DNA of 64,000 bases, from contig CAYTSW010000003.1 of assembly GCA_964440605.1 (NCBI GenBank), positions 5,421 to 69,420 on the forward strand, read 5' to 3'. Below, in pieces: positions 1-64,000 of this stretch; positions within the stretch are counted from its first letter, which is position 1, and each line of letters starts with the position of its first letter. This DNA comes from an uncultured Phycisphaeraceae bacterium. Lineage in GTDB: Bacteria; Planctomycetota; Phycisphaerae; Phycisphaerales; UBA1924. The translations under genes were made by a program, and so were the position numbers. Under the pieces are notes generated by a model. That model worked only from the letters and a program-made list of their open reading frames with translations. It was not told where the DNA came from and ran no database searches.

Positions 1-888
1 GAGGTTGTGCGCGCAGGGGCAGCCGTCGGCGTCGTTGCGGGCGAAGTTGCTCACCTCATACCGCGCAAAGCCGCTCGCCGCGAGCGCCTCGACGGTGGCT
101 TCGTACATGTCGGCTTCGAGGTCTTCGTCGGCGGGGTCGAAGTCGCCGCGCTCGAGGCGCTTGGTCATCGCGGTGTTGGGCTCGTACGTCAGGGCGTAGG
201 CCGAGATGTGGCCTGAGCCGAGGTCGATGGCGGCCCGGAGGTCGGCGAGCCATTCGTCCATCGTCTGGCCCGGGATCGCGAAGATGAGGTCGAGGCTCAG
301 GCGGTTGATGTTGGCCTCGCGGGCGATCTGCAACGCCTTGGGGACGCTGGCGGGGTCGTGCCAGCGCTCGAGGGTCTTGAGATGGCGCGGGTTAAAGGTC
401 TGGGCGCCGATGCTCAGGCGGTTGACGCCGCCGGCGGCGAGCGTTTCCATCAACTCGGGTGTCGCGGTCTCGGGGTTGCACTCGACGGTCCACTCGGCGT
501 CCGGGGTGATGGTGAACCGCTGGTGGAGCGCGTCGAGGAGGCGTTGCCAGAGAGGGGTGCGGAGCAGGGTGGGCGTGCCGCCGCCGACGAAGAGTGTGTC
601 GAGGGGCGGGCGAGAGCGGTCAGCGGCTCGGCTGGTGTGCTCGGCGAGGGTGTCGAGTTCGCGGATGAGGGTGTTGGTGAAGGCTTCCTGGCGATCCCGG
701 GAGTCGACGAAGCTGTAGAAATCGCAGTAGTGGCACTTGTGAAAGCAGAACGGAATGTGGATGTAGAGCGAACGCGGGGGCGTCTGGAGCGCCTGAAGGG
801 GGGTGAGGGCGGTCGGCGTCGGGCCGGCTGCGGCTTCTGCCGGCGCGGATTGCCCGTTGACCGTGATGTCGGTAGTTTGGGGGGTCAT
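1..888 (-). CDS. hemW: Radical-SAM heme chaperone HemW / HemN-like protein, N-terminal 296 codons (3' end off the window)
   Basis: Minus-strand ORF from ATG 888 running off the left edge. It is the exact mirror of the first 888 nt of the complete copy at 48921..50231, which has the radical-SAM motif CFHKCHYC. Confidence 0.85.
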   Translation of the reverse strand, partial: MTPQTTDITVNGQSAPAEAAAGPTPTALTPLQALQTPPRSLYIHIPFCFHKCHYCDFYSFVDSRDRQEAFTNTLIRELDTLAEHTSRAADRSRPPLDTLFVGGGTPTLLRTPLWQRLLDALHQRFTITPDAEWTVECNPETATPELMETLAAGGVNRLSIGAQTFNPRHLKTLERWHDPASVPKALQIAREANINRLSLDLIFAIPGQTMDEWLADLRAAIDLGSGHISAYALTYEPNTAMTKRLERGDFDPADEDLEADMYEATVEALAASGFARYEVSNFARNDADGCPCAHNL

Positions 889-968
889 GCTCGCCGGGCT
901 CCCTACCTTCCGGAGGCCGTCGCGACCGCCTCTCGCGAGGCAGGAATGAACAGAGGATAGACCCGCCC

Positions 969-1532
969 ATGCCCGATCAGGTCCAGTCCGCGATTCGACT
1001 CATCGTCTTCAAGGCCGATGGCAGCAAGAAGACGCTCGGCTTGAAGGTCGGTCGGTACGTAGTGGGTCGGCACCACAACGCTTCGCTGCGGATCCCGCTG
1101 CCCTCGGTGTCGCGTCAGCACTGCGAGTTGATCTGCGAGCAGAGCACGCTGCGGGTGAAGGATCTGGGCTCGGCGAACGGGACGTACCGCAACAGCCAGC
1201 GGATTGAAGACGAGGCCGAGCTGCAAGCGGGCGACACGCTGGCGGTGGGGCCGGTGCAGATCGTCGTGCAGATCAACGGCGAGCCGGCGCAGGTGGATGC
1301 GCCGGCGGGCGGTGGGGGCGACGTCGACATGGAGGCGACGCCTCCCGCGGGCTCGCCGACGGTCGCGGATTCGAGCGACGACGACTCGGGGGCTTCGCAC
1401 GCGGACACCGACCTGGACGAGACGATCGCGCGCGAGACGGGCATGGGCAGCCTGCTCAAAGGCAACGCGGAAGACAGCAGCGTCTTCGATTTCGACTTCG
1501 ACTTCGAGGATGACGAGAACCCGAAACTGTGA
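969..1532 (+). CDS. FHA-domain protein with acidic C-terminal tail
   Basis: 187 aa. FHA-like core VGRHHNASLRIPLPSVSRQHCEL...VKDLGSANGTYRN...LQAGD. Divergent from hemW across an 80-bp spacer. Confidence 0.8.
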   Translation: MPDQVQSAIRLIVFKADGSKKTLGLKVGRYVVGRHHNASLRIPLPSVSRQHCELICEQSTLRVKDLGSANGTYRNSQRIEDEAELQAGDTLAVGPVQIVVQINGEPAQVDAPAGGGGDVDMEATPPAGSPTVADSSDDDSGASHADTDLDETIARETGMGSLLKGNAEDSSVFDFDFDFEDDENPKL

Positions 1533-1552
1533 ATGCGTGGCGCTCGCGCCGG

Positions 1553-1729
1553 TCAGGCGGCGTCGGGCTTGGCGGGTTGGGCCTTGGGCGCCGCCTTTTG
1601 CGGGACCATGATCTTGCTCCCGCAGTTGCGACAGCGGATAAGCCGCCCACGCGCCTCGACGGGGACCGCAAGGACGGCGCGGCACTTGAGGTTGGGACAC
1701 ATCATCCTGACGGCGTTCGCCTGATCCAT
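1553..1729 (-). CDS. Small zinc-ribbon protein (58 aa)
   Basis: ATG at 1727..1729 gives MDQANAVRMMCPNLKCRAVLAVPVEARGRLIRCRNCGSKIMVP... with two CxxC pairs. Confidence is moderate because the ORF is short. Confidence 0.45.
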   Translation of the reverse strand: MDQANAVRMMCPNLKCRAVLAVPVEARGRLIRCRNCGSKIMVPQKAAPKAQPAKPDAA

Positions 1730-1910
1730 GGCGGCTCCCGAGCGGGGTGGTGTGCGGAGCGGACAGCCTGACCGGACCGGGCTCCCGCCGCTATGCTCGC
1801 GTTGCATGTGGGTCATCGGAGCGCGAGGCCGCGTGCTTCACGCCGAGTCGCGGGCGCGTTGGTGGCCCGGCCGCACAATCCACCGCTCCACGGGCGTTTG
1901 CGTACCGCTT

Positions 1911-3335
1911 ATGTCAGACCTTCCCGCCGACCATGGATCATCCGAGCCCCGCCCGAGCGACCATCTGGCACGCCCGGCGCCCCGATTGACGGCCGCGATC
2001 ACAGGGCGCGGCGTCGCGGTGGTGGGTCTTCAGTGGGGCGACGAGGGTAAAGGCAAGGTGATCGACGCCATCGCCCCGCGCTTTCAGGCGGTGGTCCGAT
2101 ACAACGGCGGGGCCAACGCCGGGCACTCGATCGTCTTCGGGGGCAAGCGTCACTCGGTGCACCTGATCCCCTCGGGCGTCTTCAACAAGGGCTCGCGCCC
2201 GGTGATCGCCAACGGCGTGGTGATCGACCCGTTCACGCTCGTGCGCGAGATCGACGCGCTGGCGGGCGCGGGGGCGGACCTGACGCGCCTGTCGATCTCC
2301 GATCGCGCGCATCTGGTGATGCCCTACCACCAGGCGGAAGACGCCTCGCGCGAGGTGATGCTCGATGACCCGGCCAAGCAGGGGCCGAGCAAGCCCACGT
2401 CGGGCGCGATCGGGACGACGCGGCGCGGCATCGGGCCGGCGTACGCCGAGAAGGCGGCGCGATCGACGGCGATCCGCGCGGGCGACCTGCTCAGGACCGA
2501 GCTCCTGCGCGAGCGGCTGGAACTCGTGTGCGCGTTCAAGGCGGGCGGGAACACCATCGTCAACGCCCCGCCCGAAGCGCTGAACGCCGCGGAGCTCGCG
2601 CAGCGTCTCGGTGAGGTGGCGGGTCGACTCGGGCCTCAGCTCGACGACACGACGTACCTCCTGCACGACATGCTCCGGCGCGGCGAGCACGTGCTCTTCG
2701 AGGGGGCCAACGCGACGCTGCTGGACGTCGATCATGGCACGTTCCCCTTCGTGACCTCGTCGTCGACGACGGCGCTGGGCATCCCCGCGGGCACGGGCGT
2801 GCCGGGGTCGGCGATCAACGCGGTGATCGGCGTGGTCAAGGCGTACGGGACACGCGTGGGCGCCGGTCCCTTCCCGACGGAGCTGCACGACGACACCGGC
2901 GCGCGGATCCGCGAGCGGGGCAACGAGTTCGGCACGACCACCGGCCGCCCGCGACGCTGCGGCTGGCTCGACCTCGTCGCGGTGCGCTACGCCGCCATGG
3001 TCAACGGCGTCCACGCGCTGGCGATCATGCTGCTCGACGTGCTCGCGGGGTTTGACGAGCTCAAGGTGTGCACGGCCTACGAGCTGGGCGGCGTACGCAC
3101 CGACCGCTTCCCGCCCGACGCCGCGGATCTGTCCCGGGCCAAGCCGGTCTACGAGACGCTCGAAGGGTTCGCCGAAGAAGTCAGCGGTGCGCGCACGATG
3201 GACGACCTGCCGACGCCCGCGCGGGGGTATCTGGAGTTCATCGAGGCGTACGTCGGCGTGCCGATCCGGCTGGTGTCGGTGGGCGCCGATCGCGAGCAGA
3301 CGGTGGACGGGCTCGGGGAGCTGTTGCCGGGGTAA
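1911..3335 (+). CDS. purA: Adenylosuccinate synthetase
   Basis: P-loop QWGDEGKGKVID plus GIGPAY and TTGRPRRCGWLD motifs. I chose ATG 1911 (MSDLPADH...) over the ORF-track start at 1728, which adds an Arg-rich leader. Confidence 0.95.
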   Translation: MSDLPADHGSSEPRPSDHLARPAPRLTAAITGRGVAVVGLQWGDEGKGKVIDAIAPRFQAVVRYNGGANAGHSIVFGGKRHSVHLIPSGVFNKGSRPVIANGVVIDPFTLVREIDALAGAGADLTRLSISDRAHLVMPYHQAEDASREVMLDDPAKQGPSKPTSGAIGTTRRGIGPAYAEKAARSTAIRAGDLLRTELLRERLELVCAFKAGGNTIVNAPPEALNAAELAQRLGEVAGRLGPQLDDTTYLLHDMLRRGEHVLFEGANATLLDVDHGTFPFVTSSSTTALGIPAGTGVPGSAINAVIGVVKAYGTRVGAGPFPTELHDDTGARIRERGNEFGTTTGRPRRCGWLDLVAVRYAAMVNGVHALAIMLLDVLAGFDELKVCTAYELGGVRTDRFPPDAADLSRAKPVYETLEGFAEEVSGARTMDDLPTPARGYLEFIEAYVGVPIRLVSVGADREQTVDGLGELLPG

Positions 3336-3348
3336 GGGCGCGATCATC

Positions 3349-3467
3349 GTGCCACGGGTTGCTTGCAACCCGTGCTCCCCCGCGTGGCGCGGAGCGAGTG
3401 GTCCCGGCTGGTCGTAAAGCGGACGCTTGGGCGCGCGGGTTGCCGCTGCGCGGTCAACCCGTGGCAC
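3349..3467. repeat. REP-like pair of stem-loops sharing one stem sequence, between convergent genes
   Basis: Hairpin 1: CACGGGTTGC / GCAACCCGTG (3353..3374). Hairpin 2: CGGGTTG (3437..3443) / CAACCCG (3455..3461). Outer 13-nt inverted repeat: GTGCCACGGGTTG (3349..3361) / CAACCCGTGGCAC (3455..3467). Confidence 0.45.
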
Positions 3468-3479
3468 GTCGCTTTCGGT

Positions 3480-3944
3480 TCAGGGATTGTTGATCGCGGG
3501 TGGTTCGTGCAACTCGAAGACGAGGCGGTCGGTGTCGCCTCGGGTGAGGGTGAGTTTGTTGGCGGTGAGGCGGTAGCCATCGACGCGTTGGAGGGTTTGG
3601 ATGTAGCGGTCTTCGAACTGCCTGAGTTCGGGGGGGCCGGCCATGCGGGTGGTGCCGACGCCGCCGAGGCGGAAGCGGCCTTCGGTGAGGGCGGCGTTCT
3701 CGAGCGACGACGCGTAGCGGTTGACGCCGGCGAAGCCGCTGACGCGTCCGTCGGGGTCGATGGTGAGCGAGACGGGCTCGCGCGGGTCAGCGTTGGTGAT
3801 GGGCTGCCCGTCGATGGAGACGAGCTCCCAGTGGCCGGCGAGGCCGGTCTCCGGGGTGTACTCGGGCGAGCGATGGCGTTGGCAGGCGGTGAGGGTGATG
3901 AGGAGGGCGCAGGCGAGGAAGAGTCGGGCGGCGGCGGTGGTCAA
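3480..3944 (-). CDS. META-domain (HslJ-like) lipoprotein
   Basis: 154 aa. Signal peptide with lipobox LTAC, and a META/HslJ-like body (WELVSIDGQPI..., GFAGVNRY..., LTLTRGD...). The TTG start overlaps the upstream stop (TTGA at 3941..3944). Confidence 0.75.
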   Translation of the reverse strand: MTTAAARLFLACALLITLTACQRHRSPEYTPETGLAGHWELVSIDGQPITNADPREPVSLTIDPDGRVSGFAGVNRYASSLENAALTEGRFRLGGVGTTRMAGPPELRQFEDRYIQTLQRVDGYRLTANKLTLTRGDTDRLVFELHEPPAINNP

Positions 3945-6103
3945 CGGATGGCTCCCAGCTTGGCGAGGTCGTCCTTGGCGCGCTGCAGTCGCGTGGAGAC
4001 GTGCTTGTGCGCGCCGGGGTGCTTGTCGGGCTTGAAGACTTCCAGCGCGCTCTCGTAGTAGGCGACGGCTTCGGTCAGGTGGTCCTCACGGTCGCCGGGC
4101 AGCTTGCTCCAGGCCAGGCCGAGGTTGGCCTGGGTGCGGGCCCAGTCGACGGGCATCTGCTCGCGGGTGCGCACGGTCAGGGCGGCTTCGAAGGCCTCGA
4201 TGGCTTCGCGGACGTTCGTGCCGCGACCGGTGATGGGCAGGTGAAGGAGCGCCGAGCCGAGGTTGTTCTGCGTCGCGGCCCACTCGGCAGGGTGAGAGCC
4301 TCGGGTCCGCACCTGGAGGGCCGATCGGTAGCAGGCGATGGCCCGGCGCATGTTCCTTTCCCGCCCGTCGTCCTCGGCGGGGAGCAGGGCCCAGGCGTTG
4401 CCCAAGTTGCTCTGCGTGGCGCCCCACTCGCCCCGGCGATCGAGCTCGGACCAAACTTCGAGGGCGGACTGGTGACACGCGATGCCGCGCTCGACGTTCT
4501 GCTTGTGGTCGCCTCCCGGGAACTGGATCCACGCGTTGCCCAGGTTGTTCTGGAGCCGGGCCCAGTGGACGGCGTGGGCGTCGCGGGTGCGGATTTCGAG
4601 GGCGGCGGTGAAGCAGCGGATGGCCTGCTCGAGGGTGCGCATGCGGTCGGCTGTTGGCAGGCGTTCCCACGCGTGGCCCATCATGTTCTGCACGTTGGCC
4701 CAGCGTTCGGGGTGCTTGTCGCGTGTCCAGACGCGGGCGGTCTCGCGCAGGGACGCGATAGCGCGTTCGACGTTGGTGAAGCGGTCGCCCGTGGGCATCT
4801 CGATCCACGCCTGGGCGAGGTGGAGGCGCGACTCGGCCCACCAGTCGGCCTGCTGCGCCTGGTCGAAGATGTTGCCGGCCTGCTCGAAGCAGCGCACGGC
4901 TTCGTGCATGGCGTGGCTGCGGTCGGAGCCCCCGGTGAGCATCCACGACATGCCCAGCACGACGAGCGCCTTGCCGCGATCGGCGGAGCCGGCGGGTTGC
5001 TCGGAGACGGTGGTGTTGAGCAGGTCGAAGGCCTCGCGGAGGTTGTCGTCGCGGACGCCGCGCTCGCGGCGGAGGAGGGTCATGGCGACGTTCTGGCGCG
5101 TGCGTGGGTCGTCGCGGGTGGCGCGGGCGGTGCGGTAGTGGATCAGCGCCTCTTCGAAGCGGTGCTCGAAGTAGAAGCGGTCGCCCGTGATGGTCTCGCG
5201 TTCGAGCTTGTCGAGCTCGCGCAGGCAGGGCATGAGGCCTTCGGCGCGGACGAAGTCGCGTAAGGCAATGGCGGCGACGAGCCGGTCGAAGGGCGTTTCG
5301 CTCGTGCGCAGGCGCTTGGCGGCTGTGAGGACGTCTTCGGTGATGGCGGCGAGCATCGCGTCGCCCGGGCGCTTGTCGGCCAGCGCGCGGCGGACGAGGC
5401 CGAGATCGCCGGAGGCCGGGGCCTCGGCGCCCGGGGGCGCCATCACGGCCGCGTCGGACGCGGCGCGGGCGGGCTCGTCGCCCGCGGGCGGATCCTTCGC
5501 GGGAGCGCGCGTCTCGGAGCCGGCGGGCGGCTTCGGCGCGTCGGTCGTGGTCGATTGTCCACGGGCCCGCGTCGCGTCGGCGAAGGCGTCGGAAGCGGCG
5601 TCCTTGAGCAGCGGGACTTCGTCTTCGCCGTCGGCGCCGGAGAGCGGGCCGTCGAGCCACGCTTCGTAGTCGGCGAGTTGCTGGAGCAGGCCGTCGCCTC
5701 GTTCGGTGGCCCAGCGGACGAGATGGATGCGGAGCCACTGGTGTCGGCTGAGGGTGCCGTCGATGGCCATGGCCGAGACGGACATTGCCTGGCTCCAGGC
5801 GTGGGCCTTCTCGGTGGAAATCAGCGCGTGTCGGCGTCGTCCGGCGGCGAGGGCCTCGAGGGTGCGCCGCATGGTGCCGTAGCGCAGCACGAGCCGGGCG
5901 AGGAAGTTGCCCACGCGTTCGACGGTCTGGCGATCGGCGTGGCTCGCGACCGCGACCGTTTCAGCCACCAGCCCGACGAGCTCGGGCAGGATGGCCAGTC
6001 CGCCGGCGGGAACATCGGTCCTGCCCAAAGCGGTGCGGACCGCCCCGGAGCTGATGCTCCCCGTCGTCGCCACGAGGCGGGCGATCTGACGCGCTGATGC
6101 CAT
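3941..6103 (-). CDS. TPR-repeat protein (720 aa)
   Basis: The C-terminal two-thirds holds about 8 tandem ~42-aa units (W..TQNNLGNAW..LP.GDR..N...AI..Y..AL.V.TR...P..WA). Translationally coupled to the downstream META gene. Confidence 0.8.
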   Translation of the reverse strand: MASARQIARLVATTGSISSGAVRTALGRTDVPAGGLAILPELVGLVAETVAVASHADRQTVERVGNFLARLVLRYGTMRRTLEALAAGRRRHALISTEKAHAWSQAMSVSAMAIDGTLSRHQWLRIHLVRWATERGDGLLQQLADYEAWLDGPLSGADGEDEVPLLKDAASDAFADATRARGQSTTTDAPKPPAGSETRAPAKDPPAGDEPARAASDAAVMAPPGAEAPASGDLGLVRRALADKRPGDAMLAAITEDVLTAAKRLRTSETPFDRLVAAIALRDFVRAEGLMPCLRELDKLERETITGDRFYFEHRFEEALIHYRTARATRDDPRTRQNVAMTLLRRERGVRDDNLREAFDLLNTTVSEQPAGSADRGKALVVLGMSWMLTGGSDRSHAMHEAVRCFEQAGNIFDQAQQADWWAESRLHLAQAWIEMPTGDRFTNVERAIASLRETARVWTRDKHPERWANVQNMMGHAWERLPTADRMRTLEQAIRCFTAALEIRTRDAHAVHWARLQNNLGNAWIQFPGGDHKQNVERGIACHQSALEVWSELDRRGEWGATQSNLGNAWALLPAEDDGRERNMRRAIACYRSALQVRTRGSHPAEWAATQNNLGSALLHLPITGRGTNVREAIEAFEAALTVRTREQMPVDWARTQANLGLAWSKLPGDREDHLTEAVAYYESALEVFKPDKHPGAHKHVSTRLQRAKDDLAKLGAIR

Positions 6104-6174
6104 CGGGCCAGTCTACCGCGCTTCGCGCTCAGGCCCAATGGGCTTGTTGATGAGCCCCGGCGGGCGACGAAACA

Positions 6175-6202
6175 GGTCGGCCCGCCTGCGGGCGGGCCGA
6201 CC
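6175..6202 (-). terminator. Intrinsic-terminator-type hairpin downstream of the PEP-CTERM gene
   Basis: GGTCGGCCCGCC-TGCG-GGCGGGCCGACC, a perfect 12-bp stem, followed on the minus strand by TGTTTCGTC. Confidence 0.55.
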
Positions 6203-6231
6203 CGGGGTGATCCGCTCAGATGAAGATGTCA

Positions 6232-6894
6232 TCAGCGGCGGCGGCGGAGACCAAGCAGGCCCGCACCGGCGAGAACCGCGGCGGCGCCGGGGGCCGGCAC
6301 GCCGTACGACACCGCGTCGATGCCGAAGCTGTCGCCGGCGGTGGCGCGGATGGTGACTTCGGTGAAGGTCGCGGCGTTGATGAGCCCGACGGATTGGAGG
6401 TCGGAGCCGGGGTTGGCGTCATCGAAGATGGTGAGAGAGTCGCCCGCATCGGTGGTGAGGATCGCGCGGGGGCTGAGCGCTTGGTCGAGGCCCAGCAGGT
6501 CGGTCAGGTCGAGGAAGAAGGCGGCGATGGGGCTGTTGAAGGTGAAGGTGACGACGACGTCATTGTTCTGGCCGGAGTTGAACAACGAGCCGACGTTGAT
6601 GTGCTGATCGCCGTCGGTCGCGAAGGTGCCGCCCGGCCCGGTCGCGCCGAGCACGGAGAGGGGCGTGATGAAGGTAAACCCTTCGTTGACCGCGTCGATC
6701 TGAAAGTCGTCGACCGCGACGGTGTCGCGCTGGGCCGAGCTGGGATCGAGTGGGAGGCCTTCGAAGGACTCGAAGCTGAGGGGGATGTTCGCGCCCGCGG
6801 CGGCGGCCTCGAACGCCATGCGATCGTCGAACGTCTGACCCGTGGCGGCGCCGCACACGGCGAGCACACCGATACCGGAGATAATCTTGTACAT
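6232..6894 (-). CDS. PEP-CTERM sorting-domain secreted protein
   Basis: ATG 6894 is preceded by GGAAGGA. N-terminal signal peptide MYKIISGIGVLAVCGAATGQ. The C-terminus VPAPGAAAVLAGAGLLGLRRRR is VPxP + TM + Arg cluster. Confidence 0.8.
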   Translation of the reverse strand: MYKIISGIGVLAVCGAATGQTFDDRMAFEAAAAGANIPLSFESFEGLPLDPSSAQRDTVAVDDFQIDAVNEGFTFITPLSVLGATGPGGTFATDGDQHINVGSLFNSGQNNDVVVTFTFNSPIAAFFLDLTDLLGLDQALSPRAILTTDAGDSLTIFDDANPGSDLQSVGLINAATFTEVTIRATAGDSFGIDAVSYGVPAPGAAAVLAGAGLLGLRRRR

Positions 6895-7306
6895 CTCACA
6901 ATCCTTCCGTTTGTCGTGTCTGACAGGAGTCTCGCCGGCCGTTGTGCACAGGAGGCCGGTACCGAATATACGGTGCCACCAATCGGTTGGATCCGCAAAT
7001 ATGCCTTCCCCAATCGGAATCAAGCGTAATCGTTTTCAATGATGCTGCTCGATAACGCAAGGGTTCGCAACGCGGGGAACGGCGAGGTTGGTGTACGTGG
7101 CGGCGCGGCTATTGGAGCCGCGGCAGTCGTGCGTTGTTCTTTGCGTGGCGGGGTATCGCGATCGGTCCGTGAACTGTGCGTTCATCGGAGAAATCTGCAT
7201 TGGTGCTGAGCAGATACGCGGCTAGTCTGCGCTTGGCCGTTGCCCATCGCTGCGCGGCGACGCTGAACCAAAGACCTACACCCATTTCGGAACGGAGCGC
7301 GGACTG

Positions 7307-8869
7307 ATGGTGACCGAGACGAAGACGACCCCGGCGCGGACGGGCGGGCGGTGTGCTCCCGCGGCGATCGGATGGATGGTCGCGATGGCAGGCGTGCTGA
7401 TCGCGGGCGGCGTGGCTCACGCCGGGTCGTGCGACCCGCAGGACCTCTTCGGTCCCGATGTGCTCTATGACACGGGCAACGGACCCTTCTCCCTAGCGAT
7501 CGGCGACCTGGACGGCGACGGCGATGAGGACCTGGCGGTCGCGAACGCCAACAGCGACAACGTCAGCGTGCTGCTGAACAACGGCGACGGCACCTTCGCG
7601 TCCGACGTGCTCTACGGCGCGGGCGACGCGCCCGTGTCCGTGGTGATCGGCGACCTGAACGGCGATGGCGATGCCGATCTGGCCGTCGCGAACCAGATCA
7701 CCGACAACGTCAGCGTGCTGCTGAACAATGGCGACGGCACCTTCGCGTCCGACGTGCTCTACGGCGCGGGCGACGCGCCGCGGTCCATCGCCATCGGTGA
7801 CCTCGACGGCGATGGCGACGCCGACCTCGCCGTGGCCAACTTCAACAGCAACAACGTCAGCGTGCTGCTCAACAACGGCAACGGCACGTTCGCGTCGGAT
7901 GTGCTCTACGGCGCGGGCAACGCGCCGTCCGCCGTGGCCATCGAAGATCTGGACGGCGACGGCGACGCCGACCTGGTGGTGGCGAATAGCGGCCTGTTCG
8001 GTGGGGGCGACAACGTCAGCGTGCTGCTGAACAACGGGAATGGGACCTTCGCAAGCGACGTGCTCTACGGCGCGGGCAACGGGCCTTTCTCCGTCGCGAT
8101 CGGCGATCTCGATGGCGATGGCGACGCCGACCTCGCCGTTGCGAACAGCCTCGGCGGCAATGTCAGCGTGTTGCTGAACAACGGGAACGGGACCTTTGCC
8201 GTCGACGTGCTCTACGGCGCGAGGTTCGGGGCCATCTCGGTGGCGATCGGAGACCTGGACGACGACGGTGACGCCGACCTGGCGGTGGCGAACTCTGACT
8301 TCGACGACATCAGCGTGTTGCCGAACAACGGCAACGGCACTTTCGCAGCCGATGTGCTCTACGGCGTCGGCACCGACCCCTTCTCTGTAGCGGTCGGCGA
8401 CCTCAACGGCGACGGCCGGGCCGACCTTGCCGCGGCGAACCAAGACAGCGACAACGTCAGCGTGTTGCTGAACCAGTGTCCCATCGCACCCGTCATCACG
8501 GGCCAACCGGAGCGTGTGGTCCTCCTGCCGATTGGCGGCGGAACCACCGAGCTCACCGTCACCGTGTTCGGTAGCCCGCCGCTGACGTACCAGTGGTCGA
8601 AGGACGGTGTGCCGCTGACCGACGGCGGCAGCATCTCGGGCGCGCAGTCGCCAACGCTGAGCGTCAACGCGATGCCGCAGGACGTGGGCGTCTACGAGGT
8701 GCTCGTGACCAACGCGGGCGGCAGCGCGACAAGCGATCCTGCGGTGATCGCCATACGCCCGCCACTGCCTTCGACGTGCTCGGCCGACTTCAACAGCGAC
8801 GGCCAGGTCGACGGCGCCGACTTCGGCGCGTTCGGCGCTCAGTTCGGGCGGACGGACTGTCTCGACTGA
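7307..8869 (+). CDS. Secreted FG-GAP/VCBS seven-repeat (beta-propeller-type) protein with Ig-like domain and dockerin-like C-terminus
   Basis: Seven tandem ~49-aa repeats (DVLYGAG..P.SVAIGDLDGDGDADLAVAN...DNVSVLLNNGNGTFAS) span about nt 7457..8476. They are followed by an Ig-like segment (LTYQWSKDGVPL...VYEVLVTNAGGS) and DFNSDGQVDGADFGAFGAQFG. Confidence 0.85.
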   Translation: MVTETKTTPARTGGRCAPAAIGWMVAMAGVLIAGGVAHAGSCDPQDLFGPDVLYDTGNGPFSLAIGDLDGDGDEDLAVANANSDNVSVLLNNGDGTFASDVLYGAGDAPVSVVIGDLNGDGDADLAVANQITDNVSVLLNNGDGTFASDVLYGAGDAPRSIAIGDLDGDGDADLAVANFNSNNVSVLLNNGNGTFASDVLYGAGNAPSAVAIEDLDGDGDADLVVANSGLFGGGDNVSVLLNNGNGTFASDVLYGAGNGPFSVAIGDLDGDGDADLAVANSLGGNVSVLLNNGNGTFAVDVLYGARFGAISVAIGDLDDDGDADLAVANSDFDDISVLPNNGNGTFAADVLYGVGTDPFSVAVGDLNGDGRADLAAANQDSDNVSVLLNQCPIAPVITGQPERVVLLPIGGGTTELTVTVFGSPPLTYQWSKDGVPLTDGGSISGAQSPTLSVNAMPQDVGVYEVLVTNAGGSATSDPAVIAIRPPLPSTCSADFNSDGQVDGADFGAFGAQFGRTDCLD

Positions 8870-8889
8870 TCGAGGCTGCGCAGCGCAAC

Positions 8890-11130
8890 TCAGAAGCCCG
8901 CGGCGGTGAGCCAGGCGCTGGGCTTGGCGTCGAGCGCCGCCGCGACGCTCAGGAGGCTTTCGAGGCTGGGCAGGTGCGCCCCGCGCTCGATGCTCGAGAG
9001 TTGGCTGACGCTGACACGCGAGGCCTCGCTGAGTTCCTTGAGCGTCCAGCCGCGCTCGGTGCGGGCGAGGCGGATGCGTCGGCCGAGGGTCTGGCGGAGG
9101 CGGTCCTGGGGACGTTCGCCCAGGCCGAAGGTCTCGACGGCTTGGCGCAGGGTGGCGCGCAACTCGTCAACGCTGAAGGGCTTGGAGAGGTAGTCGAAGA
9201 CGTCCTGCTTGAAGGTGTTGCGCATCGTCTCGAGCGACGGGTAGCCGGTGACGACGACGACGCAGAGGTTCTCCCAGCGGGTGCGGATCTCGTCGAGCAC
9301 CTGGGCGCCGTCGTGCCGACCCATCTTCATGTCGAGCAGCACGACGTCGGGCAGGCGGGTTTCGTTGGCCTCGTAGAGCTCGTCCGGCGTCGCGACGACG
9401 CGGATCTCGTGTCCCTCGGCGGCGAGCACGCCCTCGATGTACTGGCGGAAGTCGGCATCGTCGTCGAGGGCGACGATCGACAGCGACGGAATGGCATCCA
9501 CCACCTGGTTCACGGGGCGTCGGGCTCCTGCTGGCGATCGACGCCGTTCGCGGATGGGTCCGCGTTGGTGCTGGCGTCGGTCTGAGGATGGTAGCCCTCG
9601 GCCTTGTCGCGGTTGCTCGCGTGGGGGGGGTCGGCGGGGGGGCCCCGGGGGGGGGGGGGGGGGGGGGGGGCCCTGGGCGGGGAGGAGGCCTTCGAACTCG
9701 GCGCCGGTGTCGGGCGGGGTGCGGTTGCGGGCGACGACGACGCCGCCGTGCTCGCGAACGATGCCCTCGGCGACCGCGAGGCCGAGCCCCGTGCCGTGCG
9801 AGTCCATGCGGGTGGAGGCGAAGGGCTCGAAGAGACGCGGGAGGACGGCGTGGGCGATGCCGGGGCCTGAGTCGCGGACGGTGAGGCCGGCCCATGATTC
9901 GCCGTCGCGTTCGACCCACTCGCTGGCGACTTCGAGCGCGCGGCCCACGCCGCTCTCGTCCATGGCGTCCACCGCATTGCGCAAGAGGTTGACGAAGAGC
10001 TGTGTCAGGCGGTCCGCGTCGCCGCGGATGGTCGAGCCGGGCGGGACGGCGTTGGTGAAGTCGACGTCGGCGTGCGAGCGGTCGATGCTCACGAGCGTCC
10101 ACGCTTCGTCGATGACGGCGCGGAGGTCGACCTCGTTCATCGCCGGCGGGCGGACGCGGGCGAAGTCGAGCAGGCTCTCGCTCAATCGTTCGAGCCGGCG
10201 GACGACGCGGAGCATCAGCGCCGCCTGCTGCGGGTCGAGCGAGCGCGGGTTCTCGTTGAGGCGTTCGACGCTGCCTTTGAGGACGGCCAGCGGGGTGTTG
10301 AGCTCGTGCGCGATGCCGGCGGACATGATGCCGAGGCTCGCCAGGCGGTCCTGATCCGCGAGGTTGCGCTTGGCGGTTTCGAGCAGGTGGTTCTTGCGTT
10401 TGAGCTCGGCGGCGATGCGCTCGACCTCGTCGAGCGCCGCGTTGAGCTGCGCCTCCTGGTCGCGGAGCTTCACGATTGATCGGTTGCGGCTGCGCATGAT
10501 CTCGGCGAGCTCGTCCGAGCCGATGTCGCGCTCGGGGATCAACTCGGCGTCGCGCAGACCGGCCTGGACGGCTTCGTCGGCGCGCCGGAGGCGCTCGATC
10601 GGGCCGTATACCTGCTTGGGCAGCACAAAGACCTCGAGCGTCGCGGCGATGAGCGCGTAGACGCTCAGCAGCGCGACGGTCAGCAGCAGATAGAGCTCGT
10701 TGACCGCGGCGCGGGCGCCCGTGCTGCTCACGCGGGCGACGACGAACCGGCCCGCGGAAGCGTCCCAGACGGCGGCGGTCGCGCCGCCTCGCGCGCCGGT
10801 GCGGATGAACGGTTCGCCCGCGGCGTCGCGGACCTGCTGGGCGAGGGCTTCGGGCAGGCCGACGCGCTCGGCATCGCCCTCGTTGAGGATCACGCCGTCG
10901 AGATCGGGTGCGCTGACGCCTGATCGGGCGAACTCCAGCGCGAGCAGGGCTTCGCGGCGTTCGGCCTCGCCGACGAGCTTGCCGACGGCGGGGCGCAGCG
11001 CGATGAGCAGGATCACCGCCAGCGAGAGGGAGAAGAGGGTGTGGAGGAGGACGAGCTTGCGCCGGATGCGCGAGGCGGCCTGCACCTTCATGCGCGAGCC
11101 GGTGCGTTGCAGGGTCTCGGCGACGGTCAT
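8890..11130 (-). CDS. Sensor histidine kinase joined in frame, via a poly-Pro linker encoded by a G24 tract, to a REC + XRE-type HTH response regulator (probably two genes: kinase ~9510..11130, regulator 8890..9513)
   Basis: Kinase features: 2 TM, H-box SAGIAHELNTPL, N-box LLRNAVDAM, G-boxes DSGPGI and GTGLGLAV. Regulator features: receiver domain (IVALDDD...VLLDMKMG...SKPF) and a Cro/C1-type HTH (WTLKELSEASRVSVSQLSSIERG). See the finding on the homopolymer. Confidence 0.8.
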   Translation of the reverse strand: MTVAETLQRTGSRMKVQAASRIRRKLVLLHTLFSLSLAVILLIALRPAVGKLVGEAERREALLALEFARSGVSAPDLDGVILNEGDAERVGLPEALAQQVRDAAGEPFIRTGARGGATAAVWDASAGRFVVARVSSTGARAAVNELYLLLTVALLSVYALIAATLEVFVLPKQVYGPIERLRRADEAVQAGLRDAELIPERDIGSDELAEIMRSRNRSIVKLRDQEAQLNAALDEVERIAAELKRKNHLLETAKRNLADQDRLASLGIMSAGIAHELNTPLAVLKGSVERLNENPRSLDPQQAALMLRVVRRLERLSESLLDFARVRPPAMNEVDLRAVIDEAWTLVSIDRSHADVDFTNAVPPGSTIRGDADRLTQLFVNLLRNAVDAMDESGVGRALEVASEWVERDGESWAGLTVRDSGPGIAHAVLPRLFEPFASTRMDSHGTGLGLAVAEGIVREHGGVVVARNRTPPDTGAEFEGLLPAQGPPPPPPPPGPPRRPPPREQPRQGRGLPSSDRRQHQRGPIRERRRSPAGARRPVNQVVDAIPSLSIVALDDDADFRQYIEGVLAAEGHEIRVVATPDELYEANETRLPDVVLLDMKMGRHDGAQVLDEIRTRWENLCVVVVTGYPSLETMRNTFKQDVFDYLSKPFSVDELRATLRQAVETFGLGERPQDRLRQTLGRRIRLARTERGWTLKELSEASRVSVSQLSSIERGAHLPSLESLLSVAAALDAKPSAWLTAAGF
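9647..9670. repeat. Homopolymer G24 (C24 on the coding strand) inside the kinase/regulator junction
   Basis: Counted directly: the g run covers 9647..9670, flanked by cccc on the left. GGGGGGG (9636..9642) and GGGGGGGG (9623..9630) tracts lie nearby. Confidence 0.97.
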
Positions 11131-11885
11131 CGCTCGGAAGCCGGCGGCGCTCCGTCCGGCGTGTCGGAGGGCGAGGCGGGGGCGGTCGCCGGTGCCGGCG
11201 CGGGGTTCGAGTAGCGCTCGAAGGTGCGTTTGAGTGCTTCGTTGCGCTCGTTCCAGCCCAAGAGGTCGATGAGCACGAAGATCATGACGCCGAAGAAGGC
11301 CAGCAGGCCGGCGAAGGCGATCGCGGTCCAGATGCGTCGACGCCGCAGCGCGGCCGCCCGGACGTGCGCGACCCTGGCGATGCCTTCGGAGGGGTCGAGC
11401 GCGTCGAGCCCGGCGCGGAGGGAGGCGAGGGCGGCGTCGTACCCGCCTTCGATCGAGCTGTCGGTCTTTTCGCGCAGCAGGCGCTCGGCGGGGGTGCGGT
11501 GGACCTCTTCCAGGGCGGTGCGGGAGCAGTCCATGGCGCGGGCCGCCGGGATGTCAGACATTTGTTCGACATCGCGGAAGAGCCACGCCTCGCGCCCCTG
11601 GGGGGCGAGCTCGGTGCGGCTGAGGCTCCAGAGTTCGGCGACGGGGCCGGTGATCGTCGCCCGTGCGCACACGCCGTCGGGCCCGTGGCCGTCGCCCGGG
11701 TTCGACTCGTGCGTCCGGCGAGCGGCCTGGACCGTCATGCGGTCGATCCGCGAGTCCTGCACGCGCTCGATGTCCGGACGCATGCGCAGGACCAGCGCGA
11801 GCACGTCGTCGGCCTTGGTGACATCGTCGGTCAGGAGGGCGGCGAGGCGCCAGATGCGTCGTTCGTAGGCTTCGCGTCGTTCCAC
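11127..11885 (-). CDS. Membrane-anchored sigma-70 region-4-like (ECF sigma / anti-sigma-like) protein
   Basis: 252 aa with a GTG start. Region-4-like segment REAWLFRDVEQMSDIPAARAMDCSRTAL, a degenerate region-2-like N-terminus, and one TM (IWTAIAFAGLLAFFGVMIFVLIDLL). Its stop overlaps the kinase start (ATGA at 11127..11130). Confidence 0.6.
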   Translation of the reverse strand: MERREAYERRIWRLAALLTDDVTKADDVLALVLRMRPDIERVQDSRIDRMTVQAARRTHESNPGDGHGPDGVCARATITGPVAELWSLSRTELAPQGREAWLFRDVEQMSDIPAARAMDCSRTALEEVHRTPAERLLREKTDSSIEGGYDAALASLRAGLDALDPSEGIARVAHVRAAALRRRRIWTAIAFAGLLAFFGVMIFVLIDLLGWNERNEALKRTFERYSNPAPAPATAPASPSDTPDGAPPASER

Positions 11886-11973
11886 GGGGACACTCTATGG
11901 CCCGGCGTGCCGCGCGGTAGGCTTTGCGCGCGACGCATGCCCGATCCCCCTGTCGCTACGGAGGACACTCCTG

Positions 11974-13446
11974 ATGGCCCAGACGCGCATCGAGAAGGAC
12001 ACCATGGGCGAGATGACCGTCCCGGCCGACGCGTTGTACGGCGCGTCGACGCAGCGGGCGGTGGAGAACTTCCCGATCTCGGGTCGGCGCGTGCCGCTGG
12101 GGGTGATCAAGGCCTTCGGGTATCTCAAGTCGGCGTGCGCACAGGCGAACCAGGGGCTGGGGCTGCTCAATGACGCGCGGGCGCTGGCGATCAAGAACGC
12201 GGCCGATCAGATCGCCGCGGGCGAGCATGTCGAGCACTTCCCGGTGGACATCTTCCAGACGGGCTCGGGCACCTCGACGAACATGAACGCCAACGAGGTG
12301 ATCGCGAACCTCGTCTGCCGCGAGGCGGGCGTGCCCGTCGGGTCTTCGAAGAATGCTGAGTACATCGGCGATCGTGAGACGGGTCGCGGCGTGCACCCCA
12401 ACGATCATGTGAACATGGGCCAGTCGTCGAACGACACGTTCCCGACGGCGATCCACATCGCGGCGGCCATGGAGATCAGCGACCACCTCCTCCCCGCGCT
12501 CAAGCGCACCGCGACGGCGTTGGACGTGCAGGCGAAGGAGTGGGACGACATCGTAAAGATCGGTCGCACGCACCTTCAGGACGCGACGCCGATCCGGCTC
12601 GGGCAGGAGTTCTCGGGGTACGCGCGTCAGATGGAGATGGCCGTCGAACGCGCCGAGCGTGCGCTGCACGTGCTGCTCGAGCTGCCCATCGGGGGCACGG
12701 CGGTGGGCACGGGCATCAATACGGCGCGCGTGTTCGACCAGGCGGTCTGCCGCCTCCTGACCGATCGGTTGGGCCTGGCGTTCCGCCCGGCGGCGAACCA
12801 CTTCGAGGCCCAGCACGCCAAAGACGCGTGCGTCGAAGCCAGCGGGCACCTCAAGACCATCGCGGTGAGCCTCTCGAAGATCGCCGGCGACATCCGCCTG
12901 ATGGGGATGGGCCCGCGCTGCGGCATCGGGGAGCTCAAGCTGCCCGCGGTGCAGCCCGGCTCGTCCATCATGCCCGGCAAGGTCAACCCGGTGATCTGCG
13001 AGGCGATCGTCATGGTGTACTGCCAGGTCGTCGGCAACGACGCGGCGCTCACCGCCGGCGCGACGGGCGGCGTGGGGTCGATGCTCGAGCTCAACGTCGC
13101 GATGCCCGTGATCGCCGAGAACCTGCTCGAATCGATCCACATCCTGGCCGCCGGCTGCGAGACCTTCTGCAACAACCTGCTCGTCGGCCCCGCCGAGCAC
13201 CCGAACCCCGATGGCACGATCGGCCTCCAGCCCGACCGCGAACGCTGCGCCGAACTCATCGAGGGCTCGCTGGCCATGTGTACGTCCCTCGTGCCCGTGA
13301 TCGGCTACGACAAGTCGGCGGCCATCGCCAAGCAGGCCCACGCCGAAGGCAAGACCGTGCGGCAGGTGGCGCTGGAACAGAACATCCTGCCCGAGGATCA
13401 GCTCAACGAAGTCCTTGATGCTCGGAAGATGACCGAGCCGAGCTGA
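11974..13446 (+). CDS. fumC: Class II fumarate hydratase
   Basis: FPVDIFQTGSGTSTNMNANEVIAN, HPNDHVNMGQSSNDTFPTA and GSSIMPGKVNP. QTGSGT and the SSND block match FumC rather than aspartase. Confidence 0.92.
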   Translation: MAQTRIEKDTMGEMTVPADALYGASTQRAVENFPISGRRVPLGVIKAFGYLKSACAQANQGLGLLNDARALAIKNAADQIAAGEHVEHFPVDIFQTGSGTSTNMNANEVIANLVCREAGVPVGSSKNAEYIGDRETGRGVHPNDHVNMGQSSNDTFPTAIHIAAAMEISDHLLPALKRTATALDVQAKEWDDIVKIGRTHLQDATPIRLGQEFSGYARQMEMAVERAERALHVLLELPIGGTAVGTGINTARVFDQAVCRLLTDRLGLAFRPAANHFEAQHAKDACVEASGHLKTIAVSLSKIAGDIRLMGMGPRCGIGELKLPAVQPGSSIMPGKVNPVICEAIVMVYCQVVGNDAALTAGATGGVGSMLELNVAMPVIAENLLESIHILAAGCETFCNNLLVGPAEHPNPDGTIGLQPDRERCAELIEGSLAMCTSLVPVIGYDKSAAIAKQAHAEGKTVRQVALEQNILPEDQLNEVLDARKMTEPS

Positions 13447-13703
13447 GCGGATCGAGTCGAGGGTGCCCGGCGCCCGGCTACCAAGCTCTGTGACGGGTGC
13501 CACTGGCGGCTTGTCCGCCGGTGTGCAGCGTTACGGCGAACACGGGCGGGCGAGCCGCCCGTGGCACCCGATGAGTGATGGCCGCGTCGTCGCGCGTGCG
13601 TCTTCGCGGTTTTCCGGCAATCGCCGGGAGGCCGCGGCGTTGAGCGTGGTGTCGGTGGCACAACGTCACCAACCGCACCACTAGGAGCCTGAGGAGGTTC
13701 ACG

Positions 13704-14504
13704 ATGCACGCTTCTCACTTGATTACTGCTGCCGCGCTGTGCGCGAGTCTGCTGGCGGTGGCCGCCGCTCAGCCGGGTCTGGATCTCGGCGGTCCGGCGG
13801 GTGACGCCCCCGAGTTCGATCGGCCGGAGCGTCCCGGTCTGATCGAGCGGCTGGACACGAACGGCGACGGAGCCGTGACGCAGGAGGAGATCGATGCCGC
13901 CCGCGCCGAGCGTGAGGCGCGTCGCGCCGAGCGGGCCGACCGCATGGCCGAGCGTGTGCTCGAGCGGTTCGACGTCGACGCCAGCGGCGCCCTTGACGCC
14001 GAGGAGCTCTCGGCGATGTTCGATGCCGCCCCGCGCCGCGCGGCTCGCGCCGGGCGTGACGGCCTGCGTGGTCAGGGCCCGGGCGCTCAGGGCAACGGCA
14101 AGCGTGGGATGGGCATGCGCGGCCCTCGCGGCGCTGCTTTCCGCGAGGGCATGCTCGAGCGCTTCGATCTCGACGCCGACGGCTCGCTCTCGGAGGACGA
14201 GCGCTCCGCGATGCGAACCGAGATGGAGCAGCGTCGCGCCGAGATGGTCGCGCGGTTCGATGCCGACGGCGACGGTGTGCTGACGCGCGGCGAACGCCGC
14301 GCAGCGCGTGGCTTCGCCGCCGCTCAGCGGCACGTGCGGCGGGCCGATCTCGACGGTGACGGCATCCTCTCGGCCGACGAACTCAACGCCGCGCTGACGC
14401 TGATCGACGAAGGCGACCGCACCGCCGACTTCAATGGCGACCGCATGGTGAACGAGGACGACGCCAAGGCGATCGCCGCCCTTGTCGGCACGAAGCTCGA
14501 CTGA
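13704..14504 (+). CDS. Secreted multi-EF-hand calcium-binding protein
   Basis: Signal peptide, then six DxDxDG-type loops (DTNGDGAVTQEE, DVDASGALDAEE, DLDADGSLSEDE, DADGDGVLTRGE, DLDGDGILSADE, DFNGDRMVNEDD). GAGGAGG SD lies upstream of the ATG. Confidence 0.8.
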   Translation: MHASHLITAAALCASLLAVAAAQPGLDLGGPAGDAPEFDRPERPGLIERLDTNGDGAVTQEEIDAARAEREARRAERADRMAERVLERFDVDASGALDAEELSAMFDAAPRRAARAGRDGLRGQGPGAQGNGKRGMGMRGPRGAAFREGMLERFDLDADGSLSEDERSAMRTEMEQRRAEMVARFDADGDGVLTRGERRAARGFAAAQRHVRRADLDGDGILSADELNAALTLIDEGDRTADFNGDRMVNEDDAKAIAALVGTKLD

Positions 14505-14552
14505 GTCGGGCGATTCTCTTTGACCATCATCCGGGACGGTCTCCCCCGGTTT

Positions 14553-14592
14553 CGACGACCCGCGTCAGAGGGGCGCGGGTCGTCGTTGTTTG
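14553..14592 (+). terminator. Rho-independent terminator of the EF-hand gene
   Basis: CGACGACCCGCG (14553..14564) pairs with CGCGGGTCGTCG (14574..14585), followed by TTGTTTG. Confidence 0.6.
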
Positions 14593-14600
14593 CGCCCGGA

Positions 14601-15386
14601 TCAGCGGCACCCGACGGTGTCGCTCCGTCGTCGATCCCGCTCGACGAGCTCGACGAACTTCCGTTCGGCTCTGCGGTCGATCAGCCTTCGCCACAGCCAG
14701 TCGAGCCCGCGCACGCCCCAGTAGCGGGTGATGACAAGCCACGCCAGCGGGAAGGCCAGCGCGAGACCGAGGGCCACATCGCCCGGCCAGTGCGCCTCGC
14801 GGAGCACTCGGCCGCAGGCAACGAAGAGCGCCCAGCCGACCATCAGCCAGCGCAGCTTCGGGTACAGGCACGCCAGGAAGACCGCGAGGATGACGGCGTG
14901 GGTGGTGTGGGCCGAGGGCATCGCGTGCAGCGCCGAGGCGCCATCCAGCGTGGACATCACGCGGCCCTCGTGCTCGATCGTTCCCGTCGGGCCCAGGAAG
15001 AGGTGCGGGTCGCCGATTTTGGGGCGTGCACGCCCGATGGCCACCTTCAGCGTGTGCACCAGGATCGTGCACACGAGCAGCGCGAGGCCCAGGTCGAGCG
15101 CCCGACGGATGCGGTCGCGGTCGAGCAGGGCGATGATGATGAGCGTGACGATGATCGAGCCGCCGGCGCCGAACTGCTGAAAGGTCTCGATCTCGCGCTT
15201 GAGGTCGCCCGGCAGGCGCAGGCCATCGACGAGCGCGAGCGTGGGTCCGTCGACGAAGAGCACGAGCAACGGCGTGACGACCGCGCCCGCGACGAGCGGC
15301 AGCACGACGCAGCGGCCCCAAGGTATGGGCGGGAGCAGCTCCTGCGCTTCGGCGTCGGCGGGTCGGTTGGGTGAGACGTCGGCCAT
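14601..15386 (-). CDS. PAP2-family membrane phosphatase
   Basis: PAP2 motifs KVAIGRARP, PSAHT and RVLREAHWPGDV. ATG 15386 (MADVSPNRP...) chosen over the longer Arg-rich ORF-track start. Confidence 0.8.
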   Translation of the reverse strand: MADVSPNRPADAEAQELLPPIPWGRCVVLPLVAGAVVTPLLVLFVDGPTLALVDGLRLPGDLKREIETFQQFGAGGSIIVTLIIIALLDRDRIRRALDLGLALLVCTILVHTLKVAIGRARPKIGDPHLFLGPTGTIEHEGRVMSTLDGASALHAMPSAHTTHAVILAVFLACLYPKLRWLMVGWALFVACGRVLREAHWPGDVALGLALAFPLAWLVITRYWGVRGLDWLWRRLIDRRAERKFVELVERDRRRSDTVGCR

Positions 15387-15410
15387 CGGTGGGCATGTAT
15401 AGTCGGTCGC

Positions 15411-17231
15411 GTGACGACGCGCACGGCGGCCGGCTCCCATCGCGCAGCATCGTGGACCCGCGGGCCGCTGGGCGCGCTGGTCGTGATCGCGGTCTGCCTG
15501 GCGGCCCACTGGCCGGGCCTCTTCGCGTTGCCGCCGGTCGACCGCGACGAGTCGCGTTTCGCCCAGGCGAGCCGGCAGGTGCTGGCCGCGGCGCGCGAGG
15601 GGGACGTGGAGGGGGTCGCGGTGCCGCGGATCCAGGACCGGCCCCGGCTGAACAAGCCGCCGCTGGTCTACTGGCTGCAGGCCGCGGTCGCCTGGCCCTA
15701 CGACCCGGCGCCGGCGGACGACGCATCAGCGGACCCACGCCGACAGTCGATCGGCGTCTACCGCATGGTCTCGGCCCTGTGCGCAATGGCGGCGTGCCTG
15801 CTGACGTGGAGGATCGGTTGCCTGCTGTACAGACGCTCGGAGGGCTTGATCGCCGCGGTGATGCTGGCGACGTGCGTGATGGTGCTCTGGGACGCGCGGC
15901 AGGCGCGTGCCGACCAACTCCTCCTCGCGACCACGACCCTCGCGATGCTCGCCCTCGCGCACCTGTACCTCCGCGGGCGCGCGCAGCGCAGCAACGGCGC
16001 GCTGACGCTGGGGTGGCGCGGGCCGGTGCTGCTGTGGATCGCGGTCGGCCTCGGCGTGCTGGCGAAGGGGCCCATCACGCCGATGGTCGTCGTGCTCGCT
16101 TCGCTCATGGTCGCGGCGACGCTCGGGTGGTGGCGCTGGCTTCGGGCGTTGCGGCCGCTGACGGGGCTGGGGGTGGTGCTGGCGATGGTGCTGCCCTGGG
16201 TGATCGTGGTCGGACGGTCGGTGGGATTCGGGGAGTACTTCGCGCTCATCGCCGACGAGACGCTGGGTCGCGCGGGGGCGGCTAAGGAGAGCCACTGGGG
16301 GCCGCCGGGGTACCACCTCGTGCTGTTGCCCGTGCTGCTCTGGCCGGGGTCGCTGCTGACGGCCCTGGCGCTAGGCCGGGCATGGCGGCGGGCGCGGCGG
16401 CGTGCACACCCCGCGCGCATGCGGCGCTTCCGCGCGTCGCCCGAGCTGTTCCTGCTGGCGTGGATCGTGCCGAGCTGGATCGTCTTCGAGTTGTCGATGA
16501 CCAAGCTGCCGCACTACACGCTGCCGCTGTACCCGGCGTTGGCGCTGCTGACGGCTCGGGCACTGGCGGTCGCCGCGCGCGCGGGGCTGCGCGTTCCGCG
16601 GGTCGGCGTCGCGATCTGGGGGTTGATCGGCGCAGCGCTGCTCATCGGCCCGTTGGCGCTCGTGCCGGCGCTGGGCTCGGCATCATGGCTGGACGACTTC
16701 GCCGCCCGCCCGCTGGGCGTGTGGGGGCACGCGGCGCTTGTTGTCGCGATGGTGTGCGTGGTCGTGGGTTTGACGGGGCTGGCGCGGGGCGGCAAGCCGC
16801 GGCGTGCTGCGCTGTGGGCCGCTGCGGCGGCGGCGATATGGGTCGGTGTGCTCGTCGGCGTCCGACTGCCGTCGCACCGCGCGCTCTGGGGTTCGAGCGA
16901 GGTCGCGGCCGCGATTGCCGGGCTCGATCCGGACGCCGAGCGTCCGCTGGCCCGCGTGGGGTATCACGAGGATTCGCTCGTCTTCCTCACGCGCGGGCGT
17001 GCCGAGCGGGTGTCAAAAAAGGGGCTCGGCGCCTGGCTGGCGGAGCATCCGGGAGGGCTGGCGGTGGTCGATGCGGCCGTGCTGGAGGCGCTGGAGCCGA
17101 GTTTGAGTCGGTTCTCGGTCGTCTGGGAGGGGCTTGAGGGGGGATTCTTGAACTATTCAACCGGTGAATGGGTGGATCTGGCGATCGTCGCGAGTCCGTC
17201 TGGCGCAGGAGGAACGGCCGGGGCGCGGTAG
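15411..17231 (+). CDS. ArnT/PMT-like (GT39/GT83-type) polytopic membrane glycosyltransferase
   Basis: 606 aa with many TM segments. N-terminal loop motifs DRDESRFAQASRQ and RPRLNKPPLVYWLQA are typical of this family. GTG start lies 24 bp from the divergent PAP2 start. Confidence 0.75.
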   Translation: MTTRTAAGSHRAASWTRGPLGALVVIAVCLAAHWPGLFALPPVDRDESRFAQASRQVLAAAREGDVEGVAVPRIQDRPRLNKPPLVYWLQAAVAWPYDPAPADDASADPRRQSIGVYRMVSALCAMAACLLTWRIGCLLYRRSEGLIAAVMLATCVMVLWDARQARADQLLLATTTLAMLALAHLYLRGRAQRSNGALTLGWRGPVLLWIAVGLGVLAKGPITPMVVVLASLMVAATLGWWRWLRALRPLTGLGVVLAMVLPWVIVVGRSVGFGEYFALIADETLGRAGAAKESHWGPPGYHLVLLPVLLWPGSLLTALALGRAWRRARRRAHPARMRRFRASPELFLLAWIVPSWIVFELSMTKLPHYTLPLYPALALLTARALAVAARAGLRVPRVGVAIWGLIGAALLIGPLALVPALGSASWLDDFAARPLGVWGHAALVVAMVCVVVGLTGLARGGKPRRAALWAAAAAAIWVGVLVGVRLPSHRALWGSSEVAAAIAGLDPDAERPLARVGYHEDSLVFLTRGRAERVSKKGLGAWLAEHPGGLAVVDAAVLEALEPSLSRFSVVWEGLEGGFLNYSTGEWVDLAIVASPSGAGGTAGAR

Positions 17232-17246
17232 CCGTAGACTTGCCCC

Positions 17247-17960
17247 GTGGAATCGCACCCGAGACAGGACGCGACGAACGACCCGACGCCCGCCAACGCC
17301 GGGGAGTCCGAGGGCGAGGTGGCGCTGCCGATCGAGGCGCGCCCGCGACCGGCGGAGGCGCCCGTCGGGGGGATGCCTCGCAAGCGGCGCAAGGGTCCCA
17401 TCGAGTGGATCGAGGGGTTCATCTCCAAGCTGAGCACCCGCAACAACTTCTGGCACCGCGTCTGCTCGTTCGTCTGGCTGCCCTACGCCTTCCGCTCGGG
17501 CATCCGCATGAAGCGCGTCGACGCGAGCACGTTCACCGCCGTGCTCCCCTTCAAGCGCTTTAACCGCAACTGGTACAACGCGATGGCGGGCGCCAGCCTG
17601 CTGGCCAACAGCGAGATCGCGGGGGGCATGTACGTCTTCTCGGCGGTCGGCAAGGACTACACGGTGGTGTGCAAGGAGCTGGGCTATCGCTTCCTGCGCC
17701 CGTGCTTCGGGCCGGCGGTGTACCGCGTGACGCCCGAGGAAGACCTCGAGGCCCTGATCGCGACGGGCGGCGAGTTCAACATCCCGATCGTGATGAACGT
17801 GTATCAGCAGCTCAAGGTGCCGGGGACGGGCAAGGAGAAGCGCGTGGGCCGCTGCCGCGCGACGTTCCACGTGACGCCCAAGGAGCACTACCGCGAGCGT
17901 CGCCAGCGCGTGGTGGAGCGTGCGGGGGCTGGAGGTTCGGTGGGGGCCGGGGTGGAGTGA
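17247..17960 (+). CDS. Hypothetical protein (possibly hotdog-fold / DUF4442-like; assignment from memory only)
   Basis: 237-aa ORF with high third-position GC and a disordered N-terminus. An alternative start is ATG 17373 (MPRKRRKG...). I recognise no catalytic motif. Confidence 0.55.
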   Translation: MESHPRQDATNDPTPANAGESEGEVALPIEARPRPAEAPVGGMPRKRRKGPIEWIEGFISKLSTRNNFWHRVCSFVWLPYAFRSGIRMKRVDASTFTAVLPFKRFNRNWYNAMAGASLLANSEIAGGMYVFSAVGKDYTVVCKELGYRFLRPCFGPAVYRVTPEEDLEALIATGGEFNIPIVMNVYQQLKVPGTGKEKRVGRCRATFHVTPKEHYRERRQRVVERAGAGGSVGAGVE

Positions 17961-18010
17961 CGAGCCGCCGCCGCTGATCCGCTGGCGGCAAGCGTCCGTA
18001 TTCTGTCCCC

Positions 18011-19186
18011 ATGCCGGGACGCCCCACCATCCCCATCCTCACCGCGGCCGTCTGTCTCGCGTGCTCGTGGTGCTGGGTCATCGGGATGGTCCTGCCCATC
18101 TTCCTCATCGCGGACTTTGGGTTCGCGGGGTGGGTGGCGTTCGTCCTGCCCAACGTCGTCGGGGCGGCGAGCGTGGGGTTCGTGCTGCGGAATGGCGGGG
18201 CGGCGGCGCGGTTTCTTGGCGAGCAGCGCGCCGCCATGCGCGTGTTCTCGCTGGTCACGCTGGCGTTTCACGGCTTCGTGATCGCCCACCTGCCGCACTG
18301 GATGGGGGTGCTCGATGACCTGGCGGAACAGGCGCGGCTGAGCGAGGCGGCGGCGCACGTCGCGGCGCTGGTGGTCGCGGGGCTGGGCGTCGCGATGCTG
18401 ACGCGCTTCGCGTTCGAGCGGCTGGCGCGGTTGGCGTGGGGCGTGCTCGCGGTGTCGGTGGTGAGCTTCGTGCTCGCGGCTGTGACGACCTCGGGCGATG
18501 CCTTCGTGTTTCCGACGCCCGACGAGACGTACCCGTTCCCCGCGGTGTTGCTGGCGGCTCCGGCGCTCGCGCTGGGCTTTCTGACGTGCCCGTATCTGGA
18601 TCGCACGCTGGTGCGTGTGCGCGCGGAGGTGGACGCTCCGGATGGCGGCGGGCGCGGGCGGATGGCGTTTGCTGTGGGTTTCGCCGGTCCGTTTCTCGCG
18701 CTCGTGCTCATGACCGCGCTGTACGCGACGGGCATGCTGGGCACGGGGGTGTTCAGTTACTGGGTGCTGCTGCACATCTTCGTGCAGGCGGTGTACACCA
18801 GCGGGCTGCACGCGCGGGCGATGCGGGACGACGGCGTGCGCACGTGGGCGTCAATGACGGCGATGCTGGTCGGCGGGGCGGTGGGGCTGGTGATCGAGCA
18901 TCGCTGGTTCGACGACGCCTACCAGGGCTTTTTGTGGTGGTACGCGTTGCCTTTCCCGGCGTTCGTGGTGCTGCTGGTGGTCTGGGCGCGGCGGGTGACG
19001 CGGGGGGTGCTGATCGGCGCGGGGTTCGTAGTGGCGGCGGCGACGCCGGCGTTCGTGATCGGGCAGTTCGAGAGCCGCTGGGGCTGGCTGGCGGTGGGGG
19101 TGGGGATCGTGCTGTGCGGGCCGCTGGTGGTGCGGCTGATCGAAGGGAGGGGGGAAGCGACGAAGGGGGAGACCGAGGCGGAGTGA
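18011..19186 (+). CDS. Polytopic integral membrane protein, function unknown
   Basis: 391 aa, about 10 hydrophobic segments, coding-like codon bias. Confidence 0.7.
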   Translation: MPGRPTIPILTAAVCLACSWCWVIGMVLPIFLIADFGFAGWVAFVLPNVVGAASVGFVLRNGGAAARFLGEQRAAMRVFSLVTLAFHGFVIAHLPHWMGVLDDLAEQARLSEAAAHVAALVVAGLGVAMLTRFAFERLARLAWGVLAVSVVSFVLAAVTTSGDAFVFPTPDETYPFPAVLLAAPALALGFLTCPYLDRTLVRVRAEVDAPDGGGRGRMAFAVGFAGPFLALVLMTALYATGMLGTGVFSYWVLLHIFVQAVYTSGLHARAMRDDGVRTWASMTAMLVGGAVGLVIEHRWFDDAYQGFLWWYALPFPAFVVLLVVWARRVTRGVLIGAGFVVAAATPAFVIGQFESRWGWLAVGVGIVLCGPLVVRLIEGRGEATKGETEAE

Positions 19187-19439
19187 GAGATTCCGGGGTG
19201 CCCGGCTACTGCGCAGCAGAAGCCGGCGCTGGTCGTCGGATGACGCCGTTCCGGGTTCCGCTTCGCGTTGACCGGGCGCCCGAGGGCACGAGGCGGCGAT
19301 TACCGGCTGCGTGCTGCGGCGTGGGCGTGTTGAGCGTACAATCCTTGTCTGCCGGTGGGGGAGCCGCGGCGAAGCTTGAGCGGGGTCATGTGCCGGCTTC
19401 GCCGACCCGTACATCTTCCTTTCAGAGACGCCGACCCGT

Positions 19440-22175
<2,736 letters not shown>

Positions 22176-22316
22176 TCAGAACGGGCGTCGACGTCTCTTC
22201 GCGTTCGGCTCGCTCCGGGCTTTTGGGCAGCCGTCGCGTGTGGTAGTCTGGTGGAAACCGGCGCACACACGCGGGCCCTCGGTGGTGGGCCGTGGCGCCT
22301 CAGCGGAGACGCGGGC

Positions 22317-22667
22317 ATGGCGATCGAGTGGTCGAAGGACATCGTGGTGTGCGACTTGGGCGAAGAGCCCGAACTCTCTGAGGAGTTGGGCGATCTGTTC
22401 CAGCGCCTGCAAGAGCAGGGCGGCGAGACGCCGAGCGTGGTGCTGAACCTCGCGGGGGTGTCGTACCTCAACTCGTCCAACCTCGCGCAGATGCTCCGCC
22501 TGCGCAAGACGCTTGTGGAGCGTGGCGGGCGGCTGAAGCTCGCGGCGGTCGCGGACCCGGTGTGGTCGATCATGCTGCTGACGGGGCTGGACAAGGTCTT
22601 TCAGTTCGCGCCGGACAAGGCGACGGCGATCGCGTCCTTGCAGCTCGAGCGTGAGAACCGGCAATAG
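22317..22667 (+). CDS. STAS-domain protein (anti-sigma-factor antagonist family)
   Basis: ATG 22317 (MAIEWSKDIVVCDL...) follows GGAGA. STAS-like VVLNLAGVSYLNSSNLAQMLRLRK...GGRLKLAAV. Confidence 0.8.
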   Translation: MAIEWSKDIVVCDLGEEPELSEELGDLFQRLQEQGGETPSVVLNLAGVSYLNSSNLAQMLRLRKTLVERGGRLKLAAVADPVWSIMLLTGLDKVFQFAPDKATAIASLQLERENRQ

Positions 22668-22937
22668 CGCCGATCTCGGGTTCGTGGGTGCAATCGCCCG
22701 TCGATGGTGGGCGTTGGGACCGTGACCCGGGGTCCATGGCGGGGGTGAGCATTTCATCTCGGGCGAGCCCTTGCGAAGGCCCGGTGGGGATCCCTAGTCT
22801 GATTGGACGCGATTTCTGGAACACGCGGGTGAGGGAGGCGTCGGAACCCGAAGTGGGGTTCCTTCGGATGGAAGTAGCGCGGCCTCGATGTCGCCCGCAC
22901 AGCCCCCTATTTGAGCCGCTCGAGCAGTAGCAGGAGC

Positions 22938-24860
22938 ATGAACATGACCCAGCGCCCCTTTGTCGGACGCTTCGCCACGGTCGCCGTTGGACTCGGCCTC
23001 GCCGTCGGTGTCGCCACCGCGGCGCCGCAGGATTTCAGCGATGACTTCAACGACGGCGACTTCACGCCCGACCGATTTCTGCTGGACACGGACGGGAACC
23101 TGGCGACGGGGGCGGATCAGGAGCCCACGCCGCTGTGGATGCCGATCTTTGGTTCGGACCGCAACCCGACGTCGTCGGTGATCCGGATCGACGAGAACCG
23201 CAAGACGGGGTACCTGCGCTTCCGCTCGCCGCGCAACCGCAACACGCACTCGTACGCGGGCTACATCGCCAACGGATGGAGCTTCGACCCGCTCGACCCG
23301 CTCGACTCGCCGCTGATCCCCGGCGGCTCGATCACCTTGCCCGAGGACGAGGCGCAGGCGATCGAGACGACCCCGCTCCGACTGATCGGGCTGCCCGACG
23401 ACTTCAGCTTCACGGTCGAGGCGAGCTTCGGCTTCAACGTGCTGCGCCCGGCCATCAACGATCCCGTCGGCGCGCTGACCGAGCGCGGCATGACGATCGC
23501 GCTGCTCGACACGGGGATGGTGGACATCGGGTACGGGAGTCTCAACGACGGGGCACTGGTCAACACGGGCGTGGAAGTCGCGATCGAGAATCTCCAGGGG
23601 CTGAACGCTCTTCAGTTCCGGCTGACGCGTTGGGAGGGCGGGGTCGCGGTGCAGGAGGACACAACGCTGTTCGATCCTTTCACCAGCTTCGAGGGCACGG
23701 TCGCGGTTTCGTATCAGAACAATCCGGTTGTCCAGGACCAGTATCTGGTGAGCTTCACCGATCGCTTCAACCGGGTCTCGGTGCTGACGATCGGCGGCGT
23801 GTACGGCGGACGCGATTCGGACGAAGGCGGCCCCATCGAGCAGATGGGCGCCTGCTGCTTCGACGATAACACCTGCGTTGACGCGGTGACCTCGTCGCAG
23901 TGCGAGTCGGCCGACGGCGACTTCCGCGGGGAGGACGCCGACTGCGATCAGGGCAACTGCACGCTGATGCCCGACGGCGACGGCGAAGACATCGGTGCCT
24001 GCTGCTTCGACGACACCAACGACTGTTTCGATGGTGCCGAGGAGCAGGAATGCGACGCCGCGGGCGGTGACTGGCGCGGCATTGGCTCGACGTGCGATAT
24101 GGGCAACTGCGTGCTCGAAGACATGATGGGTATGCCACTGCCCGAGGGCGCGTGCTGCCTCGACGACGACACCTGCGTCGAAGTCGGTGCGGTGGATTGC
24201 CTGATGATGAGCGGCATCTTTCAGGGCCAGGGCGTGGGCTGCGTCGGTGCGTGCCTCGGCGCGACTGAGATGGGTGCCTGCTGCATCCCGGACGAAGACT
24301 GCATAGAGGTCGAGGCCGACGAGTGCCTCGCCATGGGTGGTCAGTTCCAAGGCGCCGGCACGGGCTGCGTCGGTGCGTGTACCGGCGGGGCTGATGGCGG
24401 CGATGACGGCGTGATCGACACCGAGATGTTCATGAACGTCATTCAGCCCTCGCTGTTCATCGGTGTCTACTCGGAGCGTTGCACCCGCCCCATCCGCCCG
24501 CAGACCACCTTCTTCGACTCGCTCATCATGAACGAACTCACTTTCCAGCTCGACGGGAACCTGAACTTCGATCCGGACCCCGACTTCGATGGGGATGGCG
24601 ACGTCGATCGCTTCGACATGGCCGCGGCTCTGACCGCCTTCCCGCCCGTTCGAGACGAGTTGCTGCTGGCGATCCTGACCGATGCCGGTGGTCCCACGCC
24701 CGATCAGTTCATCCGCCCGCGTCAGTACAACCGAGCGGTGAACCGCTGGTACAAGCGCAACGTGATCCCCGCATTCGCGGGGCAGCGCAACCGCGCCGAG
24801 CGCCGGAATGACCGCCGCAAGCTCTTCGGCCTGCGTGAGCTTGTCTTCCCCGGTAGCTGA
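22938..24860 (+). CDS. Secreted protein with four tandem six-Cys modules and a dockerin-like C-terminal segment
   Basis: Signal peptide (FATVAVGLGLAVGVATAAP). Four GACC.(D)D..C........C...GG.F.G.G..C....C modules at about nt 23847..24380. DFDGDGDVDRFDMAAAL near the C-terminus. Start could be 22938 or 22944 (AGGAG upstream). Confidence 0.75.
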   Translation: MNMTQRPFVGRFATVAVGLGLAVGVATAAPQDFSDDFNDGDFTPDRFLLDTDGNLATGADQEPTPLWMPIFGSDRNPTSSVIRIDENRKTGYLRFRSPRNRNTHSYAGYIANGWSFDPLDPLDSPLIPGGSITLPEDEAQAIETTPLRLIGLPDDFSFTVEASFGFNVLRPAINDPVGALTERGMTIALLDTGMVDIGYGSLNDGALVNTGVEVAIENLQGLNALQFRLTRWEGGVAVQEDTTLFDPFTSFEGTVAVSYQNNPVVQDQYLVSFTDRFNRVSVLTIGGVYGGRDSDEGGPIEQMGACCFDDNTCVDAVTSSQCESADGDFRGEDADCDQGNCTLMPDGDGEDIGACCFDDTNDCFDGAEEQECDAAGGDWRGIGSTCDMGNCVLEDMMGMPLPEGACCLDDDTCVEVGAVDCLMMSGIFQGQGVGCVGACLGATEMGACCIPDEDCIEVEADECLAMGGQFQGAGTGCVGACTGGADGGDDGVIDTEMFMNVIQPSLFIGVYSERCTRPIRPQTTFFDSLIMNELTFQLDGNLNFDPDPDFDGDGDVDRFDMAAALTAFPPVRDELLLAILTDAGGPTPDQFIRPRQYNRAVNRWYKRNVIPAFAGQRNRAERRNDRRKLFGLRELVFPGS

Positions 24861-24886
24861 CCGCTCGCCCGCACGAGTGTTCCAAG

Positions 24887-24922
24887 CACGACAGCGCCCG
24901 CCGATCGGCGGGCGCTGTCGTG
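24887..24922. other. Terminator-type GC hairpin whose loop centre is the palindrome axis
   Basis: CACGACAGCGCCCGCC-GATC-GGCGGGCGCTGTCGTG, starting 27 nt after the stop codon at 24858..24860. Same style as other terminators in the window (GCCCGCC-NNNN-GGCGGGC). Confidence 0.6.
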
Positions 24923-24948
24923 CTTGGAACACTCGTGCGGGCGAGCGG

Positions 24949-26871
24949 TCAGCTACCGGGGAAGACAAGCTCACGCAGGCCGAAGAGCTTGCGGCGGTCA
25001 TTCCGGCGCTCGGCGCGGTTGCGCTGCCCCGCGAATGCGGGGATCACGTTGCGCTTGTACCAGCGGTTCACCGCTCGGTTGTACTGACGCGGGCGGATGA
25101 ACTGATCGGGCGTGGGACCACCGGCATCGGTCAGGATCGCCAGCAGCAACTCGTCTCGAACGGGCGGGAAGGCGGTCAGAGCCGCGGCCATGTCGAAGCG
25201 ATCGACGTCGCCATCCCCATCGAAGTCGGGGTCCGGATCGAAGTTCAGGTTCCCGTCGAGCTGGAAAGTGAGTTCGTTCATGATGAGCGAGTCGAAGAAG
25301 GTGGTCTGCGGGCGGATGGGGCGGGTGCAACGCTCCGAGTAGACACCGATGAACAGCGAGGGCTGAATGACGTTCATGAACATCTCGGTGTCGATCACGC
25401 CGTCATCGCCGCCATCAGCCCCGCCGGTACACGCACCGACGCAGCCCGTGCCGGCGCCTTGGAACTGACCACCCATGGCGAGGCACTCGTCGGCCTCGAC
25501 CTCTATGCAGTCTTCGTCCGGGATGCAGCAGGCACCCATCTCAGTCGCGCCGAGGCACGCACCGACGCAGCCCACGCCCTGGCCCTGAAAGATGCCGCTC
25601 ATCATCAGGCAATCCACCGCACCGACTTCGACGCAGGTGTCGTCGTCGAGGCAGCACGCGCCCTCGGGCAGTGGCATACCCATCATGTCTTCGAGCACGC
25701 AGTTGCCCATATCGCACGTCGAGCCAATGCCGCGCCAGTCACCGCCCGCGGCGTCGCATTCCTGCTCCTCGGCACCATCGAAACAGTCGTTGGTGTCGTC
25801 GAAGCAGCAGGCACCGATGTCTTCGCCGTCGCCGTCGGGCATCAGCGTGCAGTTGCCCTGATCGCAGTCGGCGTCCTCCCCGCGGAAGTCGCCGTCGGCC
25901 GACTCGCACTGCGACGAGGTCACCGCGTCAACGCAGGTGTTATCGTCGAAGCAGCAGGCGCCCATCTGCTCGATGGGGCCGCCTTCGTCCGAATCGCGTC
26001 CGCCGTACACGCCGCCGATCGTCAGCACCGAGACCCGGTTGAAGCGATCGGTGAAGCTCACCAGATACTGGTCCTGGACAACCGGATTGTTCTGATACGA
26101 AACCGCGACCGTGCCCTCGAAGCTGGTGAAAGGATCGAACAGCGTTGTGTCCTCCTGCACCGCGACCCCGCCCTCCCAACGCGTCAGCCGGAACTGAAGA
26201 GCGTTCAGCCCCTGGAGATTCTCGATCGCGACTTCCACGCCCGTGTTGACCAGTGCCCCGTCGTTGAGACTCCCGTACCCGATGTCCACCATCCCCGTGT
26301 CGAGCAGCGCGATCGTCATGCCGCGCTCGGTCAGCGCGCCGACGGGATCGTTGATGGCCGGGCGCAGCACGTTGAAGCCGAAGCTCGCCTCGACCGTGAA
26401 GCTGAAGTCGTCGGGCAGCCCGATCAGTCGGAGCGGGGTCGTCTCGATCGCCTGCGCCTCGTCCTCGGGCAAGGTGATCGAGCCGCCGGGGATCAGCGGC
26501 GAGTCGAGCGGGTCGAGCGGGTCGAAGCTCCATCCGTTGGCGATGTAGCCCGCGTACGAGTGCGTGTTGCGGTTGCGCGGCGAGCGGAAGCGCAGGTACC
26601 CCGTCTTGCGGTTCTCGTCGATCCGGATCACCGACGACGTCGGGTTGCGGTCCGAACCAAAGATCGGCATCCACAGCGGCGTGGGCTCCTGATCCGCCCC
26701 CGTCGCCAGGTTCCCGTCCGTGTCCAGCAGAAATCGGTCGGGCGTGAAGTCGCCGTCGTTGAAGTCATCGCTGAAATCCTGCGGCGCCGCGGTGGCGACA
26801 CCGACGGCGAGGCCGAGTCCAACGGCGACCGTGGCGAAGCGTCCGACAAAGGGGCGCTGGGTCATGTTCAT
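24949..26871 (-). CDS. Secreted six-Cys-module / dockerin-like protein (mirror copy)
   Basis: Mirror of 22938..24860; identical translation. Confidence 0.75.
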   Translation of the reverse strand: MNMTQRPFVGRFATVAVGLGLAVGVATAAPQDFSDDFNDGDFTPDRFLLDTDGNLATGADQEPTPLWMPIFGSDRNPTSSVIRIDENRKTGYLRFRSPRNRNTHSYAGYIANGWSFDPLDPLDSPLIPGGSITLPEDEAQAIETTPLRLIGLPDDFSFTVEASFGFNVLRPAINDPVGALTERGMTIALLDTGMVDIGYGSLNDGALVNTGVEVAIENLQGLNALQFRLTRWEGGVAVQEDTTLFDPFTSFEGTVAVSYQNNPVVQDQYLVSFTDRFNRVSVLTIGGVYGGRDSDEGGPIEQMGACCFDDNTCVDAVTSSQCESADGDFRGEDADCDQGNCTLMPDGDGEDIGACCFDDTNDCFDGAEEQECDAAGGDWRGIGSTCDMGNCVLEDMMGMPLPEGACCLDDDTCVEVGAVDCLMMSGIFQGQGVGCVGACLGATEMGACCIPDEDCIEVEADECLAMGGQFQGAGTGCVGACTGGADGGDDGVIDTEMFMNVIQPSLFIGVYSERCTRPIRPQTTFFDSLIMNELTFQLDGNLNFDPDPDFDGDGDVDRFDMAAALTAFPPVRDELLLAILTDAGGPTPDQFIRPRQYNRAVNRWYKRNVIPAFAGQRNRAERRNDRRKLFGLRELVFPGS

Positions 26872-27141
26872 GCTCCTGCTACTGCTCGAGCGGCTCAAAT
26901 AGGGGGCTGTGCGGGCGACATCGAGGCCGCGCTACTTCCATCCGAAGGAACCCCACTTCGGGTTCCGACGCCTCCCTCACCCGCGTGTTCCAGAAATCGC
27001 GTCCAATCAGACTAGGGATCCCCACCGGGCCTTCGCAAGGGCTCGCCCGAGATGAAATGCTCACCCCCGCCATGGACCCCGGGTCACGGTCCCAACGCCC
27101 ACCATCGACGGGCGATTGCACCCACGAACCCGAGATCGGCG

Positions 27142-27492
27142 CTATTGCCGGTTCTCACGCTCGAGCTGCAAGGACGCGATCGCCGTCGCCTTGTCCGGCG
27201 CGAACTGAAAGACCTTGTCCAGCCCCGTCAGCAGCATGATCGACCACACCGGGTCCGCGACCGCCGCGAGCTTCAGCCGCCCGCCACGCTCCACAAGCGT
27301 CTTGCGCAGGCGGAGCATCTGCGCGAGGTTGGACGAGTTGAGGTACGACACCCCCGCGAGGTTCAGCACCACGCTCGGCGTCTCGCCGCCCTGCTCTTGC
27401 AGGCGCTGGAACAGATCGCCCAACTCCTCAGAGAGTTCGGGCTCTTCGCCCAAGTCGCACACCACGATGTCCTTCGACCACTCGATCGCCAT
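27142..27492 (-). CDS. STAS-domain protein (mirror copy)
   Basis: Mirror of 22317..22667; identical translation. Confidence 0.8.
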   Translation of the reverse strand: MAIEWSKDIVVCDLGEEPELSEELGDLFQRLQEQGGETPSVVLNLAGVSYLNSSNLAQMLRLRKTLVERGGRLKLAAVADPVWSIMLLTGLDKVFQFAPDKATAIASLQLERENRQ

Positions 27493-27633
27493 GCCCGCGT
27501 CTCCGCTGAGGCGCCACGGCCCACCACCGAGGGCCCGCGTGTGTGCGCCGGTTTCCACCAGACTACCACACGCGACGGCTGCCCAAAAGCCCGGAGCGAG
27601 CCGAACGCGAAGAGACGTCGACGCCCGTTCTGA

Positions 27634-30369
<2,736 letters not shown>

Positions 30370-30622
30370 ACGGGTCGGCGTCTCTGAAAGGAAGATGTAC
30401 GGGTCGGCGAAGCCGGCACATGACCCCGCTCAAGCTTCGCCGCGGCTCCCCCACCGGCAGACAAGGATTGTACGCTCAACACGCCCACGCCGCAGCACGC
30501 AGCCGGTAATCGCCGCCTCGTGCCCTCGGGCGCCCGGTCAACGCGAAGCGGAACCCGGAACGGCGTCATCCGACGACCAGCGCCGGCTTCTGCTGCGCAG
30601 TAGCCGGGCACCCCGGAATCTC

Positions 30623-31798
30623 TCACTCCGCCTCGGTCTCCCCCTTCGTCGCTTCCCCCCTCCCTTCGATCAGCCGCACCACCAGCGGCCCGCACAGCAC
30701 GATCCCCACCCCCACCGCCAGCCAGCCCCAGCGGCTCTCGAACTGCCCGATCACGAACGCCGGCGTCGCCGCCGCCACTACGAACCCCGCGCCGATCAGC
30801 ACCCCCCGCGTCACCCGCCGCGCCCAGACCACCAGCAGCACCACGAACGCCGGGAAAGGCAACGCGTACCACCACAAAAAGCCCTGGTAGGCGTCGTCGA
30901 ACCAGCGATGCTCGATCACCAGCCCCACCGCCCCGCCGACCAGCATCGCCGTCATTGACGCCCACGTGCGCACGCCGTCGTCCCGCATCGCCCGCGCGTG
31001 CAGCCCGCTGGTGTACACCGCCTGCACGAAGATGTGCAGCAGCACCCAGTAACTGAACACCCCCGTGCCCAGCATGCCCGTCGCGTACAGCGCGGTCATG
31101 AGCACGAGCGCGAGAAACGGACCGGCGAAACCCACAGCAAACGCCATCCGCCCGCGCCCGCCGCCATCCGGAGCGTCCACCTCCGCGCGCACACGCACCA
31201 GCGTGCGATCCAGATACGGGCACGTCAGAAAGCCCAGCGCGAGCGCCGGAGCCGCCAGCAACACCGCGGGGAACGGGTACGTCTCGTCGGGCGTCGGAAA
31301 CACGAAGGCATCGCCCGAGGTCGTCACAGCCGCGAGCACGAAGCTCACCACCGACACCGCGAGCACGCCCCACGCCAACCGCGCCAGCCGCTCGAACGCG
31401 AAGCGCGTCAGCATCGCGACGCCCAGCCCCGCGACCACCAGCGCCGCGACGTGCGCCGCCGCCTCGCTCAGCCGCGCCTGTTCCGCCAGGTCATCGAGCA
31501 CCCCCATCCAGTGCGGCAGGTGGGCGATCACGAAGCCGTGAAACGCCAGCGTGACCAGCGAGAACACGCGCATGGCGGCGCGCTGCTCGCCAAGAAACCG
31601 CGCCGCCGCCCCGCCATTCCGCAGCACGAACCCCACGCTCGCCGCCCCGACGACGTTGGGCAGGACGAACGCCACCCACCCCGCGAACCCAAAGTCCGCG
31701 ATGAGGAAGATGGGCAGGACCATCCCGATGACCCAGCACCACGAGCACGCGAGACAGACGGCCGCGGTGAGGATGGGGATGGTGGGGCGTCCCGGCAT
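30623..31798 (-). CDS. Polytopic integral membrane protein (mirror copy)
   Basis: Mirror of 18011..19186; identical translation. Confidence 0.7.
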   Translation of the reverse strand: MPGRPTIPILTAAVCLACSWCWVIGMVLPIFLIADFGFAGWVAFVLPNVVGAASVGFVLRNGGAAARFLGEQRAAMRVFSLVTLAFHGFVIAHLPHWMGVLDDLAEQARLSEAAAHVAALVVAGLGVAMLTRFAFERLARLAWGVLAVSVVSFVLAAVTTSGDAFVFPTPDETYPFPAVLLAAPALALGFLTCPYLDRTLVRVRAEVDAPDGGGRGRMAFAVGFAGPFLALVLMTALYATGMLGTGVFSYWVLLHIFVQAVYTSGLHARAMRDDGVRTWASMTAMLVGGAVGLVIEHRWFDDAYQGFLWWYALPFPAFVVLLVVWARRVTRGVLIGAGFVVAAATPAFVIGQFESRWGWLAVGVGIVLCGPLVVRLIEGRGEATKGETEAE

Positions 31799-31848
31799 GG
31801 GGACAGAATACGGACGCTTGCCGCCAGCGGATCAGCGGCGGCGGCTCG

Positions 31849-32562
31849 TCACTCCACCCCGGCCCCCACCGAACCTCCAGCCCCCGCACGCTCCACCACG
31901 CGCTGGCGACGCTCGCGGTAGTGCTCCTTGGGCGTCACGTGGAACGTCGCGCGGCAGCGGCCCACGCGCTTCTCCTTGCCCGTCCCCGGCACCTTGAGCT
32001 GCTGATACACGTTCATCACGATCGGGATGTTGAACTCGCCGCCCGTCGCGATCAGGGCCTCGAGGTCTTCCTCGGGCGTCACGCGGTACACCGCCGGCCC
32101 GAAGCACGGGCGCAGGAAGCGATAGCCCAGCTCCTTGCACACCACCGTGTAGTCCTTGCCGACCGCCGAGAAGACGTACATGCCCCCCGCGATCTCGCTG
32201 TTGGCCAGCAGGCTGGCGCCCGCCATCGCGTTGTACCAGTTGCGGTTAAAGCGCTTGAAGGGGAGCACGGCGGTGAACGTGCTCGCGTCGACGCGCTTCA
32301 TGCGGATGCCCGAGCGGAAGGCGTAGGGCAGCCAGACGAACGAGCAGACGCGGTGCCAGAAGTTGTTGCGGGTGCTCAGCTTGGAGATGAACCCCTCGAT
32401 CCACTCGATGGGACCCTTGCGCCGCTTGCGAGGCATCCCCCCGACGGGCGCCTCCGCCGGTCGCGGGCGCGCCTCGATCGGCAGCGCCACCTCGCCCTCG
32501 GACTCCCCGGCGTTGGCGGGCGTCGGGTCGTTCGTCGCGTCCTGTCTCGGGTGCGATTCCAC
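31849..32562 (-). CDS. Hypothetical protein (mirror copy)
   Basis: Mirror of 17247..17960; identical translation. Confidence 0.55.
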   Translation of the reverse strand: MESHPRQDATNDPTPANAGESEGEVALPIEARPRPAEAPVGGMPRKRRKGPIEWIEGFISKLSTRNNFWHRVCSFVWLPYAFRSGIRMKRVDASTFTAVLPFKRFNRNWYNAMAGASLLANSEIAGGMYVFSAVGKDYTVVCKELGYRFLRPCFGPAVYRVTPEEDLEALIATGGEFNIPIVMNVYQQLKVPGTGKEKRVGRCRATFHVTPKEHYRERRQRVVERAGAGGSVGAGVE

Positions 32563-32577
32563 GGGGCAAGTCTACGG

Positions 32578-34398
32578 CTACCGCGCCCCGGCCGTTCCTC
32601 CTGCGCCAGACGGACTCGCGACGATCGCCAGATCCACCCATTCACCGGTTGAATAGTTCAAGAATCCCCCCTCAAGCCCCTCCCAGACGACCGAGAACCG
32701 ACTCAAACTCGGCTCCAGCGCCTCCAGCACGGCCGCATCGACCACCGCCAGCCCTCCCGGATGCTCCGCCAGCCAGGCGCCGAGCCCCTTTTTTGACACC
32801 CGCTCGGCACGCCCGCGCGTGAGGAAGACGAGCGAATCCTCGTGATACCCCACGCGGGCCAGCGGACGCTCGGCGTCCGGATCGAGCCCGGCAATCGCGG
32901 CCGCGACCTCGCTCGAACCCCAGAGCGCGCGGTGCGACGGCAGTCGGACGCCGACGAGCACACCGACCCATATCGCCGCCGCCGCAGCGGCCCACAGCGC
33001 AGCACGCCGCGGCTTGCCGCCCCGCGCCAGCCCCGTCAAACCCACGACCACGCACACCATCGCGACAACAAGCGCCGCGTGCCCCCACACGCCCAGCGGG
33101 CGGGCGGCGAAGTCGTCCAGCCATGATGCCGAGCCCAGCGCCGGCACGAGCGCCAACGGGCCGATGAGCAGCGCTGCGCCGATCAACCCCCAGATCGCGA
33201 CGCCGACCCGCGGAACGCGCAGCCCCGCGCGCGCGGCGACCGCCAGTGCCCGAGCCGTCAGCAGCGCCAACGCCGGGTACAGCGGCAGCGTGTAGTGCGG
33301 CAGCTTGGTCATCGACAACTCGAAGACGATCCAGCTCGGCACGATCCACGCCAGCAGGAACAGCTCGGGCGACGCGCGGAAGCGCCGCATGCGCGCGGGG
33401 TGTGCACGCCGCCGCGCCCGCCGCCATGCCCGGCCTAGCGCCAGGGCCGTCAGCAGCGACCCCGGCCAGAGCAGCACGGGCAACAGCACGAGGTGGTACC
33501 CCGGCGGCCCCCAGTGGCTCTCCTTAGCCGCCCCCGCGCGACCCAGCGTCTCGTCGGCGATGAGCGCGAAGTACTCCCCGAATCCCACCGACCGTCCGAC
33601 CACGATCACCCAGGGCAGCACCATCGCCAGCACCACCCCCAGCCCCGTCAGCGGCCGCAACGCCCGAAGCCAGCGCCACCACCCGAGCGTCGCCGCGACC
33701 ATGAGCGAAGCGAGCACGACGACCATCGGCGTGATGGGCCCCTTCGCCAGCACGCCGAGGCCGACCGCGATCCACAGCAGCACCGGCCCGCGCCACCCCA
33801 GCGTCAGCGCGCCGTTGCTGCGCTGCGCGCGCCCGCGGAGGTACAGGTGCGCGAGGGCGAGCATCGCGAGGGTCGTGGTCGCGAGGAGGAGTTGGTCGGC
33901 ACGCGCCTGCCGCGCGTCCCAGAGCACCATCACGCACGTCGCCAGCATCACCGCGGCGATCAAGCCCTCCGAGCGTCTGTACAGCAGGCAACCGATCCTC
34001 CACGTCAGCAGGCACGCCGCCATTGCGCACAGGGCCGAGACCATGCGGTAGACGCCGATCGACTGTCGGCGTGGGTCCGCTGATGCGTCGTCCGCCGGCG
34101 CCGGGTCGTAGGGCCAGGCGACCGCGGCCTGCAGCCAGTAGACCAGCGGCGGCTTGTTCAGCCGGGGCCGGTCCTGGATCCGCGGCACCGCGACCCCCTC
34201 CACGTCCCCCTCGCGCGCCGCGGCCAGCACCTGCCGGCTCGCCTGGGCGAAACGCGACTCGTCGCGGTCGACCGGCGGCAACGCGAAGAGGCCCGGCCAG
34301 TGGGCCGCCAGGCAGACCGCGATCACGACCAGCGCGCCCAGCGGCCCGCGGGTCCACGATGCTGCGCGATGGGAGCCGGCCGCCGTGCGCGTCGTCAC
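32578..34398 (-). CDS. ArnT/PMT-like membrane glycosyltransferase (mirror copy)
   Basis: Mirror of 15411..17231; identical translation. Confidence 0.75.
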   Translation of the reverse strand: MTTRTAAGSHRAASWTRGPLGALVVIAVCLAAHWPGLFALPPVDRDESRFAQASRQVLAAAREGDVEGVAVPRIQDRPRLNKPPLVYWLQAAVAWPYDPAPADDASADPRRQSIGVYRMVSALCAMAACLLTWRIGCLLYRRSEGLIAAVMLATCVMVLWDARQARADQLLLATTTLAMLALAHLYLRGRAQRSNGALTLGWRGPVLLWIAVGLGVLAKGPITPMVVVLASLMVAATLGWWRWLRALRPLTGLGVVLAMVLPWVIVVGRSVGFGEYFALIADETLGRAGAAKESHWGPPGYHLVLLPVLLWPGSLLTALALGRAWRRARRRAHPARMRRFRASPELFLLAWIVPSWIVFELSMTKLPHYTLPLYPALALLTARALAVAARAGLRVPRVGVAIWGLIGAALLIGPLALVPALGSASWLDDFAARPLGVWGHAALVVAMVCVVVGLTGLARGGKPRRAALWAAAAAAIWVGVLVGVRLPSHRALWGSSEVAAAIAGLDPDAERPLARVGYHEDSLVFLTRGRAERVSKKGLGAWLAEHPGGLAVVDAAVLEALEPSLSRFSVVWEGLEGGFLNYSTGEWVDLAIVASPSGAGGTAGAR

Positions 34399-34422
34399 GC
34401 GACCGACTATACATGCCCACCG

Positions 34423-35208
34423 ATGGCCGACGTCTCACCCAACCGACCCGCCGACGCCGAAGCGCAGGAGCTGCTCCCGCCCATACCTTGGGGCCGCTGC
34501 GTCGTGCTGCCGCTCGTCGCGGGCGCGGTCGTCACGCCGTTGCTCGTGCTCTTCGTCGACGGACCCACGCTCGCGCTCGTCGATGGCCTGCGCCTGCCGG
34601 GCGACCTCAAGCGCGAGATCGAGACCTTTCAGCAGTTCGGCGCCGGCGGCTCGATCATCGTCACGCTCATCATCATCGCCCTGCTCGACCGCGACCGCAT
34701 CCGTCGGGCGCTCGACCTGGGCCTCGCGCTGCTCGTGTGCACGATCCTGGTGCACACGCTGAAGGTGGCCATCGGGCGTGCACGCCCCAAAATCGGCGAC
34801 CCGCACCTCTTCCTGGGCCCGACGGGAACGATCGAGCACGAGGGCCGCGTGATGTCCACGCTGGATGGCGCCTCGGCGCTGCACGCGATGCCCTCGGCCC
34901 ACACCACCCACGCCGTCATCCTCGCGGTCTTCCTGGCGTGCCTGTACCCGAAGCTGCGCTGGCTGATGGTCGGCTGGGCGCTCTTCGTTGCCTGCGGCCG
35001 AGTGCTCCGCGAGGCGCACTGGCCGGGCGATGTGGCCCTCGGTCTCGCGCTGGCCTTCCCGCTGGCGTGGCTTGTCATCACCCGCTACTGGGGCGTGCGC
35101 GGGCTCGACTGGCTGTGGCGAAGGCTGATCGACCGCAGAGCCGAACGGAAGTTCGTCGAGCTCGTCGAGCGGGATCGACGACGGAGCGACACCGTCGGGT
35201 GCCGCTGA
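34423..35208 (+). CDS. PAP2-family membrane phosphatase (mirror copy)
   Basis: Mirror of 14601..15386; identical translation. Confidence 0.8.
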   Translation: MADVSPNRPADAEAQELLPPIPWGRCVVLPLVAGAVVTPLLVLFVDGPTLALVDGLRLPGDLKREIETFQQFGAGGSIIVTLIIIALLDRDRIRRALDLGLALLVCTILVHTLKVAIGRARPKIGDPHLFLGPTGTIEHEGRVMSTLDGASALHAMPSAHTTHAVILAVFLACLYPKLRWLMVGWALFVACGRVLREAHWPGDVALGLALAFPLAWLVITRYWGVRGLDWLWRRLIDRRAERKFVELVERDRRRSDTVGCR

Positions 35209-35216
35209 TCCGGGCG

Positions 35217-35256
35217 CAAACAACGACGACCCGCGCCCCTCTGACGCGGGTCGTCG
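35217..35256 (-). terminator. Rho-independent terminator of the EF-hand gene (mirror copy)
   Basis: Mirror of 14553..14592. Confidence 0.6.
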
Positions 35257-35304
35257 AAACCGGGGGAGACCGTCCCGGATGATGGTCAAAGAGAATCGCC
35301 CGAC

Positions 35305-36105
35305 TCAGTCGAGCTTCGTGCCGACAAGGGCGGCGATCGCCTTGGCGTCGTCCTCGTTCACCATGCGGTCGCCATTGAAGTCGGCGGTGCGGTCGCCTTC
35401 GTCGATCAGCGTCAGCGCGGCGTTGAGTTCGTCGGCCGAGAGGATGCCGTCACCGTCGAGATCGGCCCGCCGCACGTGCCGCTGAGCGGCGGCGAAGCCA
35501 CGCGCTGCGCGGCGTTCGCCGCGCGTCAGCACACCGTCGCCGTCGGCATCGAACCGCGCGACCATCTCGGCGCGACGCTGCTCCATCTCGGTTCGCATCG
35601 CGGAGCGCTCGTCCTCCGAGAGCGAGCCGTCGGCGTCGAGATCGAAGCGCTCGAGCATGCCCTCGCGGAAAGCAGCGCCGCGAGGGCCGCGCATGCCCAT
35701 CCCACGCTTGCCGTTGCCCTGAGCGCCCGGGCCCTGACCACGCAGGCCGTCACGCCCGGCGCGAGCCGCGCGGCGCGGGGCGGCATCGAACATCGCCGAG
35801 AGCTCCTCGGCGTCAAGGGCGCCGCTGGCGTCGACGTCGAACCGCTCGAGCACACGCTCGGCCATGCGGTCGGCCCGCTCGGCGCGACGCGCCTCACGCT
35901 CGGCGCGGGCGGCATCGATCTCCTCCTGCGTCACGGCTCCGTCGCCGTTCGTGTCCAGCCGCTCGATCAGACCGGGACGCTCCGGCCGATCGAACTCGGG
36001 GGCGTCACCCGCCGGACCGCCGAGATCCAGACCCGGCTGAGCGGCGGCCACCGCCAGCAGACTCGCGCACAGCGCGGCAGCAGTAATCAAGTGAGAAGCG
36101 TGCAT
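35305..36105 (-). CDS. Secreted multi-EF-hand calcium-binding protein (mirror copy)
   Basis: Mirror of 13704..14504; identical translation. Confidence 0.8.
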   Translation of the reverse strand: MHASHLITAAALCASLLAVAAAQPGLDLGGPAGDAPEFDRPERPGLIERLDTNGDGAVTQEEIDAARAEREARRAERADRMAERVLERFDVDASGALDAEELSAMFDAAPRRAARAGRDGLRGQGPGAQGNGKRGMGMRGPRGAAFREGMLERFDLDADGSLSEDERSAMRTEMEQRRAEMVARFDADGDGVLTRGERRAARGFAAAQRHVRRADLDGDGILSADELNAALTLIDEGDRTADFNGDRMVNEDDAKAIAALVGTKLD

Positions 36106-36362
36106 CGTGAACCTCCTCAGGCTCCTAGTGGTGCGGTTGGTGACGTTGTGCCACCGACACCACGCTCAACGCCGCGGCCTCCCGGCGATTGCCGGAAAAC
36201 CGCGAAGACGCACGCGCGACGACGCGGCCATCACTCATCGGGTGCCACGGGCGGCTCGCCCGCCCGTGTTCGCCGTAACGCTGCACACCGGCGGACAAGC
36301 CGCCAGTGGCACCCGTCACAGAGCTTGGTAGCCGGGCGCCGGGCACCCTCGACTCGATCCGC

Positions 36363-37835
36363 TCAGCTCGGCTCGGTCATCTTCCGAGCATCAAGGACTT
36401 CGTTGAGCTGATCCTCGGGCAGGATGTTCTGTTCCAGCGCCACCTGCCGCACGGTCTTGCCTTCGGCGTGGGCCTGCTTGGCGATGGCCGCCGACTTGTC
36501 GTAGCCGATCACGGGCACGAGGGACGTACACATGGCCAGCGAGCCCTCGATGAGTTCGGCGCAGCGTTCGCGGTCGGGCTGGAGGCCGATCGTGCCATCG
36601 GGGTTCGGGTGCTCGGCGGGGCCGACGAGCAGGTTGTTGCAGAAGGTCTCGCAGCCGGCGGCCAGGATGTGGATCGATTCGAGCAGGTTCTCGGCGATCA
36701 CGGGCATCGCGACGTTGAGCTCGAGCATCGACCCCACGCCGCCCGTCGCGCCGGCGGTGAGCGCCGCGTCGTTGCCGACGACCTGGCAGTACACCATGAC
36801 GATCGCCTCGCAGATCACCGGGTTGACCTTGCCGGGCATGATGGACGAGCCGGGCTGCACCGCGGGCAGCTTGAGCTCCCCGATGCCGCAGCGCGGGCCC
36901 ATCCCCATCAGGCGGATGTCGCCGGCGATCTTCGAGAGGCTCACCGCGATGGTCTTGAGGTGCCCGCTGGCTTCGACGCACGCGTCTTTGGCGTGCTGGG
37001 CCTCGAAGTGGTTCGCCGCCGGGCGGAACGCCAGGCCCAACCGATCGGTCAGGAGGCGGCAGACCGCCTGGTCGAACACGCGCGCCGTATTGATGCCCGT
37101 GCCCACCGCCGTGCCCCCGATGGGCAGCTCGAGCAGCACGTGCAGCGCACGCTCGGCGCGTTCGACGGCCATCTCCATCTGACGCGCGTACCCCGAGAAC
37201 TCCTGCCCGAGCCGGATCGGCGTCGCGTCCTGAAGGTGCGTGCGACCGATCTTTACGATGTCGTCCCACTCCTTCGCCTGCACGTCCAACGCCGTCGCGG
37301 TGCGCTTGAGCGCGGGGAGGAGGTGGTCGCTGATCTCCATGGCCGCCGCGATGTGGATCGCCGTCGGGAACGTGTCGTTCGACGACTGGCCCATGTTCAC
37401 ATGATCGTTGGGGTGCACGCCGCGACCCGTCTCACGATCGCCGATGTACTCAGCATTCTTCGAAGACCCGACGGGCACGCCCGCCTCGCGGCAGACGAGG
37501 TTCGCGATCACCTCGTTGGCGTTCATGTTCGTCGAGGTGCCCGAGCCCGTCTGGAAGATGTCCACCGGGAAGTGCTCGACATGCTCGCCCGCGGCGATCT
37601 GATCGGCCGCGTTCTTGATCGCCAGCGCCCGCGCGTCATTGAGCAGCCCCAGCCCCTGGTTCGCCTGTGCGCACGCCGACTTGAGATACCCGAAGGCCTT
37701 GATCACCCCCAGCGGCACGCGCCGACCCGAGATCGGGAAGTTCTCCACCGCCCGCTGCGTCGACGCGCCGTACAACGCGTCGGCCGGGACGGTCATCTCG
37801 CCCATGGTGTCCTTCTCGATGCGCGTCTGGGCCAT
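36363..37835 (-). CDS. fumC: Class II fumarate hydratase (mirror copy)
   Basis: Mirror of 11974..13446; identical translation. Confidence 0.92.
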   Translation of the reverse strand: MAQTRIEKDTMGEMTVPADALYGASTQRAVENFPISGRRVPLGVIKAFGYLKSACAQANQGLGLLNDARALAIKNAADQIAAGEHVEHFPVDIFQTGSGTSTNMNANEVIANLVCREAGVPVGSSKNAEYIGDRETGRGVHPNDHVNMGQSSNDTFPTAIHIAAAMEISDHLLPALKRTATALDVQAKEWDDIVKIGRTHLQDATPIRLGQEFSGYARQMEMAVERAERALHVLLELPIGGTAVGTGINTARVFDQAVCRLLTDRLGLAFRPAANHFEAQHAKDACVEASGHLKTIAVSLSKIAGDIRLMGMGPRCGIGELKLPAVQPGSSIMPGKVNPVICEAIVMVYCQVVGNDAALTAGATGGVGSMLELNVAMPVIAENLLESIHILAAGCETFCNNLLVGPAEHPNPDGTIGLQPDRERCAELIEGSLAMCTSLVPVIGYDKSAAIAKQAHAEGKTVRQVALEQNILPEDQLNEVLDARKMTEPS

Positions 37836-37923
37836 CAGGAGTGTCCTCCGTAGCGACAGGGGGATCGGGCATGCGTCGCGCGCAAAGCCTACCGCGCGGC
37901 ACGCCGGGCCATAGAGTGTCCCC

Positions 37924-38682
37924 GTGGAACGACGCGAAGCCTACGAACGACGCATCTGGCGCCTCGCCGCCCTCCTGACCGACGATGTCACCAAGGCCGA
38001 CGACGTGCTCGCGCTGGTCCTGCGCATGCGTCCGGACATCGAGCGCGTGCAGGACTCGCGGATCGACCGCATGACGGTCCAGGCCGCTCGCCGGACGCAC
38101 GAGTCGAACCCGGGCGACGGCCACGGGCCCGACGGCGTGTGCGCACGGGCGACGATCACCGGCCCCGTCGCCGAACTCTGGAGCCTCAGCCGCACCGAGC
38201 TCGCCCCCCAGGGGCGCGAGGCGTGGCTCTTCCGCGATGTCGAACAAATGTCTGACATCCCGGCGGCCCGCGCCATGGACTGCTCCCGCACCGCCCTGGA
38301 AGAGGTCCACCGCACCCCCGCCGAGCGCCTGCTGCGCGAAAAGACCGACAGCTCGATCGAAGGCGGGTACGACGCCGCCCTCGCCTCCCTCCGCGCCGGG
38401 CTCGACGCGCTCGACCCCTCCGAAGGCATCGCCAGGGTCGCGCACGTCCGGGCGGCCGCGCTGCGGCGTCGACGCATCTGGACCGCGATCGCCTTCGCCG
38501 GCCTGCTGGCCTTCTTCGGCGTCATGATCTTCGTGCTCATCGACCTCTTGGGCTGGAACGAGCGCAACGAAGCACTCAAACGCACCTTCGAGCGCTACTC
38601 GAACCCCGCGCCGGCACCGGCGACCGCCCCCGCCTCGCCCTCCGACACGCCGGACGGAGCGCCGCCGGCTTCCGAGCGATGA
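37924..38682 (+). CDS. Membrane-anchored sigma-70 region-4-like protein (mirror copy)
   Basis: Mirror of 11127..11885; identical translation. Confidence 0.6.
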   Translation: MERREAYERRIWRLAALLTDDVTKADDVLALVLRMRPDIERVQDSRIDRMTVQAARRTHESNPGDGHGPDGVCARATITGPVAELWSLSRTELAPQGREAWLFRDVEQMSDIPAARAMDCSRTALEEVHRTPAERLLREKTDSSIEGGYDAALASLRAGLDALDPSEGIARVAHVRAAALRRRRIWTAIAFAGLLAFFGVMIFVLIDLLGWNERNEALKRTFERYSNPAPAPATAPASPSDTPDGAPPASER

Positions 38683-40919
38683 CCGTCGCCGAGACCCTGC
38701 AACGCACCGGCTCGCGCATGAAGGTGCAGGCCGCCTCGCGCATCCGGCGCAAGCTCGTCCTCCTCCACACCCTCTTCTCCCTCTCGCTGGCGGTGATCCT
38801 GCTCATCGCGCTGCGCCCCGCCGTCGGCAAGCTCGTCGGCGAGGCCGAACGCCGCGAAGCCCTGCTCGCGCTGGAGTTCGCCCGATCAGGCGTCAGCGCA
38901 CCCGATCTCGACGGCGTGATCCTCAACGAGGGCGATGCCGAGCGCGTCGGCCTGCCCGAAGCCCTCGCCCAGCAGGTCCGCGACGCCGCGGGCGAACCGT
39001 TCATCCGCACCGGCGCGCGAGGCGGCGCGACCGCCGCCGTCTGGGACGCTTCCGCGGGCCGGTTCGTCGTCGCCCGCGTGAGCAGCACGGGCGCCCGCGC
39101 CGCGGTCAACGAGCTCTATCTGCTGCTGACCGTCGCGCTGCTGAGCGTCTACGCGCTCATCGCCGCGACGCTCGAGGTCTTTGTGCTGCCCAAGCAGGTA
39201 TACGGCCCGATCGAGCGCCTCCGGCGCGCCGACGAAGCCGTCCAGGCCGGTCTGCGCGACGCCGAGTTGATCCCCGAGCGCGACATCGGCTCGGACGAGC
39301 TCGCCGAGATCATGCGCAGCCGCAACCGATCAATCGTGAAGCTCCGCGACCAGGAGGCGCAGCTCAACGCGGCGCTCGACGAGGTCGAGCGCATCGCCGC
39401 CGAGCTCAAACGCAAGAACCACCTGCTCGAAACCGCCAAGCGCAACCTCGCGGATCAGGACCGCCTGGCGAGCCTCGGCATCATGTCCGCCGGCATCGCG
39501 CACGAGCTCAACACCCCGCTGGCCGTCCTCAAAGGCAGCGTCGAACGCCTCAACGAGAACCCGCGCTCGCTCGACCCGCAGCAGGCGGCGCTGATGCTCC
39601 GCGTCGTCCGCCGGCTCGAACGATTGAGCGAGAGCCTGCTCGACTTCGCCCGCGTCCGCCCGCCGGCGATGAACGAGGTCGACCTCCGCGCCGTCATCGA
39701 CGAAGCGTGGACGCTCGTGAGCATCGACCGCTCGCACGCCGACGTCGACTTCACCAACGCCGTCCCGCCCGGCTCGACCATCCGCGGCGACGCGGACCGC
39801 CTGACACAGCTCTTCGTCAACCTCTTGCGCAATGCGGTGGACGCCATGGACGAGAGCGGCGTGGGCCGCGCGCTCGAAGTCGCCAGCGAGTGGGTCGAAC
39901 GCGACGGCGAATCATGGGCCGGCCTCACCGTCCGCGACTCAGGCCCCGGCATCGCCCACGCCGTCCTCCCGCGTCTCTTCGAGCCCTTCGCCTCCACCCG
40001 CATGGACTCGCACGGCACGGGGCTCGGCCTCGCGGTCGCCGAGGGCATCGTTCGCGAGCACGGCGGCGTCGTCGTCGCCCGCAACCGCACCCCGCCCGAC
40101 ACCGGCGCCGAGTTCGAAGGCCTCCTCCCCGCCCAGGGCCCCCCCCCCCCCCCCCCCCCCCCGGGGCCCCCCCGCCGACCCCCCCCACGCGAGCAACCGC
40201 GACAAGGCCGAGGGCTACCATCCTCAGACCGACGCCAGCACCAACGCGGACCCATCCGCGAACGGCGTCGATCGCCAGCAGGAGCCCGACGCCCCGTGAA
40301 CCAGGTGGTGGATGCCATTCCGTCGCTGTCGATCGTCGCCCTCGACGACGATGCCGACTTCCGCCAGTACATCGAGGGCGTGCTCGCCGCCGAGGGACAC
40401 GAGATCCGCGTCGTCGCGACGCCGGACGAGCTCTACGAGGCCAACGAAACCCGCCTGCCCGACGTCGTGCTGCTCGACATGAAGATGGGTCGGCACGACG
40501 GCGCCCAGGTGCTCGACGAGATCCGCACCCGCTGGGAGAACCTCTGCGTCGTCGTCGTCACCGGCTACCCGTCGCTCGAGACGATGCGCAACACCTTCAA
40601 GCAGGACGTCTTCGACTACCTCTCCAAGCCCTTCAGCGTTGACGAGTTGCGCGCCACCCTGCGCCAAGCCGTCGAGACCTTCGGCCTGGGCGAACGTCCC
40701 CAGGACCGCCTCCGCCAGACCCTCGGCCGACGCATCCGCCTCGCCCGCACCGAGCGCGGCTGGACGCTCAAGGAACTCAGCGAGGCCTCGCGTGTCAGCG
40801 TCAGCCAACTCTCGAGCATCGAGCGCGGGGCGCACCTGCCCAGCCTCGAAAGCCTCCTGAGCGTCGCGGCGGCGCTCGACGCCAAGCCCAGCGCCTGGCT
40901 CACCGCCGCGGGCTTCTGA
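38679..40919 (+). CDS. Histidine kinase joined in frame through a C24 tract to a REC + XRE-HTH response regulator (mirror copy; probably kinase 38679..~40299 and regulator 40296..40919)
   Basis: Mirror of 8890..11130. The candidate regulator start GTG 40296 overlaps TGA 40297..40299 of the alternative kinase frame, with AGGAG at 40280..40284. Confidence 0.8.
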   Translation: MTVAETLQRTGSRMKVQAASRIRRKLVLLHTLFSLSLAVILLIALRPAVGKLVGEAERREALLALEFARSGVSAPDLDGVILNEGDAERVGLPEALAQQVRDAAGEPFIRTGARGGATAAVWDASAGRFVVARVSSTGARAAVNELYLLLTVALLSVYALIAATLEVFVLPKQVYGPIERLRRADEAVQAGLRDAELIPERDIGSDELAEIMRSRNRSIVKLRDQEAQLNAALDEVERIAAELKRKNHLLETAKRNLADQDRLASLGIMSAGIAHELNTPLAVLKGSVERLNENPRSLDPQQAALMLRVVRRLERLSESLLDFARVRPPAMNEVDLRAVIDEAWTLVSIDRSHADVDFTNAVPPGSTIRGDADRLTQLFVNLLRNAVDAMDESGVGRALEVASEWVERDGESWAGLTVRDSGPGIAHAVLPRLFEPFASTRMDSHGTGLGLAVAEGIVREHGGVVVARNRTPPDTGAEFEGLLPAQGPPPPPPPPGPPRRPPPREQPRQGRGLPSSDRRQHQRGPIRERRRSPAGARRPVNQVVDAIPSLSIVALDDDADFRQYIEGVLAAEGHEIRVVATPDELYEANETRLPDVVLLDMKMGRHDGAQVLDEIRTRWENLCVVVVTGYPSLETMRNTFKQDVFDYLSKPFSVDELRATLRQAVETFGLGERPQDRLRQTLGRRIRLARTERGWTLKELSEASRVSVSQLSSIERGAHLPSLESLLSVAAALDAKPSAWLTAAGF
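40139..40162. repeat. Homopolymer C24 (mirror of G24 at 9647..9670)
   Basis: Counted directly: the c run covers 40139..40162, followed by GGGG, then C7 (40167..40173) and C8 (40179..40186). Confidence 0.97.
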
Positions 40920-40939
40920 GTTGCGCTGCGCAGCCTCGA

Positions 40940-42502
40940 TCAGTCGAGACAGTCCGTCCGCCCGAACTGAGCGCCGAACGCGCCGAAGTCGGCGCCGTCG
41001 ACCTGGCCGTCGCTGTTGAAGTCGGCCGAGCACGTCGAAGGCAGTGGCGGGCGTATGGCGATCACCGCAGGATCGCTTGTCGCGCTGCCGCCCGCGTTGG
41101 TCACGAGCACCTCGTAGACGCCCACGTCCTGCGGCATCGCGTTGACGCTCAGCGTTGGCGACTGCGCGCCCGAGATGCTGCCGCCGTCGGTCAGCGGCAC
41201 ACCGTCCTTCGACCACTGGTACGTCAGCGGCGGGCTACCGAACACGGTGACGGTGAGCTCGGTGGTTCCGCCGCCAATCGGCAGGAGGACCACACGCTCC
41301 GGTTGGCCCGTGATGACGGGTGCGATGGGACACTGGTTCAGCAACACGCTGACGTTGTCGCTGTCTTGGTTCGCCGCGGCAAGGTCGGCCCGGCCGTCGC
41401 CGTTGAGGTCGCCGACCGCTACAGAGAAGGGGTCGGTGCCGACGCCGTAGAGCACATCGGCTGCGAAAGTGCCGTTGCCGTTGTTCGGCAACACGCTGAT
41501 GTCGTCGAAGTCAGAGTTCGCCACCGCCAGGTCGGCGTCACCGTCGTCGTCCAGGTCTCCGATCGCCACCGAGATGGCCCCGAACCTCGCGCCGTAGAGC
41601 ACGTCGACGGCAAAGGTCCCGTTCCCGTTGTTCAGCAACACGCTGACATTGCCGCCGAGGCTGTTCGCAACGGCGAGGTCGGCGTCGCCATCGCCATCGA
41701 GATCGCCGATCGCGACGGAGAAAGGCCCGTTGCCCGCGCCGTAGAGCACGTCGCTTGCGAAGGTCCCATTCCCGTTGTTCAGCAGCACGCTGACGTTGTC
41801 GCCCCCACCGAACAGGCCGCTATTCGCCACCACCAGGTCGGCGTCGCCGTCGCCGTCCAGATCTTCGATGGCCACGGCGGACGGCGCGTTGCCCGCGCCG
41901 TAGAGCACATCCGACGCGAACGTGCCGTTGCCGTTGTTGAGCAGCACGCTGACGTTGTTGCTGTTGAAGTTGGCCACGGCGAGGTCGGCGTCGCCATCGC
42001 CGTCGAGGTCACCGATGGCGATGGACCGCGGCGCGTCGCCCGCGCCGTAGAGCACGTCGGACGCGAAGGTGCCGTCGCCATTGTTCAGCAGCACGCTGAC
42101 GTTGTCGGTGATCTGGTTCGCGACGGCCAGATCGGCATCGCCATCGCCGTTCAGGTCGCCGATCACCACGGACACGGGCGCGTCGCCCGCGCCGTAGAGC
42201 ACGTCGGACGCGAAGGTGCCGTCGCCGTTGTTCAGCAGCACGCTGACGTTGTCGCTGTTGGCGTTCGCGACCGCCAGGTCCTCATCGCCGTCGCCGTCCA
42301 GGTCGCCGATCGCTAGGGAGAAGGGTCCGTTGCCCGTGTCATAGAGCACATCGGGACCGAAGAGGTCCTGCGGGTCGCACGACCCGGCGTGAGCCACGCC
42401 GCCCGCGATCAGCACGCCTGCCATCGCGACCATCCATCCGATCGCCGCGGGAGCACACCGCCCGCCCGTCCGCGCCGGGGTCGTCTTCGTCTCGGTCACC
42501 AT
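40940..42502 (-). CDS. FG-GAP/VCBS seven-repeat protein with Ig-like and dockerin-like parts (mirror copy)
   Basis: Mirror of 7307..8869; identical translation. Confidence 0.85.
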   Translation of the reverse strand: MVTETKTTPARTGGRCAPAAIGWMVAMAGVLIAGGVAHAGSCDPQDLFGPDVLYDTGNGPFSLAIGDLDGDGDEDLAVANANSDNVSVLLNNGDGTFASDVLYGAGDAPVSVVIGDLNGDGDADLAVANQITDNVSVLLNNGDGTFASDVLYGAGDAPRSIAIGDLDGDGDADLAVANFNSNNVSVLLNNGNGTFASDVLYGAGNAPSAVAIEDLDGDGDADLVVANSGLFGGGDNVSVLLNNGNGTFASDVLYGAGNGPFSVAIGDLDGDGDADLAVANSLGGNVSVLLNNGNGTFAVDVLYGARFGAISVAIGDLDDDGDADLAVANSDFDDISVLPNNGNGTFAADVLYGVGTDPFSVAVGDLNGDGRADLAAANQDSDNVSVLLNQCPIAPVITGQPERVVLLPIGGGTTELTVTVFGSPPLTYQWSKDGVPLTDGGSISGAQSPTLSVNAMPQDVGVYEVLVTNAGGSATSDPAVIAIRPPLPSTCSADFNSDGQVDGADFGAFGAQFGRTDCLD

Positions 42503-42914
42503 CAGTCCGCGCTCCGTTCCGAAATGGGTGTAGGTCTTTGGTTCAGCGTCGCCGCGCAGCGATGGGCAACGGCCAAGCGCAGACTAGCCGCGTATCTGCT
42601 CAGCACCAATGCAGATTTCTCCGATGAACGCACAGTTCACGGACCGATCGCGATACCCCGCCACGCAAAGAACAACGCACGACTGCCGCGGCTCCAATAG
42701 CCGCGCCGCCACGTACACCAACCTCGCCGTTCCCCGCGTTGCGAACCCTTGCGTTATCGAGCAGCATCATTGAAAACGATTACGCTTGATTCCGATTGGG
42801 GAAGGCATATTTGCGGATCCAACCGATTGGTGGCACCGTATATTCGGTACCGGCCTCCTGTGCACAACGGCCGGCGAGACTCCTGTCAGACACGACAAAC
42901 GGAAGGATTGTGAG

Positions 42915-43577
42915 ATGTACAAGATTATCTCCGGTATCGGTGTGCTCGCCGTGTGCGGCGCCGCCACGGGTCAGACGTTCGACGATCGCATGGCGTTCGA
43001 GGCCGCCGCCGCGGGCGCGAACATCCCCCTCAGCTTCGAGTCCTTCGAAGGCCTCCCACTCGATCCCAGCTCGGCCCAGCGCGACACCGTCGCGGTCGAC
43101 GACTTTCAGATCGACGCGGTCAACGAAGGGTTTACCTTCATCACGCCCCTCTCCGTGCTCGGCGCGACCGGGCCGGGCGGCACCTTCGCGACCGACGGCG
43201 ATCAGCACATCAACGTCGGCTCGTTGTTCAACTCCGGCCAGAACAATGACGTCGTCGTCACCTTCACCTTCAACAGCCCCATCGCCGCCTTCTTCCTCGA
43301 CCTGACCGACCTGCTGGGCCTCGACCAAGCGCTCAGCCCCCGCGCGATCCTCACCACCGATGCGGGCGACTCTCTCACCATCTTCGATGACGCCAACCCC
43401 GGCTCCGACCTCCAATCCGTCGGGCTCATCAACGCCGCGACCTTCACCGAAGTCACCATCCGCGCCACCGCCGGCGACAGCTTCGGCATCGACGCGGTGT
43501 CGTACGGCGTGCCGGCCCCCGGCGCCGCCGCGGTTCTCGCCGGTGCGGGCCTGCTTGGTCTCCGCCGCCGCCGCTGA
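42915..43577 (+). CDS. PEP-CTERM sorting-domain secreted protein (mirror copy)
   Basis: Mirror of 6232..6894; identical translation. Confidence 0.8.
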   Translation: MYKIISGIGVLAVCGAATGQTFDDRMAFEAAAAGANIPLSFESFEGLPLDPSSAQRDTVAVDDFQIDAVNEGFTFITPLSVLGATGPGGTFATDGDQHINVGSLFNSGQNNDVVVTFTFNSPIAAFFLDLTDLLGLDQALSPRAILTTDAGDSLTIFDDANPGSDLQSVGLINAATFTEVTIRATAGDSFGIDAVSYGVPAPGAAAVLAGAGLLGLRRRR

Positions 43578-43606
43578 TGACATCTTCATCTGAGCGGATC
43601 ACCCCG

Positions 43607-43634
43607 GGTCGGCCCGCCCGCAGGCGGGCCGACC
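43607..43634 (+). terminator. Terminator-type hairpin after the PEP-CTERM gene (mirror copy)
   Basis: Mirror of 6175..6202. Confidence 0.55.
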
Positions 43635-43705
43635 TGTTTCGTCGCCCGCCGGGGCTCATCAACAAGCCCATTGGGCCTGAGCGCGAAGCGCGGTAGACTG
43701 GCCCG

Positions 43706-45868
43706 ATGGCATCAGCGCGTCAGATCGCCCGCCTCGTGGCGACGACGGGGAGCATCAGCTCCGGGGCGGTCCGCACCGCTTTGGGCAGGACCGATGTTCC
43801 CGCCGGCGGACTGGCCATCCTGCCCGAGCTCGTCGGGCTGGTGGCTGAAACGGTCGCGGTCGCGAGCCACGCCGATCGCCAGACCGTCGAACGCGTGGGC
43901 AACTTCCTCGCCCGGCTCGTGCTGCGCTACGGCACCATGCGGCGCACCCTCGAGGCCCTCGCCGCCGGACGACGCCGACACGCGCTGATTTCCACCGAGA
44001 AGGCCCACGCCTGGAGCCAGGCAATGTCCGTCTCGGCCATGGCCATCGACGGCACCCTCAGCCGACACCAGTGGCTCCGCATCCATCTCGTCCGCTGGGC
44101 CACCGAACGAGGCGACGGCCTGCTCCAGCAACTCGCCGACTACGAAGCGTGGCTCGACGGCCCGCTCTCCGGCGCCGACGGCGAAGACGAAGTCCCGCTG
44201 CTCAAGGACGCCGCTTCCGACGCCTTCGCCGACGCGACGCGGGCCCGTGGACAATCGACCACGACCGACGCGCCGAAGCCGCCCGCCGGCTCCGAGACGC
44301 GCGCTCCCGCGAAGGATCCGCCCGCGGGCGACGAGCCCGCCCGCGCCGCGTCCGACGCGGCCGTGATGGCGCCCCCGGGCGCCGAGGCCCCGGCCTCCGG
44401 CGATCTCGGCCTCGTCCGCCGCGCGCTGGCCGACAAGCGCCCGGGCGACGCGATGCTCGCCGCCATCACCGAAGACGTCCTCACAGCCGCCAAGCGCCTG
44501 CGCACGAGCGAAACGCCCTTCGACCGGCTCGTCGCCGCCATTGCCTTACGCGACTTCGTCCGCGCCGAAGGCCTCATGCCCTGCCTGCGCGAGCTCGACA
44601 AGCTCGAACGCGAGACCATCACGGGCGACCGCTTCTACTTCGAGCACCGCTTCGAAGAGGCGCTGATCCACTACCGCACCGCCCGCGCCACCCGCGACGA
44701 CCCACGCACGCGCCAGAACGTCGCCATGACCCTCCTCCGCCGCGAGCGCGGCGTCCGCGACGACAACCTCCGCGAGGCCTTCGACCTGCTCAACACCACC
44801 GTCTCCGAGCAACCCGCCGGCTCCGCCGATCGCGGCAAGGCGCTCGTCGTGCTGGGCATGTCGTGGATGCTCACCGGGGGCTCCGACCGCAGCCACGCCA
44901 TGCACGAAGCCGTGCGCTGCTTCGAGCAGGCCGGCAACATCTTCGACCAGGCGCAGCAGGCCGACTGGTGGGCCGAGTCGCGCCTCCACCTCGCCCAGGC
45001 GTGGATCGAGATGCCCACGGGCGACCGCTTCACCAACGTCGAACGCGCTATCGCGTCCCTGCGCGAGACCGCCCGCGTCTGGACACGCGACAAGCACCCC
45101 GAACGCTGGGCCAACGTGCAGAACATGATGGGCCACGCGTGGGAACGCCTGCCAACAGCCGACCGCATGCGCACCCTCGAGCAGGCCATCCGCTGCTTCA
45201 CCGCCGCCCTCGAAATCCGCACCCGCGACGCCCACGCCGTCCACTGGGCCCGGCTCCAGAACAACCTGGGCAACGCGTGGATCCAGTTCCCGGGAGGCGA
45301 CCACAAGCAGAACGTCGAGCGCGGCATCGCGTGTCACCAGTCCGCCCTCGAAGTTTGGTCCGAGCTCGATCGCCGGGGCGAGTGGGGCGCCACGCAGAGC
45401 AACTTGGGCAACGCCTGGGCCCTGCTCCCCGCCGAGGACGACGGGCGGGAAAGGAACATGCGCCGGGCCATCGCCTGCTACCGATCGGCCCTCCAGGTGC
45501 GGACCCGAGGCTCTCACCCTGCCGAGTGGGCCGCGACGCAGAACAACCTCGGCTCGGCGCTCCTTCACCTGCCCATCACCGGTCGCGGCACGAACGTCCG
45601 CGAAGCCATCGAGGCCTTCGAAGCCGCCCTGACCGTGCGCACCCGCGAGCAGATGCCCGTCGACTGGGCCCGCACCCAGGCCAACCTCGGCCTGGCCTGG
45701 AGCAAGCTGCCCGGCGACCGTGAGGACCACCTGACCGAAGCCGTCGCCTACTACGAGAGCGCGCTGGAAGTCTTCAAGCCCGACAAGCACCCCGGCGCGC
45801 ACAAGCACGTCTCCACGCGACTGCAGCGCGCCAAGGACGACCTCGCCAAGCTGGGAGCCATCCGTTGA
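43706..45868 (+). CDS. TPR-repeat protein (mirror copy)
   Basis: Mirror of 3941..6103; identical translation. Confidence 0.8.
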   Translation: MASARQIARLVATTGSISSGAVRTALGRTDVPAGGLAILPELVGLVAETVAVASHADRQTVERVGNFLARLVLRYGTMRRTLEALAAGRRRHALISTEKAHAWSQAMSVSAMAIDGTLSRHQWLRIHLVRWATERGDGLLQQLADYEAWLDGPLSGADGEDEVPLLKDAASDAFADATRARGQSTTTDAPKPPAGSETRAPAKDPPAGDEPARAASDAAVMAPPGAEAPASGDLGLVRRALADKRPGDAMLAAITEDVLTAAKRLRTSETPFDRLVAAIALRDFVRAEGLMPCLRELDKLERETITGDRFYFEHRFEEALIHYRTARATRDDPRTRQNVAMTLLRRERGVRDDNLREAFDLLNTTVSEQPAGSADRGKALVVLGMSWMLTGGSDRSHAMHEAVRCFEQAGNIFDQAQQADWWAESRLHLAQAWIEMPTGDRFTNVERAIASLRETARVWTRDKHPERWANVQNMMGHAWERLPTADRMRTLEQAIRCFTAALEIRTRDAHAVHWARLQNNLGNAWIQFPGGDHKQNVERGIACHQSALEVWSELDRRGEWGATQSNLGNAWALLPAEDDGRERNMRRAIACYRSALQVRTRGSHPAEWAATQNNLGSALLHLPITGRGTNVREAIEAFEAALTVRTREQMPVDWARTQANLGLAWSKLPGDREDHLTEAVAYYESALEVFKPDKHPGAHKHVSTRLQRAKDDLAKLGAIR

Positions 45869-46329
45869 CCACCGCCGCCGCCCGACTCTTCCTCGCCTGC
45901 GCCCTCCTCATCACCCTCACCGCCTGCCAACGCCATCGCTCGCCCGAGTACACCCCGGAGACCGGCCTCGCCGGCCACTGGGAGCTCGTCTCCATCGACG
46001 GGCAGCCCATCACCAACGCTGACCCGCGCGAGCCCGTCTCGCTCACCATCGACCCCGACGGACGCGTCAGCGGCTTCGCCGGCGTCAACCGCTACGCGTC
46101 GTCGCTCGAGAACGCCGCCCTCACCGAAGGCCGCTTCCGCCTCGGCGGCGTCGGCACCACCCGCATGGCCGGCCCCCCCGAACTCAGGCAGTTCGAAGAC
46201 CGCTACATCCAAACCCTCCAACGCGTCGATGGCTACCGCCTCACCGCCAACAAACTCACCCTCACCCGAGGCGACACCGACCGCCTCGTCTTCGAGTTGC
46301 ACGAACCACCCGCGATCAACAATCCCTGA
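45865..46329 (+). CDS. META-domain (HslJ-like) lipoprotein (mirror copy)
   Basis: Mirror of 3480..3944; identical translation. Confidence 0.75.
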   Translation: MTTAAARLFLACALLITLTACQRHRSPEYTPETGLAGHWELVSIDGQPITNADPREPVSLTIDPDGRVSGFAGVNRYASSLENAALTEGRFRLGGVGTTRMAGPPELRQFEDRYIQTLQRVDGYRLTANKLTLTRGDTDRLVFELHEPPAINNP

Positions 46330-46341
46330 ACCGAAAGCGAC

Positions 46342-46460
46342 GTGCCACGGGTTGACCGCGCAGCGGCAACCCGCGCGCCCAAGCGTCCGCTTTACGACCA
46401 GCCGGGACCACTCGCTCCGCGCCACGCGGGGGAGCACGGGTTGCAAGCAACCCGTGGCAC
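46342..46460. repeat. REP-like stem-loop pair (mirror copy)
   Basis: Mirror of 3349..3467. Confidence 0.45.
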
Positions 46461-46473
46461 GATGATCGCGCCC

Positions 46474-47898
46474 TTACCCCGGCAACAGCTCCCCGAGCCC
46501 GTCCACCGTCTGCTCGCGATCGGCGCCCACCGACACCAGCCGGATCGGCACGCCGACGTACGCCTCGATGAACTCCAGATACCCCCGCGCGGGCGTCGGC
46601 AGGTCGTCCATCGTGCGCGCACCGCTGACTTCTTCGGCGAACCCTTCGAGCGTCTCGTAGACCGGCTTGGCCCGGGACAGATCCGCGGCGTCGGGCGGGA
46701 AGCGGTCGGTGCGTACGCCGCCCAGCTCGTAGGCCGTGCACACCTTGAGCTCGTCAAACCCCGCGAGCACGTCGAGCAGCATGATCGCCAGCGCGTGGAC
46801 GCCGTTGACCATGGCGGCGTAGCGCACCGCGACGAGGTCGAGCCAGCCGCAGCGTCGCGGGCGGCCGGTGGTCGTGCCGAACTCGTTGCCCCGCTCGCGG
46901 ATCCGCGCGCCGGTGTCGTCGTGCAGCTCCGTCGGGAAGGGACCGGCGCCCACGCGTGTCCCGTACGCCTTGACCACGCCGATCACCGCGTTGATCGCCG
47001 ACCCCGGCACGCCCGTGCCCGCGGGGATGCCCAGCGCCGTCGTCGACGACGAGGTCACGAAGGGGAACGTGCCATGATCGACGTCCAGCAGCGTCGCGTT
47101 GGCCCCCTCGAAGAGCACGTGCTCGCCGCGCCGGAGCATGTCGTGCAGGAGGTACGTCGTGTCGTCGAGCTGAGGCCCGAGTCGACCCGCCACCTCACCG
47201 AGACGCTGCGCGAGCTCCGCGGCGTTCAGCGCTTCGGGCGGGGCGTTGACGATGGTGTTCCCGCCCGCCTTGAACGCGCACACGAGTTCCAGCCGCTCGC
47301 GCAGGAGCTCGGTCCTGAGCAGGTCGCCCGCGCGGATCGCCGTCGATCGCGCCGCCTTCTCGGCGTACGCCGGCCCGATGCCGCGCCGCGTCGTCCCGAT
47401 CGCGCCCGACGTGGGCTTGCTCGGCCCCTGCTTGGCCGGGTCATCGAGCATCACCTCGCGCGAGGCGTCTTCCGCCTGGTGGTAGGGCATCACCAGATGC
47501 GCGCGATCGGAGATCGACAGGCGCGTCAGGTCCGCCCCCGCGCCCGCCAGCGCGTCGATCTCGCGCACGAGCGTGAACGGGTCGATCACCACGCCGTTGG
47601 CGATCACCGGGCGCGAGCCCTTGTTGAAGACGCCCGAGGGGATCAGGTGCACCGAGTGACGCTTGCCCCCGAAGACGATCGAGTGCCCGGCGTTGGCCCC
47701 GCCGTTGTATCGGACCACCGCCTGAAAGCGCGGGGCGATGGCGTCGATCACCTTGCCTTTACCCTCGTCGCCCCACTGAAGACCCACCACCGCGACGCCG
47801 CGCCCTGTGATCGCGGCCGTCAATCGGGGCGCCGGGCGTGCCAGATGGTCGCTCGGGCGGGGCTCGGATGATCCATGGTCGGCGGGAAGGTCTGACAT
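46474..47898 (-). CDS. purA: Adenylosuccinate synthetase (mirror copy)
   Basis: Mirror of 1911..3335; identical translation. Confidence 0.95.
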   Translation of the reverse strand: MSDLPADHGSSEPRPSDHLARPAPRLTAAITGRGVAVVGLQWGDEGKGKVIDAIAPRFQAVVRYNGGANAGHSIVFGGKRHSVHLIPSGVFNKGSRPVIANGVVIDPFTLVREIDALAGAGADLTRLSISDRAHLVMPYHQAEDASREVMLDDPAKQGPSKPTSGAIGTTRRGIGPAYAEKAARSTAIRAGDLLRTELLRERLELVCAFKAGGNTIVNAPPEALNAAELAQRLGEVAGRLGPQLDDTTYLLHDMLRRGEHVLFEGANATLLDVDHGTFPFVTSSSTTALGIPAGTGVPGSAINAVIGVVKAYGTRVGAGPFPTELHDDTGARIRERGNEFGTTTGRPRRCGWLDLVAVRYAAMVNGVHALAIMLLDVLAGFDELKVCTAYELGGVRTDRFPPDAADLSRAKPVYETLEGFAEEVSGARTMDDLPTPARGYLEFIEAYVGVPIRLVSVGADREQTVDGLGELLPG

Positions 47899-48079
47899 AA
47901 GCGGTACGCAAACGCCCGTGGAGCGGTGGATTGTGCGGCCGGGCCACCAACGCGCCCGCGACTCGGCGTGAAGCACGCGGCCTCGCGCTCCGATGACCCA
48001 CATGCAACGCGAGCATAGCGGCGGGAGCCCGGTCCGGTCAGGCTGTCCGCTCCGCACACCACCCCGCTCGGGAGCCGCC

Positions 48080-48256
48080 ATGGATCAGGCGAACGCCGTC
48101 AGGATGATGTGTCCCAACCTCAAGTGCCGCGCCGTCCTTGCGGTCCCCGTCGAGGCGCGTGGGCGGCTTATCCGCTGTCGCAACTGCGGGAGCAAGATCA
48201 TGGTCCCGCAAAAGGCGGCGCCCAAGGCCCAACCCGCCAAGCCCGACGCCGCCTGA
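48080..48256 (+). CDS. Small zinc-ribbon protein (mirror copy)
   Basis: Mirror of 1553..1729. Confidence 0.45.
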   Translation: MDQANAVRMMCPNLKCRAVLAVPVEARGRLIRCRNCGSKIMVPQKAAPKAQPAKPDAA

Positions 48257-48276
48257 CCGGCGCGAGCGCCACGCAT

Positions 48277-48840
48277 TCACAGTTTCGGGTTCTCGTCATC
48301 CTCGAAGTCGAAGTCGAAATCGAAGACGCTGCTGTCTTCCGCGTTGCCTTTGAGCAGGCTGCCCATGCCCGTCTCGCGCGCGATCGTCTCGTCCAGGTCG
48401 GTGTCCGCGTGCGAAGCCCCCGAGTCGTCGTCGCTCGAATCCGCGACCGTCGGCGAGCCCGCGGGAGGCGTCGCCTCCATGTCGACGTCGCCCCCACCGC
48501 CCGCCGGCGCATCCACCTGCGCCGGCTCGCCGTTGATCTGCACGACGATCTGCACCGGCCCCACCGCCAGCGTGTCGCCCGCTTGCAGCTCGGCCTCGTC
48601 TTCAATCCGCTGGCTGTTGCGGTACGTCCCGTTCGCCGAGCCCAGATCCTTCACCCGCAGCGTGCTCTGCTCGCAGATCAACTCGCAGTGCTGACGCGAC
48701 ACCGAGGGCAGCGGGATCCGCAGCGAAGCGTTGTGGTGCCGACCCACTACGTACCGACCGACCTTCAAGCCGAGCGTCTTCTTGCTGCCATCGGCCTTGA
48801 AGACGATGAGTCGAATCGCGGACTGGACCTGATCGGGCAT
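48277..48840 (-). CDS. FHA-domain protein (mirror copy)
   Basis: Mirror of 969..1532; identical translation. Confidence 0.8.
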   Translation of the reverse strand: MPDQVQSAIRLIVFKADGSKKTLGLKVGRYVVGRHHNASLRIPLPSVSRQHCELICEQSTLRVKDLGSANGTYRNSQRIEDEAELQAGDTLAVGPVQIVVQINGEPAQVDAPAGGGGDVDMEATPPAGSPTVADSSDDDSGASHADTDLDETIARETGMGSLLKGNAEDSSVFDFDFDFEDDENPKL

Positions 48841-48920
48841 GGGCGGGTCTATCCTCTGTTCATTCCTGCCTCGCGAGAGGCGGTCGCGACGGCCTCCGGA
48901 AGGTAGGGAGCCCGGCGAGC

Positions 48921-50231
48921 ATGACCCCCCAAACTACCGACATCACGGTCAACGGGCAATCCGCGCCGGCAGAAGCCGCAGCCGGCCCGACGCCGACCGC
49001 CCTCACCCCCCTTCAGGCGCTCCAGACGCCCCCGCGTTCGCTCTACATCCACATTCCGTTCTGCTTTCACAAGTGCCACTACTGCGATTTCTACAGCTTC
49101 GTCGACTCCCGGGATCGCCAGGAAGCCTTCACCAACACCCTCATCCGCGAACTCGACACCCTCGCCGAGCACACCAGCCGAGCCGCTGACCGCTCTCGCC
49201 CGCCCCTCGACACACTCTTCGTCGGCGGCGGCACGCCCACCCTGCTCCGCACCCCTCTCTGGCAACGCCTCCTCGACGCGCTCCACCAGCGGTTCACCAT
49301 CACCCCGGACGCCGAGTGGACCGTCGAGTGCAACCCCGAGACCGCGACACCCGAGTTGATGGAAACGCTCGCCGCCGGCGGCGTCAACCGCCTGAGCATC
49401 GGCGCCCAGACCTTTAACCCGCGCCATCTCAAGACCCTCGAGCGCTGGCACGACCCCGCCAGCGTCCCCAAGGCGTTGCAGATCGCCCGCGAGGCCAACA
49501 TCAACCGCCTGAGCCTCGACCTCATCTTCGCGATCCCGGGCCAGACGATGGACGAATGGCTCGCCGACCTCCGGGCCGCCATCGACCTCGGCTCAGGCCA
49601 CATCTCGGCCTACGCCCTGACGTACGAGCCCAACACCGCGATGACCAAGCGCCTCGAGCGCGGCGACTTCGACCCCGCCGACGAAGACCTCGAAGCCGAC
49701 ATGTACGAAGCCACCGTCGAGGCGCTCGCGGCGAGCGGCTTTGCGCGGTATGAGGTGAGCAACTTCGCCCGCAACGACGCCGACGGCTGCCCCTGCGCGC
49801 ACAACCTCGCCTATTGGCGCAACCACCAGTGGCTCGCCGCCGGCCCCTCGGCCTCGGGTCACCTGGCCGGCTGGCGTTGGAAGAACATCCCCAACCTCAC
49901 CCGCTGGATGCACGGCGTGCACTCCACGGGCGCTTCACCCGCCATCGACCTCGAGCCACCCGACCCGAGGCGCGCGCTGGCCGAGCGCATCATGACCGGC
50001 TTGCGCTTGACGGAGGGGCTCGAAGTGGCCGAACTCCAAGCCACCGCGACGCCGCTCGACGCCTGGCCCGCCCTCGAACGCCGCGCCCAACTCTGGACCG
50101 ACCGCGGCCTGCTCACCCGCACCCCGACCCATTGGCGCCTCACCAACCAAGGCTGGCTCCAAGCCGACGGCATCGCCAGCGACCTGATGAGCACGCTCGA
50201 CCTTGAGCAACCAACCGACGCGTGCCACTGA
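48921..50231 (+). CDS. hemW: Radical-SAM heme chaperone HemW / oxygen-independent coproporphyrinogen-III-oxidase-like protein (complete copy)
   Basis: 436 aa. LYIHIPFCFHKCHYCDFYS radical-SAM cluster motif and a HemN-like body. Only 48921..49808 is demonstrably inside the palindrome, because the window starts at the mirror of 49808. Confidence 0.9.
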   Translation: MTPQTTDITVNGQSAPAEAAAGPTPTALTPLQALQTPPRSLYIHIPFCFHKCHYCDFYSFVDSRDRQEAFTNTLIRELDTLAEHTSRAADRSRPPLDTLFVGGGTPTLLRTPLWQRLLDALHQRFTITPDAEWTVECNPETATPELMETLAAGGVNRLSIGAQTFNPRHLKTLERWHDPASVPKALQIAREANINRLSLDLIFAIPGQTMDEWLADLRAAIDLGSGHISAYALTYEPNTAMTKRLERGDFDPADEDLEADMYEATVEALAASGFARYEVSNFARNDADGCPCAHNLAYWRNHQWLAAGPSASGHLAGWRWKNIPNLTRWMHGVHSTGASPAIDLEPPDPRRALAERIMTGLRLTEGLEVAELQATATPLDAWPALERRAQLWTDRGLLTRTPTHWRLTNQGWLQADGIASDLMSTLDLEQPTDACH

Positions 50232-50298
50232 CCCGGCTTTGCGGGTCAGTGCTTCGACGGGCACCAAGCACACTGACCCCGCAAAGCCGGGTCAGTGG
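50225..50298. repeat. Inverted pair of REP-like hairpins overlapping the hemW stop codon
   Basis: Arm 1, CCACTGACCCGGCTTTGCGGGTCAGTG (50225..50251), is itself a hairpin (CACTGACCCG / CGGGTCAGTG). Arm 2 (50271..50298) is its reverse complement with one extra base. The spacer is 19 nt. Confidence 0.55.
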
Positions 50299-50341
50299 TA
50301 CCCAAACCCTCTTCCCCCACTGCCTCCACCCTGCCTCTTTT

Positions 50342-50383
50342 CCGTGTCCTCCGTACCCTCCGTTTCTCCGTGTACTGCCTTTC
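50342..50383. repeat. Copy A of a conserved 42-nt intergenic element (purine-rich on the minus strand)
   Basis: ccgtgtcctccgtaccctccgtttctccgtgtactgcctttc matches 53034..53075 at 36/42 positions. The minus strand reads cACGGAGaaACGGAGggtACGGAGgacACGG. Confidence 0.6.
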
Positions 50384-50390
50384 GGAAACC

Positions 50391-50422
50391 CCAAAAACAA
50401 ACAAGCCGCCCATCGGCGGCTT
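50391..50422 (-). terminator. Rho-independent terminator of rpmA
   Basis: Hairpin AAGCCGCC-CATC-GGCGGCTT (50403..50422), followed on the minus strand by GTTTGTTTTTGGGG. Confidence 0.75.
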
Positions 50423-50449
50423 GATCATCGATTACCAAATCCAGCAGGC

Positions 50450-50761
50450 TCACGCCGCGCCGGACTTCTCCGTTTTGCGGTTCGCCAGGTCCGTCACGTA
50501 GAACGGGCGGGGCGAGGCGTCGTCGGCGGGGAGCAGGTGGACCTTCCGCCCGTCCCACAGCACGGTGCCTTCACAGAGGGCGAAGAGCGTGTCGTCCTTG
50601 CCGCGGCCGACCTGGAAGCCGGGGACCCACTTCGTTCCGTTCTGGCGCACGAGGATGGAGCCGGCGGTGGCCCGCTCGCCGCAATACTTCTTGACGCCCA
50701 GGTACTGCGGGTTGGAGTCGCGCCCGTTCTTCGACGAGCCCTGTCCCTTTTTGTGCGCCAT
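50450..50761 (-). CDS. rpmA: 50S ribosomal protein L27
   Basis: [29 protein letters not shown]...[25 protein letters not shown] is the canonical L27 sequence. 103 aa with a C-terminal extension. Confidence 0.95.
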
Positions 50762-50888
50762 GACGAACCTCGGTGATGCAGCGGGGAGAGGCGGACCCGG
50801 ACGGGTCAGCAGACAGCCGCCGGGTTCACGCCCGGCCGGGCGGAGAGTCTAGCCGCGGATCTCGCGGGTTCAAGCGGCCGACCGATCC

Positions 50889-51620
50889 TTACCCTTCCGC
50901 CCGCAGGAAGCACCCCCGCAGCCGGAGCACCGGCGGGCGGTTGCCGTCCTGGAAGGCATCGACCGCCCGCTCCGGCGTCAGCCCCACCGCGCGGAAGACG
51001 CCCTCGAACTCTCCTTGGGTGAAGGGGAAGGGCGGGCCCTTCACCTCGTCCAGCGGCTCGTCGGCCTCGCGGCCGCGGGCGATCGCCAAGACGCGGCCGT
51101 GCGGGGCGATGAGCTCCGCGACGCCCGCCGCCAACTCCTCGCGGTACCGCGGCGGCAGGGCCTGAAGCGTGTGGATCTCCACCGCCAGGTCGAATCGGTG
51201 CCGCCATCGGCTCGGCAAATTCCGCAGGTCGGCGACGTGGACGTTGCCCGCGAGGGTCGGATGCAGTCGCTGGGCGGCTTCCACGGCCGCGGCGCTGGCG
51301 TCGAAGGCCGTCACGTCGTATCCACGTTCGGCCAAGGCCGCGGCGTCATGCCCCAGGCCGCAGCCCACCACCGCCACCCGCGCCCCGCAGCGGATCAGCC
51401 CGCTCGCCCGGGCGTTCAACCACGCGACCAGCGCCGGGTTAGCCCGGGCGTGGCTCCACGGGATCCGCGCCGGGTCGCCCGCGGCGTCGGCGTAGACCTC
51501 CTCTACGACCCGCAGCGCCTCCTCGATGGTCGTCTCGGCGCCGATCGCGCGGGTCAGCCGCTCGCGAGCCGCGGCGTCGGGCAGATCGGCGGTGGCGGGA
51601 GAGGGGGGCGTGTGGGCCAT
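50889..51620 (-). CDS. Class I SAM-dependent methyltransferase
   Basis: ATG 51620 with GGAGG 7 nt upstream. Motif I is VAVVGCGLGHDA, followed by YDVTAFDAS. 243 aa. Confidence 0.8.
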   Translation of the reverse strand: MAHTPPSPATADLPDAAARERLTRAIGAETTIEEALRVVEEVYADAAGDPARIPWSHARANPALVAWLNARASGLIRCGARVAVVGCGLGHDAAALAERGYDVTAFDASAAAVEAAQRLHPTLAGNVHVADLRNLPSRWRHRFDLAVEIHTLQALPPRYREELAAGVAELIAPHGRVLAIARGREADEPLDEVKGPPFPFTQGEFEGVFRAVGLTPERAVDAFQDGNRPPVLRLRGCFLRAEG

Positions 51621-51747
51621 GGCGTCGCCTCCGGATGAATGCGTGGTCCGCGGCCGCGGCCCGCGCCACACCCAACCTACCTTCCATCCGCCGAATCGCC
51701 CAACGGAAAACTGGGCAATCCGGCTGGCCGACCCGATCACATCCCGA

Positions 51748-53016
51748 TCACCCGGCCTGTTCCGGGGAGGCGTGGGCCCCCGTCGACGCGTAGATGTCGT
51801 ACGAGAGCAGGCGGCACGGCAGTTGGGCGTTGTTGAAGGGCAGCCAGCGGTCGGCCTTCAAGCCAACGCGTTTGGCCAGTTCGCGCGAGCCGGTGAAGAC
51901 GTGGCCCGTCCAGCCCGGGCAGCGCTGTTTGAAGAAGTCGCCGATGCGGGCGTAGGTCTGTTCGAGCTCGTCGTGCTCGCCCATGCGCTCGCCGTACTCC
52001 GGGTTGAGGATCACGTCGCCGGGCGATTCGGGGATGGGCGTGTCGGCGAAGTCGCAGACGCGAAACTCGATCAGATGGTCCACGCCCGCGGCCTGGGCGT
52101 TCTTCTTCGCCGCTTCGACCGCCTTGGGATCGTGATCCGTCGCGATGATCGGCGCGGGGTCGGCGCTGCGCTTGTCCTTGTGCGCCGAGCGGCGCGCCTC
52201 GGCCCATCGTTCTTCGACATCCAGCGTCGTGTGCAGGAAGGAGTAGCCCGAGCGCAGCAGCCCCGGCGCACGCCCGGTGCCGATGAGCGCGGCTTCGATC
52301 GCCAGCGTCCCCGCGCCGCACATCGGGTTCACCAGCGGGCGCGAGCCGTCGTACCCGATGCCCAGCAGCACCGCGGCCGCCAGCGTCTCGCGCATCGGCG
52401 CGAGGTGCGGGATGCGCCGATACCCCCGGTCAGCGAGCCAGCGCCCCGTCGTGTTGAGGTACACCCACGCGCGGTCGCCCTTCCAGTACAGGTGGATCAC
52501 CAGCTTCGACTTGTCGGCGCCCGAGTCGGGCCGACGCCCGGTCTGCTTGGTCATGCGGTCGACGATGGCGTCCTTGAGCACGAGGTTGGGGTACATCGAG
52601 TTGTTGATCTTGGGGTTGTCGACGTTGGAGGTGATGCTGAAGTAGCCGTCGGCGGGGGCGAGCGACTCCCAAGGGTAGGACGAAGCGTGCGTGTACAACG
52701 CCTTGGGCGAGGGGCAACGGAAGCGCGTGAGCATCCACATGACATGCAGCCCCGTGCGCAGGCGCAGGTTCAGCGCCATGCACTCGGCCAGCGTCGCGCC
52801 GACGCTGACCGAGACCGCGTCGTCTTCCTGGACCTCGAGACCGAGCGCCTCGACCTCTCGACGCAGGTGGGGCGTGACATGCTCGGAGCAGGTGATGCGA
52901 GTCAACGCCCGCTTGTCAGGGTTGGCAGCCTTCACGCCGGACGATACGACGTGTTCCTTGATGGACCAACGCACCGGCGGCAAGCCGCCGGTGGCATCCA
53001 CGCGCGCACGCTTCAA
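51748..53016 (-). CDS. THUMP-domain class I SAM-dependent RNA methyltransferase (RlmL/YpsC-like, COG0116-type)
   Basis: Motifs NPMCGAGTLAIEAAL and VILNPEYGERMG (NPPY-type). N-terminal THUMP-like region. The TTG start at 53016 follows GGGGAGGGG; the start is uncertain (GTG alternatives at 52974 and 52935). Confidence 0.8.
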   Translation of the reverse strand: MKRARVDATGGLPPVRWSIKEHVVSSGVKAANPDKRALTRITCSEHVTPHLRREVEALGLEVQEDDAVSVSVGATLAECMALNLRLRTGLHVMWMLTRFRCPSPKALYTHASSYPWESLAPADGYFSITSNVDNPKINNSMYPNLVLKDAIVDRMTKQTGRRPDSGADKSKLVIHLYWKGDRAWVYLNTTGRWLADRGYRRIPHLAPMRETLAAAVLLGIGYDGSRPLVNPMCGAGTLAIEAALIGTGRAPGLLRSGYSFLHTTLDVEERWAEARRSAHKDKRSADPAPIIATDHDPKAVEAAKKNAQAAGVDHLIEFRVCDFADTPIPESPGDVILNPEYGERMGEHDELEQTYARIGDFFKQRCPGWTGHVFTGSRELAKRVGLKADRWLPFNNAQLPCRLLSYDIYASTGAHASPEQAG

Positions 53017-53033
53017 ACCCCTCCCCTTCTTCT

Positions 53034-53075
53034 CCGTGTCCTCTGTCCTCTCCGTTCCTCCGTGTACCGCCTTCC
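53034..53075. repeat. Copy B of the conserved 42-nt intergenic element
   Basis: ccgtgtcctctgtcctctccgttcctccgtgtaccgccttcc lies between the VWA stop (53078) and the methyltransferase start (53016). Confidence 0.6.
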
Positions 53076-53077
53076 CT

Positions 53078-54841
53078 TCAGCCGATGATCGACCGCCGAT
53101 GTTTGACGTAATCCCAGAGGACGAAGCGATCGAGGTCGTCGCCGCCCGTGAAGAACACGCGGCCGCCGGAGTGCTGGGCCACCCTGTGCGCGAACTGCAC
53201 GTCCTCCGACGACTGGCTCCAGCTCGGGATCAGGAAGATGTTGATGGTGATGCCCTCGCGCTTGCACGCCAGCGCCTCGCGCATGGTGGCGCTTTCGGTG
53301 AGCGGGTCGGGCGGGTAGAGGAGGTAGAGATGCTCGCCCTCGAAGTGGGCGGTCGGCAGGCCGTCGGTGATGAGCATGATCTGGCGGTTGGGCGTGTCCT
53401 GGTGCGACAGCATCTGGCGGCTCAAGCGCAGCGCGTGCTGGATGTTCGTGAAGTGCGGTGGGAGCATTTCTTCGGTGACGTTCGGGTCCGACAGATCCGC
53501 CCGCAGACGCACGACGGGCTGGCGGATCGTCACCGGCTTGGGCATGAGCTCCACGACGCCGCCCGGCGGGACGAGCTTGGCGATCGAATACATCTCGAAG
53601 AAGAAGAGCCGATCGCCGGGGTATTCAGAGCGGATGAGCCCATCGAGAGCGAGGCCCATGCGCTTGGCGTCGACGTACTGCCCGCCGTGACGCATGGAGC
53701 CGGACATATCCATGATGACCGCGGTGGCGCACTTGGGCGTGTTGCGCGTGCGGTGGATCTCGATGTCCTCGGGCCGCAGCGTCAGGCGCCCGGGGTTGTC
53801 CATCTGTACCCCCGACTGTCGGATCAGCGCGTTGGTGAACGACTGCGGGATGTCCATGTTCGCCGCCGAGTCGCCGAACTCATACGCCTTGGTCGTCGGC
53901 AACTCCACGGCGCCTTCGCCCGCGATGGGCCCGGCATGACGGCCCGACCGCGCGGCTTGCAAATCGGAGAAGATCGTGCTCAGCAGCTTGCCCTGGAAGA
54001 GCTTGTACGCCTTGGGCGTGAGCCGGTAGCCGCCGCCGGCCTCCTCCTCGAGACCCTGGCGGCGCGCCTCTTCGCGCATCATCTCCTCGACCTGCTTCTG
54101 GAACCCCTGGAGTTGTTCGACGTCGGCGTCTTCGACGAACTCGCGCAGCTCGTCGAGGTCGATCACGGCGATCTTGGCGTTCTTCATCGCCTCTTCGAGT
54201 TGCTCGAGCAGCTTGTCGATCGTCTCGAGTTCCTGCTTCACCTCCAGCGCCTTGGGCACGTCCATGTCGGTGCGCCCCGTGAAGTGGTACTTGGCCGCGA
54301 GATCCTCCACCTGGTAGCGCTCGCCCAGCGTCTCCATGAGGTGCAAGAGCCCCACGGCGACGGGCGACTGCTCGCCCTCGGGCGTCTCGGCGACGCGGTA
54401 CCAGAGCTTGCGCATCTGCCGCGGGCTTTCGTTGACGACGGCTTCGTCGATCGCTTCGCGTATCTCGCGATCGTCCGCTCGCTCGCGCACGCGCTCGGCG
54501 CCCTCGCGGTACGCGCGCTCGGCGGTCCGCTGCACCGCCTCCGTCTCGTACGTCGCGAGGATCTTCGCCTTGCGCTCTTCGAGCAGGCGGCGGATGGCGT
54601 CGAGAGACGGGCCGAGGCCGGCGATCTGCGACGGGTCGATCTTCACCGCGTCGGCGAGCTCTTCGGGCGTGAGCCGACGCGCCGAGCCGTACCGCATCAT
54701 GTGCTCGAACGCCGCCGAGGCCATGTCGGGCGGCGGCGCGGTGGGCGAGGGGTACTCCGAGGGCGTGTAGCCGAGGTAGGTGTGGATGATGCCGCCGAGC
54801 GTGCGCCGTGGCTTGGACTTGTCGCCTTCATGCGCGCTCAT
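53078..54841 (-). CDS. von Willebrand factor A (VWA) domain protein
   Basis: ATG 54841 ([10 protein letters not shown]...) overlaps the upstream stop (ATGA at 54838..54841). MIDAS motif [10 protein letters not shown] in the C-terminal half. 587 aa. Confidence 0.8.
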
Positions 54842-56268
54842 AGCTGGTACTCGACGACGCCGAAGCGTTCGGCACGGCTCACCTTGTCGCTCGCCCAGAG
54901 ACCCGCGAGCACGAACTCCACGCAGCTCGCCCGCACCGCGGCGTCGTCGCTCGCGTTCACCTCGAAGGCCTTGTCCCACACGGGCGGCACACGCTTGAGC
55001 ATCTCGGCGTAGTGGGCGCTGGGGAGCGTGTCGCCGACTTCGATGCGCGTGCCCTCGGCGAAGAGTTCGGCGATCTCAGCGAAGCCGTGCTCGCTGACGT
55101 ACTCCTCGAAGACGTTGCGGATGGCCTCGGCGAAGATCGCGTCGAGCGCTTGCCGCTCCGTGAGCTGGTGTGACGACATCAGGTCCAGCTCGAGCTTGCC
55201 CGCGGCCGAGGCGTGGAAGTGGGCGAGGTCGGAGATGCGCGGCACCGCGGGCGTCGGCTCGCGCTTGCTCGCGAGCTTGATGGCGCGCTGGCGGGCGCTG
55301 GCGACCATCGTGCGGTAGTTCGCGATCGAGAACCGCGCCGAGACGCCCGACTCCTGATCGACGTACGCGCTCGTGCGCGCCACGCGGGCCATCTCCTCGC
55401 ACACCTCGAGCATGAACCGCGGCACCTGCACGGGGAACTCGCCCCCGAGGTCGGTGTCGGACTCGCTCAGGATGATCTCGATGCCCAGGTCGCGCTCGCG
55501 CGGGTAGTGCGTGTGGATCGTCGTGCCGATGCGGTCCTTGAGCTGCGGGATGACCTTGCCCGAGCGGTTGTACGTGCTCGGGTTGGCCGAGAAGAGGATG
55601 AGCACATCGAGGTCAAACGAGACCGGGTAGCCGCGGATCTGGATGTCGCGCTCTTCCAGGGCGTTGAAGAGGCCGACCTGCACGAGTTCGTCGAGGTCGG
55701 GCAGTTCGTTCATCGCGAACATGCCGCGGTGCATGCGCGGCACAAGACCGAAGTGCAGCGCGTCCTCCGTCGACATGCTCACGCCCGAGGCGAGCTTGGC
55801 GGGGTCGATCTCGCCGATGATGTCGGCGAACTTCGTCCCCGGCGCCAGCCGCTCGGCATACCGCTTCTCGCGGCTCCACCAGGCGATGGGCAACTCCTCG
55901 GGCGAGCGGTGCCCGATGGCGGCCTGGCCCATCGATGTGATCGGGTGCGTCGGGTCTTCGTGCACCGGACAACCGGGCAGGTCGAGGTACGGCACCCACG
56001 GGTCGAGGAAGTCGCGCAGGCGGCGCATCAGGCGGCTCTTGGCCTGGCCTTTCTCGCCGAGGAAGAGCAGGTCGTGCCCCGCGAGGATGCCGTTGACGAG
56101 TTCGGGGATGACGGTGTCGTCGTAGCCGACGATGCCAGGGAAGAGCTCATCGCCGCGTTTGAGCGCCTCGACGAGGTTGTCGCGCAGTTCGTCTTTGATG
56201 GTTTTCGAGCGCCAACCGCTGGCCTGGAGAGCGGCGAGCGTGCGGATGTCGGGCGCGTGGTCGGTCAT
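54838..56268 (-). CDS. ChlI/BchI-like AAA+ ATPase (Mg-chelatase subunit I family; often auto-annotated as sigma-54-interacting)
   Basis: ATG 56268 ([10 protein letters not shown]...). Walker [12 protein letters not shown] and Walker B-like [11 protein letters not shown]. 476 aa. Coupled to the VWA gene. Confidence 0.85.
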
Positions 56269-56412
56269 GCGTGCGGTTCCCCGGCGTGGTGCGGATCGAA
56301 CGCTAGGCGCGGCCGGCAGGCGCCCAAGGCTCGCGACGCACATCGGTGCGCCGGCTGCCGGAAACACGTTTGGCGGAAACCTGTACTCCAACCGGGCAAG
56401 CCCCCGCATCGA

Positions 56413-57009
56413 CTACGCGCTGCCGACGCCGGACTCGACCGCGCCGGGCGCCCGCGCACCGCACTCCGGACACACCGCCCCGCCTGGCAGCCCAACGCGG
56501 TCGTACCCGCACCCGGCACAAACCGCGAAGTCGACCGGCTCGCGGGTGACCCTCTCGGTCTCCAGCGGCACCCGCACCACCACCGTCGCGACGAGCGCCG
56601 GCAACTGCAGCGTCAACATCGACGCCAACAAAGGCGCAGACCAACCACTGAAGAAGTACCACGCGAGCCCCGCGACCGGCAGAATCGCGACCGACGCCAC
56701 CACGCGCGAGAGTTGTGGGTCCGACTCCGAGCGCCGCGGCGACGCGGCATCGAGCACCTGCGCCAGCAAGAGTGCGGGCAAGCCCAACACCACGCCCATC
56801 GCCGCGAAGAGTGCCACGAGAACAACGCCGCCCACCAACACGACCGGTGCCCACGCCGTCAACAAAGACAGGTTCCAGCCCAGCACCACAAGCAGCACGA
56901 CGACACCGACGCCCGCGTTCATCTCGAACGTTCGGCGCACGCGCCTGGGCAGCAGTTCGCTCGATGCCGCAACGGGCCCGGTTTCCCGCTCGCGGCCGCT
57001 CGCGCTCAC
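56413..57009 (-). CDS. Membrane protein with C-terminal zinc-ribbon (CxxC...CxxC)
   Basis: 198 aa with a GTG start and about 4 TM segments. The C-terminus is CAGCGYDRVGLPGGAVCPECG. Begins 6 nt after the upstream gene. Confidence 0.55.
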   Translation of the reverse strand: MSASGRERETGPVAASSELLPRRVRRTFEMNAGVGVVVLLVVLGWNLSLLTAWAPVVLVGGVVLVALFAAMGVVLGLPALLLAQVLDAASPRRSESDPQLSRVVASVAILPVAGLAWYFFSGWSAPLLASMLTLQLPALVATVVVRVPLETERVTREPVDFAVCAGCGYDRVGLPGGAVCPECGARAPGAVESGVGSA

Positions 57010-57014
57010 GAGTC

Positions 57015-57701
57015 TCAGACCCCGGCGAACTGGCGCTTGACCTGTTCGTCCAGCTCCATCCGATCACCCGAAATATCGCGCTCGTCCGTGGGCCGCGGCC
57101 ACTCCACACGCACCCGCGCATCGAACAGCTCGAGCAGTTGCCGCAGTTGCCGCTCGACCGAACGCCGTGCCTCCTCGGCGTAGCGCTGCTCGCTGCGCTG
57201 AAACAGTTCGGCCGCCTGCTCGCGCGCCGATTCCATGAGATCGGCCTGCGTCTGCGCCGTCATGGGGATGACGTCCACCAAACCCATGATCCGCCCGGCC
57301 TGGATGTCGTACGGCTTCACGTCGGCGAGGCGTAGCGTGCCCTCCACGTCGGGCAGACGGATCAGGAAACAGTCTTCCGCCTCCTGCACCACGTCCTCCG
57401 GACGCAGGCGGTTGAGGTCGATGAAGTACTGCTTGTCGAACGCGAAGATCATCGCGATCTTCGCCTGGCTCATCACGATCGGGGGCAGCCAGCCCCACCC
57501 GCGCGTCATCGTCGCGATCTCCTTGGCGTGCACCTCCAGCCCCACCAGCTTGCCCACCGCCCGCACGCGCTCGGTCACGAGGTCCGTCGCTACCACCTGC
57601 GTCGGCGCCTTGCGCCCCGACCGGCGTACGAGCAACAGCACCGCACCGACGGTCACGCCGCCCAACGCAACCCCGGCAATCAACAAAAGAGCTTCAGTCA
57701 T
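57015..57701 (-). CDS. Single-pass membrane protein, DUF4230-like (assignment from memory)
   Basis: 228 aa with an N-terminal TM (ALLLIAGVALGGVTVGAVLLLV) and coding-like codon bias. Confidence 0.6.
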   Translation of the reverse strand: MTEALLLIAGVALGGVTVGAVLLLVRRSGRKAPTQVVATDLVTERVRAVGKLVGLEVHAKEIATMTRGWGWLPPIVMSQAKIAMIFAFDKQYFIDLNRLRPEDVVQEAEDCFLIRLPDVEGTLRLADVKPYDIQAGRIMGLVDVIPMTAQTQADLMESAREQAAELFQRSEQRYAEEARRSVERQLRQLLELFDARVRVEWPRPTDERDISGDRMELDEQVKRQFAGV

Positions 57702-57788
57702 GCGTCATTGTTGGTCGGAAGCGGGCGCGGCGCGTTTCAGACGTCCCGACACCCCTCGCAGACGCAGTGAGAGCGGTTCTACGCCTAT

Positions 57789-58634
57789 TCAGGCCCCGGT
57801 GGTCTGGGCCGCGGCGGCTTCTTCGGGCGAACGGTCCGCCACCTCGAAGGAACGGATCAGGCAGTTGCCCGCCGCCGCCGCGAACGCCAGACCGAGAAAG
57901 AACCCCGTCACGACGCCCGCCGCCACCGCGAGCTTGCCAAACGTCCCCGCCTGCGGCGGCAGGCCGGCGAGGTACGCCAAGCCCGCGAGGATCGCCCCGA
58001 GCACGGCCCCCGCGCCCGCCGCTCGAATCAGATACCACACCGACCGCTCGGGCCGCCGCGACCAGACGTGCACCGCGGCGCACACGATCGCTATCAGCCC
58101 CACCCCGAGCGACGCGATCATCAGCGGCATCATCCGCACGCCGGCGTACACCTTGAACTGACTGGCCTCGCCCCGACCCAGCAGCGTCGCCGGCAACTGA
58201 GGCTCGCCCAACGCGCCGAGCACCACGAAGGGCCCGGCGCAGGTCAACAGCGCCAACGCCAACGCATCGTTCGTACCGCCACGCACAATCCGCACCCCGA
58301 GGAATCCCGCCAGCGCCGCGCTGATCGCAAACAGCACGTCGAAGAAGGCCGGGCGGTTATCCACCCCCTCGATCATCGTGAGCGCGAGCACGCCCAGCGC
58401 CAACACGCCCCCGAGCGCCAACACCCCCCCGCCCACCAGCGGGGCGCTCGTGCGCACGATCCGCGCCAGCGGCATCACCGCGGCGCTCGCCTTCGGGCCC
58501 AGCCGCTTCCGCGCGGCGTCGTCGCTCGTCTGACTCGTCGGATCGCTGGTCATCCACTCACTCGCGTCGCTCGCCTGTACCGGCGGAAGGCCATCGTACG
58601 CCCATCCGCTCCCCTCGGTTCGTCGCTCCGTCAC
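57789..58634 (-). CDS. Polytopic membrane protein, function unknown
   Basis: 281 aa with at least 6 hydrophobic segments. The GTG start overlaps the GGDEF gene stop (GTGA at 58631..58634). Confidence 0.6.
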   Translation of the reverse strand: MTERRTEGSGWAYDGLPPVQASDASEWMTSDPTSQTSDDAARKRLGPKASAAVMPLARIVRTSAPLVGGGVLALGGVLALGVLALTMIEGVDNRPAFFDVLFAISAALAGFLGVRIVRGGTNDALALALLTCAGPFVVLGALGEPQLPATLLGRGEASQFKVYAGVRMMPLMIASLGVGLIAIVCAAVHVWSRRPERSVWYLIRAAGAGAVLGAILAGLAYLAGLPPQAGTFGKLAVAAGVVTGFFLGLAFAAAAGNCLIRSFEVADRSPEEAAAAQTTGA

Positions 58635-59680
58635 GCCGCCTTCAGCGCCCGCGTCGCCCTGTTCCGCCCCGCCCGCTTGCTCGCGTACAAGGCCTGATCC
58701 GCCAGGCGTTTGAGGTGCGCCGTGTTCTGCGCGCCGTGCTCACGCACCAGCGCGATCCCCGCGCTCACCCCGGGCCAGGGCGCCGCGAGGCCCGCGCCCG
58801 CCGGGTGACGCGCGAACAGGTCGATGATCCGCTTCGCCGCCGCCTCGGCCCGCGGCCCGTCCGTGCCCGCCATGACGAGAAAGAACTCGTCGCCTCCGAT
58901 GCGCGCCGCCAAGTCGCCCTCGCGGATGTGGGCCCCGAGCAGATCGCCGATGATCTTCAACGCTCGATCCCCCGTCTCGTGCCCGCAGGTGTCGTTCAGA
59001 CGCTTGAAGTGGTCGAGGTCCATCGCGATCAGCGCAAGCTCCTCGCCCGTCGCGCGCGCCTGATCGATCAATCGCTCCAGCGCACCATCGAATCCCCGCC
59101 TGTTGTAGAGGCCTGTCAGCTCATCACGCTCCGAGAGGTGCTGGAGATGGGCCGTCCGTCGCGACGCCTCGCGATGCACCAGCGCGTCGAGCTCGCGCCG
59201 CAGCCGCGCCGCCTCGAGCCGGTCGCGGTGGGCCGAGGTGAGCGCGCCGTGCACCGCCCGTGCCAGCGGCCCGAGGAGCGGGTCGTCGCCCTCCTCGAGC
59301 AGACGCTGGAACGAATCCGCGCGATCACTCGTGGCCAGCGTCCGGATCCGCCCGATGATGCGCTCGCGCCGACCCAGCGTCGACGTTGCCGGCCGCACGA
59401 CCAGAGGCCGCGCCACGCACACCCCAACGAACAGGCTCAGCCCCAGCCCCCCCAGCAATGCGCCCGCGGTCGGCGCACCGACCGCGAGCATCGCGAACGC
59501 CGATACCGCCTGCAGCGCGCACACCAGCATCACCAACGCCCCCACACGCGACGCGACCACGACGCGGGCCGACGGCTCGACGGCCCCGTCCACCGGCGCT
59601 CCAGACTGGTCTGGCCCGTGTTCCACGGTTGCGCCATCGGCGGCTCGGCCCGCCCACTTTCGAGCGGCTGCACCCCTCAT
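58631..59680 (-). CDS. Membrane-anchored diguanylate cyclase (GGDEF domain)
   Basis: ELTGLYNRRGF...IAMDLDHFKRLNDTCGHETGD...ARIGGDEFFLV. ATG 59680 is preferred; GTG 59761 is the longest-ORF alternative. Confidence 0.85.
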   Translation of the reverse strand: MRGAAARKWAGRAADGATVEHGPDQSGAPVDGAVEPSARVVVASRVGALVMLVCALQAVSAFAMLAVGAPTAGALLGGLGLSLFVGVCVARPLVVRPATSTLGRRERIIGRIRTLATSDRADSFQRLLEEGDDPLLGPLARAVHGALTSAHRDRLEAARLRRELDALVHREASRRTAHLQHLSERDELTGLYNRRGFDGALERLIDQARATGEELALIAMDLDHFKRLNDTCGHETGDRALKIIGDLLGAHIREGDLAARIGGDEFFLVMAGTDGPRAEAAAKRIIDLFARHPAGAGLAAPWPGVSAGIALVREHGAQNTAHLKRLADQALYASKRAGRNRATRALKAA

Positions 59681-59739
59681 GTGTCCCGACAACCCCCCCG
59701 CCGCCGTTCCCCGATCGCCCACCGCCGTGAACCGAGGGT

Positions 59740-60615
59740 TTACACCCCGACCGGGTGCCACACCGTTTTCATCTCAACCAACGGCTCGATGACCCAGGGC
59801 GATTCTCGGACCCCGTTGTCGTACCACTCATCGTCATTCACCGTCATCGTGCGCACCCGCTTAACGTTCTCGCTCGCGCCGCCGCGGAGCGTGCGCGCAA
59901 CGTCATCGCCCACGTTCGCCGCGGTGACGGCCGCGATGCCCCGGTGCTCGGCGATCCACGACGCCAACTGCTCCGGATCACCCGTGAGGATGTTCAGCAC
60001 GCCCGCCGGCACGTCGCTCGTCGCGCAGACCTCGCCCAACACGCTCGCGGGCACCGGGTTGCCCGGGCCGGCGACCGCGACCACCGCGTTCCCCGCGCAC
60101 AACGCCGGCGCCACCAGCGACACCAGCCCAAGCAGGCCCGGCGACGCGCCGCACACCGCGACCACCACGCCTGTCGGCTCCGGCGCGGTGAAGACGTAGT
60201 ACGGACCGTTGACCGCGTTGCAGCAGCCCAGCACCTGCGACAGCTTGTCCGTCCACCCCGCGAACGCCACCAGACGATCCACCGAAGCCTCCACCTCACG
60301 CCTCGCCTGCGACTCAGCCACCGCCCCGGTGATGGTCAACGCCTCGACCATCTCGCTCCGCTTGCCCTCGAGCATCTCGGCCATGCGGTAAAGGATCTGC
60401 CCGCGGTTGTAGGCGGCCCGAGCCGCCCATCCCGCCTGCGCACCGTCGGCGACACGCACCGCGTCGCGCAGGTCCTTGCGCGACGCCCGGCAGGCGTGCC
60501 CCGCCGTGCGGCCCGAGCCATCGACGACGGGCAGCGTGCGCCCCGACTCCGAGCGCGGGAACGCGCCGCCCACATACATCTTCCACGTCTTCATGATCGG
60601 CAGTCGCGTGCTCAT
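59740..60615 (-). CDS. Aldehyde-dehydrogenase-like protein lacking the catalytic domain (291 aa)
   Basis: ATG 60615 (MSTRLPIMKTWKMYVGG...). ALDH N-terminal and NAD-binding-like blocks are present (GVVVAVCGASPG..., APALCAGNAVV, GVLNILTGD). The protein ends about where the Glu/Cys catalytic region would begin. Confidence 0.7.
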   Translation of the reverse strand: MSTRLPIMKTWKMYVGGAFPRSESGRTLPVVDGSGRTAGHACRASRKDLRDAVRVADGAQAGWAARAAYNRGQILYRMAEMLEGKRSEMVEALTITGAVAESQARREVEASVDRLVAFAGWTDKLSQVLGCCNAVNGPYYVFTAPEPTGVVVAVCGASPGLLGLVSLVAPALCAGNAVVAVAGPGNPVPASVLGEVCATSDVPAGVLNILTGDPEQLASWIAEHRGIAAVTAANVGDDVARTLRGGASENVKRVRTMTVNDDEWYDNGVRESPWVIEPLVEMKTVWHPVGV

Positions 60616-60706
60616 CGGGGCCCCAGTTCCAGAACGCGTGCGCAGTCTCACGCACCTGCGCAGGATACCCCTCGGGGCCGGCCCGCGTCGTCTGTACAGT
60701 GCACTG

Positions 60707-61534
60707 ATGACCGTTCCGGGCCGCCCATCCAGCCTCCGGGCCTTGCGTATGCGTTCCCGCGCCCACGCGGCGCGTCCGGCCCAGGACGACCAGCCGGACG
60801 AACCTGCCGCCACACCCTTCGACCTCGAGAACGCCAGGCTCCTGCTCGAGCAGGTGCGCTACCTCGTCGACGACGAGCGCAGCTTCGGCGAGAAACTCGT
60901 CAGCGACCGCAAGATCAAGCTCTCCGTCCTCGCGATCATCGCCGGCCTCGGGCTGCTGCGACCGGAGTTCGTCGTCGTCCTGCTCGAGCTGCTCACCTCC
61001 GGCACGATCCCGGGCTGGATCGCCTGCGTCGTGACGGCCTTCACCGCATGGGCCTTGCTCTCGGCGCTGGTGCTCGTCCTCGCCGAGGCACCCGTCCTGC
61101 GCCGCTCGACGCTGCTGAATCCATCGGACGCCGAGAGCACGCCCGACGCCGACACGCCGGACGATGCGAAGGCGGATGAGGACGAGGACGACGACTCCGA
61201 CGACGACGAGCAGGAGCTCTTCGACCCGCAGGTGACCTTCTCCGCCGCGCTCACCGTGCTCTACGGCGAGCCTTCCGAGCCCGACGACTGGCCCGACGCA
61301 CTCGCGGGCATCCGCCGGCGCGTCGAGGAGTATCGCCTGGCTTATGCGCGGCTGGCGTGGAAGAACCGGCGCGTGCGTAAACGCCTCGAGCGCGGCACGA
61401 GCCACTTGATCCTCGGTTTCGTGGGCGTCATTATTCTTCTCGTGCTCGGCTCAGCCGCGAGCCTCGACGATGGTCACGGTTCGGCCGTGGCCCCGACGAA
61501 GGCTCCGAGCACGGAAGGACCGCCCGATGCGTGA
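60707..61534 (+). CDS. Hypothetical membrane protein with poly-acidic linker
   Basis: ATG 60707 with very high third-position GC. Two central TM segments, an Asp/Glu-rich stretch (ADEDEDDDSDDDEQE) and one C-terminal TM. I recognise no family. Confidence 0.65.
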   Translation: MTVPGRPSSLRALRMRSRAHAARPAQDDQPDEPAATPFDLENARLLLEQVRYLVDDERSFGEKLVSDRKIKLSVLAIIAGLGLLRPEFVVVLLELLTSGTIPGWIACVVTAFTAWALLSALVLVLAEAPVLRRSTLLNPSDAESTPDADTPDDAKADEDEDDDSDDDEQELFDPQVTFSAALTVLYGEPSEPDDWPDALAGIRRRVEEYRLAYARLAWKNRRVRKRLERGTSHLILGFVGVIILLVLGSAASLDDGHGSAVAPTKAPSTEGPPDA

Positions 61535-61724
61535 GCGCACGAAACCCATCAAGCCGGTGCATCGCAAGGCAGAGAAGCCCTCGCGCCGCGGGACCGGCGA
61601 CGCGGACTATCTGCGCGAGCTACGCCGCGAGAACGCCGCCCTCCTGCGCGACGAGCGCGACAGGCGGGCGCGTGAGCAGGCGAGCTTCTGGGGGCGCCTG
61701 CTGAGCCGCATCGCGGTGCCCTGA
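61527..61724 (+). CDS. Small basic protein (65 aa), function unknown
   Basis: The ATG overlaps the upstream stop by 8 nt. High third-position GC. Sequence MRERTKPIKPVHRKAEKPSRRG...LRRENAALLRDERDRRAREQ. Confidence 0.45.
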   Translation: MRERTKPIKPVHRKAEKPSRRGTGDADYLRELRRENAALLRDERDRRAREQASFWGRLLSRIAVP

Positions 61725-61739
61725 GCGTCGATCCGTCTC

Positions 61740-62906
61740 TCACCGCACGCGCCGGTCATCCAGCACGCGCACCGTCATCTCGACGTGAGCCGTCACCGTG
61801 AGCTCGCCCGCCTCCACGGGCGTCGGCGCCGAAGCCGCGGCGTCCATCTCCATCCGCGCCACGCCGCGCATCATCGGACGCGGGCCCTGCGTGTCGCCCT
61901 CACGCACCTCGACGATGTCGCCCAGCGGGCGGCCAATCGCCTCGGCGAGCGCCTGCGCGCGCTGCCGCGCGATGCGCATCGCCCGCTTCAACGCCTGCTG
62001 GTACAGCTCCTCGCGGTTGCTGAGCTCGAAACTCACGCCGCTCATGTCGTTGGCGCCGGCCTTGATCGCCGCGTCGATCACCGGGCCGATCGTGTCGATG
62101 TCCGTCGTCACGCGGATGGCCGCGTAGCTCTGGTAGCCCGTCAGCTCGCGCTCGTCGCGATCGCGGCGGTAGGTGTACTGCGGGCTCAGGCTGATCGACA
62201 CCGTCTGCACCTGCTCGTCCTCGGCGCCGGCCTCCTTGACGGCCTTGATCACCGCGTCCATCACGCGATTCGTCTCGCCCTGCGCGGCGCCGGCGGTGTC
62301 GCGCGTGAAGCGCACGCCCACGGTCGTGCTCGCGCGGTCGGGGCGTGCGGTCACCTCGCCGGGGGCTGAAACCGTGATAAGGGTCGGCGCTTGGGCCTCG
62401 TCCGACTGAGCCCGCCGACTCTCCGACGCCGCCCGCCGCGCAACGCGCTCAGCGACGAGCGTCTGTTCGTCCGGCTGGTTCGCCGCCACGATGAGGTCGC
62501 TGGCCATGGACCATGCCTTCGGTTCCGCCGGCGCCGTGAACGTGGTCGCGCCCGCTACCGGGAGTCGGAACACGGTTTCCGCCTGTGCCGCGTCCAACAC
62601 GATCGGGGCATTGCCCCAACCGGGCCCGTACCGATACACCCCCTCCAGGATCACACGCGTCCCGTCGCGGTACAGCGGTCGGAAGACGCCCAGCGAGCCC
62701 TCCCGATACAGCAGATCGGCGATCTGCTTGCTCGTGGCGGGCGGCAGAACGCCGGCCCAACGCTCAAGCGTCGCGCTGCGCACGTCGCCGATCGTGTACG
62801 CGGGCAGGCGCGACGCGACGGCCTGGGCGGGCGGTCCGGCGTGGACCGCTCCGGCCCACACCGACACCAGACAGACGACCGAAGCGACGACAAGCGGCAT
62901 GCGCAT
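61740..62906 (-). CDS. SIMPL-domain (DUF541 / BP26-like) periplasmic protein with extra N-terminal domain
   Basis: ATG 62906 with a GGAG SD and a signal peptide. The C-terminal ~230 aa has the SIMPL pattern (ITVSAPGEV..., VSISLSPQY, QRAQALAEAIGRPLGDIVEV, LTVTAHVEMTVRV). Confidence 0.8.
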   Translation of the reverse strand: MRMPLVVASVVCLVSVWAGAVHAGPPAQAVASRLPAYTIGDVRSATLERWAGVLPPATSKQIADLLYREGSLGVFRPLYRDGTRVILEGVYRYGPGWGNAPIVLDAAQAETVFRLPVAGATTFTAPAEPKAWSMASDLIVAANQPDEQTLVAERVARRAASESRRAQSDEAQAPTLITVSAPGEVTARPDRASTTVGVRFTRDTAGAAQGETNRVMDAVIKAVKEAGAEDEQVQTVSISLSPQYTYRRDRDERELTGYQSYAAIRVTTDIDTIGPVIDAAIKAGANDMSGVSFELSNREELYQQALKRAMRIARQRAQALAEAIGRPLGDIVEVREGDTQGPRPMMRGVARMEMDAAASAPTPVEAGELTVTAHVEMTVRVLDDRRVR

Positions 62907-63007
62907 GGTGATCTCCTTCTCCCTGTGTATAGGTGGGCGGCGCGGGTCGGGTTCGCCCTGATCTCGGCCGGTGCGGGTCCCGATGGCGGCCGCGTCCGGC
63001 GTCGGGG

Positions 63008-63045
63008 CTCAAAACGACATCGGGCGGGCCCTGGAGGCCCGCCCG
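63008..63045 (-). terminator. Rho-independent terminator of the histone-like gene
   Basis: CGGGCGGGCC (63021..63030) pairs with GGCCCGCCCG (63036..63045), followed on the minus strand by ATGTCGTTTTGAG. Confidence 0.6.
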
Positions 63046-63162
63046 TGTCGGTGTGCCGTCGGTGCCCCCAACGCGGGGGCGGTGTGTGCCGGTTCGCGGG
63101 TCGCCCGTGGCGGATCAACCCGGCGGGTGCCTCCGGCGGCGTCTAGGGCCGCCGGGGGCGGG

Positions 63163-63585
63163 TCACATGAGCGTGGGAGCGGCGGGAGCCGCCTTCTTGG
63201 TGGCGCGCTTGCGGGCCTTCTTCTTGGTCCCCCGCTTTTTGGTGGCCCGCTTCTTGGTCGCACGCTTCTTCGAGCGCTTCTTGGCCGTCTTCTTCTTGGC
63301 CTTCTTTTTGGTGGCCCGCTTCTTGGCGGCCTTCTTCTTGGTCTTCTTCTTCGTGGCACGCTTCTTGGTCGCACGCTTCTTCGTGGCCCGCTTCTTGGAG
63401 GCCTTCTTCTTGGTCTTCTTCTTCGTGGCACGCTTCTTGGTCGCACGCTTCTTCGTAGCGCGCTTCTTGGCGGCCTTCTTCTTCGACGCCTTCTTGGTCG
63501 AGCGCTTCTTGCTGGCGCGCTTCTTCGACGTCTTCTTCTTCGCGCGCTTCTTCGTGGCGCGCTTCTTGGCAGTCCTCTTGGCCAT
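63163..63585 (-). CDS. Lys/Ala-rich histone-H1-like (Hc1/AlgP-like) basic protein
   Basis: ATG 63585 with GAGGAGG 5 nt upstream. 140 aa of KKRATKKRATKKRATKKKTKKKA-type repeats, and the DNA itself is tandemly repetitive. Confidence 0.75.
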   Translation of the reverse strand: MAKRTAKKRATKKRAKKKTSKKRASKKRSTKKASKKKAAKKRATKKRATKKRATKKKTKKKASKKRATKKRATKKRATKKKTKKKAAKKRATKKKAKKKTAKKRSKKRATKKRATKKRGTKKKARKRATKKAAPAAPTLM

Positions 63586-63765
63586 GGGAGACCTCCTCAA
63601 AGGTTCGGAGCACGAGGAAAGTCAGCACACACGGACACCGTGGCACACATTGTGGAAAACTGTACCGCTATCGGTACACCCCGTCCAACGCCTTCAACTT
63701 CTTGCGCACTTCTCCACGCCCACCACCACCGCTGCCAACGAAGCGCTCCGTCGGCGCTCGGCGCG

Positions 63766-63999
63766 TCAACGGTTCAGGGAATCGACCAACCCGTCGAGCC
63801 CGCTCCCGTTCACACGGTTGTACGCCTCGAGCGCCGCCGCGTCGCTCACCATCACACCCACCCGCGCGCGGATCACGCCCTGGCCCGGGTTGTACCAGAA
63901 GGCCGCGACGCGATCCGTCACCGCCTGGCGCACCGCCGGGTGCAGACGATCCGCCTCCTCGGGCGACGCGATCTCGAGCCACGGTCGGTGGGGCGTCAC
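63766..63999 (-). CDS. Hypothetical protein, probably C-terminal fragment (may extend past the window)
   Basis: The ORF is open up to the window edge and only a GTG at 63999 is available as a start. A weak hairpin plus T-run (63661..63678) lies downstream. No motif recognised. Confidence 0.35.
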   Translation of the reverse strand: MTPHRPWLEIASPEEADRLHPAVRQAVTDRVAAFWYNPGQGVIRARVGVMVSDAAALEAYNRVNGSGLDGLVDSLNR

Positions 64000-64000
64000 C

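Follow-up and report, generated by a model that had tools for sequence, protein, structure and literature searches.

The 64,000-nt stretch of DNA analysed here (the window), from an uncultured Phycisphaerales planctomycete of the Salar de Atacama hypersaline mats, carries a perfect 49.8-kb palindrome that is very probably a sequencing or assembly fold-back artefact, the bacterium itself having only one arm. The first-pass annotation had favoured a fold-back read or assembly artefact with one real arm, and this reading is now supported by the position of the axis in a terminator loop, the absence of the expected neighbour gcvT, and a separate contig from these mats (L095) whose end carries the missing half of this hairpin.

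The palindrome is really present in the deposited sequence, far above chance. A check of all pairs over positions 1 to 49808 found 24,904 of 24,904 pairs (x, 49809-x) complementary, with zero mismatches and zero indels, which confirms the perfect, spacer-less structure originally described. The centre reads ...ACGACAGCGCCCGCCGA/TCGGCGGGCGCTGTCGT..., with a spacer-less junction at 24904/24905, and inspection of the junction sequence revealed no adapter-like or foreign bases at the axis. Each gene of the arm is present twice in the window, on opposite strands (Table 1).

Table 1. Coordinates of the palindrome, its axis and selected genes within the window.
Feature	Position (strand)	Description
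Left arm	1..24904	Exact reverse complement of 24905-49808
purA	1728-3335 and 46474-48081	Mirrored pair
fumC	11974-13446 and 36363-37835	Mirrored pair
gyrA	19440-22175 (+) and 27634-30369 (-)	Mirrored pair
638-aa secreted Cys-rich hypothetical protein 'hyp649'	22944..24860 (+)	Last gene before axis; P0001 100%, P0014 identical
Last bases of L002 (GCACGACAGCGCC)	24886..24898 (+)	Independent MEGAHIT contig, ERR2407578
Turning point	24895..24914	20-nt perfectly self-complementary core CGCCCGCC-GATC-GGCGGGCG; axis between 24904 and 24905
Right arm	24905..49808	Runs on without break into the unique flank 49809-64000
Mirror copy of the 638-aa gene	24949-26865 (-)	
Unique flank	49809..64000	Outside the palindrome (within the window); ordinary chromosomal genes, same 71,918-bp contig

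The right arm is the genuine chromosomal segment, while the left arm is a redundant mirrored copy, read as such because it is joined to no unique sequence inside the window. Towards the axis, the right arm encodes on the minus strand purA, META-domain, TPR, FG-GAP, histidine kinase-receiver-HTH and fumC, followed by EF-hand, PMT_2, two hypothetical genes, gyrA, STAS and the 638-aa hypothetical gene. Independent contigs cover parts of this arm at 99.8% (L001), 99.7% (L004) and 100% (L005) identity. The flank contains the rest of a HemN-like gene, followed by methyltransferase, VWA, AAA, DUF4230, GGDEF, aldehyde dehydrogenase and SIMPL genes. The boundary at 49808/49809 is no DNA feature, being the mere mirror of window position 1, and lies inside the intact HemN-like gene (48921-50231). 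The exact proteins of the window are found on a single NCBI contig, 71,918 bp long, so the left arm runs at most 7,918 bp past the window and an arm measures at most 32,822 bp. Further upstream extension of the palindrome, as first suggested, is possible within that limit, but the source contig as a whole is not palindromic.

The core of the turning point consists of an 8-bp G+C stem closed by a self-complementary GATC loop. The axis is intergenic, 44 nt past the TGA (24858-24860) of the 638-aa gene, whose reading frame is supported by GC3. A 735-aa ORF running across the axis was rejected as a real gene, being in the wrong frame (GC3 0.64 vs 0.86). The core is most likely the stem-loop of an intrinsic terminator of the 638-aa gene, resembling such terminators in its G+C stem, 4-nt loop, T5 run and distance past the stop codon (34 nt to the stem, 44 nt to the loop centre). 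The stem-loop lies in the window and the T5 run comes from the reverse complement of the L095 end. Unlike a complete intrinsic terminator, the window itself has a mirror image in place of the T-run, and a terminator scan of the window found no T-run at the axis; this is expected if the mirror image has overwritten the right half of the terminator. Termination is a prediction from sequence. The native genome would match the window up to 24914, and from 24915 the mirror image would replace the native T-run TTTTTCGTGCGC....

Gene order in relatives defines what should follow. Across 7 related lineages (10 contigs; L006 and L086-L094), gyrA, STAS and a homolog of hyp649 are followed by a convergent gcvT, with a hyp649 homolog-gcvT spacer of 67-163 nt. 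All 8 folded orthologous spacers contain a G+C stem with a T-rich run, the position of the terminator between convergent genes is conserved in the 7 lineages, and the terminator of L086 shares an identical GATC loop with the window axis. gcvT was not found within the window. The conserved order, together with the end of L095, therefore indicates that the native junction is very probably 638-aa gene-terminator-gcvT, the contig probably turning back instead at the self-complementary GATC loop.

L095 (ERR2407577, same mat project) carries gcvT and ends 44 nt beyond the gcvT stop codon. Its end is orthologous to the absent right half of the terminator, and its reverse complement opens with GCGTTTTTCGTGCGCTC. 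In 1.6 Mb of retrieved DNA the 11-mer TTTTCGTGCGC has 6 occurrences, each either at this terminator (in L086/87/88 and L092/93) or at the L095 end. A search of the window and the loci of the seven relatives located the left-side motif GTTCCA..ACGACA nowhere but at the window axis and the L090 terminator. When the window half and the L095 half are joined in a model, the resulting spacer is 95 nt long and holds a canonical stem followed by T5. The left arm has a GC skew of +0.093 and the reverse-complemented L095 one of +0.125, so that the skew is continuous over the modelled junction, as expected of an internal locus. The G+C content of L095 is 69.6% vs 69.3% for the window; L095 GcvT, window gyrA and window STAS take the same placement, each as outgroup to the L006/L089/L092 clade, and L094 is nearest to both L095 GcvT and window gyrA. 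Tetranucleotide similarity between L095 and the window was not discriminating. Co-occurrence, composition and phylogenetic placement thus suggest that L095 derives from the same genome as the window. On the opposite side, L002 breaks off within the stem's left strand, 6 nt short of the axis; the end of L095 lies at about axis+8. A contig or read physically joining the hyp649 half and the gcvT half was not found in this species, and their adjacency is deduced from orthology and synteny.

The proposed explanation starts from a real genome in which the 638-aa gene would be followed by the rho-independent terminator ...GCACGACAG-CGCCCGCC-GATC-GGCGGGCG-TTTTT-CGTGCGCTC... and then by convergent gcvT. 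The normal read path may have been lost at the G+C-rich hairpin, leaving a snap-back as the sole way to continue from the contig end. A strand that terminates within the stem would fold on itself through the self-complementary loop and be extended with its own upstream part as template, or the assembler itself may have taken such a snap-back link. The assembler would then traverse the same sequence again as its reverse complement, and such a second walk over one sequence would leave arms that are base-identical and spacer-less. Consistent with this, the junction sits at a 20-nt perfect palindrome able to snap back and self-prime, and the exact reverse-complement arms show neither divergence nor foreign sequence where they meet. 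That native reads link both halves is an inference, and the candidate steps that may have made the fold-back link are end-repair during library preparation, self-priming in PCR, a long fold-back read and graph traversal.

Comparable behaviour has been described at other stem-loops. Assembly gaps occur at stable stem-loops between coding regions, where the polymerase halts and fold-back self-priming takes place (Hurt et al. 2012, PMC3409199), and inverted repeats give rise to chimeric reads in sonicated libraries (Chen et al. 2024, PMC10908179). Here likewise the sequence turns in a G+C-rich stem-loop, most likely a terminator, that separates convergent coding regions; contigs assembled independently break off in the stem, and the sequence then continues as its own reverse complement. 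Unlike the published cases, the fold-back has reached a deposited contig with arms of at least 24.9 kb, a length that requires propagation by the assembler, and it is known here from contigs. Besides the missing joining contig, two observations count against an artefact. None of the three assemblies of this species gets through the hairpin (the source contig folds back, while L002 and L095 stop on either side of it), whereas the 10 contigs of relatives pass equally strong hairpins, making the failure specific to this species. By our own reasoning, moreover, contig ends at -6 and +8 fit poorly with a simple graph branch between native and fold-back reads, for which about +10 and -10 would be expected.

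Multiple-displacement amplification, a missed SMRTbell adapter or nanopore read-through, initially put forward as the origin, are not supported by the data: the arms show 0 gaps over 14.7 kb against independent Illumina contigs, a Logan contig from Illumina run ERR1878617 matches the window at 100% identity, and the papers located describe the mat data PRJEB25599 and ERP107533 as sonicated Illumina TruSeq libraries. The lack of indels, the Illumina-run match and the Illumina libraries therefore put a double pass through a short-read graph at least on a par with a long fold-back read. The same artefact could have arisen differently, one or a few long fold-back reads (from nanopore template-complement read-through, a ligation chimera or a PacBio missed adapter) having lengthened the contig end, with no short-read graph walked twice. 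This origin is possible, though on balance rather unlikely. An arm of 25-33 kb is a typical long-read overshoot, and about 0.55-0.6% of nanopore genomic DNA reads are fold-backs, which can recur at the same sites and tangle assembly graphs (Heinz et al. 2026, PMC12870357). However, the arms lack any difference, the axis lacks adapter sequence, the data sets located for these mats are Illumina, the NCBI assembly seems fragmented (neighbour genes on contigs of 9.7 kb and at most 6.9 kb), and fold-backs are virtually absent from PacBio HiFi (PMC12870357).

A hairpin telomere, the alternative raised in the first-pass annotation, is weakened by synteny and GC skew and retained at low weight. It would place a covalently closed hairpin at 24904 of a linear chromosome or replicon, with reads passing round the tip onto the other strand, and is very improbable. 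L095 would then be the other telomere, produced by a protelomerase resolving a former palindromic site between hyp649 and gcvT; that the chromosome was recently linearised at this palindromic terminator, with L002/window and L095 as its two ends, is equally improbable. A telomere at the axis would account for the failure of every assembly of this species to cross the site while those of the relatives all cross theirs. The palindrome runs through the tip perfectly and with no spacer, although an artefact at a self-complementary loop would look identical, and two independent short-read contigs stop 6-7 nt from the tip, one per side. The L002 and L095 ends are alike (GCACGA-N3/4-CGC), as two telomeres of one resolvase would be, but this likeness is equally expected from two strands of one hairpin stem. 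In Borrelia, Illumina coverage is absent at hairpin wrap-arounds and long-read assemblies carry terminal inverse duplications of 5-18 kb (10.1101/2025.07.18.665644), and the present contig resembles these in its perfect palindrome of several to tens of kb at a contig end and in short-read contigs halting just before the tip. Unlike in Borrelia, the axis falls in an ordinary terminator with a T-run; its position is conserved, its orthologous halves are contiguous in relatives, where contigs read straight across, and the skew is continuous. Read towards the tip, the skew is +0.093 for the left arm and -0.125 for L095; it does not converge on the axis and fits only a very recent linearisation. 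gyrA is internal in related chromosome-level MAGs. A Pfam scan found no protelomerase or telomere resolvase domain among the 30 window proteins (covering 39 kb of unique sequence), and the lineage is not known for linear replicons; to our knowledge, no linear chromosome has been reported in Planctomycetota. If the telomere reading were true, this would be the first linear hairpin-ended chromosome in the phylum.

The least probable reading is a palindromic duplication that truly exists in the sampled population and arose very recently, made by in-vivo snap-back synthesis at the terminator quasi-palindrome and yielding a symmetric inversion duplication. Zero divergence suits a very recent event, and palindromic amplification is reportedly started by short inverted repeats of exactly this kind; the junction at a short natural inverted repeat and the identical arms recall the symmetric tandem inversion duplications of Salmonella, or such palindromic amplification, which differ in being rare, unstable in vivo and accompanied by further junctions and raised copy number, what is seen here being a contig. 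Against it, bacteria do not stably maintain long perfect palindromes (SbcCD); a metagenome consensus stands for the majority of the population, in which a rare, unstable rearrangement would not be expected to prevail; assemblies made independently from two other runs halt at the hairpin without a mirror-image junction; and the native junction would persist yet is likewise unassembled, so that the model explains nothing extra.

As a fold-back artefact, the palindrome matters chiefly for data quality, since a deposited 71.9-kb MAG contig contains 25-33 kb of mirrored, non-existent sequence. The mirrored arm supplies false second copies of gyrA, purA, fumC and about 16 further genes, makes the genome look larger and more contaminated or duplicated, and conceals the true neighbour gcvT. 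The contig also provides a clean worked example of a fold-back start site, in this case the self-complementary loop within a G+C-rich terminator that separates convergent genes, and illustrates that fold-backs can be exposed without reads, by synteny in relatives combined with a search for the orphan contig carrying the other hairpin half.

The palindrome reported in the first-pass annotation is confirmed by a direct check: 24,904 of 24,904 pairs (x, 49809-x) are complementary, with zero mismatches, zero indels and no spacer, and its centre reads ...ACGACAGCGCCCGCCGA/TCGGCGGGCGCTGTCGT..., the slash marking the axis (24904/24905). That annotation preferred a fold-back artefact with one real arm, and this reading is supported here, with the turn placed in a terminator loop between a 638-aa hypothetical gene and gcvT. 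The window has a G+C content of 69%, and real reading frames were picked out by third-codon-position G+C (GC3). In the frames so chosen the axis is intergenic, 44 nt past the TGA of the 638-aa gene; an axis within a gene was ruled out, the 735-aa ORF that crosses it being out of frame by GC3. Position 49808 was ruled out as a second boundary, as it is merely the mirror of window position 1, and 49808/49809 falls within an intact HemN-like gene. The exact proteins of the window are recorded on one NCBI contig, 71,918 bp long, which limits the arm to at most 32,822 bp. ARAGORN detected no tRNA or tmRNA genes in the whole 64-kb window (1-64000).

The organism is placed in Phycisphaerales (Planctomycetota) by gyrA, the best species representative being just 76% identical. 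The block h237-h391-gyrA-STAS is syntenic in dozens of Phycisphaerales MAGs (loci L006-L085), with the anti-anti-sigma-like STAS gene immediately 3' of gyrA in most of the 80 fetched loci. In L006, the closest relative, the gene after STAS is homologous to the 638-aa gene and shares its C-terminal motif; an 82-nt spacer containing a stem-loop and a T-run then separates it from a convergent gcvT. Further relatives' contigs were recovered by searching with the L006 GcvT, and the homolog followed by convergent gcvT was present in 7/7 related lineages, on 10 contigs (L006, L086/87/88, L089, L090, L091, L092/93, L094). The eight spacers that were folded span 67-163 nt, each with a G+C-rich stem and then a T-rich run, and a GATC loop is also present in the L086 spacer. 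The window itself contains no gcvT, and a terminator scan found no T-run at the axis, although a stem-loop is there.

The 638-aa protein has no Pfam match. Its N-terminus resembles a signal peptide, and it carries five Cys-rich repeats (GACCFDD..C...C), a DxDxDGDVD stretch rich in Asp and, at the C-terminus, the conserved motif RWYK.NVIP.FAGQR. Its gene keeps its place after gyrA-STAS in a Phycisphaerales subgroup despite just 29-45% sequence identity. Elsewhere in the window, a single 746-aa polypeptide joins a sensor kinase (HisKA-HATPase_c), a response-regulator receiver and, at its C-terminus, a DNA-binding helix-turn-helix of XRE type. The purA ORF encodes 535 aa, with the adenylosuccinate synthetase domain from residue 97; this exact sequence is absent from the protein collection, and the true start probably lies about 90 codons downstream of the ORF start.

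Coordinates of the features and sources of the near-identical contigs
Feature	Source	Coordinates	Mirror copy	Remark
h237-h391-gyrA-STAS block	Window	17247-22667
638-aa hypothetical gene	Window	22944-24860	24949-26865	GC3-supported frame
Homolog of 638-aa gene	L006	6313-7797
Homolog of 638-aa gene	L089	3910-5586
Homolog of 638-aa gene	L092	2621-4030
Homolog of 638-aa gene	L094	8904-10247
Hairpin tip, 13 nt	Window	24899-24911		CGCCGATCGGCGG
746-aa fusion protein	Window	38679-40919 (+)	8890-11130 (-)
purA ORF	Window	46474-48081 (-)
Near-identical contig L005	Logan assembly of ERR1878617, Laguna Brava			100% identical over 1.6 kb
Near-identical contigs L002, L004	MEGAHIT assemblies of ERR2407578, ERR2407577; Tebenquiche, La Brava			99.7-99.9% identical
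Near-identical contig L001	JGI 3300012009			99.8% identical over 14.7 kb, 0 gaps

The missing half of the locus appears to be L095, a 5,385-bp MEGAHIT contig from ERR2407577 (same mat project; 69.6% G+C) that carries GcvT P0024. It stops 44 nt past the gcvT stop codon, in ...GCGCACGAAAAACGC, and its reverse complement opens with GCGTTTTTCGTGCGCTC. In 1.6 Mb of fetched DNA there are six copies of the 11-mer TTTTCGTGCGC, of which five lie at the relatives' terminator between the homolog and gcvT and one at the L095 end. Among the window and seven relatives' loci searched, the left-side motif GTTCCA..ACGACA is found only at the window axis and the L090 terminator. The native junction was modelled by joining the window up to 24914 to TTTTTCGTGCGCTCTCGG..., from the reverse complement of L095, giving a 95-nt spacer, ...GCACGACAG-CGCCCGCC-GATC-GGCGGGCG-TTTTT-CGTGCGCTC..., which is predicted to be a canonical terminator. 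In an alignment, the left part from the window and the right part from L095 fall in register with the L086 and L090 spacers, both of them complete.

Identity matrices place the L095 GcvT, the window gyrA and the window STAS each as outgroup to the L006/L089/L092 clade, with L094 nearest both to the GcvT of L095 and to the gyrA of the window. L095-type proteins share sources (NCBI, JGI/IMG, ENA and Logan) with the window's proteins. Tetranucleotide similarity between L095 and the window is 0.978, inside the window's own range of 0.968-0.986, but several relatives score equally high and the measure is non-discriminating. A 6,949-bp ENA contig holds the L095-type CPBP-TrpS-hyp-DtxR-gcvT block, including GcvT P0138 and CPBP P0148, and with 1,436 nt unaccounted for it might cross the terminator. 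Sequence comparison leads us to conclude that the true right-hand neighbour of the window would be L095, read as its reverse complement. Upstream of gcvT, the order is ACT-panC-gcvT in relatives (L086, L089, L091, L092, L094) and CPBP protease-TrpS-hypothetical-DtxR-gcvT in the Atacama lineage (L095 1-5341), so that gene order beyond the conserved terminator is rearranged.

The near-identical contigs originate in Salar de Atacama hypersaline microbial mats, and the PRJEB25599 and ERP107533 data are described as coming from sonicated Illumina TruSeq libraries (10.1101/870428; PMC7872239). Searches for the source contig, or for one spanning the junction, gave no match for the exact last-gene protein in its 640- or 638-aa form, for the 33-mer adjoining the axis in metagenome contigs, or when metagenome and genome contigs were scanned with the 640-aa protein as guide; a 17-mer had 12 hits among IMG/VR viral contigs, which were taken as chance. 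The last 46 nt of L001 (14678-14723) have no match in the window on either strand and are unrelated to the axis; as L001 departs from the window within the Cys-rich repeats of the 638-aa gene, this contig end is probably a repeat-induced mis-join.

In two different runs contigs end within the stem, L002 at 24898 (axis-6) and L095 at about axis+8, symmetrically about the 13-nt hairpin tip, leaving it uncovered and indicating that normal read paths are lost at the hairpin. By our own reasoning, a contig should end near axis+64 at a true palindrome and near axis+10 at a native/fold-back branch; the ends at -6 and +8 fit neither, and at -6 a MEGAHIT palindrome or branch was ruled out as the cause of the L002 end. 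Ten relatives' contigs cross hairpins at least as strong, and three assemblies of the Atacama species fail there. Hurt et al. (PMC3409199) located genome gaps at stable intergenic stem-loops, probably terminators, and observed polymerases halting there, then folding back and self-priming; chimeric reads at inverted repeats arise in sonicated libraries (PMC10908179), and fold-back reads make up about 0.6% of nanopore genomic DNA reads (PMC12870357).

Most likely, we infer, the source contig turned back at the terminator loop instead of entering L095. A rare snap-back link at the dead end would suffice, after which the assembler would walk back along its own path in reverse complement; this would make the arms identical by construction, and the self-complementary GATC loop would leave no spacer. 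A short-read graph is a more likely route than a long fold-back read, given arms without indels against Illumina contigs, 100% identity of the window to the Logan contig and an apparently fragmented NCBI assembly. A missed SMRTbell or other adapter was ruled out, as the axis carries zero extra bases.

A hairpin telomere of a linear replicon at the axis would fit the perfect palindrome, short-read contigs that halt just short of the tip, as reported for Borrelia, and the failure of every assembly of the Atacama species to cross the site. It is nevertheless very improbable, requiring very recent linearisation precisely at a conserved terminator, and no resolvase domain occurs among the 30 window proteins scanned. 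We know of no linear chromosome in Planctomycetota. GC skew also fails to converge on the site: towards the axis, the arm strand has an excess of G throughout (+0.093) regardless of gene orientation; towards the hairpin end of L095 there is an excess of C (-0.125, in 5/5 1-kb windows); and third-position skew matches, at -0.30 to -0.36 in L095 genes and -0.31 to -0.37 in counter-oriented window genes. Skew is therefore continuous across the modelled junction, the pattern of an ordinary internal locus rather than of an old chromosome end. A real in vivo snap-back duplication, which would begin at the same sort of site, is also very improbable: in the consensus of a population such an event should be rare and unstable, and it leaves the contig breaks unaccounted for.

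With the fold-back artefact as the preferred reading, the sequence from 1 to 24904 should be regarded as redundant. The finding serves as a quality flag for the deposited MAG and is of low interest as biology.

Follow-up and report, generated by a model that had tools for sequence, protein, structure and literature searches.

The sensor kinase and the response regulator that are joined in one 746-aa open reading frame (ORF) of the window, the whole 64,000-nt stretch of DNA from an uncultured Phycisphaeraceae bacterium that was analyzed, most probably (about three chances in four) belong to an ordinary two-component operon that carries an unusually long, slippage-prone homopolymer, with the fusion being an artefact of the length of that tract. 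Two overlapping genes are supported as the evolved arrangement. The first-pass annotation had proposed this arrangement, with its overlap geometry, as the native one, and it is backed by a switch of reading frame at the tract, the chemistry of the kinase tail, the stand-alone form of the relatives, and the junctions of orthologous loci.

Organization of the kinase-regulator locus

The tract, the ORFs, the GTGA overlap, and the AGGAG motif were each found where the first-pass annotation had placed them (Table 1). Using Pfam, HisKA (residues 268 to 327, E = 1.5e-10) and HATPase_c (residues 370 to 485, E = 5e-19) were identified in the kinase, with H275, within SAGIAHELNTPL, being the H-box histidine of HisKA; this combination is that of a classical two-component sensor kinase. 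Response_reg (residues 553 to 661, E = 1e-21) and HTH_3 (residues 686 to 739, E = 2.5e-12) were identified in the regulator, with residues in the numbering of the 746-aa ORF and E values for the 207-aa protein. The key receiver residues read from the sequence of the 207-aa regulator are D17-D19, D61, and the K of SKPF, so that it has the acidic pocket, phospho-acceptor Asp, and conserved Lys of a receiver, together with an output domain, as in a classical response regulator. As no NCBIfam equivalog scored above its cut-off for either protein, no pathway name could be given to the kinase or the regulator. Exact-protein look-ups returned no record for the 746-aa ORF, for P0001 (the same sequence in public protein collections), or for the 252-aa ORF upstream.

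On the ENA contig L081, the regulator is called as a separate gene of identical extent (P0121). Its N-terminal extension is 10 residues long, within the range of 7 to 41 found in orthologues. Read in the evolved frame, kinase and regulator would be two cistrons, each with a start codon of its own, although this does not hold literally at the assembled tract length of 24.

Table 1. Features of the kinase-regulator locus and of its fold-back copy, in window coordinates
Feature	Position	Strand	Remarks
Upstream ORF, 252 aa	37924..38682	+	Conserved, no known family; stop overlaps kinase ATG (ATGA); putative first gene of three-gene operon
Assembled ORF, 746 aa	38679-40919	+	Contains kinase, linker, and regulator
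Sensor histidine kinase core, 486 aa	38679..40138	+	N-terminal hydrophobic segments, HisKA, HATPase_c
Third-frame ORF	39707-40642	+	
+1-frame ORF, 155 aa	39832-40299	+	Ends ...DRQQEPDAP, TGA 40297-40299
C24 homopolymer	40139..40162	+	Codons 487-494 of assembled ORF (Gly, then Pro x8); length-critical; ...CCTCCTCCCCGCCCAGGG on one side, GGGGCCCCCCCGCCGAC... on the other
Native kinase C-terminal tail, +1 frame (predicted)	40163..40299	+	RGPPADPPHASNRDKAEGYHPQTDASTNADPSANGVDRQQEPDAP; stop TGA 40297-40299
C7 and C8 runs, Pro-rich tail	40167..40186	+	C7 40167-40173, C8 40179-40186
Shine-Dalgarno-like AGGAG	40280-40284	+	11 nt upstream of regulator GTG
Response regulator gene, 207 aa	40296..40919	+	GTG start at 40296 overlaps kinase stop as GTGA (mirror, TCAC at 9510-9513); REC + XRE-type HTH
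Fold-back copy of complete kinase-regulator ORF	8890..11130	-	Includes 9513-9670; position p maps to 49809-p
Fold-back copy of C24 tract	9647..9670	-	G24 on + strand; same observation, not independent
Fold-back turning point	24883..24926		Centre 24904/24905; GC-rich hairpin GCGCCCGCC-GATC-GGCGGGCGC

Tract length and predicted products

The C24 run and its G24 mirror, as read from the window sequence, begin two codons past the end of the HATPase_c match (residue 485), and the GTGA stop/start overlap lies 134 nt downstream. Together with the C7 and C8 runs that follow, C accounts for 39 of 48 bases. Runs of at least 12 C gave 26 overlapping matches, against a mean of 0.06 in shuffled sequences, and in the 630 kb of loci retrieved, the next-longest homopolymer after C24 measured 9 nt. 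The tract is therefore far above chance length and lies inside a gene, as is the case for the homopolymers of phase-variable contingency loci.

Simulation of tract lengths (n) from 5 to 29 reproduced exactly the frame arithmetic of the first-pass annotation, the products cycling in silico through three sets according to n mod 3. When n is a multiple of 3, as in the assembled 24, a single 746-aa fusion ORF results. A remainder of 2 gives a kinase of 533 to 541 aa (539 aa, for example) that stops at GTGA and is followed by the coupled 207-aa regulator, so that a tract of 23 or 26 restores the two-gene structure. With a remainder of 1, the kinase acquires a long out-of-frame tail, open to 40642. 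By this arithmetic, changes in length would alter the predicted product sets in the manner of a contingency locus.

Switch of reading frame and chemistry of the tail

Third-codon-position GC content was 0.92 in frame 0 across the kinase and 0.93 in frame 0 across the regulator, whereas between them, at 40163-40295, it was 0.91 in the +1 frame versus 0.56 in the assembled frame 0. Among the 19 coding frames of the window, the kinase-regulator ORF contained the sole internal off-frame stretch, with flagged windows extending from 40146 to 40224. The linker in the fusion frame does not show the same-frame coding of a genuine hybrid kinase. The frame-0 linker would be recognizable by the peptides GLPSSDR and SPAGAR, and the native tail by DKAEGYHPQTDASTNADPSANGVDR.

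The per-residue composition log-likelihood against orthologue tails did not discriminate between the three candidate tails (-3.9, -3.8, and -3.7; orthologue mean, -3.65; standard deviation, 0.26), and net charge and Arg fraction were used for the comparison in its place. The frame-0 linker has a net charge of +11 and is 32% Arg, placing it outside the range of the 119 orthologue tails, in which Arg does not exceed 17% and the charge averages -3.0 (range, -18 to +1). At -4, the net charge of the +1-frame tail is similar to that of the orthologue tails. The same relative off-frame was free of stop codons in 75% of 45-codon windows of the genome; with a chance of 0.75, the open fusion frame is therefore not evidence of selection.

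Relatives and orthologous junctions

From the best 120 matches to the kinase, 119 were of 483 to 556 aa and contained HisKA and HATPase_c only, the single match of 746 aa being P0001. The best 120 matches to the regulator were all stand-alone proteins of 204 to 238 aa. Hence, no fused kinase-regulator was found among the 239 other relatives listed as best matches (119 kinases and 120 regulators), and a fusion common to the orthologues, as would be expected of a hybrid kinase, is not apparent. In-frame hybrid orthologues, together with a uniform tract length of 24, were what the first-pass annotation had named as evidence against its own proposal, and no such orthologue was found among these matches.

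That annotation had also called for a comparison of the kinase/regulator junctions in related genomes. All seven orthologous junctions are of the tightly linked two-gene form, four with a 4-nt overlap (ATGA in L001 and L078, GTGA in L075 and L076), two with an 11-nt overlap (L079 and L080), and one with a 3-nt gap (L077). The scan of the genome collection contributed L001 as its only true orthologous locus; the other 73 loci that it returned are distant kinases and were left out. In L075, L076, and L078, purine-rich motifs similar to AGGAG precede the regulator start by 8 to 13 nt, and a counterpart of the 252-aa upstream ORF was found in L075, L077, and L079. No homopolymer longer than 7 nt was present in the orthologue tails, where poly-Pro is written with mixed codons. 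The orthologues thus do not share a slippery sequence, as would be expected of a programmed recoding site.

Fold-back of the contig and evidence from other assemblies

Positions 1 to 49808 of the window form a perfect fold-back with zero spacer, the two arms of 24,904 nt being 100% identical, and the hairpin at the centre is located 44 nt beyond the stop of a gene on the minus strand (24949-26898). An exact-protein look-up of the 649-aa gene adjoining the centre returned no record, and a literature search on palindromic-contig artefacts returned nothing specific. An assembly fold-back, with the same sequence written twice, is the likelier reading; a genuine inverted duplication of this part of the genome was considered and is judged less likely, given complete identity over 24.9 kb, zero spacer, and the hairpin turn. 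That the arms are not independently evolving loci, as had been suggested from the sequence, therefore stands in a stronger form than originally put. The presence of 24 in both arms counts as one observation, the arms being the same sequence written twice.

An independent assembly (L084; ERR2407577) comes from a MiSeq 2x300 project (PRJEB25599, which also includes ERR2407578) that used four-colour chemistry. It matches at 99.6% identity and stops at 40162, directly after 24 C's. It gives a lower bound of at least 24 C's, and the window contig alone crosses the tract (n = 24). Three other assemblies break within about 150 nt of the tract, with contig ends at 40119 (L082) and 40315 (L086), both from JGI 3300012009, and at 40238 (L081). 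Two metagenome DNA scans for a tract-crossing contig, one strict, the other with flanks relaxed and the gap free to vary, gave 0 matches, with none in JGI. The tract itself is real, and the region is hard to assemble. The finding of at least 24 C's in a second dataset makes it slightly less likely that a tract of 23 was miscalled in a trivial, one-off manner. As both length-informative datasets stand at 24 or more rather than 23, the fusion-frame allele could be the dominant genotype and not a miscall.

Proposed origin of the fused reading frame

The preferred explanation is that the locus is a three-gene operon, apparently conserved across Phycisphaerales, in which the 252-aa ORF is followed by the sensor histidine kinase and the REC and XRE-HTH regulator. 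From its geometry, the 4-nt GTGA overlap of kinase stop and regulator start would bring about translational coupling, and the GTG with its Shine-Dalgarno-like motif would permit independent initiation of the regulator. The kinase tail is predicted to be short, disordered, acidic, and Pro-rich, as in all relatives, and the poly-proline stretch at its start would have become a pure C homopolymer of approximately 24 nt in this species. A run of this length is expected to slip in replication, PCR, and sequencing, making its length unreliable and the population probably heterogeneous. At n = 24 in the single crossing contig, the kinase would be joined to the regulator frame via the tail read out of frame, an Arg-rich stretch that is not under selection. 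The kinase core stays intact in every frame, because the tract begins after the catalytic domain and the regulator could be translated from a separate start codon with a Shine-Dalgarno-like motif; slippage would therefore cost little, and this low cost may explain the persistence of the long run.

Alternative explanations

Adaptive phase variation, in which the tract is kept as a contingency locus and slipped-strand changes reversibly switch the operon among three states, is unlikely on present evidence. The states would be a kinase with a coupled free regulator, a membrane-tethered fusion, and a junk-tail kinase with uncoupled or occluded translation of the regulator, giving heritable heterogeneity of signalling output. 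The three outcomes follow arithmetically from tract length, and a 24-nt G/C run far exceeds lengths that phase-vary elsewhere, such as C6/C7 in bvgS (PMC1891110). It is unique against the next-longest homopolymer of 9 nt in 630 kb, it occurs in at least two samples, and the stop of L084 after the 24th C is what might be expected where an assembly graph branches between n = 24 and n of at least 25. However, no length polymorphism was seen in the two datasets that bear on length, namely the crossing contig (n = 24) and L084 (at least 24), and orthologues without such a tract mark it as a young, species-specific feature. It also lies where frameshifts are least harmful, so that neutral drift fits equally well. 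Variation of G/C tracts in Propionibacterium acnes followed the clades of that species, a pattern ascribed by the authors to slow accumulation and not to active switching (PMC4746626).

Rather improbable is the more specific proposal that C24 acts as a hypermutable switch of pathway architecture, between a two-protein system and a membrane-tethered kinase-receiver-HTH protein, with a third state of uncoupled regulator translation; +1 slippage on the eight CCC-C codons may blur these states. The host in this reading is a free-living, high-GC planctomycete of hypersaline mats, represented by metagenomes only.

Recoding is judged improbable; here, at any DNA length, slippage of RNA polymerase on the run, or of ribosomes by +1 at the eight CCC-C proline codons, would yield a mixture of frames and thus fused and separate products from one allele. 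At n = 24, ribosomes shifting by +1 would leave frame 0 for the frame of the native tail and so reach GTGA, and CCC-C with tRNAPro is a classic +1 slippery context that is restrained by m1G37 (PMC7577736). The run also exceeds the 9-bp RNA:DNA hybrid (PMC5574713), such that register could be lost without a mismatch. Against this, no slippage insertions were found transcriptome-wide in G or C runs of Escherichia coli or Buchnera, genomes without runs so long (PMC5574713), and orthologues do not share the site, as they would a programmed recoding site.

There is slightly less to be said for a genuine, stable fusion, by which the species recently turned a two-gene system into a single kinase-receiver-HTH hybrid that would function as the hybrid two-component systems of Bacteroides do; we give it a slim chance. 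The ORF is open over 746 aa, a length of 24 C's agrees with two datasets, and natural proteins with kinase, REC, and HTH on a single polypeptide exist, the Bacteroides HTCS being an example. However, an open frame is expected by chance at 0.75, the linker lacks a coding signature in the fusion frame (0.56) and has an aberrant charge of +11, and the GTGA overlap and the Shine-Dalgarno-like motif are still intact in the +1 frame. None of 239 relatives among the best matches is fused (0/239), and a homopolymer of such length could not keep a fixed frame for long.

A pure artefact, with sequencing chemistry (dark-cycle poly-G) or a chimeric join having made a run that the organism lacks, is very improbable: the contig is in all likelihood mis-assembled elsewhere, at the fold-back, and poly-G is a known artefact of two-colour chemistry, but the same 24 C's in the independent four-colour MiSeq assembly rule out that chemistry, both flanks are collinear with an orthologous kinase tail and regulator, ruling out a chimeric join at the tract, and three other assemblies break around it, as real difficult sequence would cause.

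Significance and comparison with known systems

On the preferred reading of a two-gene operon with a slippage-prone tract, the 746-aa "hybrid kinase" in public protein collections is no reason to propose a new domain architecture, and the probable fold-back mis-assembly of the contig inflates gene counts. At approximately 24 nt, the coding G/C homopolymer of this environmental planctomycete, which was found again in an independent sample, is unusually long. Should the length really vary in vivo, homopolymer phase variation would extend beyond host-associated pathogens, and its output would follow a new logic in which the two components are either fused or coupled.

The HTCS of Bacteroides are single-polypeptide hybrid two-component systems that combine a kinase, a receiver, and a DNA-binding HTH, and the 746-aa ORF has the same order of kinase core, receiver, and DNA-binding HTH. 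Unlike the window ORF, with its out-of-frame linker and no fused relative, HTCS and hybrid histidine kinases have normally coding linkers and fused orthologues; the HTH is of XRE type in the window regulator and of AraC type in HTCS. The locus also resembles homopolymer frameshift errors in draft genomes and metagenome-assembled genomes, where a one-base uncertainty in length merges two adjacent genes, and here too the fusion is confined to the one assembly spanning the run, whose contig contains a second evident error of assembly. It differs from such errors in that the homopolymer is real, extraordinarily long, and recurrent in an independent dataset, so that the ambiguity may be biological heterogeneity and not base calling alone.

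Frame-changing G/C runs within or between genes of GC-rich genomes are known from P. acnes (PMC4746626), and the 7C run in glpK of Mycobacterium tuberculosis is reported as another case (bioRxiv 10.1101/717272). Both kinds of tract are far shorter than that in the window, and none of them lies at a kinase/regulator junction. In Campylobacter jejuni, insertions and deletions at homopolymers of flgS and of flgR, which form a two-component pair, likewise alter signalling output, although the tracts there are A/T runs of less than 7 nt that cause loss of function, described as irreversible, and no fusion (PMC8355987). In bvgS of Bordetella pertussis, a two-component sensor kinase undergoes phase variation through a poly-C tract (C6/C7); like the tract in the window, this is a C homopolymer in the coding sequence of the kinase, and changes in its length shift the frame (PMC1891110). 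The bvgS tract of 6 to 7 nt truncates and inactivates the kinase in an ON/OFF manner, and its switching was shown experimentally, whereas the window tract of approximately 24 nt lies past the catalytic core, leaving the kinase intact, and would change its tail and its relation to the regulator (fused, coupled, or uncoupled).

Probable contig fold-back and genes recorded twice

Positions 1-24904 of the window match 24905-49808 exactly in reverse complement, the two stretches abutting without a spacer (centre 24904/24905) and forming an inverted repeat with arms of 24,904 nt that are 100% identical. This repeat is almost certainly an assembly fold-back, as perfect identity over 24.9 kb combined with a hairpin turn typifies a graph assembler retracing its own path; the turn is a GC-rich hairpin, GCGCCCGCC-GATC-GGCGGGCGC, located 44 nt past the stop of a 649-aa gene (24949-26898, minus strand). 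Each gene of 24905-49808 is therefore recorded twice. The first-pass annotation had suspected that the arms are not independent, which this exact, spacer-free complementarity bears out; because the arms are the same sequence, the presence of 24 bases in both counts as one datum. The left arm extends to position 1, and thus the palindrome may outrun the window (the contig is 71.9 kb).

The 649-aa protein (mirrored at 22911-24860, plus strand) has a signal-peptide-like N terminus and four Cys-rich repeats (GACCFDD.../GACCLDD.../GACCIPD...); it has no NCBIfam match, and no further exact copy turned up in the protein collection. A 520-aa protein (40940-42502, minus strand) carries seven FG-GAP repeats, an Ig-like domain and a dockerin-like C terminus. 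Its gene contains internal repeats of 285-433 nt (77-82% identical), which, owing to the fold-back, surface as additional "inverted repeats".

Tract length and reading frame

The first-pass annotation had proposed that a homopolymer decides whether a histidine kinase and response regulator form one protein or two coupled genes, and the tract, ORFs, GTGA overlap and AGGAG motif it described were all located as reported (see table). Since the HATPase_c match ends at residue 485, the tract starts two codons past the catalytic domain match. The C 12-mer has 26 overlapping matches, against 0.06 expected from dinucleotide-preserving shuffles, and the next-longest homopolymer across 630 kb of fetched loci is 9 nt. 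When the locus was rebuilt in silico for every tract length n from 5 to 29, the product varied with a period of three: a kinase-regulator fusion (n = 0 mod 3), a 533- to 541-aa kinase stopping on GTGA (n = 2 mod 3), or a kinase that runs on for ~168 aa of junk beyond residue 486 (n = 1 mod 3).

Features of the kinase/regulator locus and limits of same-species contigs near the tract
Feature	Position	Detail
Homopolymer G24	9647-9670	plus strand sequence
Homopolymer C24, mirror of G24	40139-40162	codons 487-494 of assembled ORF
Assembled ORF, 746 aa	38679-40919	plus strand
+1-frame ORF, ending ...DRQQEPDAP	39832-40299	TGA at 40297-40299
Third-frame ORF	39707-40642	
GTG regulator start	40296	overlaps TGA, forming GTGA
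AGGAG, SD-like motif	40280-40284	11 nt upstream of GTG
HisKA	residues 268-327	Pfam
HATPase_c	residues 370-485	Pfam
Response_reg	residues 553-661	Pfam
HTH_3, XRE-type	residues 686-739	Pfam
Contig L084 (ENA ERR2407577)	35706-40162	end falls exactly after 24 C's
Contig L081 (ENA ERR2407578)	start 40238	76 nt beyond tract
Contig L082 (JGI 3300012009)	end 40119	20 nt short of tract
Contig L086 (JGI 3300012009)	start 40315	153 nt beyond tract

The native arrangement

The genome has a GC content of 69%, and third-codon-position GC (GC3) of real genes is ~0.9. GC3 in the assembled and +1 frames, respectively, is 0.92 and 0.76 in the kinase (38679-40138), 0.56 and 0.91 from the tract to the GTGA (40163-40295), and 0.93 and 0.70 in the regulator (40296-40919). 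Across the 19 coding-like frames of the non-duplicated 39 kb, the sole internal stretch with a coding signature in another frame begins at 40146. The assembled-frame "linker" GPPRRPPPREQPRQGRGLPSSDRRQHQRGPIRERRRSPAGARRP has a net charge of +11 and 32% Arg, and the +1-frame tail a charge of -4; orthologous kinase tails (n = 119) have a mean charge of -3.0 (range, -18 to +1) and at most 17% Arg. The openness of the fusion frame carries no weight, as 75% of this genome's 45-codon windows lack a stop when read in the matching relative off-frame.

Among the best 120 kinase matches from a collection of 5.8 billion proteins, the only one of 746 aa (P0001) is identical to the window ORF and occurs on one NCBI contig only (71,918 bp). 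The remaining 119 (54-62% identity, 483-556 aa) are kinase domains alone with short, variable, Pro/Ala/Asp/Glu-rich tails and, where named, derive from Phycisphaerales or Phycisphaerae. The best 120 regulator matches are all stand-alone (204-238 aa). The first-pass annotation had called for a comparison of related junctions, and all seven orthologous loci inspected carry separate genes, joined by ATGA (L001 and L078), GTGA (L075 and L076), an 11-nt overlap (L079 and L080) or a 3-nt gap (L077), with no fusion among the 119 kinases or 120 regulators. Poly-Pro tails in orthologues (PPPPPPQPP in L076, PPPPP in L079) use mixed CCG/CCT/CCC codons and contain no homopolymer longer than 7 nt. In L079 and L080 (ENA ERZ10759711 and ERZ10759729), the regulator is longer (244-246 aa) and its start is called not at a 4-nt overlap but 11 nt within the kinase gene; thus, the junction position varies across the family.

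Judged by these sequence signatures, the 746-aa hybrid does not appear to be an evolved gene structure. A native state of two genes with predicted coupling, the main interpretation of the first reading, is supported by the GC3 switch, tail charge, stand-alone relatives and two-gene junctions.

A 252-aa ORF (37924-38682, plus strand), whose stop overlaps the kinase ATG as ATGA, has no Pfam or NCBIfam match. The order of divergent fumarase gene, 220- to 307-aa counterpart, kinase and regulator is repeated in L075, L077 and L079, and the ORF probably supplies the signalling operon with a third, uncharacterised component.

Independent contigs

Four more contigs of the same species, from three other assemblies, were compared with the window (99.6-99.95% identical, gapless). 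The ENA project covers hypersaline mats of Tebenquiche and La Brava, sequenced with MiSeq 2x300 reads (bioRxiv 10.1101/870428); a dark-cycle poly-G artefact was ruled out, as MiSeq chemistry is four-colour. The tract is read as a natural sequence that is at least 24 C's long in a second sample and that short-read assembly fails to cross. None of the JGI metagenome contigs spans the region. The window contig alone does so, and the value n = 24 therefore comes from a single full measurement and a lower bound, each of which favours at least 24 C's over 23. The fusion-frame allele may be truly common, the true length may be 26, shortened by stutter, or tract length may be mixed within the population. 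On L081, an independent gene call (P0121) is exactly the 207-aa regulator from the GTG.

The antisense (template) strand of 40139-40186 holds G24, G7 and G8 within 48 nt, a pattern of strong predicted G-quadruplex potential, which may be one reason why coverage or assembly breaks here in three independent metagenome assemblies.

Eight of the 10 differences between the window and L081 lie within 37 nt (45139-45175) of the ORF at 43697-45868 (plus strand), several at 3- or 6-nt spacing, in surroundings 99.8% identical, suggesting a small patch that is hypervariable or has recombined.

Proposed mechanism and comparison with known systems

The kinase/regulator operon is otherwise ordinary, with 4-nt overlaps at 38679-38682 (ATGA) and 40296-40299 (GTGA, +1 frame), and the homopolymer sets the frame between kinase core and kinase tail. 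A poly-Pro stretch may have been homogenised and expanded by slippage, and kept since frameshifts at its site would cost little, every frame leaving the kinase core intact and the regulator with a start and SD-like motif of its own. Tract length is probably heterogeneous in vivo. Decoding may blur the frames further: with the 24-C tract, ribosomes that slip by +1 at one of the eight CCC-C codons, the classic +1 context with tRNAPro (PMC7577736), would regain the native tail frame. Transcriptional slippage is possible in principle, the run being longer than the RNA:DNA hybrid; transcriptome-wide data from E. coli and Buchnera, where runs are much shorter, revealed no G/C-run slippage (PMC5574713).

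By its sequence features the tract is a candidate contingency locus. That it represents a new variety of phase variation is improbable, and its remaining interest is as an unusually long, real and recurrent homopolymer. The assembled ORF mimics the domain layout of Bacteroides-type hybrid two-component systems but has neither a genuinely coding linker nor fused orthologues. The closest precedent for a homopolymer frameshift in a two-component gene is the C6/C7 tract of Bordetella pertussis bvgS (PMC1891110), with the short A/T tracts of Campylobacter flgS/flgR also close (PMC8355987). Those frameshifts destroy the protein, whereas the tract described here would decide between fusion and coupling.

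Follow-up and report, generated by a model that had tools for sequence, protein, structure and literature searches.

Inverted chimeric reads, among them MDA chimeras and strand-split or snap-back artefacts, form at short inverted repeats. Hairpin telomeres close the ends of linear replicons in Borrelia, phage N15 and Agrobacterium, and read-through of a closed end also yields a palindrome with a zero-nt spacer. On the side of the assembler, unsafe unitigs at coverage gaps reach the output of both SPAdes and MEGAHIT, and SPAdes pushes through palindromes and does not split them (PMC9528984). Contigs that are exactly mirrored palindromes have also been reported, and these were discarded as assembly artefacts (10.1101/2023.06.06.543983). 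Described here is a giant palindrome in a deposited metagenome-assembled genome (MAG) that can be compared with each of these systems. The reading favored, with a probability of about 0.85, is that of a misassembly that turned back at a real terminator hairpin, with the chromosome continuing past the hairpin into gcvT.

The window, i.e., the whole stretch of DNA that was analyzed (64,000 nt), represents bases 5421-69420 of contig C3, which has 71,918 nt. C3 is part of a MAG of 3.10 Mb (G000) that consists of 254 contigs, is 97.9% complete and has a genome GC content of 68%. A perfect inverted repeat is found in the window, with arms at 1-24904 and 24905-49808 and a 0-nt spacer. Over the full contig, bases 1-30324 of C3 are the exact reverse complement of bases 30325-60648, with 0 mismatches and again no spacer. 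The left arm is the redundant mirrored copy (window 1-24904) and extends 5,420 nt to the left of the window to reach base 1 of C3. The right arm (window 24905-55228) is contiguous with unique chromosome sequence, which runs 11.3 kb further, from window position 55229 through 64000 and on to base 71918 of C3, where the last 55 nt overlap contig C53. The sequence at 55228/55229 is in no way special, and the boundary falls there only because the other arm runs out where the contig begins. On its outside the palindrome is thus bounded by the end of a contig and has no sequence junction. Thus the structure has the marks of an artefact, i.e., identical arms, no spacer and one arm that terminates at the end of a contig.

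The genes next to the axis on the plus strand of the left arm are gyrA, a chromosomal housekeeping gene (19440-22175), a gene for a 116 aa STAS-domain protein (22317-22667) and a gene for a secreted Cys-rich protein of 638 aa with no Pfam family (22944-24860). The mirror copy of the Cys-rich gene is on the minus strand at 24949-26865, and the second copy of gyrA is present because of the mirror only. The same is true of a G/C homopolymer-rich tract with approximately 24 G in a row, found at 9623-9682 and mirrored at 40127-40186. No gene is disrupted at the junction, as had been noted in the original prediction.

The palindrome shares properties with the palindromic contigs and unsafe unitigs previously described, which arise at imperfect coverage and in SPAdes-type graphs that pass palindromic edges (PMC9528984; 10.1101/2023.06.06.543983), and a second contig end of this MAG shows the overhang of (k-1)/2 nt. 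However it differs in its unusual size, 2 × 30.3 kb in a contig of 72 kb (84%) from a deposited MAG, and in a nucleation site that appears tied to a specific native terminator. With fold-back chimeric reads it has in common a junction at the center of a short inverted repeat and a continuation as its own reverse complement, but chimeric reads are single molecules of read length only, and the 30-kb arms here would represent the extension made by the assembler. In addition, the library is described as TruSeq and not MDA, which sets it apart from MDA chimeras.

The symmetry axis lies between window positions 24904 and 24905, within the GATC of a hairpin situated 3′ of the Cys-rich gene. As first drawn, the hairpin has 36 nt (24887-24922, plus strand) and consists of CACGACAGCGCCCGCC-GATC-GGCGGGCGCTGTCGTG, with a 16-bp stem and a GATC loop. 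It is indeed found at this position and begins 26 nt after the TGA of the Cys-rich gene (24858-24860). All 9 of the 9 bases beside the loop are G/C, and the motif is a GC-rich stem loop shortly past a stop codon, as in a terminator. The two hairpins that had been offered for comparison, at 6175 and 50403, both exist. It should be noted, however, that in a perfect palindrome with zero spacer any stretch that spans the axis folds as a hairpin, and the boundary of the 16-bp stem is therefore arbitrary; a 120-nt stretch centered on the axis folds into a 58-bp stem (-139.7 kcal/mol). Thus a native hairpin must be shown from sequences outside of C3. The axis region has no match of 19 nt or longer in any other contig of the MAG.

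The closest relative, G018, displays on its contig C352 the gene order gyrA, STAS, a 530-aa orthologue of the Cys-rich protein, a hairpin, and then gcvT in convergent orientation. The G018 hairpin, GGGCGGCC-GCAT-GGCCGCCC, has an 8-bp stem and is followed by TTTTTCGTGCGC, with a run of five T after the stem. The order is the same in GCA_964576725.1, which has gyrA (77% identity), STAS, a 447-aa orthologue, a hairpin and convergent gcvT, and here the hairpin is ACAAGCGGACGCCC-CTC-GGGCGTCCGCTTGT with a 14-bp stem. A hairpin is thus present at the orthologous position in both relatives, and the proposal that a native hairpin nucleated the fold-back survives a comparison that could have contradicted it. 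The neighbors downstream of gyrA-STAS differ in G006, G001, G015, G022, G021 and G019, i.e., the gene order is not conserved in the family, and the neighborhood of gcvT also differs in a JGI relative. The assignment of gcvT as neighbor is therefore drawn from the two closest lineages, the only informative ones.

The gcvT orthologue of this MAG opens contig C207 and is oriented as the gene order of the relatives requires. Bases 1-46 of C207 are adapter sequence, and genomic sequence is present from base 47, 4 nt after the gcvT stop codon. The start of C207 is a graph dead end extended by adapter read-through. A MEGAHIT contig from sister run ERR2407577, L024, is 99.9% identical to C207 and extends 44 nt past the gcvT stop codon. 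The tail of L024 ends in GCG plus TTTTT, as part of GCG+TTTTTCGTGCGC; its reverse complement starts with GCGTTTTTCGTGCGC, and in the window orientation the tail begins with GCGTTTTTCGTGCGCTC. The exact 12-mer TTTTTCGTGCGC is common to the L024 tail and the sequence directly 3′ of the G018 stem. From the opposite side, an independent contig with the STAS and Cys-rich genes (L015, run ERR2407578) is 99.86% identical and stops 6 nt before the axis, at window position 24898, with no fold-back.

Joined across the hairpin, these sequences give a composite intergenic region of approximately 95 nt, compared with 89 nt in G018. The order from the stop codon of the Cys-rich gene is 34 nt, (G)CGCCCGCC-GATC-GGCGGGCG(C), T5, CGTGCGC... 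and the gcvT stop codon. The composite folds into a core stem with an imperfect outer helix, GCACGA/TCGTGC. A global alignment to G018 shows 76 identities in 121 positions for the composite and 71 in 124 for the mirrored continuation, which is not discriminating alone; the informative part of the G018 comparison is the exact post-stem 12-mer. Synteny, the dead end of C207 and the L024 motif together show a true continuation that is not the mirrored sequence, and gcvT is concluded to be the probable true neighbor past the hairpin. Thus the unique continuation that the original prediction sought beyond the hairpin would be the convergent gcvT on C207, as seen through the synteny of the relatives and L024.

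None of the contigs found crosses the hairpin, and exact scans of JGI metagenome contigs with the hairpin core and the gcvT-side flank gave no match. Contigs of the same population found by exact-protein look-up (L030 from JGI, L031 from ENA and L032 from Logan) do not extend beyond the Cys-rich gene, each of them ending within it or ahead of it. Three assemblies, that of the MAG and two sister-sample MEGAHIT assemblies from ENA, break 0-40 nt from the axis hairpin, i.e., at base 47 of C207 and where L015 and L024 terminate.

The L024 tail, the post-hairpin motif of G018 and the hairpin of GCA_964576725.1 point to a native terminator core, (G)CGCCCGCC-GATC-GGCGGGCG(C), at 24894-24915 on the plus strand. 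The native perfect stem is likely to be about 8-9 bp, formed by 24894/5-24902 with 24907-24914/5, and to be accompanied by an imperfect outer helix. Thus the terminator-type hairpin foreseen at the axis stands as a native element, but its 16-bp stem does not, the native perfect stem being shorter. After the core the real genome would read TTTTTCGTGCGC and not the mirrored TGTCGTGCTTGG. For the native loop and the right stem, the sequence evidence consists of the suspect contig C3 and 3 nt of L024. Depending on the last one or two pairs of the stem, the native perfect palindrome is put at 20 or 22 nt.

The hairpin is concluded to be a native Rho-independent terminator, a function that is putative. 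It resembles Rho-independent terminators between convergent genes in its GC-rich stem, 4-nt loop and T5 on the side attested by L024, in its position 26 nt past a stop codon, and in the hairpins at the same position in two relatives. It differs in that its T-run is overwritten by the mirror in C3. No T-run is present 3′ of the stem in C3, TTTTT follows GCG in L024, and no contig is continuous across the stem. A terminator scan does not flag the axis hairpin because mirrored sequence replaces the T-run in C3. The T-run on the opposite strand is poor, and thus the terminator may serve mainly the Cys-rich gene.

The contig ends of the MAG carry signatures of how it was assembled. Overlaps of exactly 55 nt are found in 85 pairs of contig ends, and none of 77, 99 or 127 nt, which shows a de Bruijn graph assembly with a final k of 55. 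Twenty-eight contig ends have the Illumina TruSeq adapter as their terminal 20-60 nt, mostly with the index GTGAAACG (e.g., C207 1-46, C1 92071-92118, C14, C18 and both ends of C206); thus the reads were not adapter-trimmed. Near-identical contigs are present in ENA project PRJEB25599, which covers microbial mats of Tebenquiche and La Brava. According to a preprint on the PRJEB25599 data, TruSeq libraries were sequenced as 2x300 MiSeq reads, and these were only quality-filtered and then assembled with metaSPAdes. An origin of the MAG from an assembly of the PRJEB25599 type fits these properties.

When all contigs were scanned for perfect palindromes with arms longer than 16 nt, only C3 and the right end of C34 were found. 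The latter (C34 22770-22823, L023/L028) is a terminal 54-nt perfect palindrome, whose axis is exactly 27 nt, or (55-1)/2, away from the contig end. This is the distance at which a k=55 unitig halts on meeting its own reverse complement, and C34 is thus a second fold-back in this de Bruijn assembly with a signature that depends on k. The axis is inside the gene of a secreted protein, which reads ...FFIVDID|DEEPRRG, and the homologue in G006 reads ...VIDIDGNDTFAVRAF (longer excerpt ...LFVIDIDGNDTFAVRAF). Homology to the G006 orthologue, which has GNDTFAV..., does not include the last 7 codons of the C34 gene (DEEPRRG). The native palindrome at this site probably spans no more than about 14 nt, a length at which the graph could not collapse, and a fold-back at such an in-gene palindrome supports the presence of real fold-back reads in the library.

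The right ends of C13, C86, C88, C197 and C223 coincide with the outer edge of perfect 16-18-nt palindromes with zero spacer. Five such coincidences are observed and about 0.03 expected, based on 189 such palindromes in 3.1 Mb. These ends may be short fold-backs or breaks that follow inverted repeats.

The C3 palindrome probably arose as follows. The organism would be a Phycisphaerales-like bacterium of a salt-flat microbial mat, with the chromosomal order gyrA, STAS, Cys-rich gene, terminator and convergent gcvT. In its terminator, about 8-9 GC pairs would form the core stem around a GATC loop, with a T5 run toward gcvT. In a short-read assembly of low coverage no usable reads would bridge the approximately 40 nt between hairpin and gcvT, and the sole graph link at the hairpin would lead from a strand to its own reverse complement. 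As the true continuation is missing (C207 ends 40 nt short), the path extender would take the sole extension, its own reverse complement. It would then have written revcomp(A)+A+B, with 30.3 kb duplicated.

Two sources of the link are considered. One is fold-back chimeric reads, whereby a single-stranded end would snap back on the inverted repeat and be copied during library preparation. The other, which had not been considered earlier and is a possible source, is a collapse of the assembler graph at K=21 together with a coverage break; a 22-nt perfect palindrome would form a self-reverse-complementary edge at the K=21 stage of a multi-k assembler. SPAdes assembles at K=21, then at 33 and then at 55, with each stage receiving the contigs of the one before, thus a K=21 collapse could propagate to the final graph. 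Between the two sources, one or both of which may have acted, chimeric reads are slightly preferred.

The graph source was assayed with a toy doubled de Bruijn graph, in which the left flank was combined with the right flank deduced for the native genome. With native sequence as the sole input, no fold-back occurs at K=33 or K=55. At K=21 a fold-back is found only if the native palindrome is 22 nt and the right flank is uncovered or tip-clipped. A purely in silico origin from native sequence at k=33 or k=55 was ruled out by the toy graph.

The in vitro chimera of the original prediction thus persists as one of two artefact routes, with the C34 fold-back in its favor, and the other origin then proposed, an in vivo palindrome primed by the hairpin, does not (see below). 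Counted against an artefact is that three assemblies break close to this modest hairpin, when equal or stronger hairpins in C3 were assembled normally, e.g., the 12-bp hairpin at window position 6175. Taking all artefact routes together, the palindrome is nevertheless very probably an artefact.

An artefact need not involve a native hairpin. The fold-back could have taken place at the micro-palindrome CGATCG, and the hairpin would then be only the appearance given by a mirrored, GC-rich left flank. Every axis of a perfect palindrome resembles a hairpin, the C34 fold-back does sit at a short palindrome within a gene, and the native right stem is without independent sequence, all of which agree with a fold-back of this kind. 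It is however unlikely, as both relatives that have the same gene order carry a terminator hairpin at the site. The end of L024, with GCG, T5 and the 12-mer that follows the stem in G018, also agrees with a right stem ...GGCGGGCG immediately in front of it, and the composite spacer of 95 nt is close to the 89 nt of G018.

A real inverted duplication in part of the population should also be considered, whereby a broken or stalled end folds at the hairpin and primes synthesis in vivo, giving a palindrome of 60 kb or more. Events of this type start at precisely such a junction, and no gene is disrupted by it. SbcD (TIGR00619) has no match in the 97.9% complete G000, with matches in 13 of 14 control genomes, and cleavage of palindromes may therefore be weak; the argument that SbcCD destroys long palindromes is thus dropped from the case against a real one. 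Opposed to a duplication is the lack of an outer junction, since the arm ends only at the contig end. Fold-back and adapter artefacts are general in the assembly, as displayed by the k=55 and adapter signatures, and the conserved synteny indicates that the chromosome continues normally. In the sister samples, contigs end on reaching the hairpin or come toward it from the gcvT side, without any fold-back. Perfect palindromes of tens of kb without a spacer are also very unstable in bacteria. An in vivo duplication is accordingly viewed as improbable.

A related reading, rated slightly lower, is that a subpopulation carries a giant inverted duplication begun at the terminator between the Cys-rich gene and gcvT, or else a break there that is capped by a hairpin. 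If this were true, it would explain why three assemblies stop within a few bases of one modest hairpin, and the missing SbcD would let the structure persist.

Least probable is that a linear replicon ends at the axis in a covalently closed hairpin, a telomere or a hairpin-capped break with reads that round the tip; read-through of a closed end does give a perfect mirror with zero spacer, three assemblies end at or near the axis, and the MAG has exactly two fold-back ends, but the C34 end has no sequence relation to the axis and is situated in coding DNA, gcvT is on the far side of the hairpin in the relatives and in L024, and gyrA, at about 2.7 kb from the axis, belongs to a locus that is otherwise ordinary for a chromosome. 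A search for the ResT/TelK catalytic domain gave no match at E<=1 in the 97.9% complete genome. A hairpin telomere as in Borrelia, phage N15 or Agrobacterium was rejected, as no resolvase gene was found, the second end is not related and a chromosomal neighbor lies past the axis.

With the misassembly at a terminator as the preferred reading, the biology that remains is probably an ordinary intrinsic terminator between convergent genes, and the palindrome is almost certainly no real feature. The main value of the case is in quality control, since a deposited MAG that is 97.9% complete contains a 30.3 kb mirrored duplicate with a second gyrA. The mirror inflates genome size and copy-number counts, and a telomere, an amplification or a giant inverted repeat could mistakenly be read into it. 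It also illustrates how a finding of this kind can be settled without reads, by means of the k-mer signatures of contig ends, other fold-back ends, the gene order of relatives and contigs from sister samples.

L024 in addition joins two contigs of the MAG. Its positions 1-922 correspond to C110 (100%) and 1354-5346 to C207 (99.9%), thus C110 and C207 are neighbors that are about 430 nt apart.

Most of the relatives are without a close orthologue of the Cys-rich protein. The orthologues in the two syntenic relatives have 530 aa (L022 1490-3082) and 447 aa (L027 8907-10247). The 447-aa orthologue aligns to the N- and C-terminal parts of the protein and not across its four Cys-rich modules, which look as if they were inserted in this lineage.
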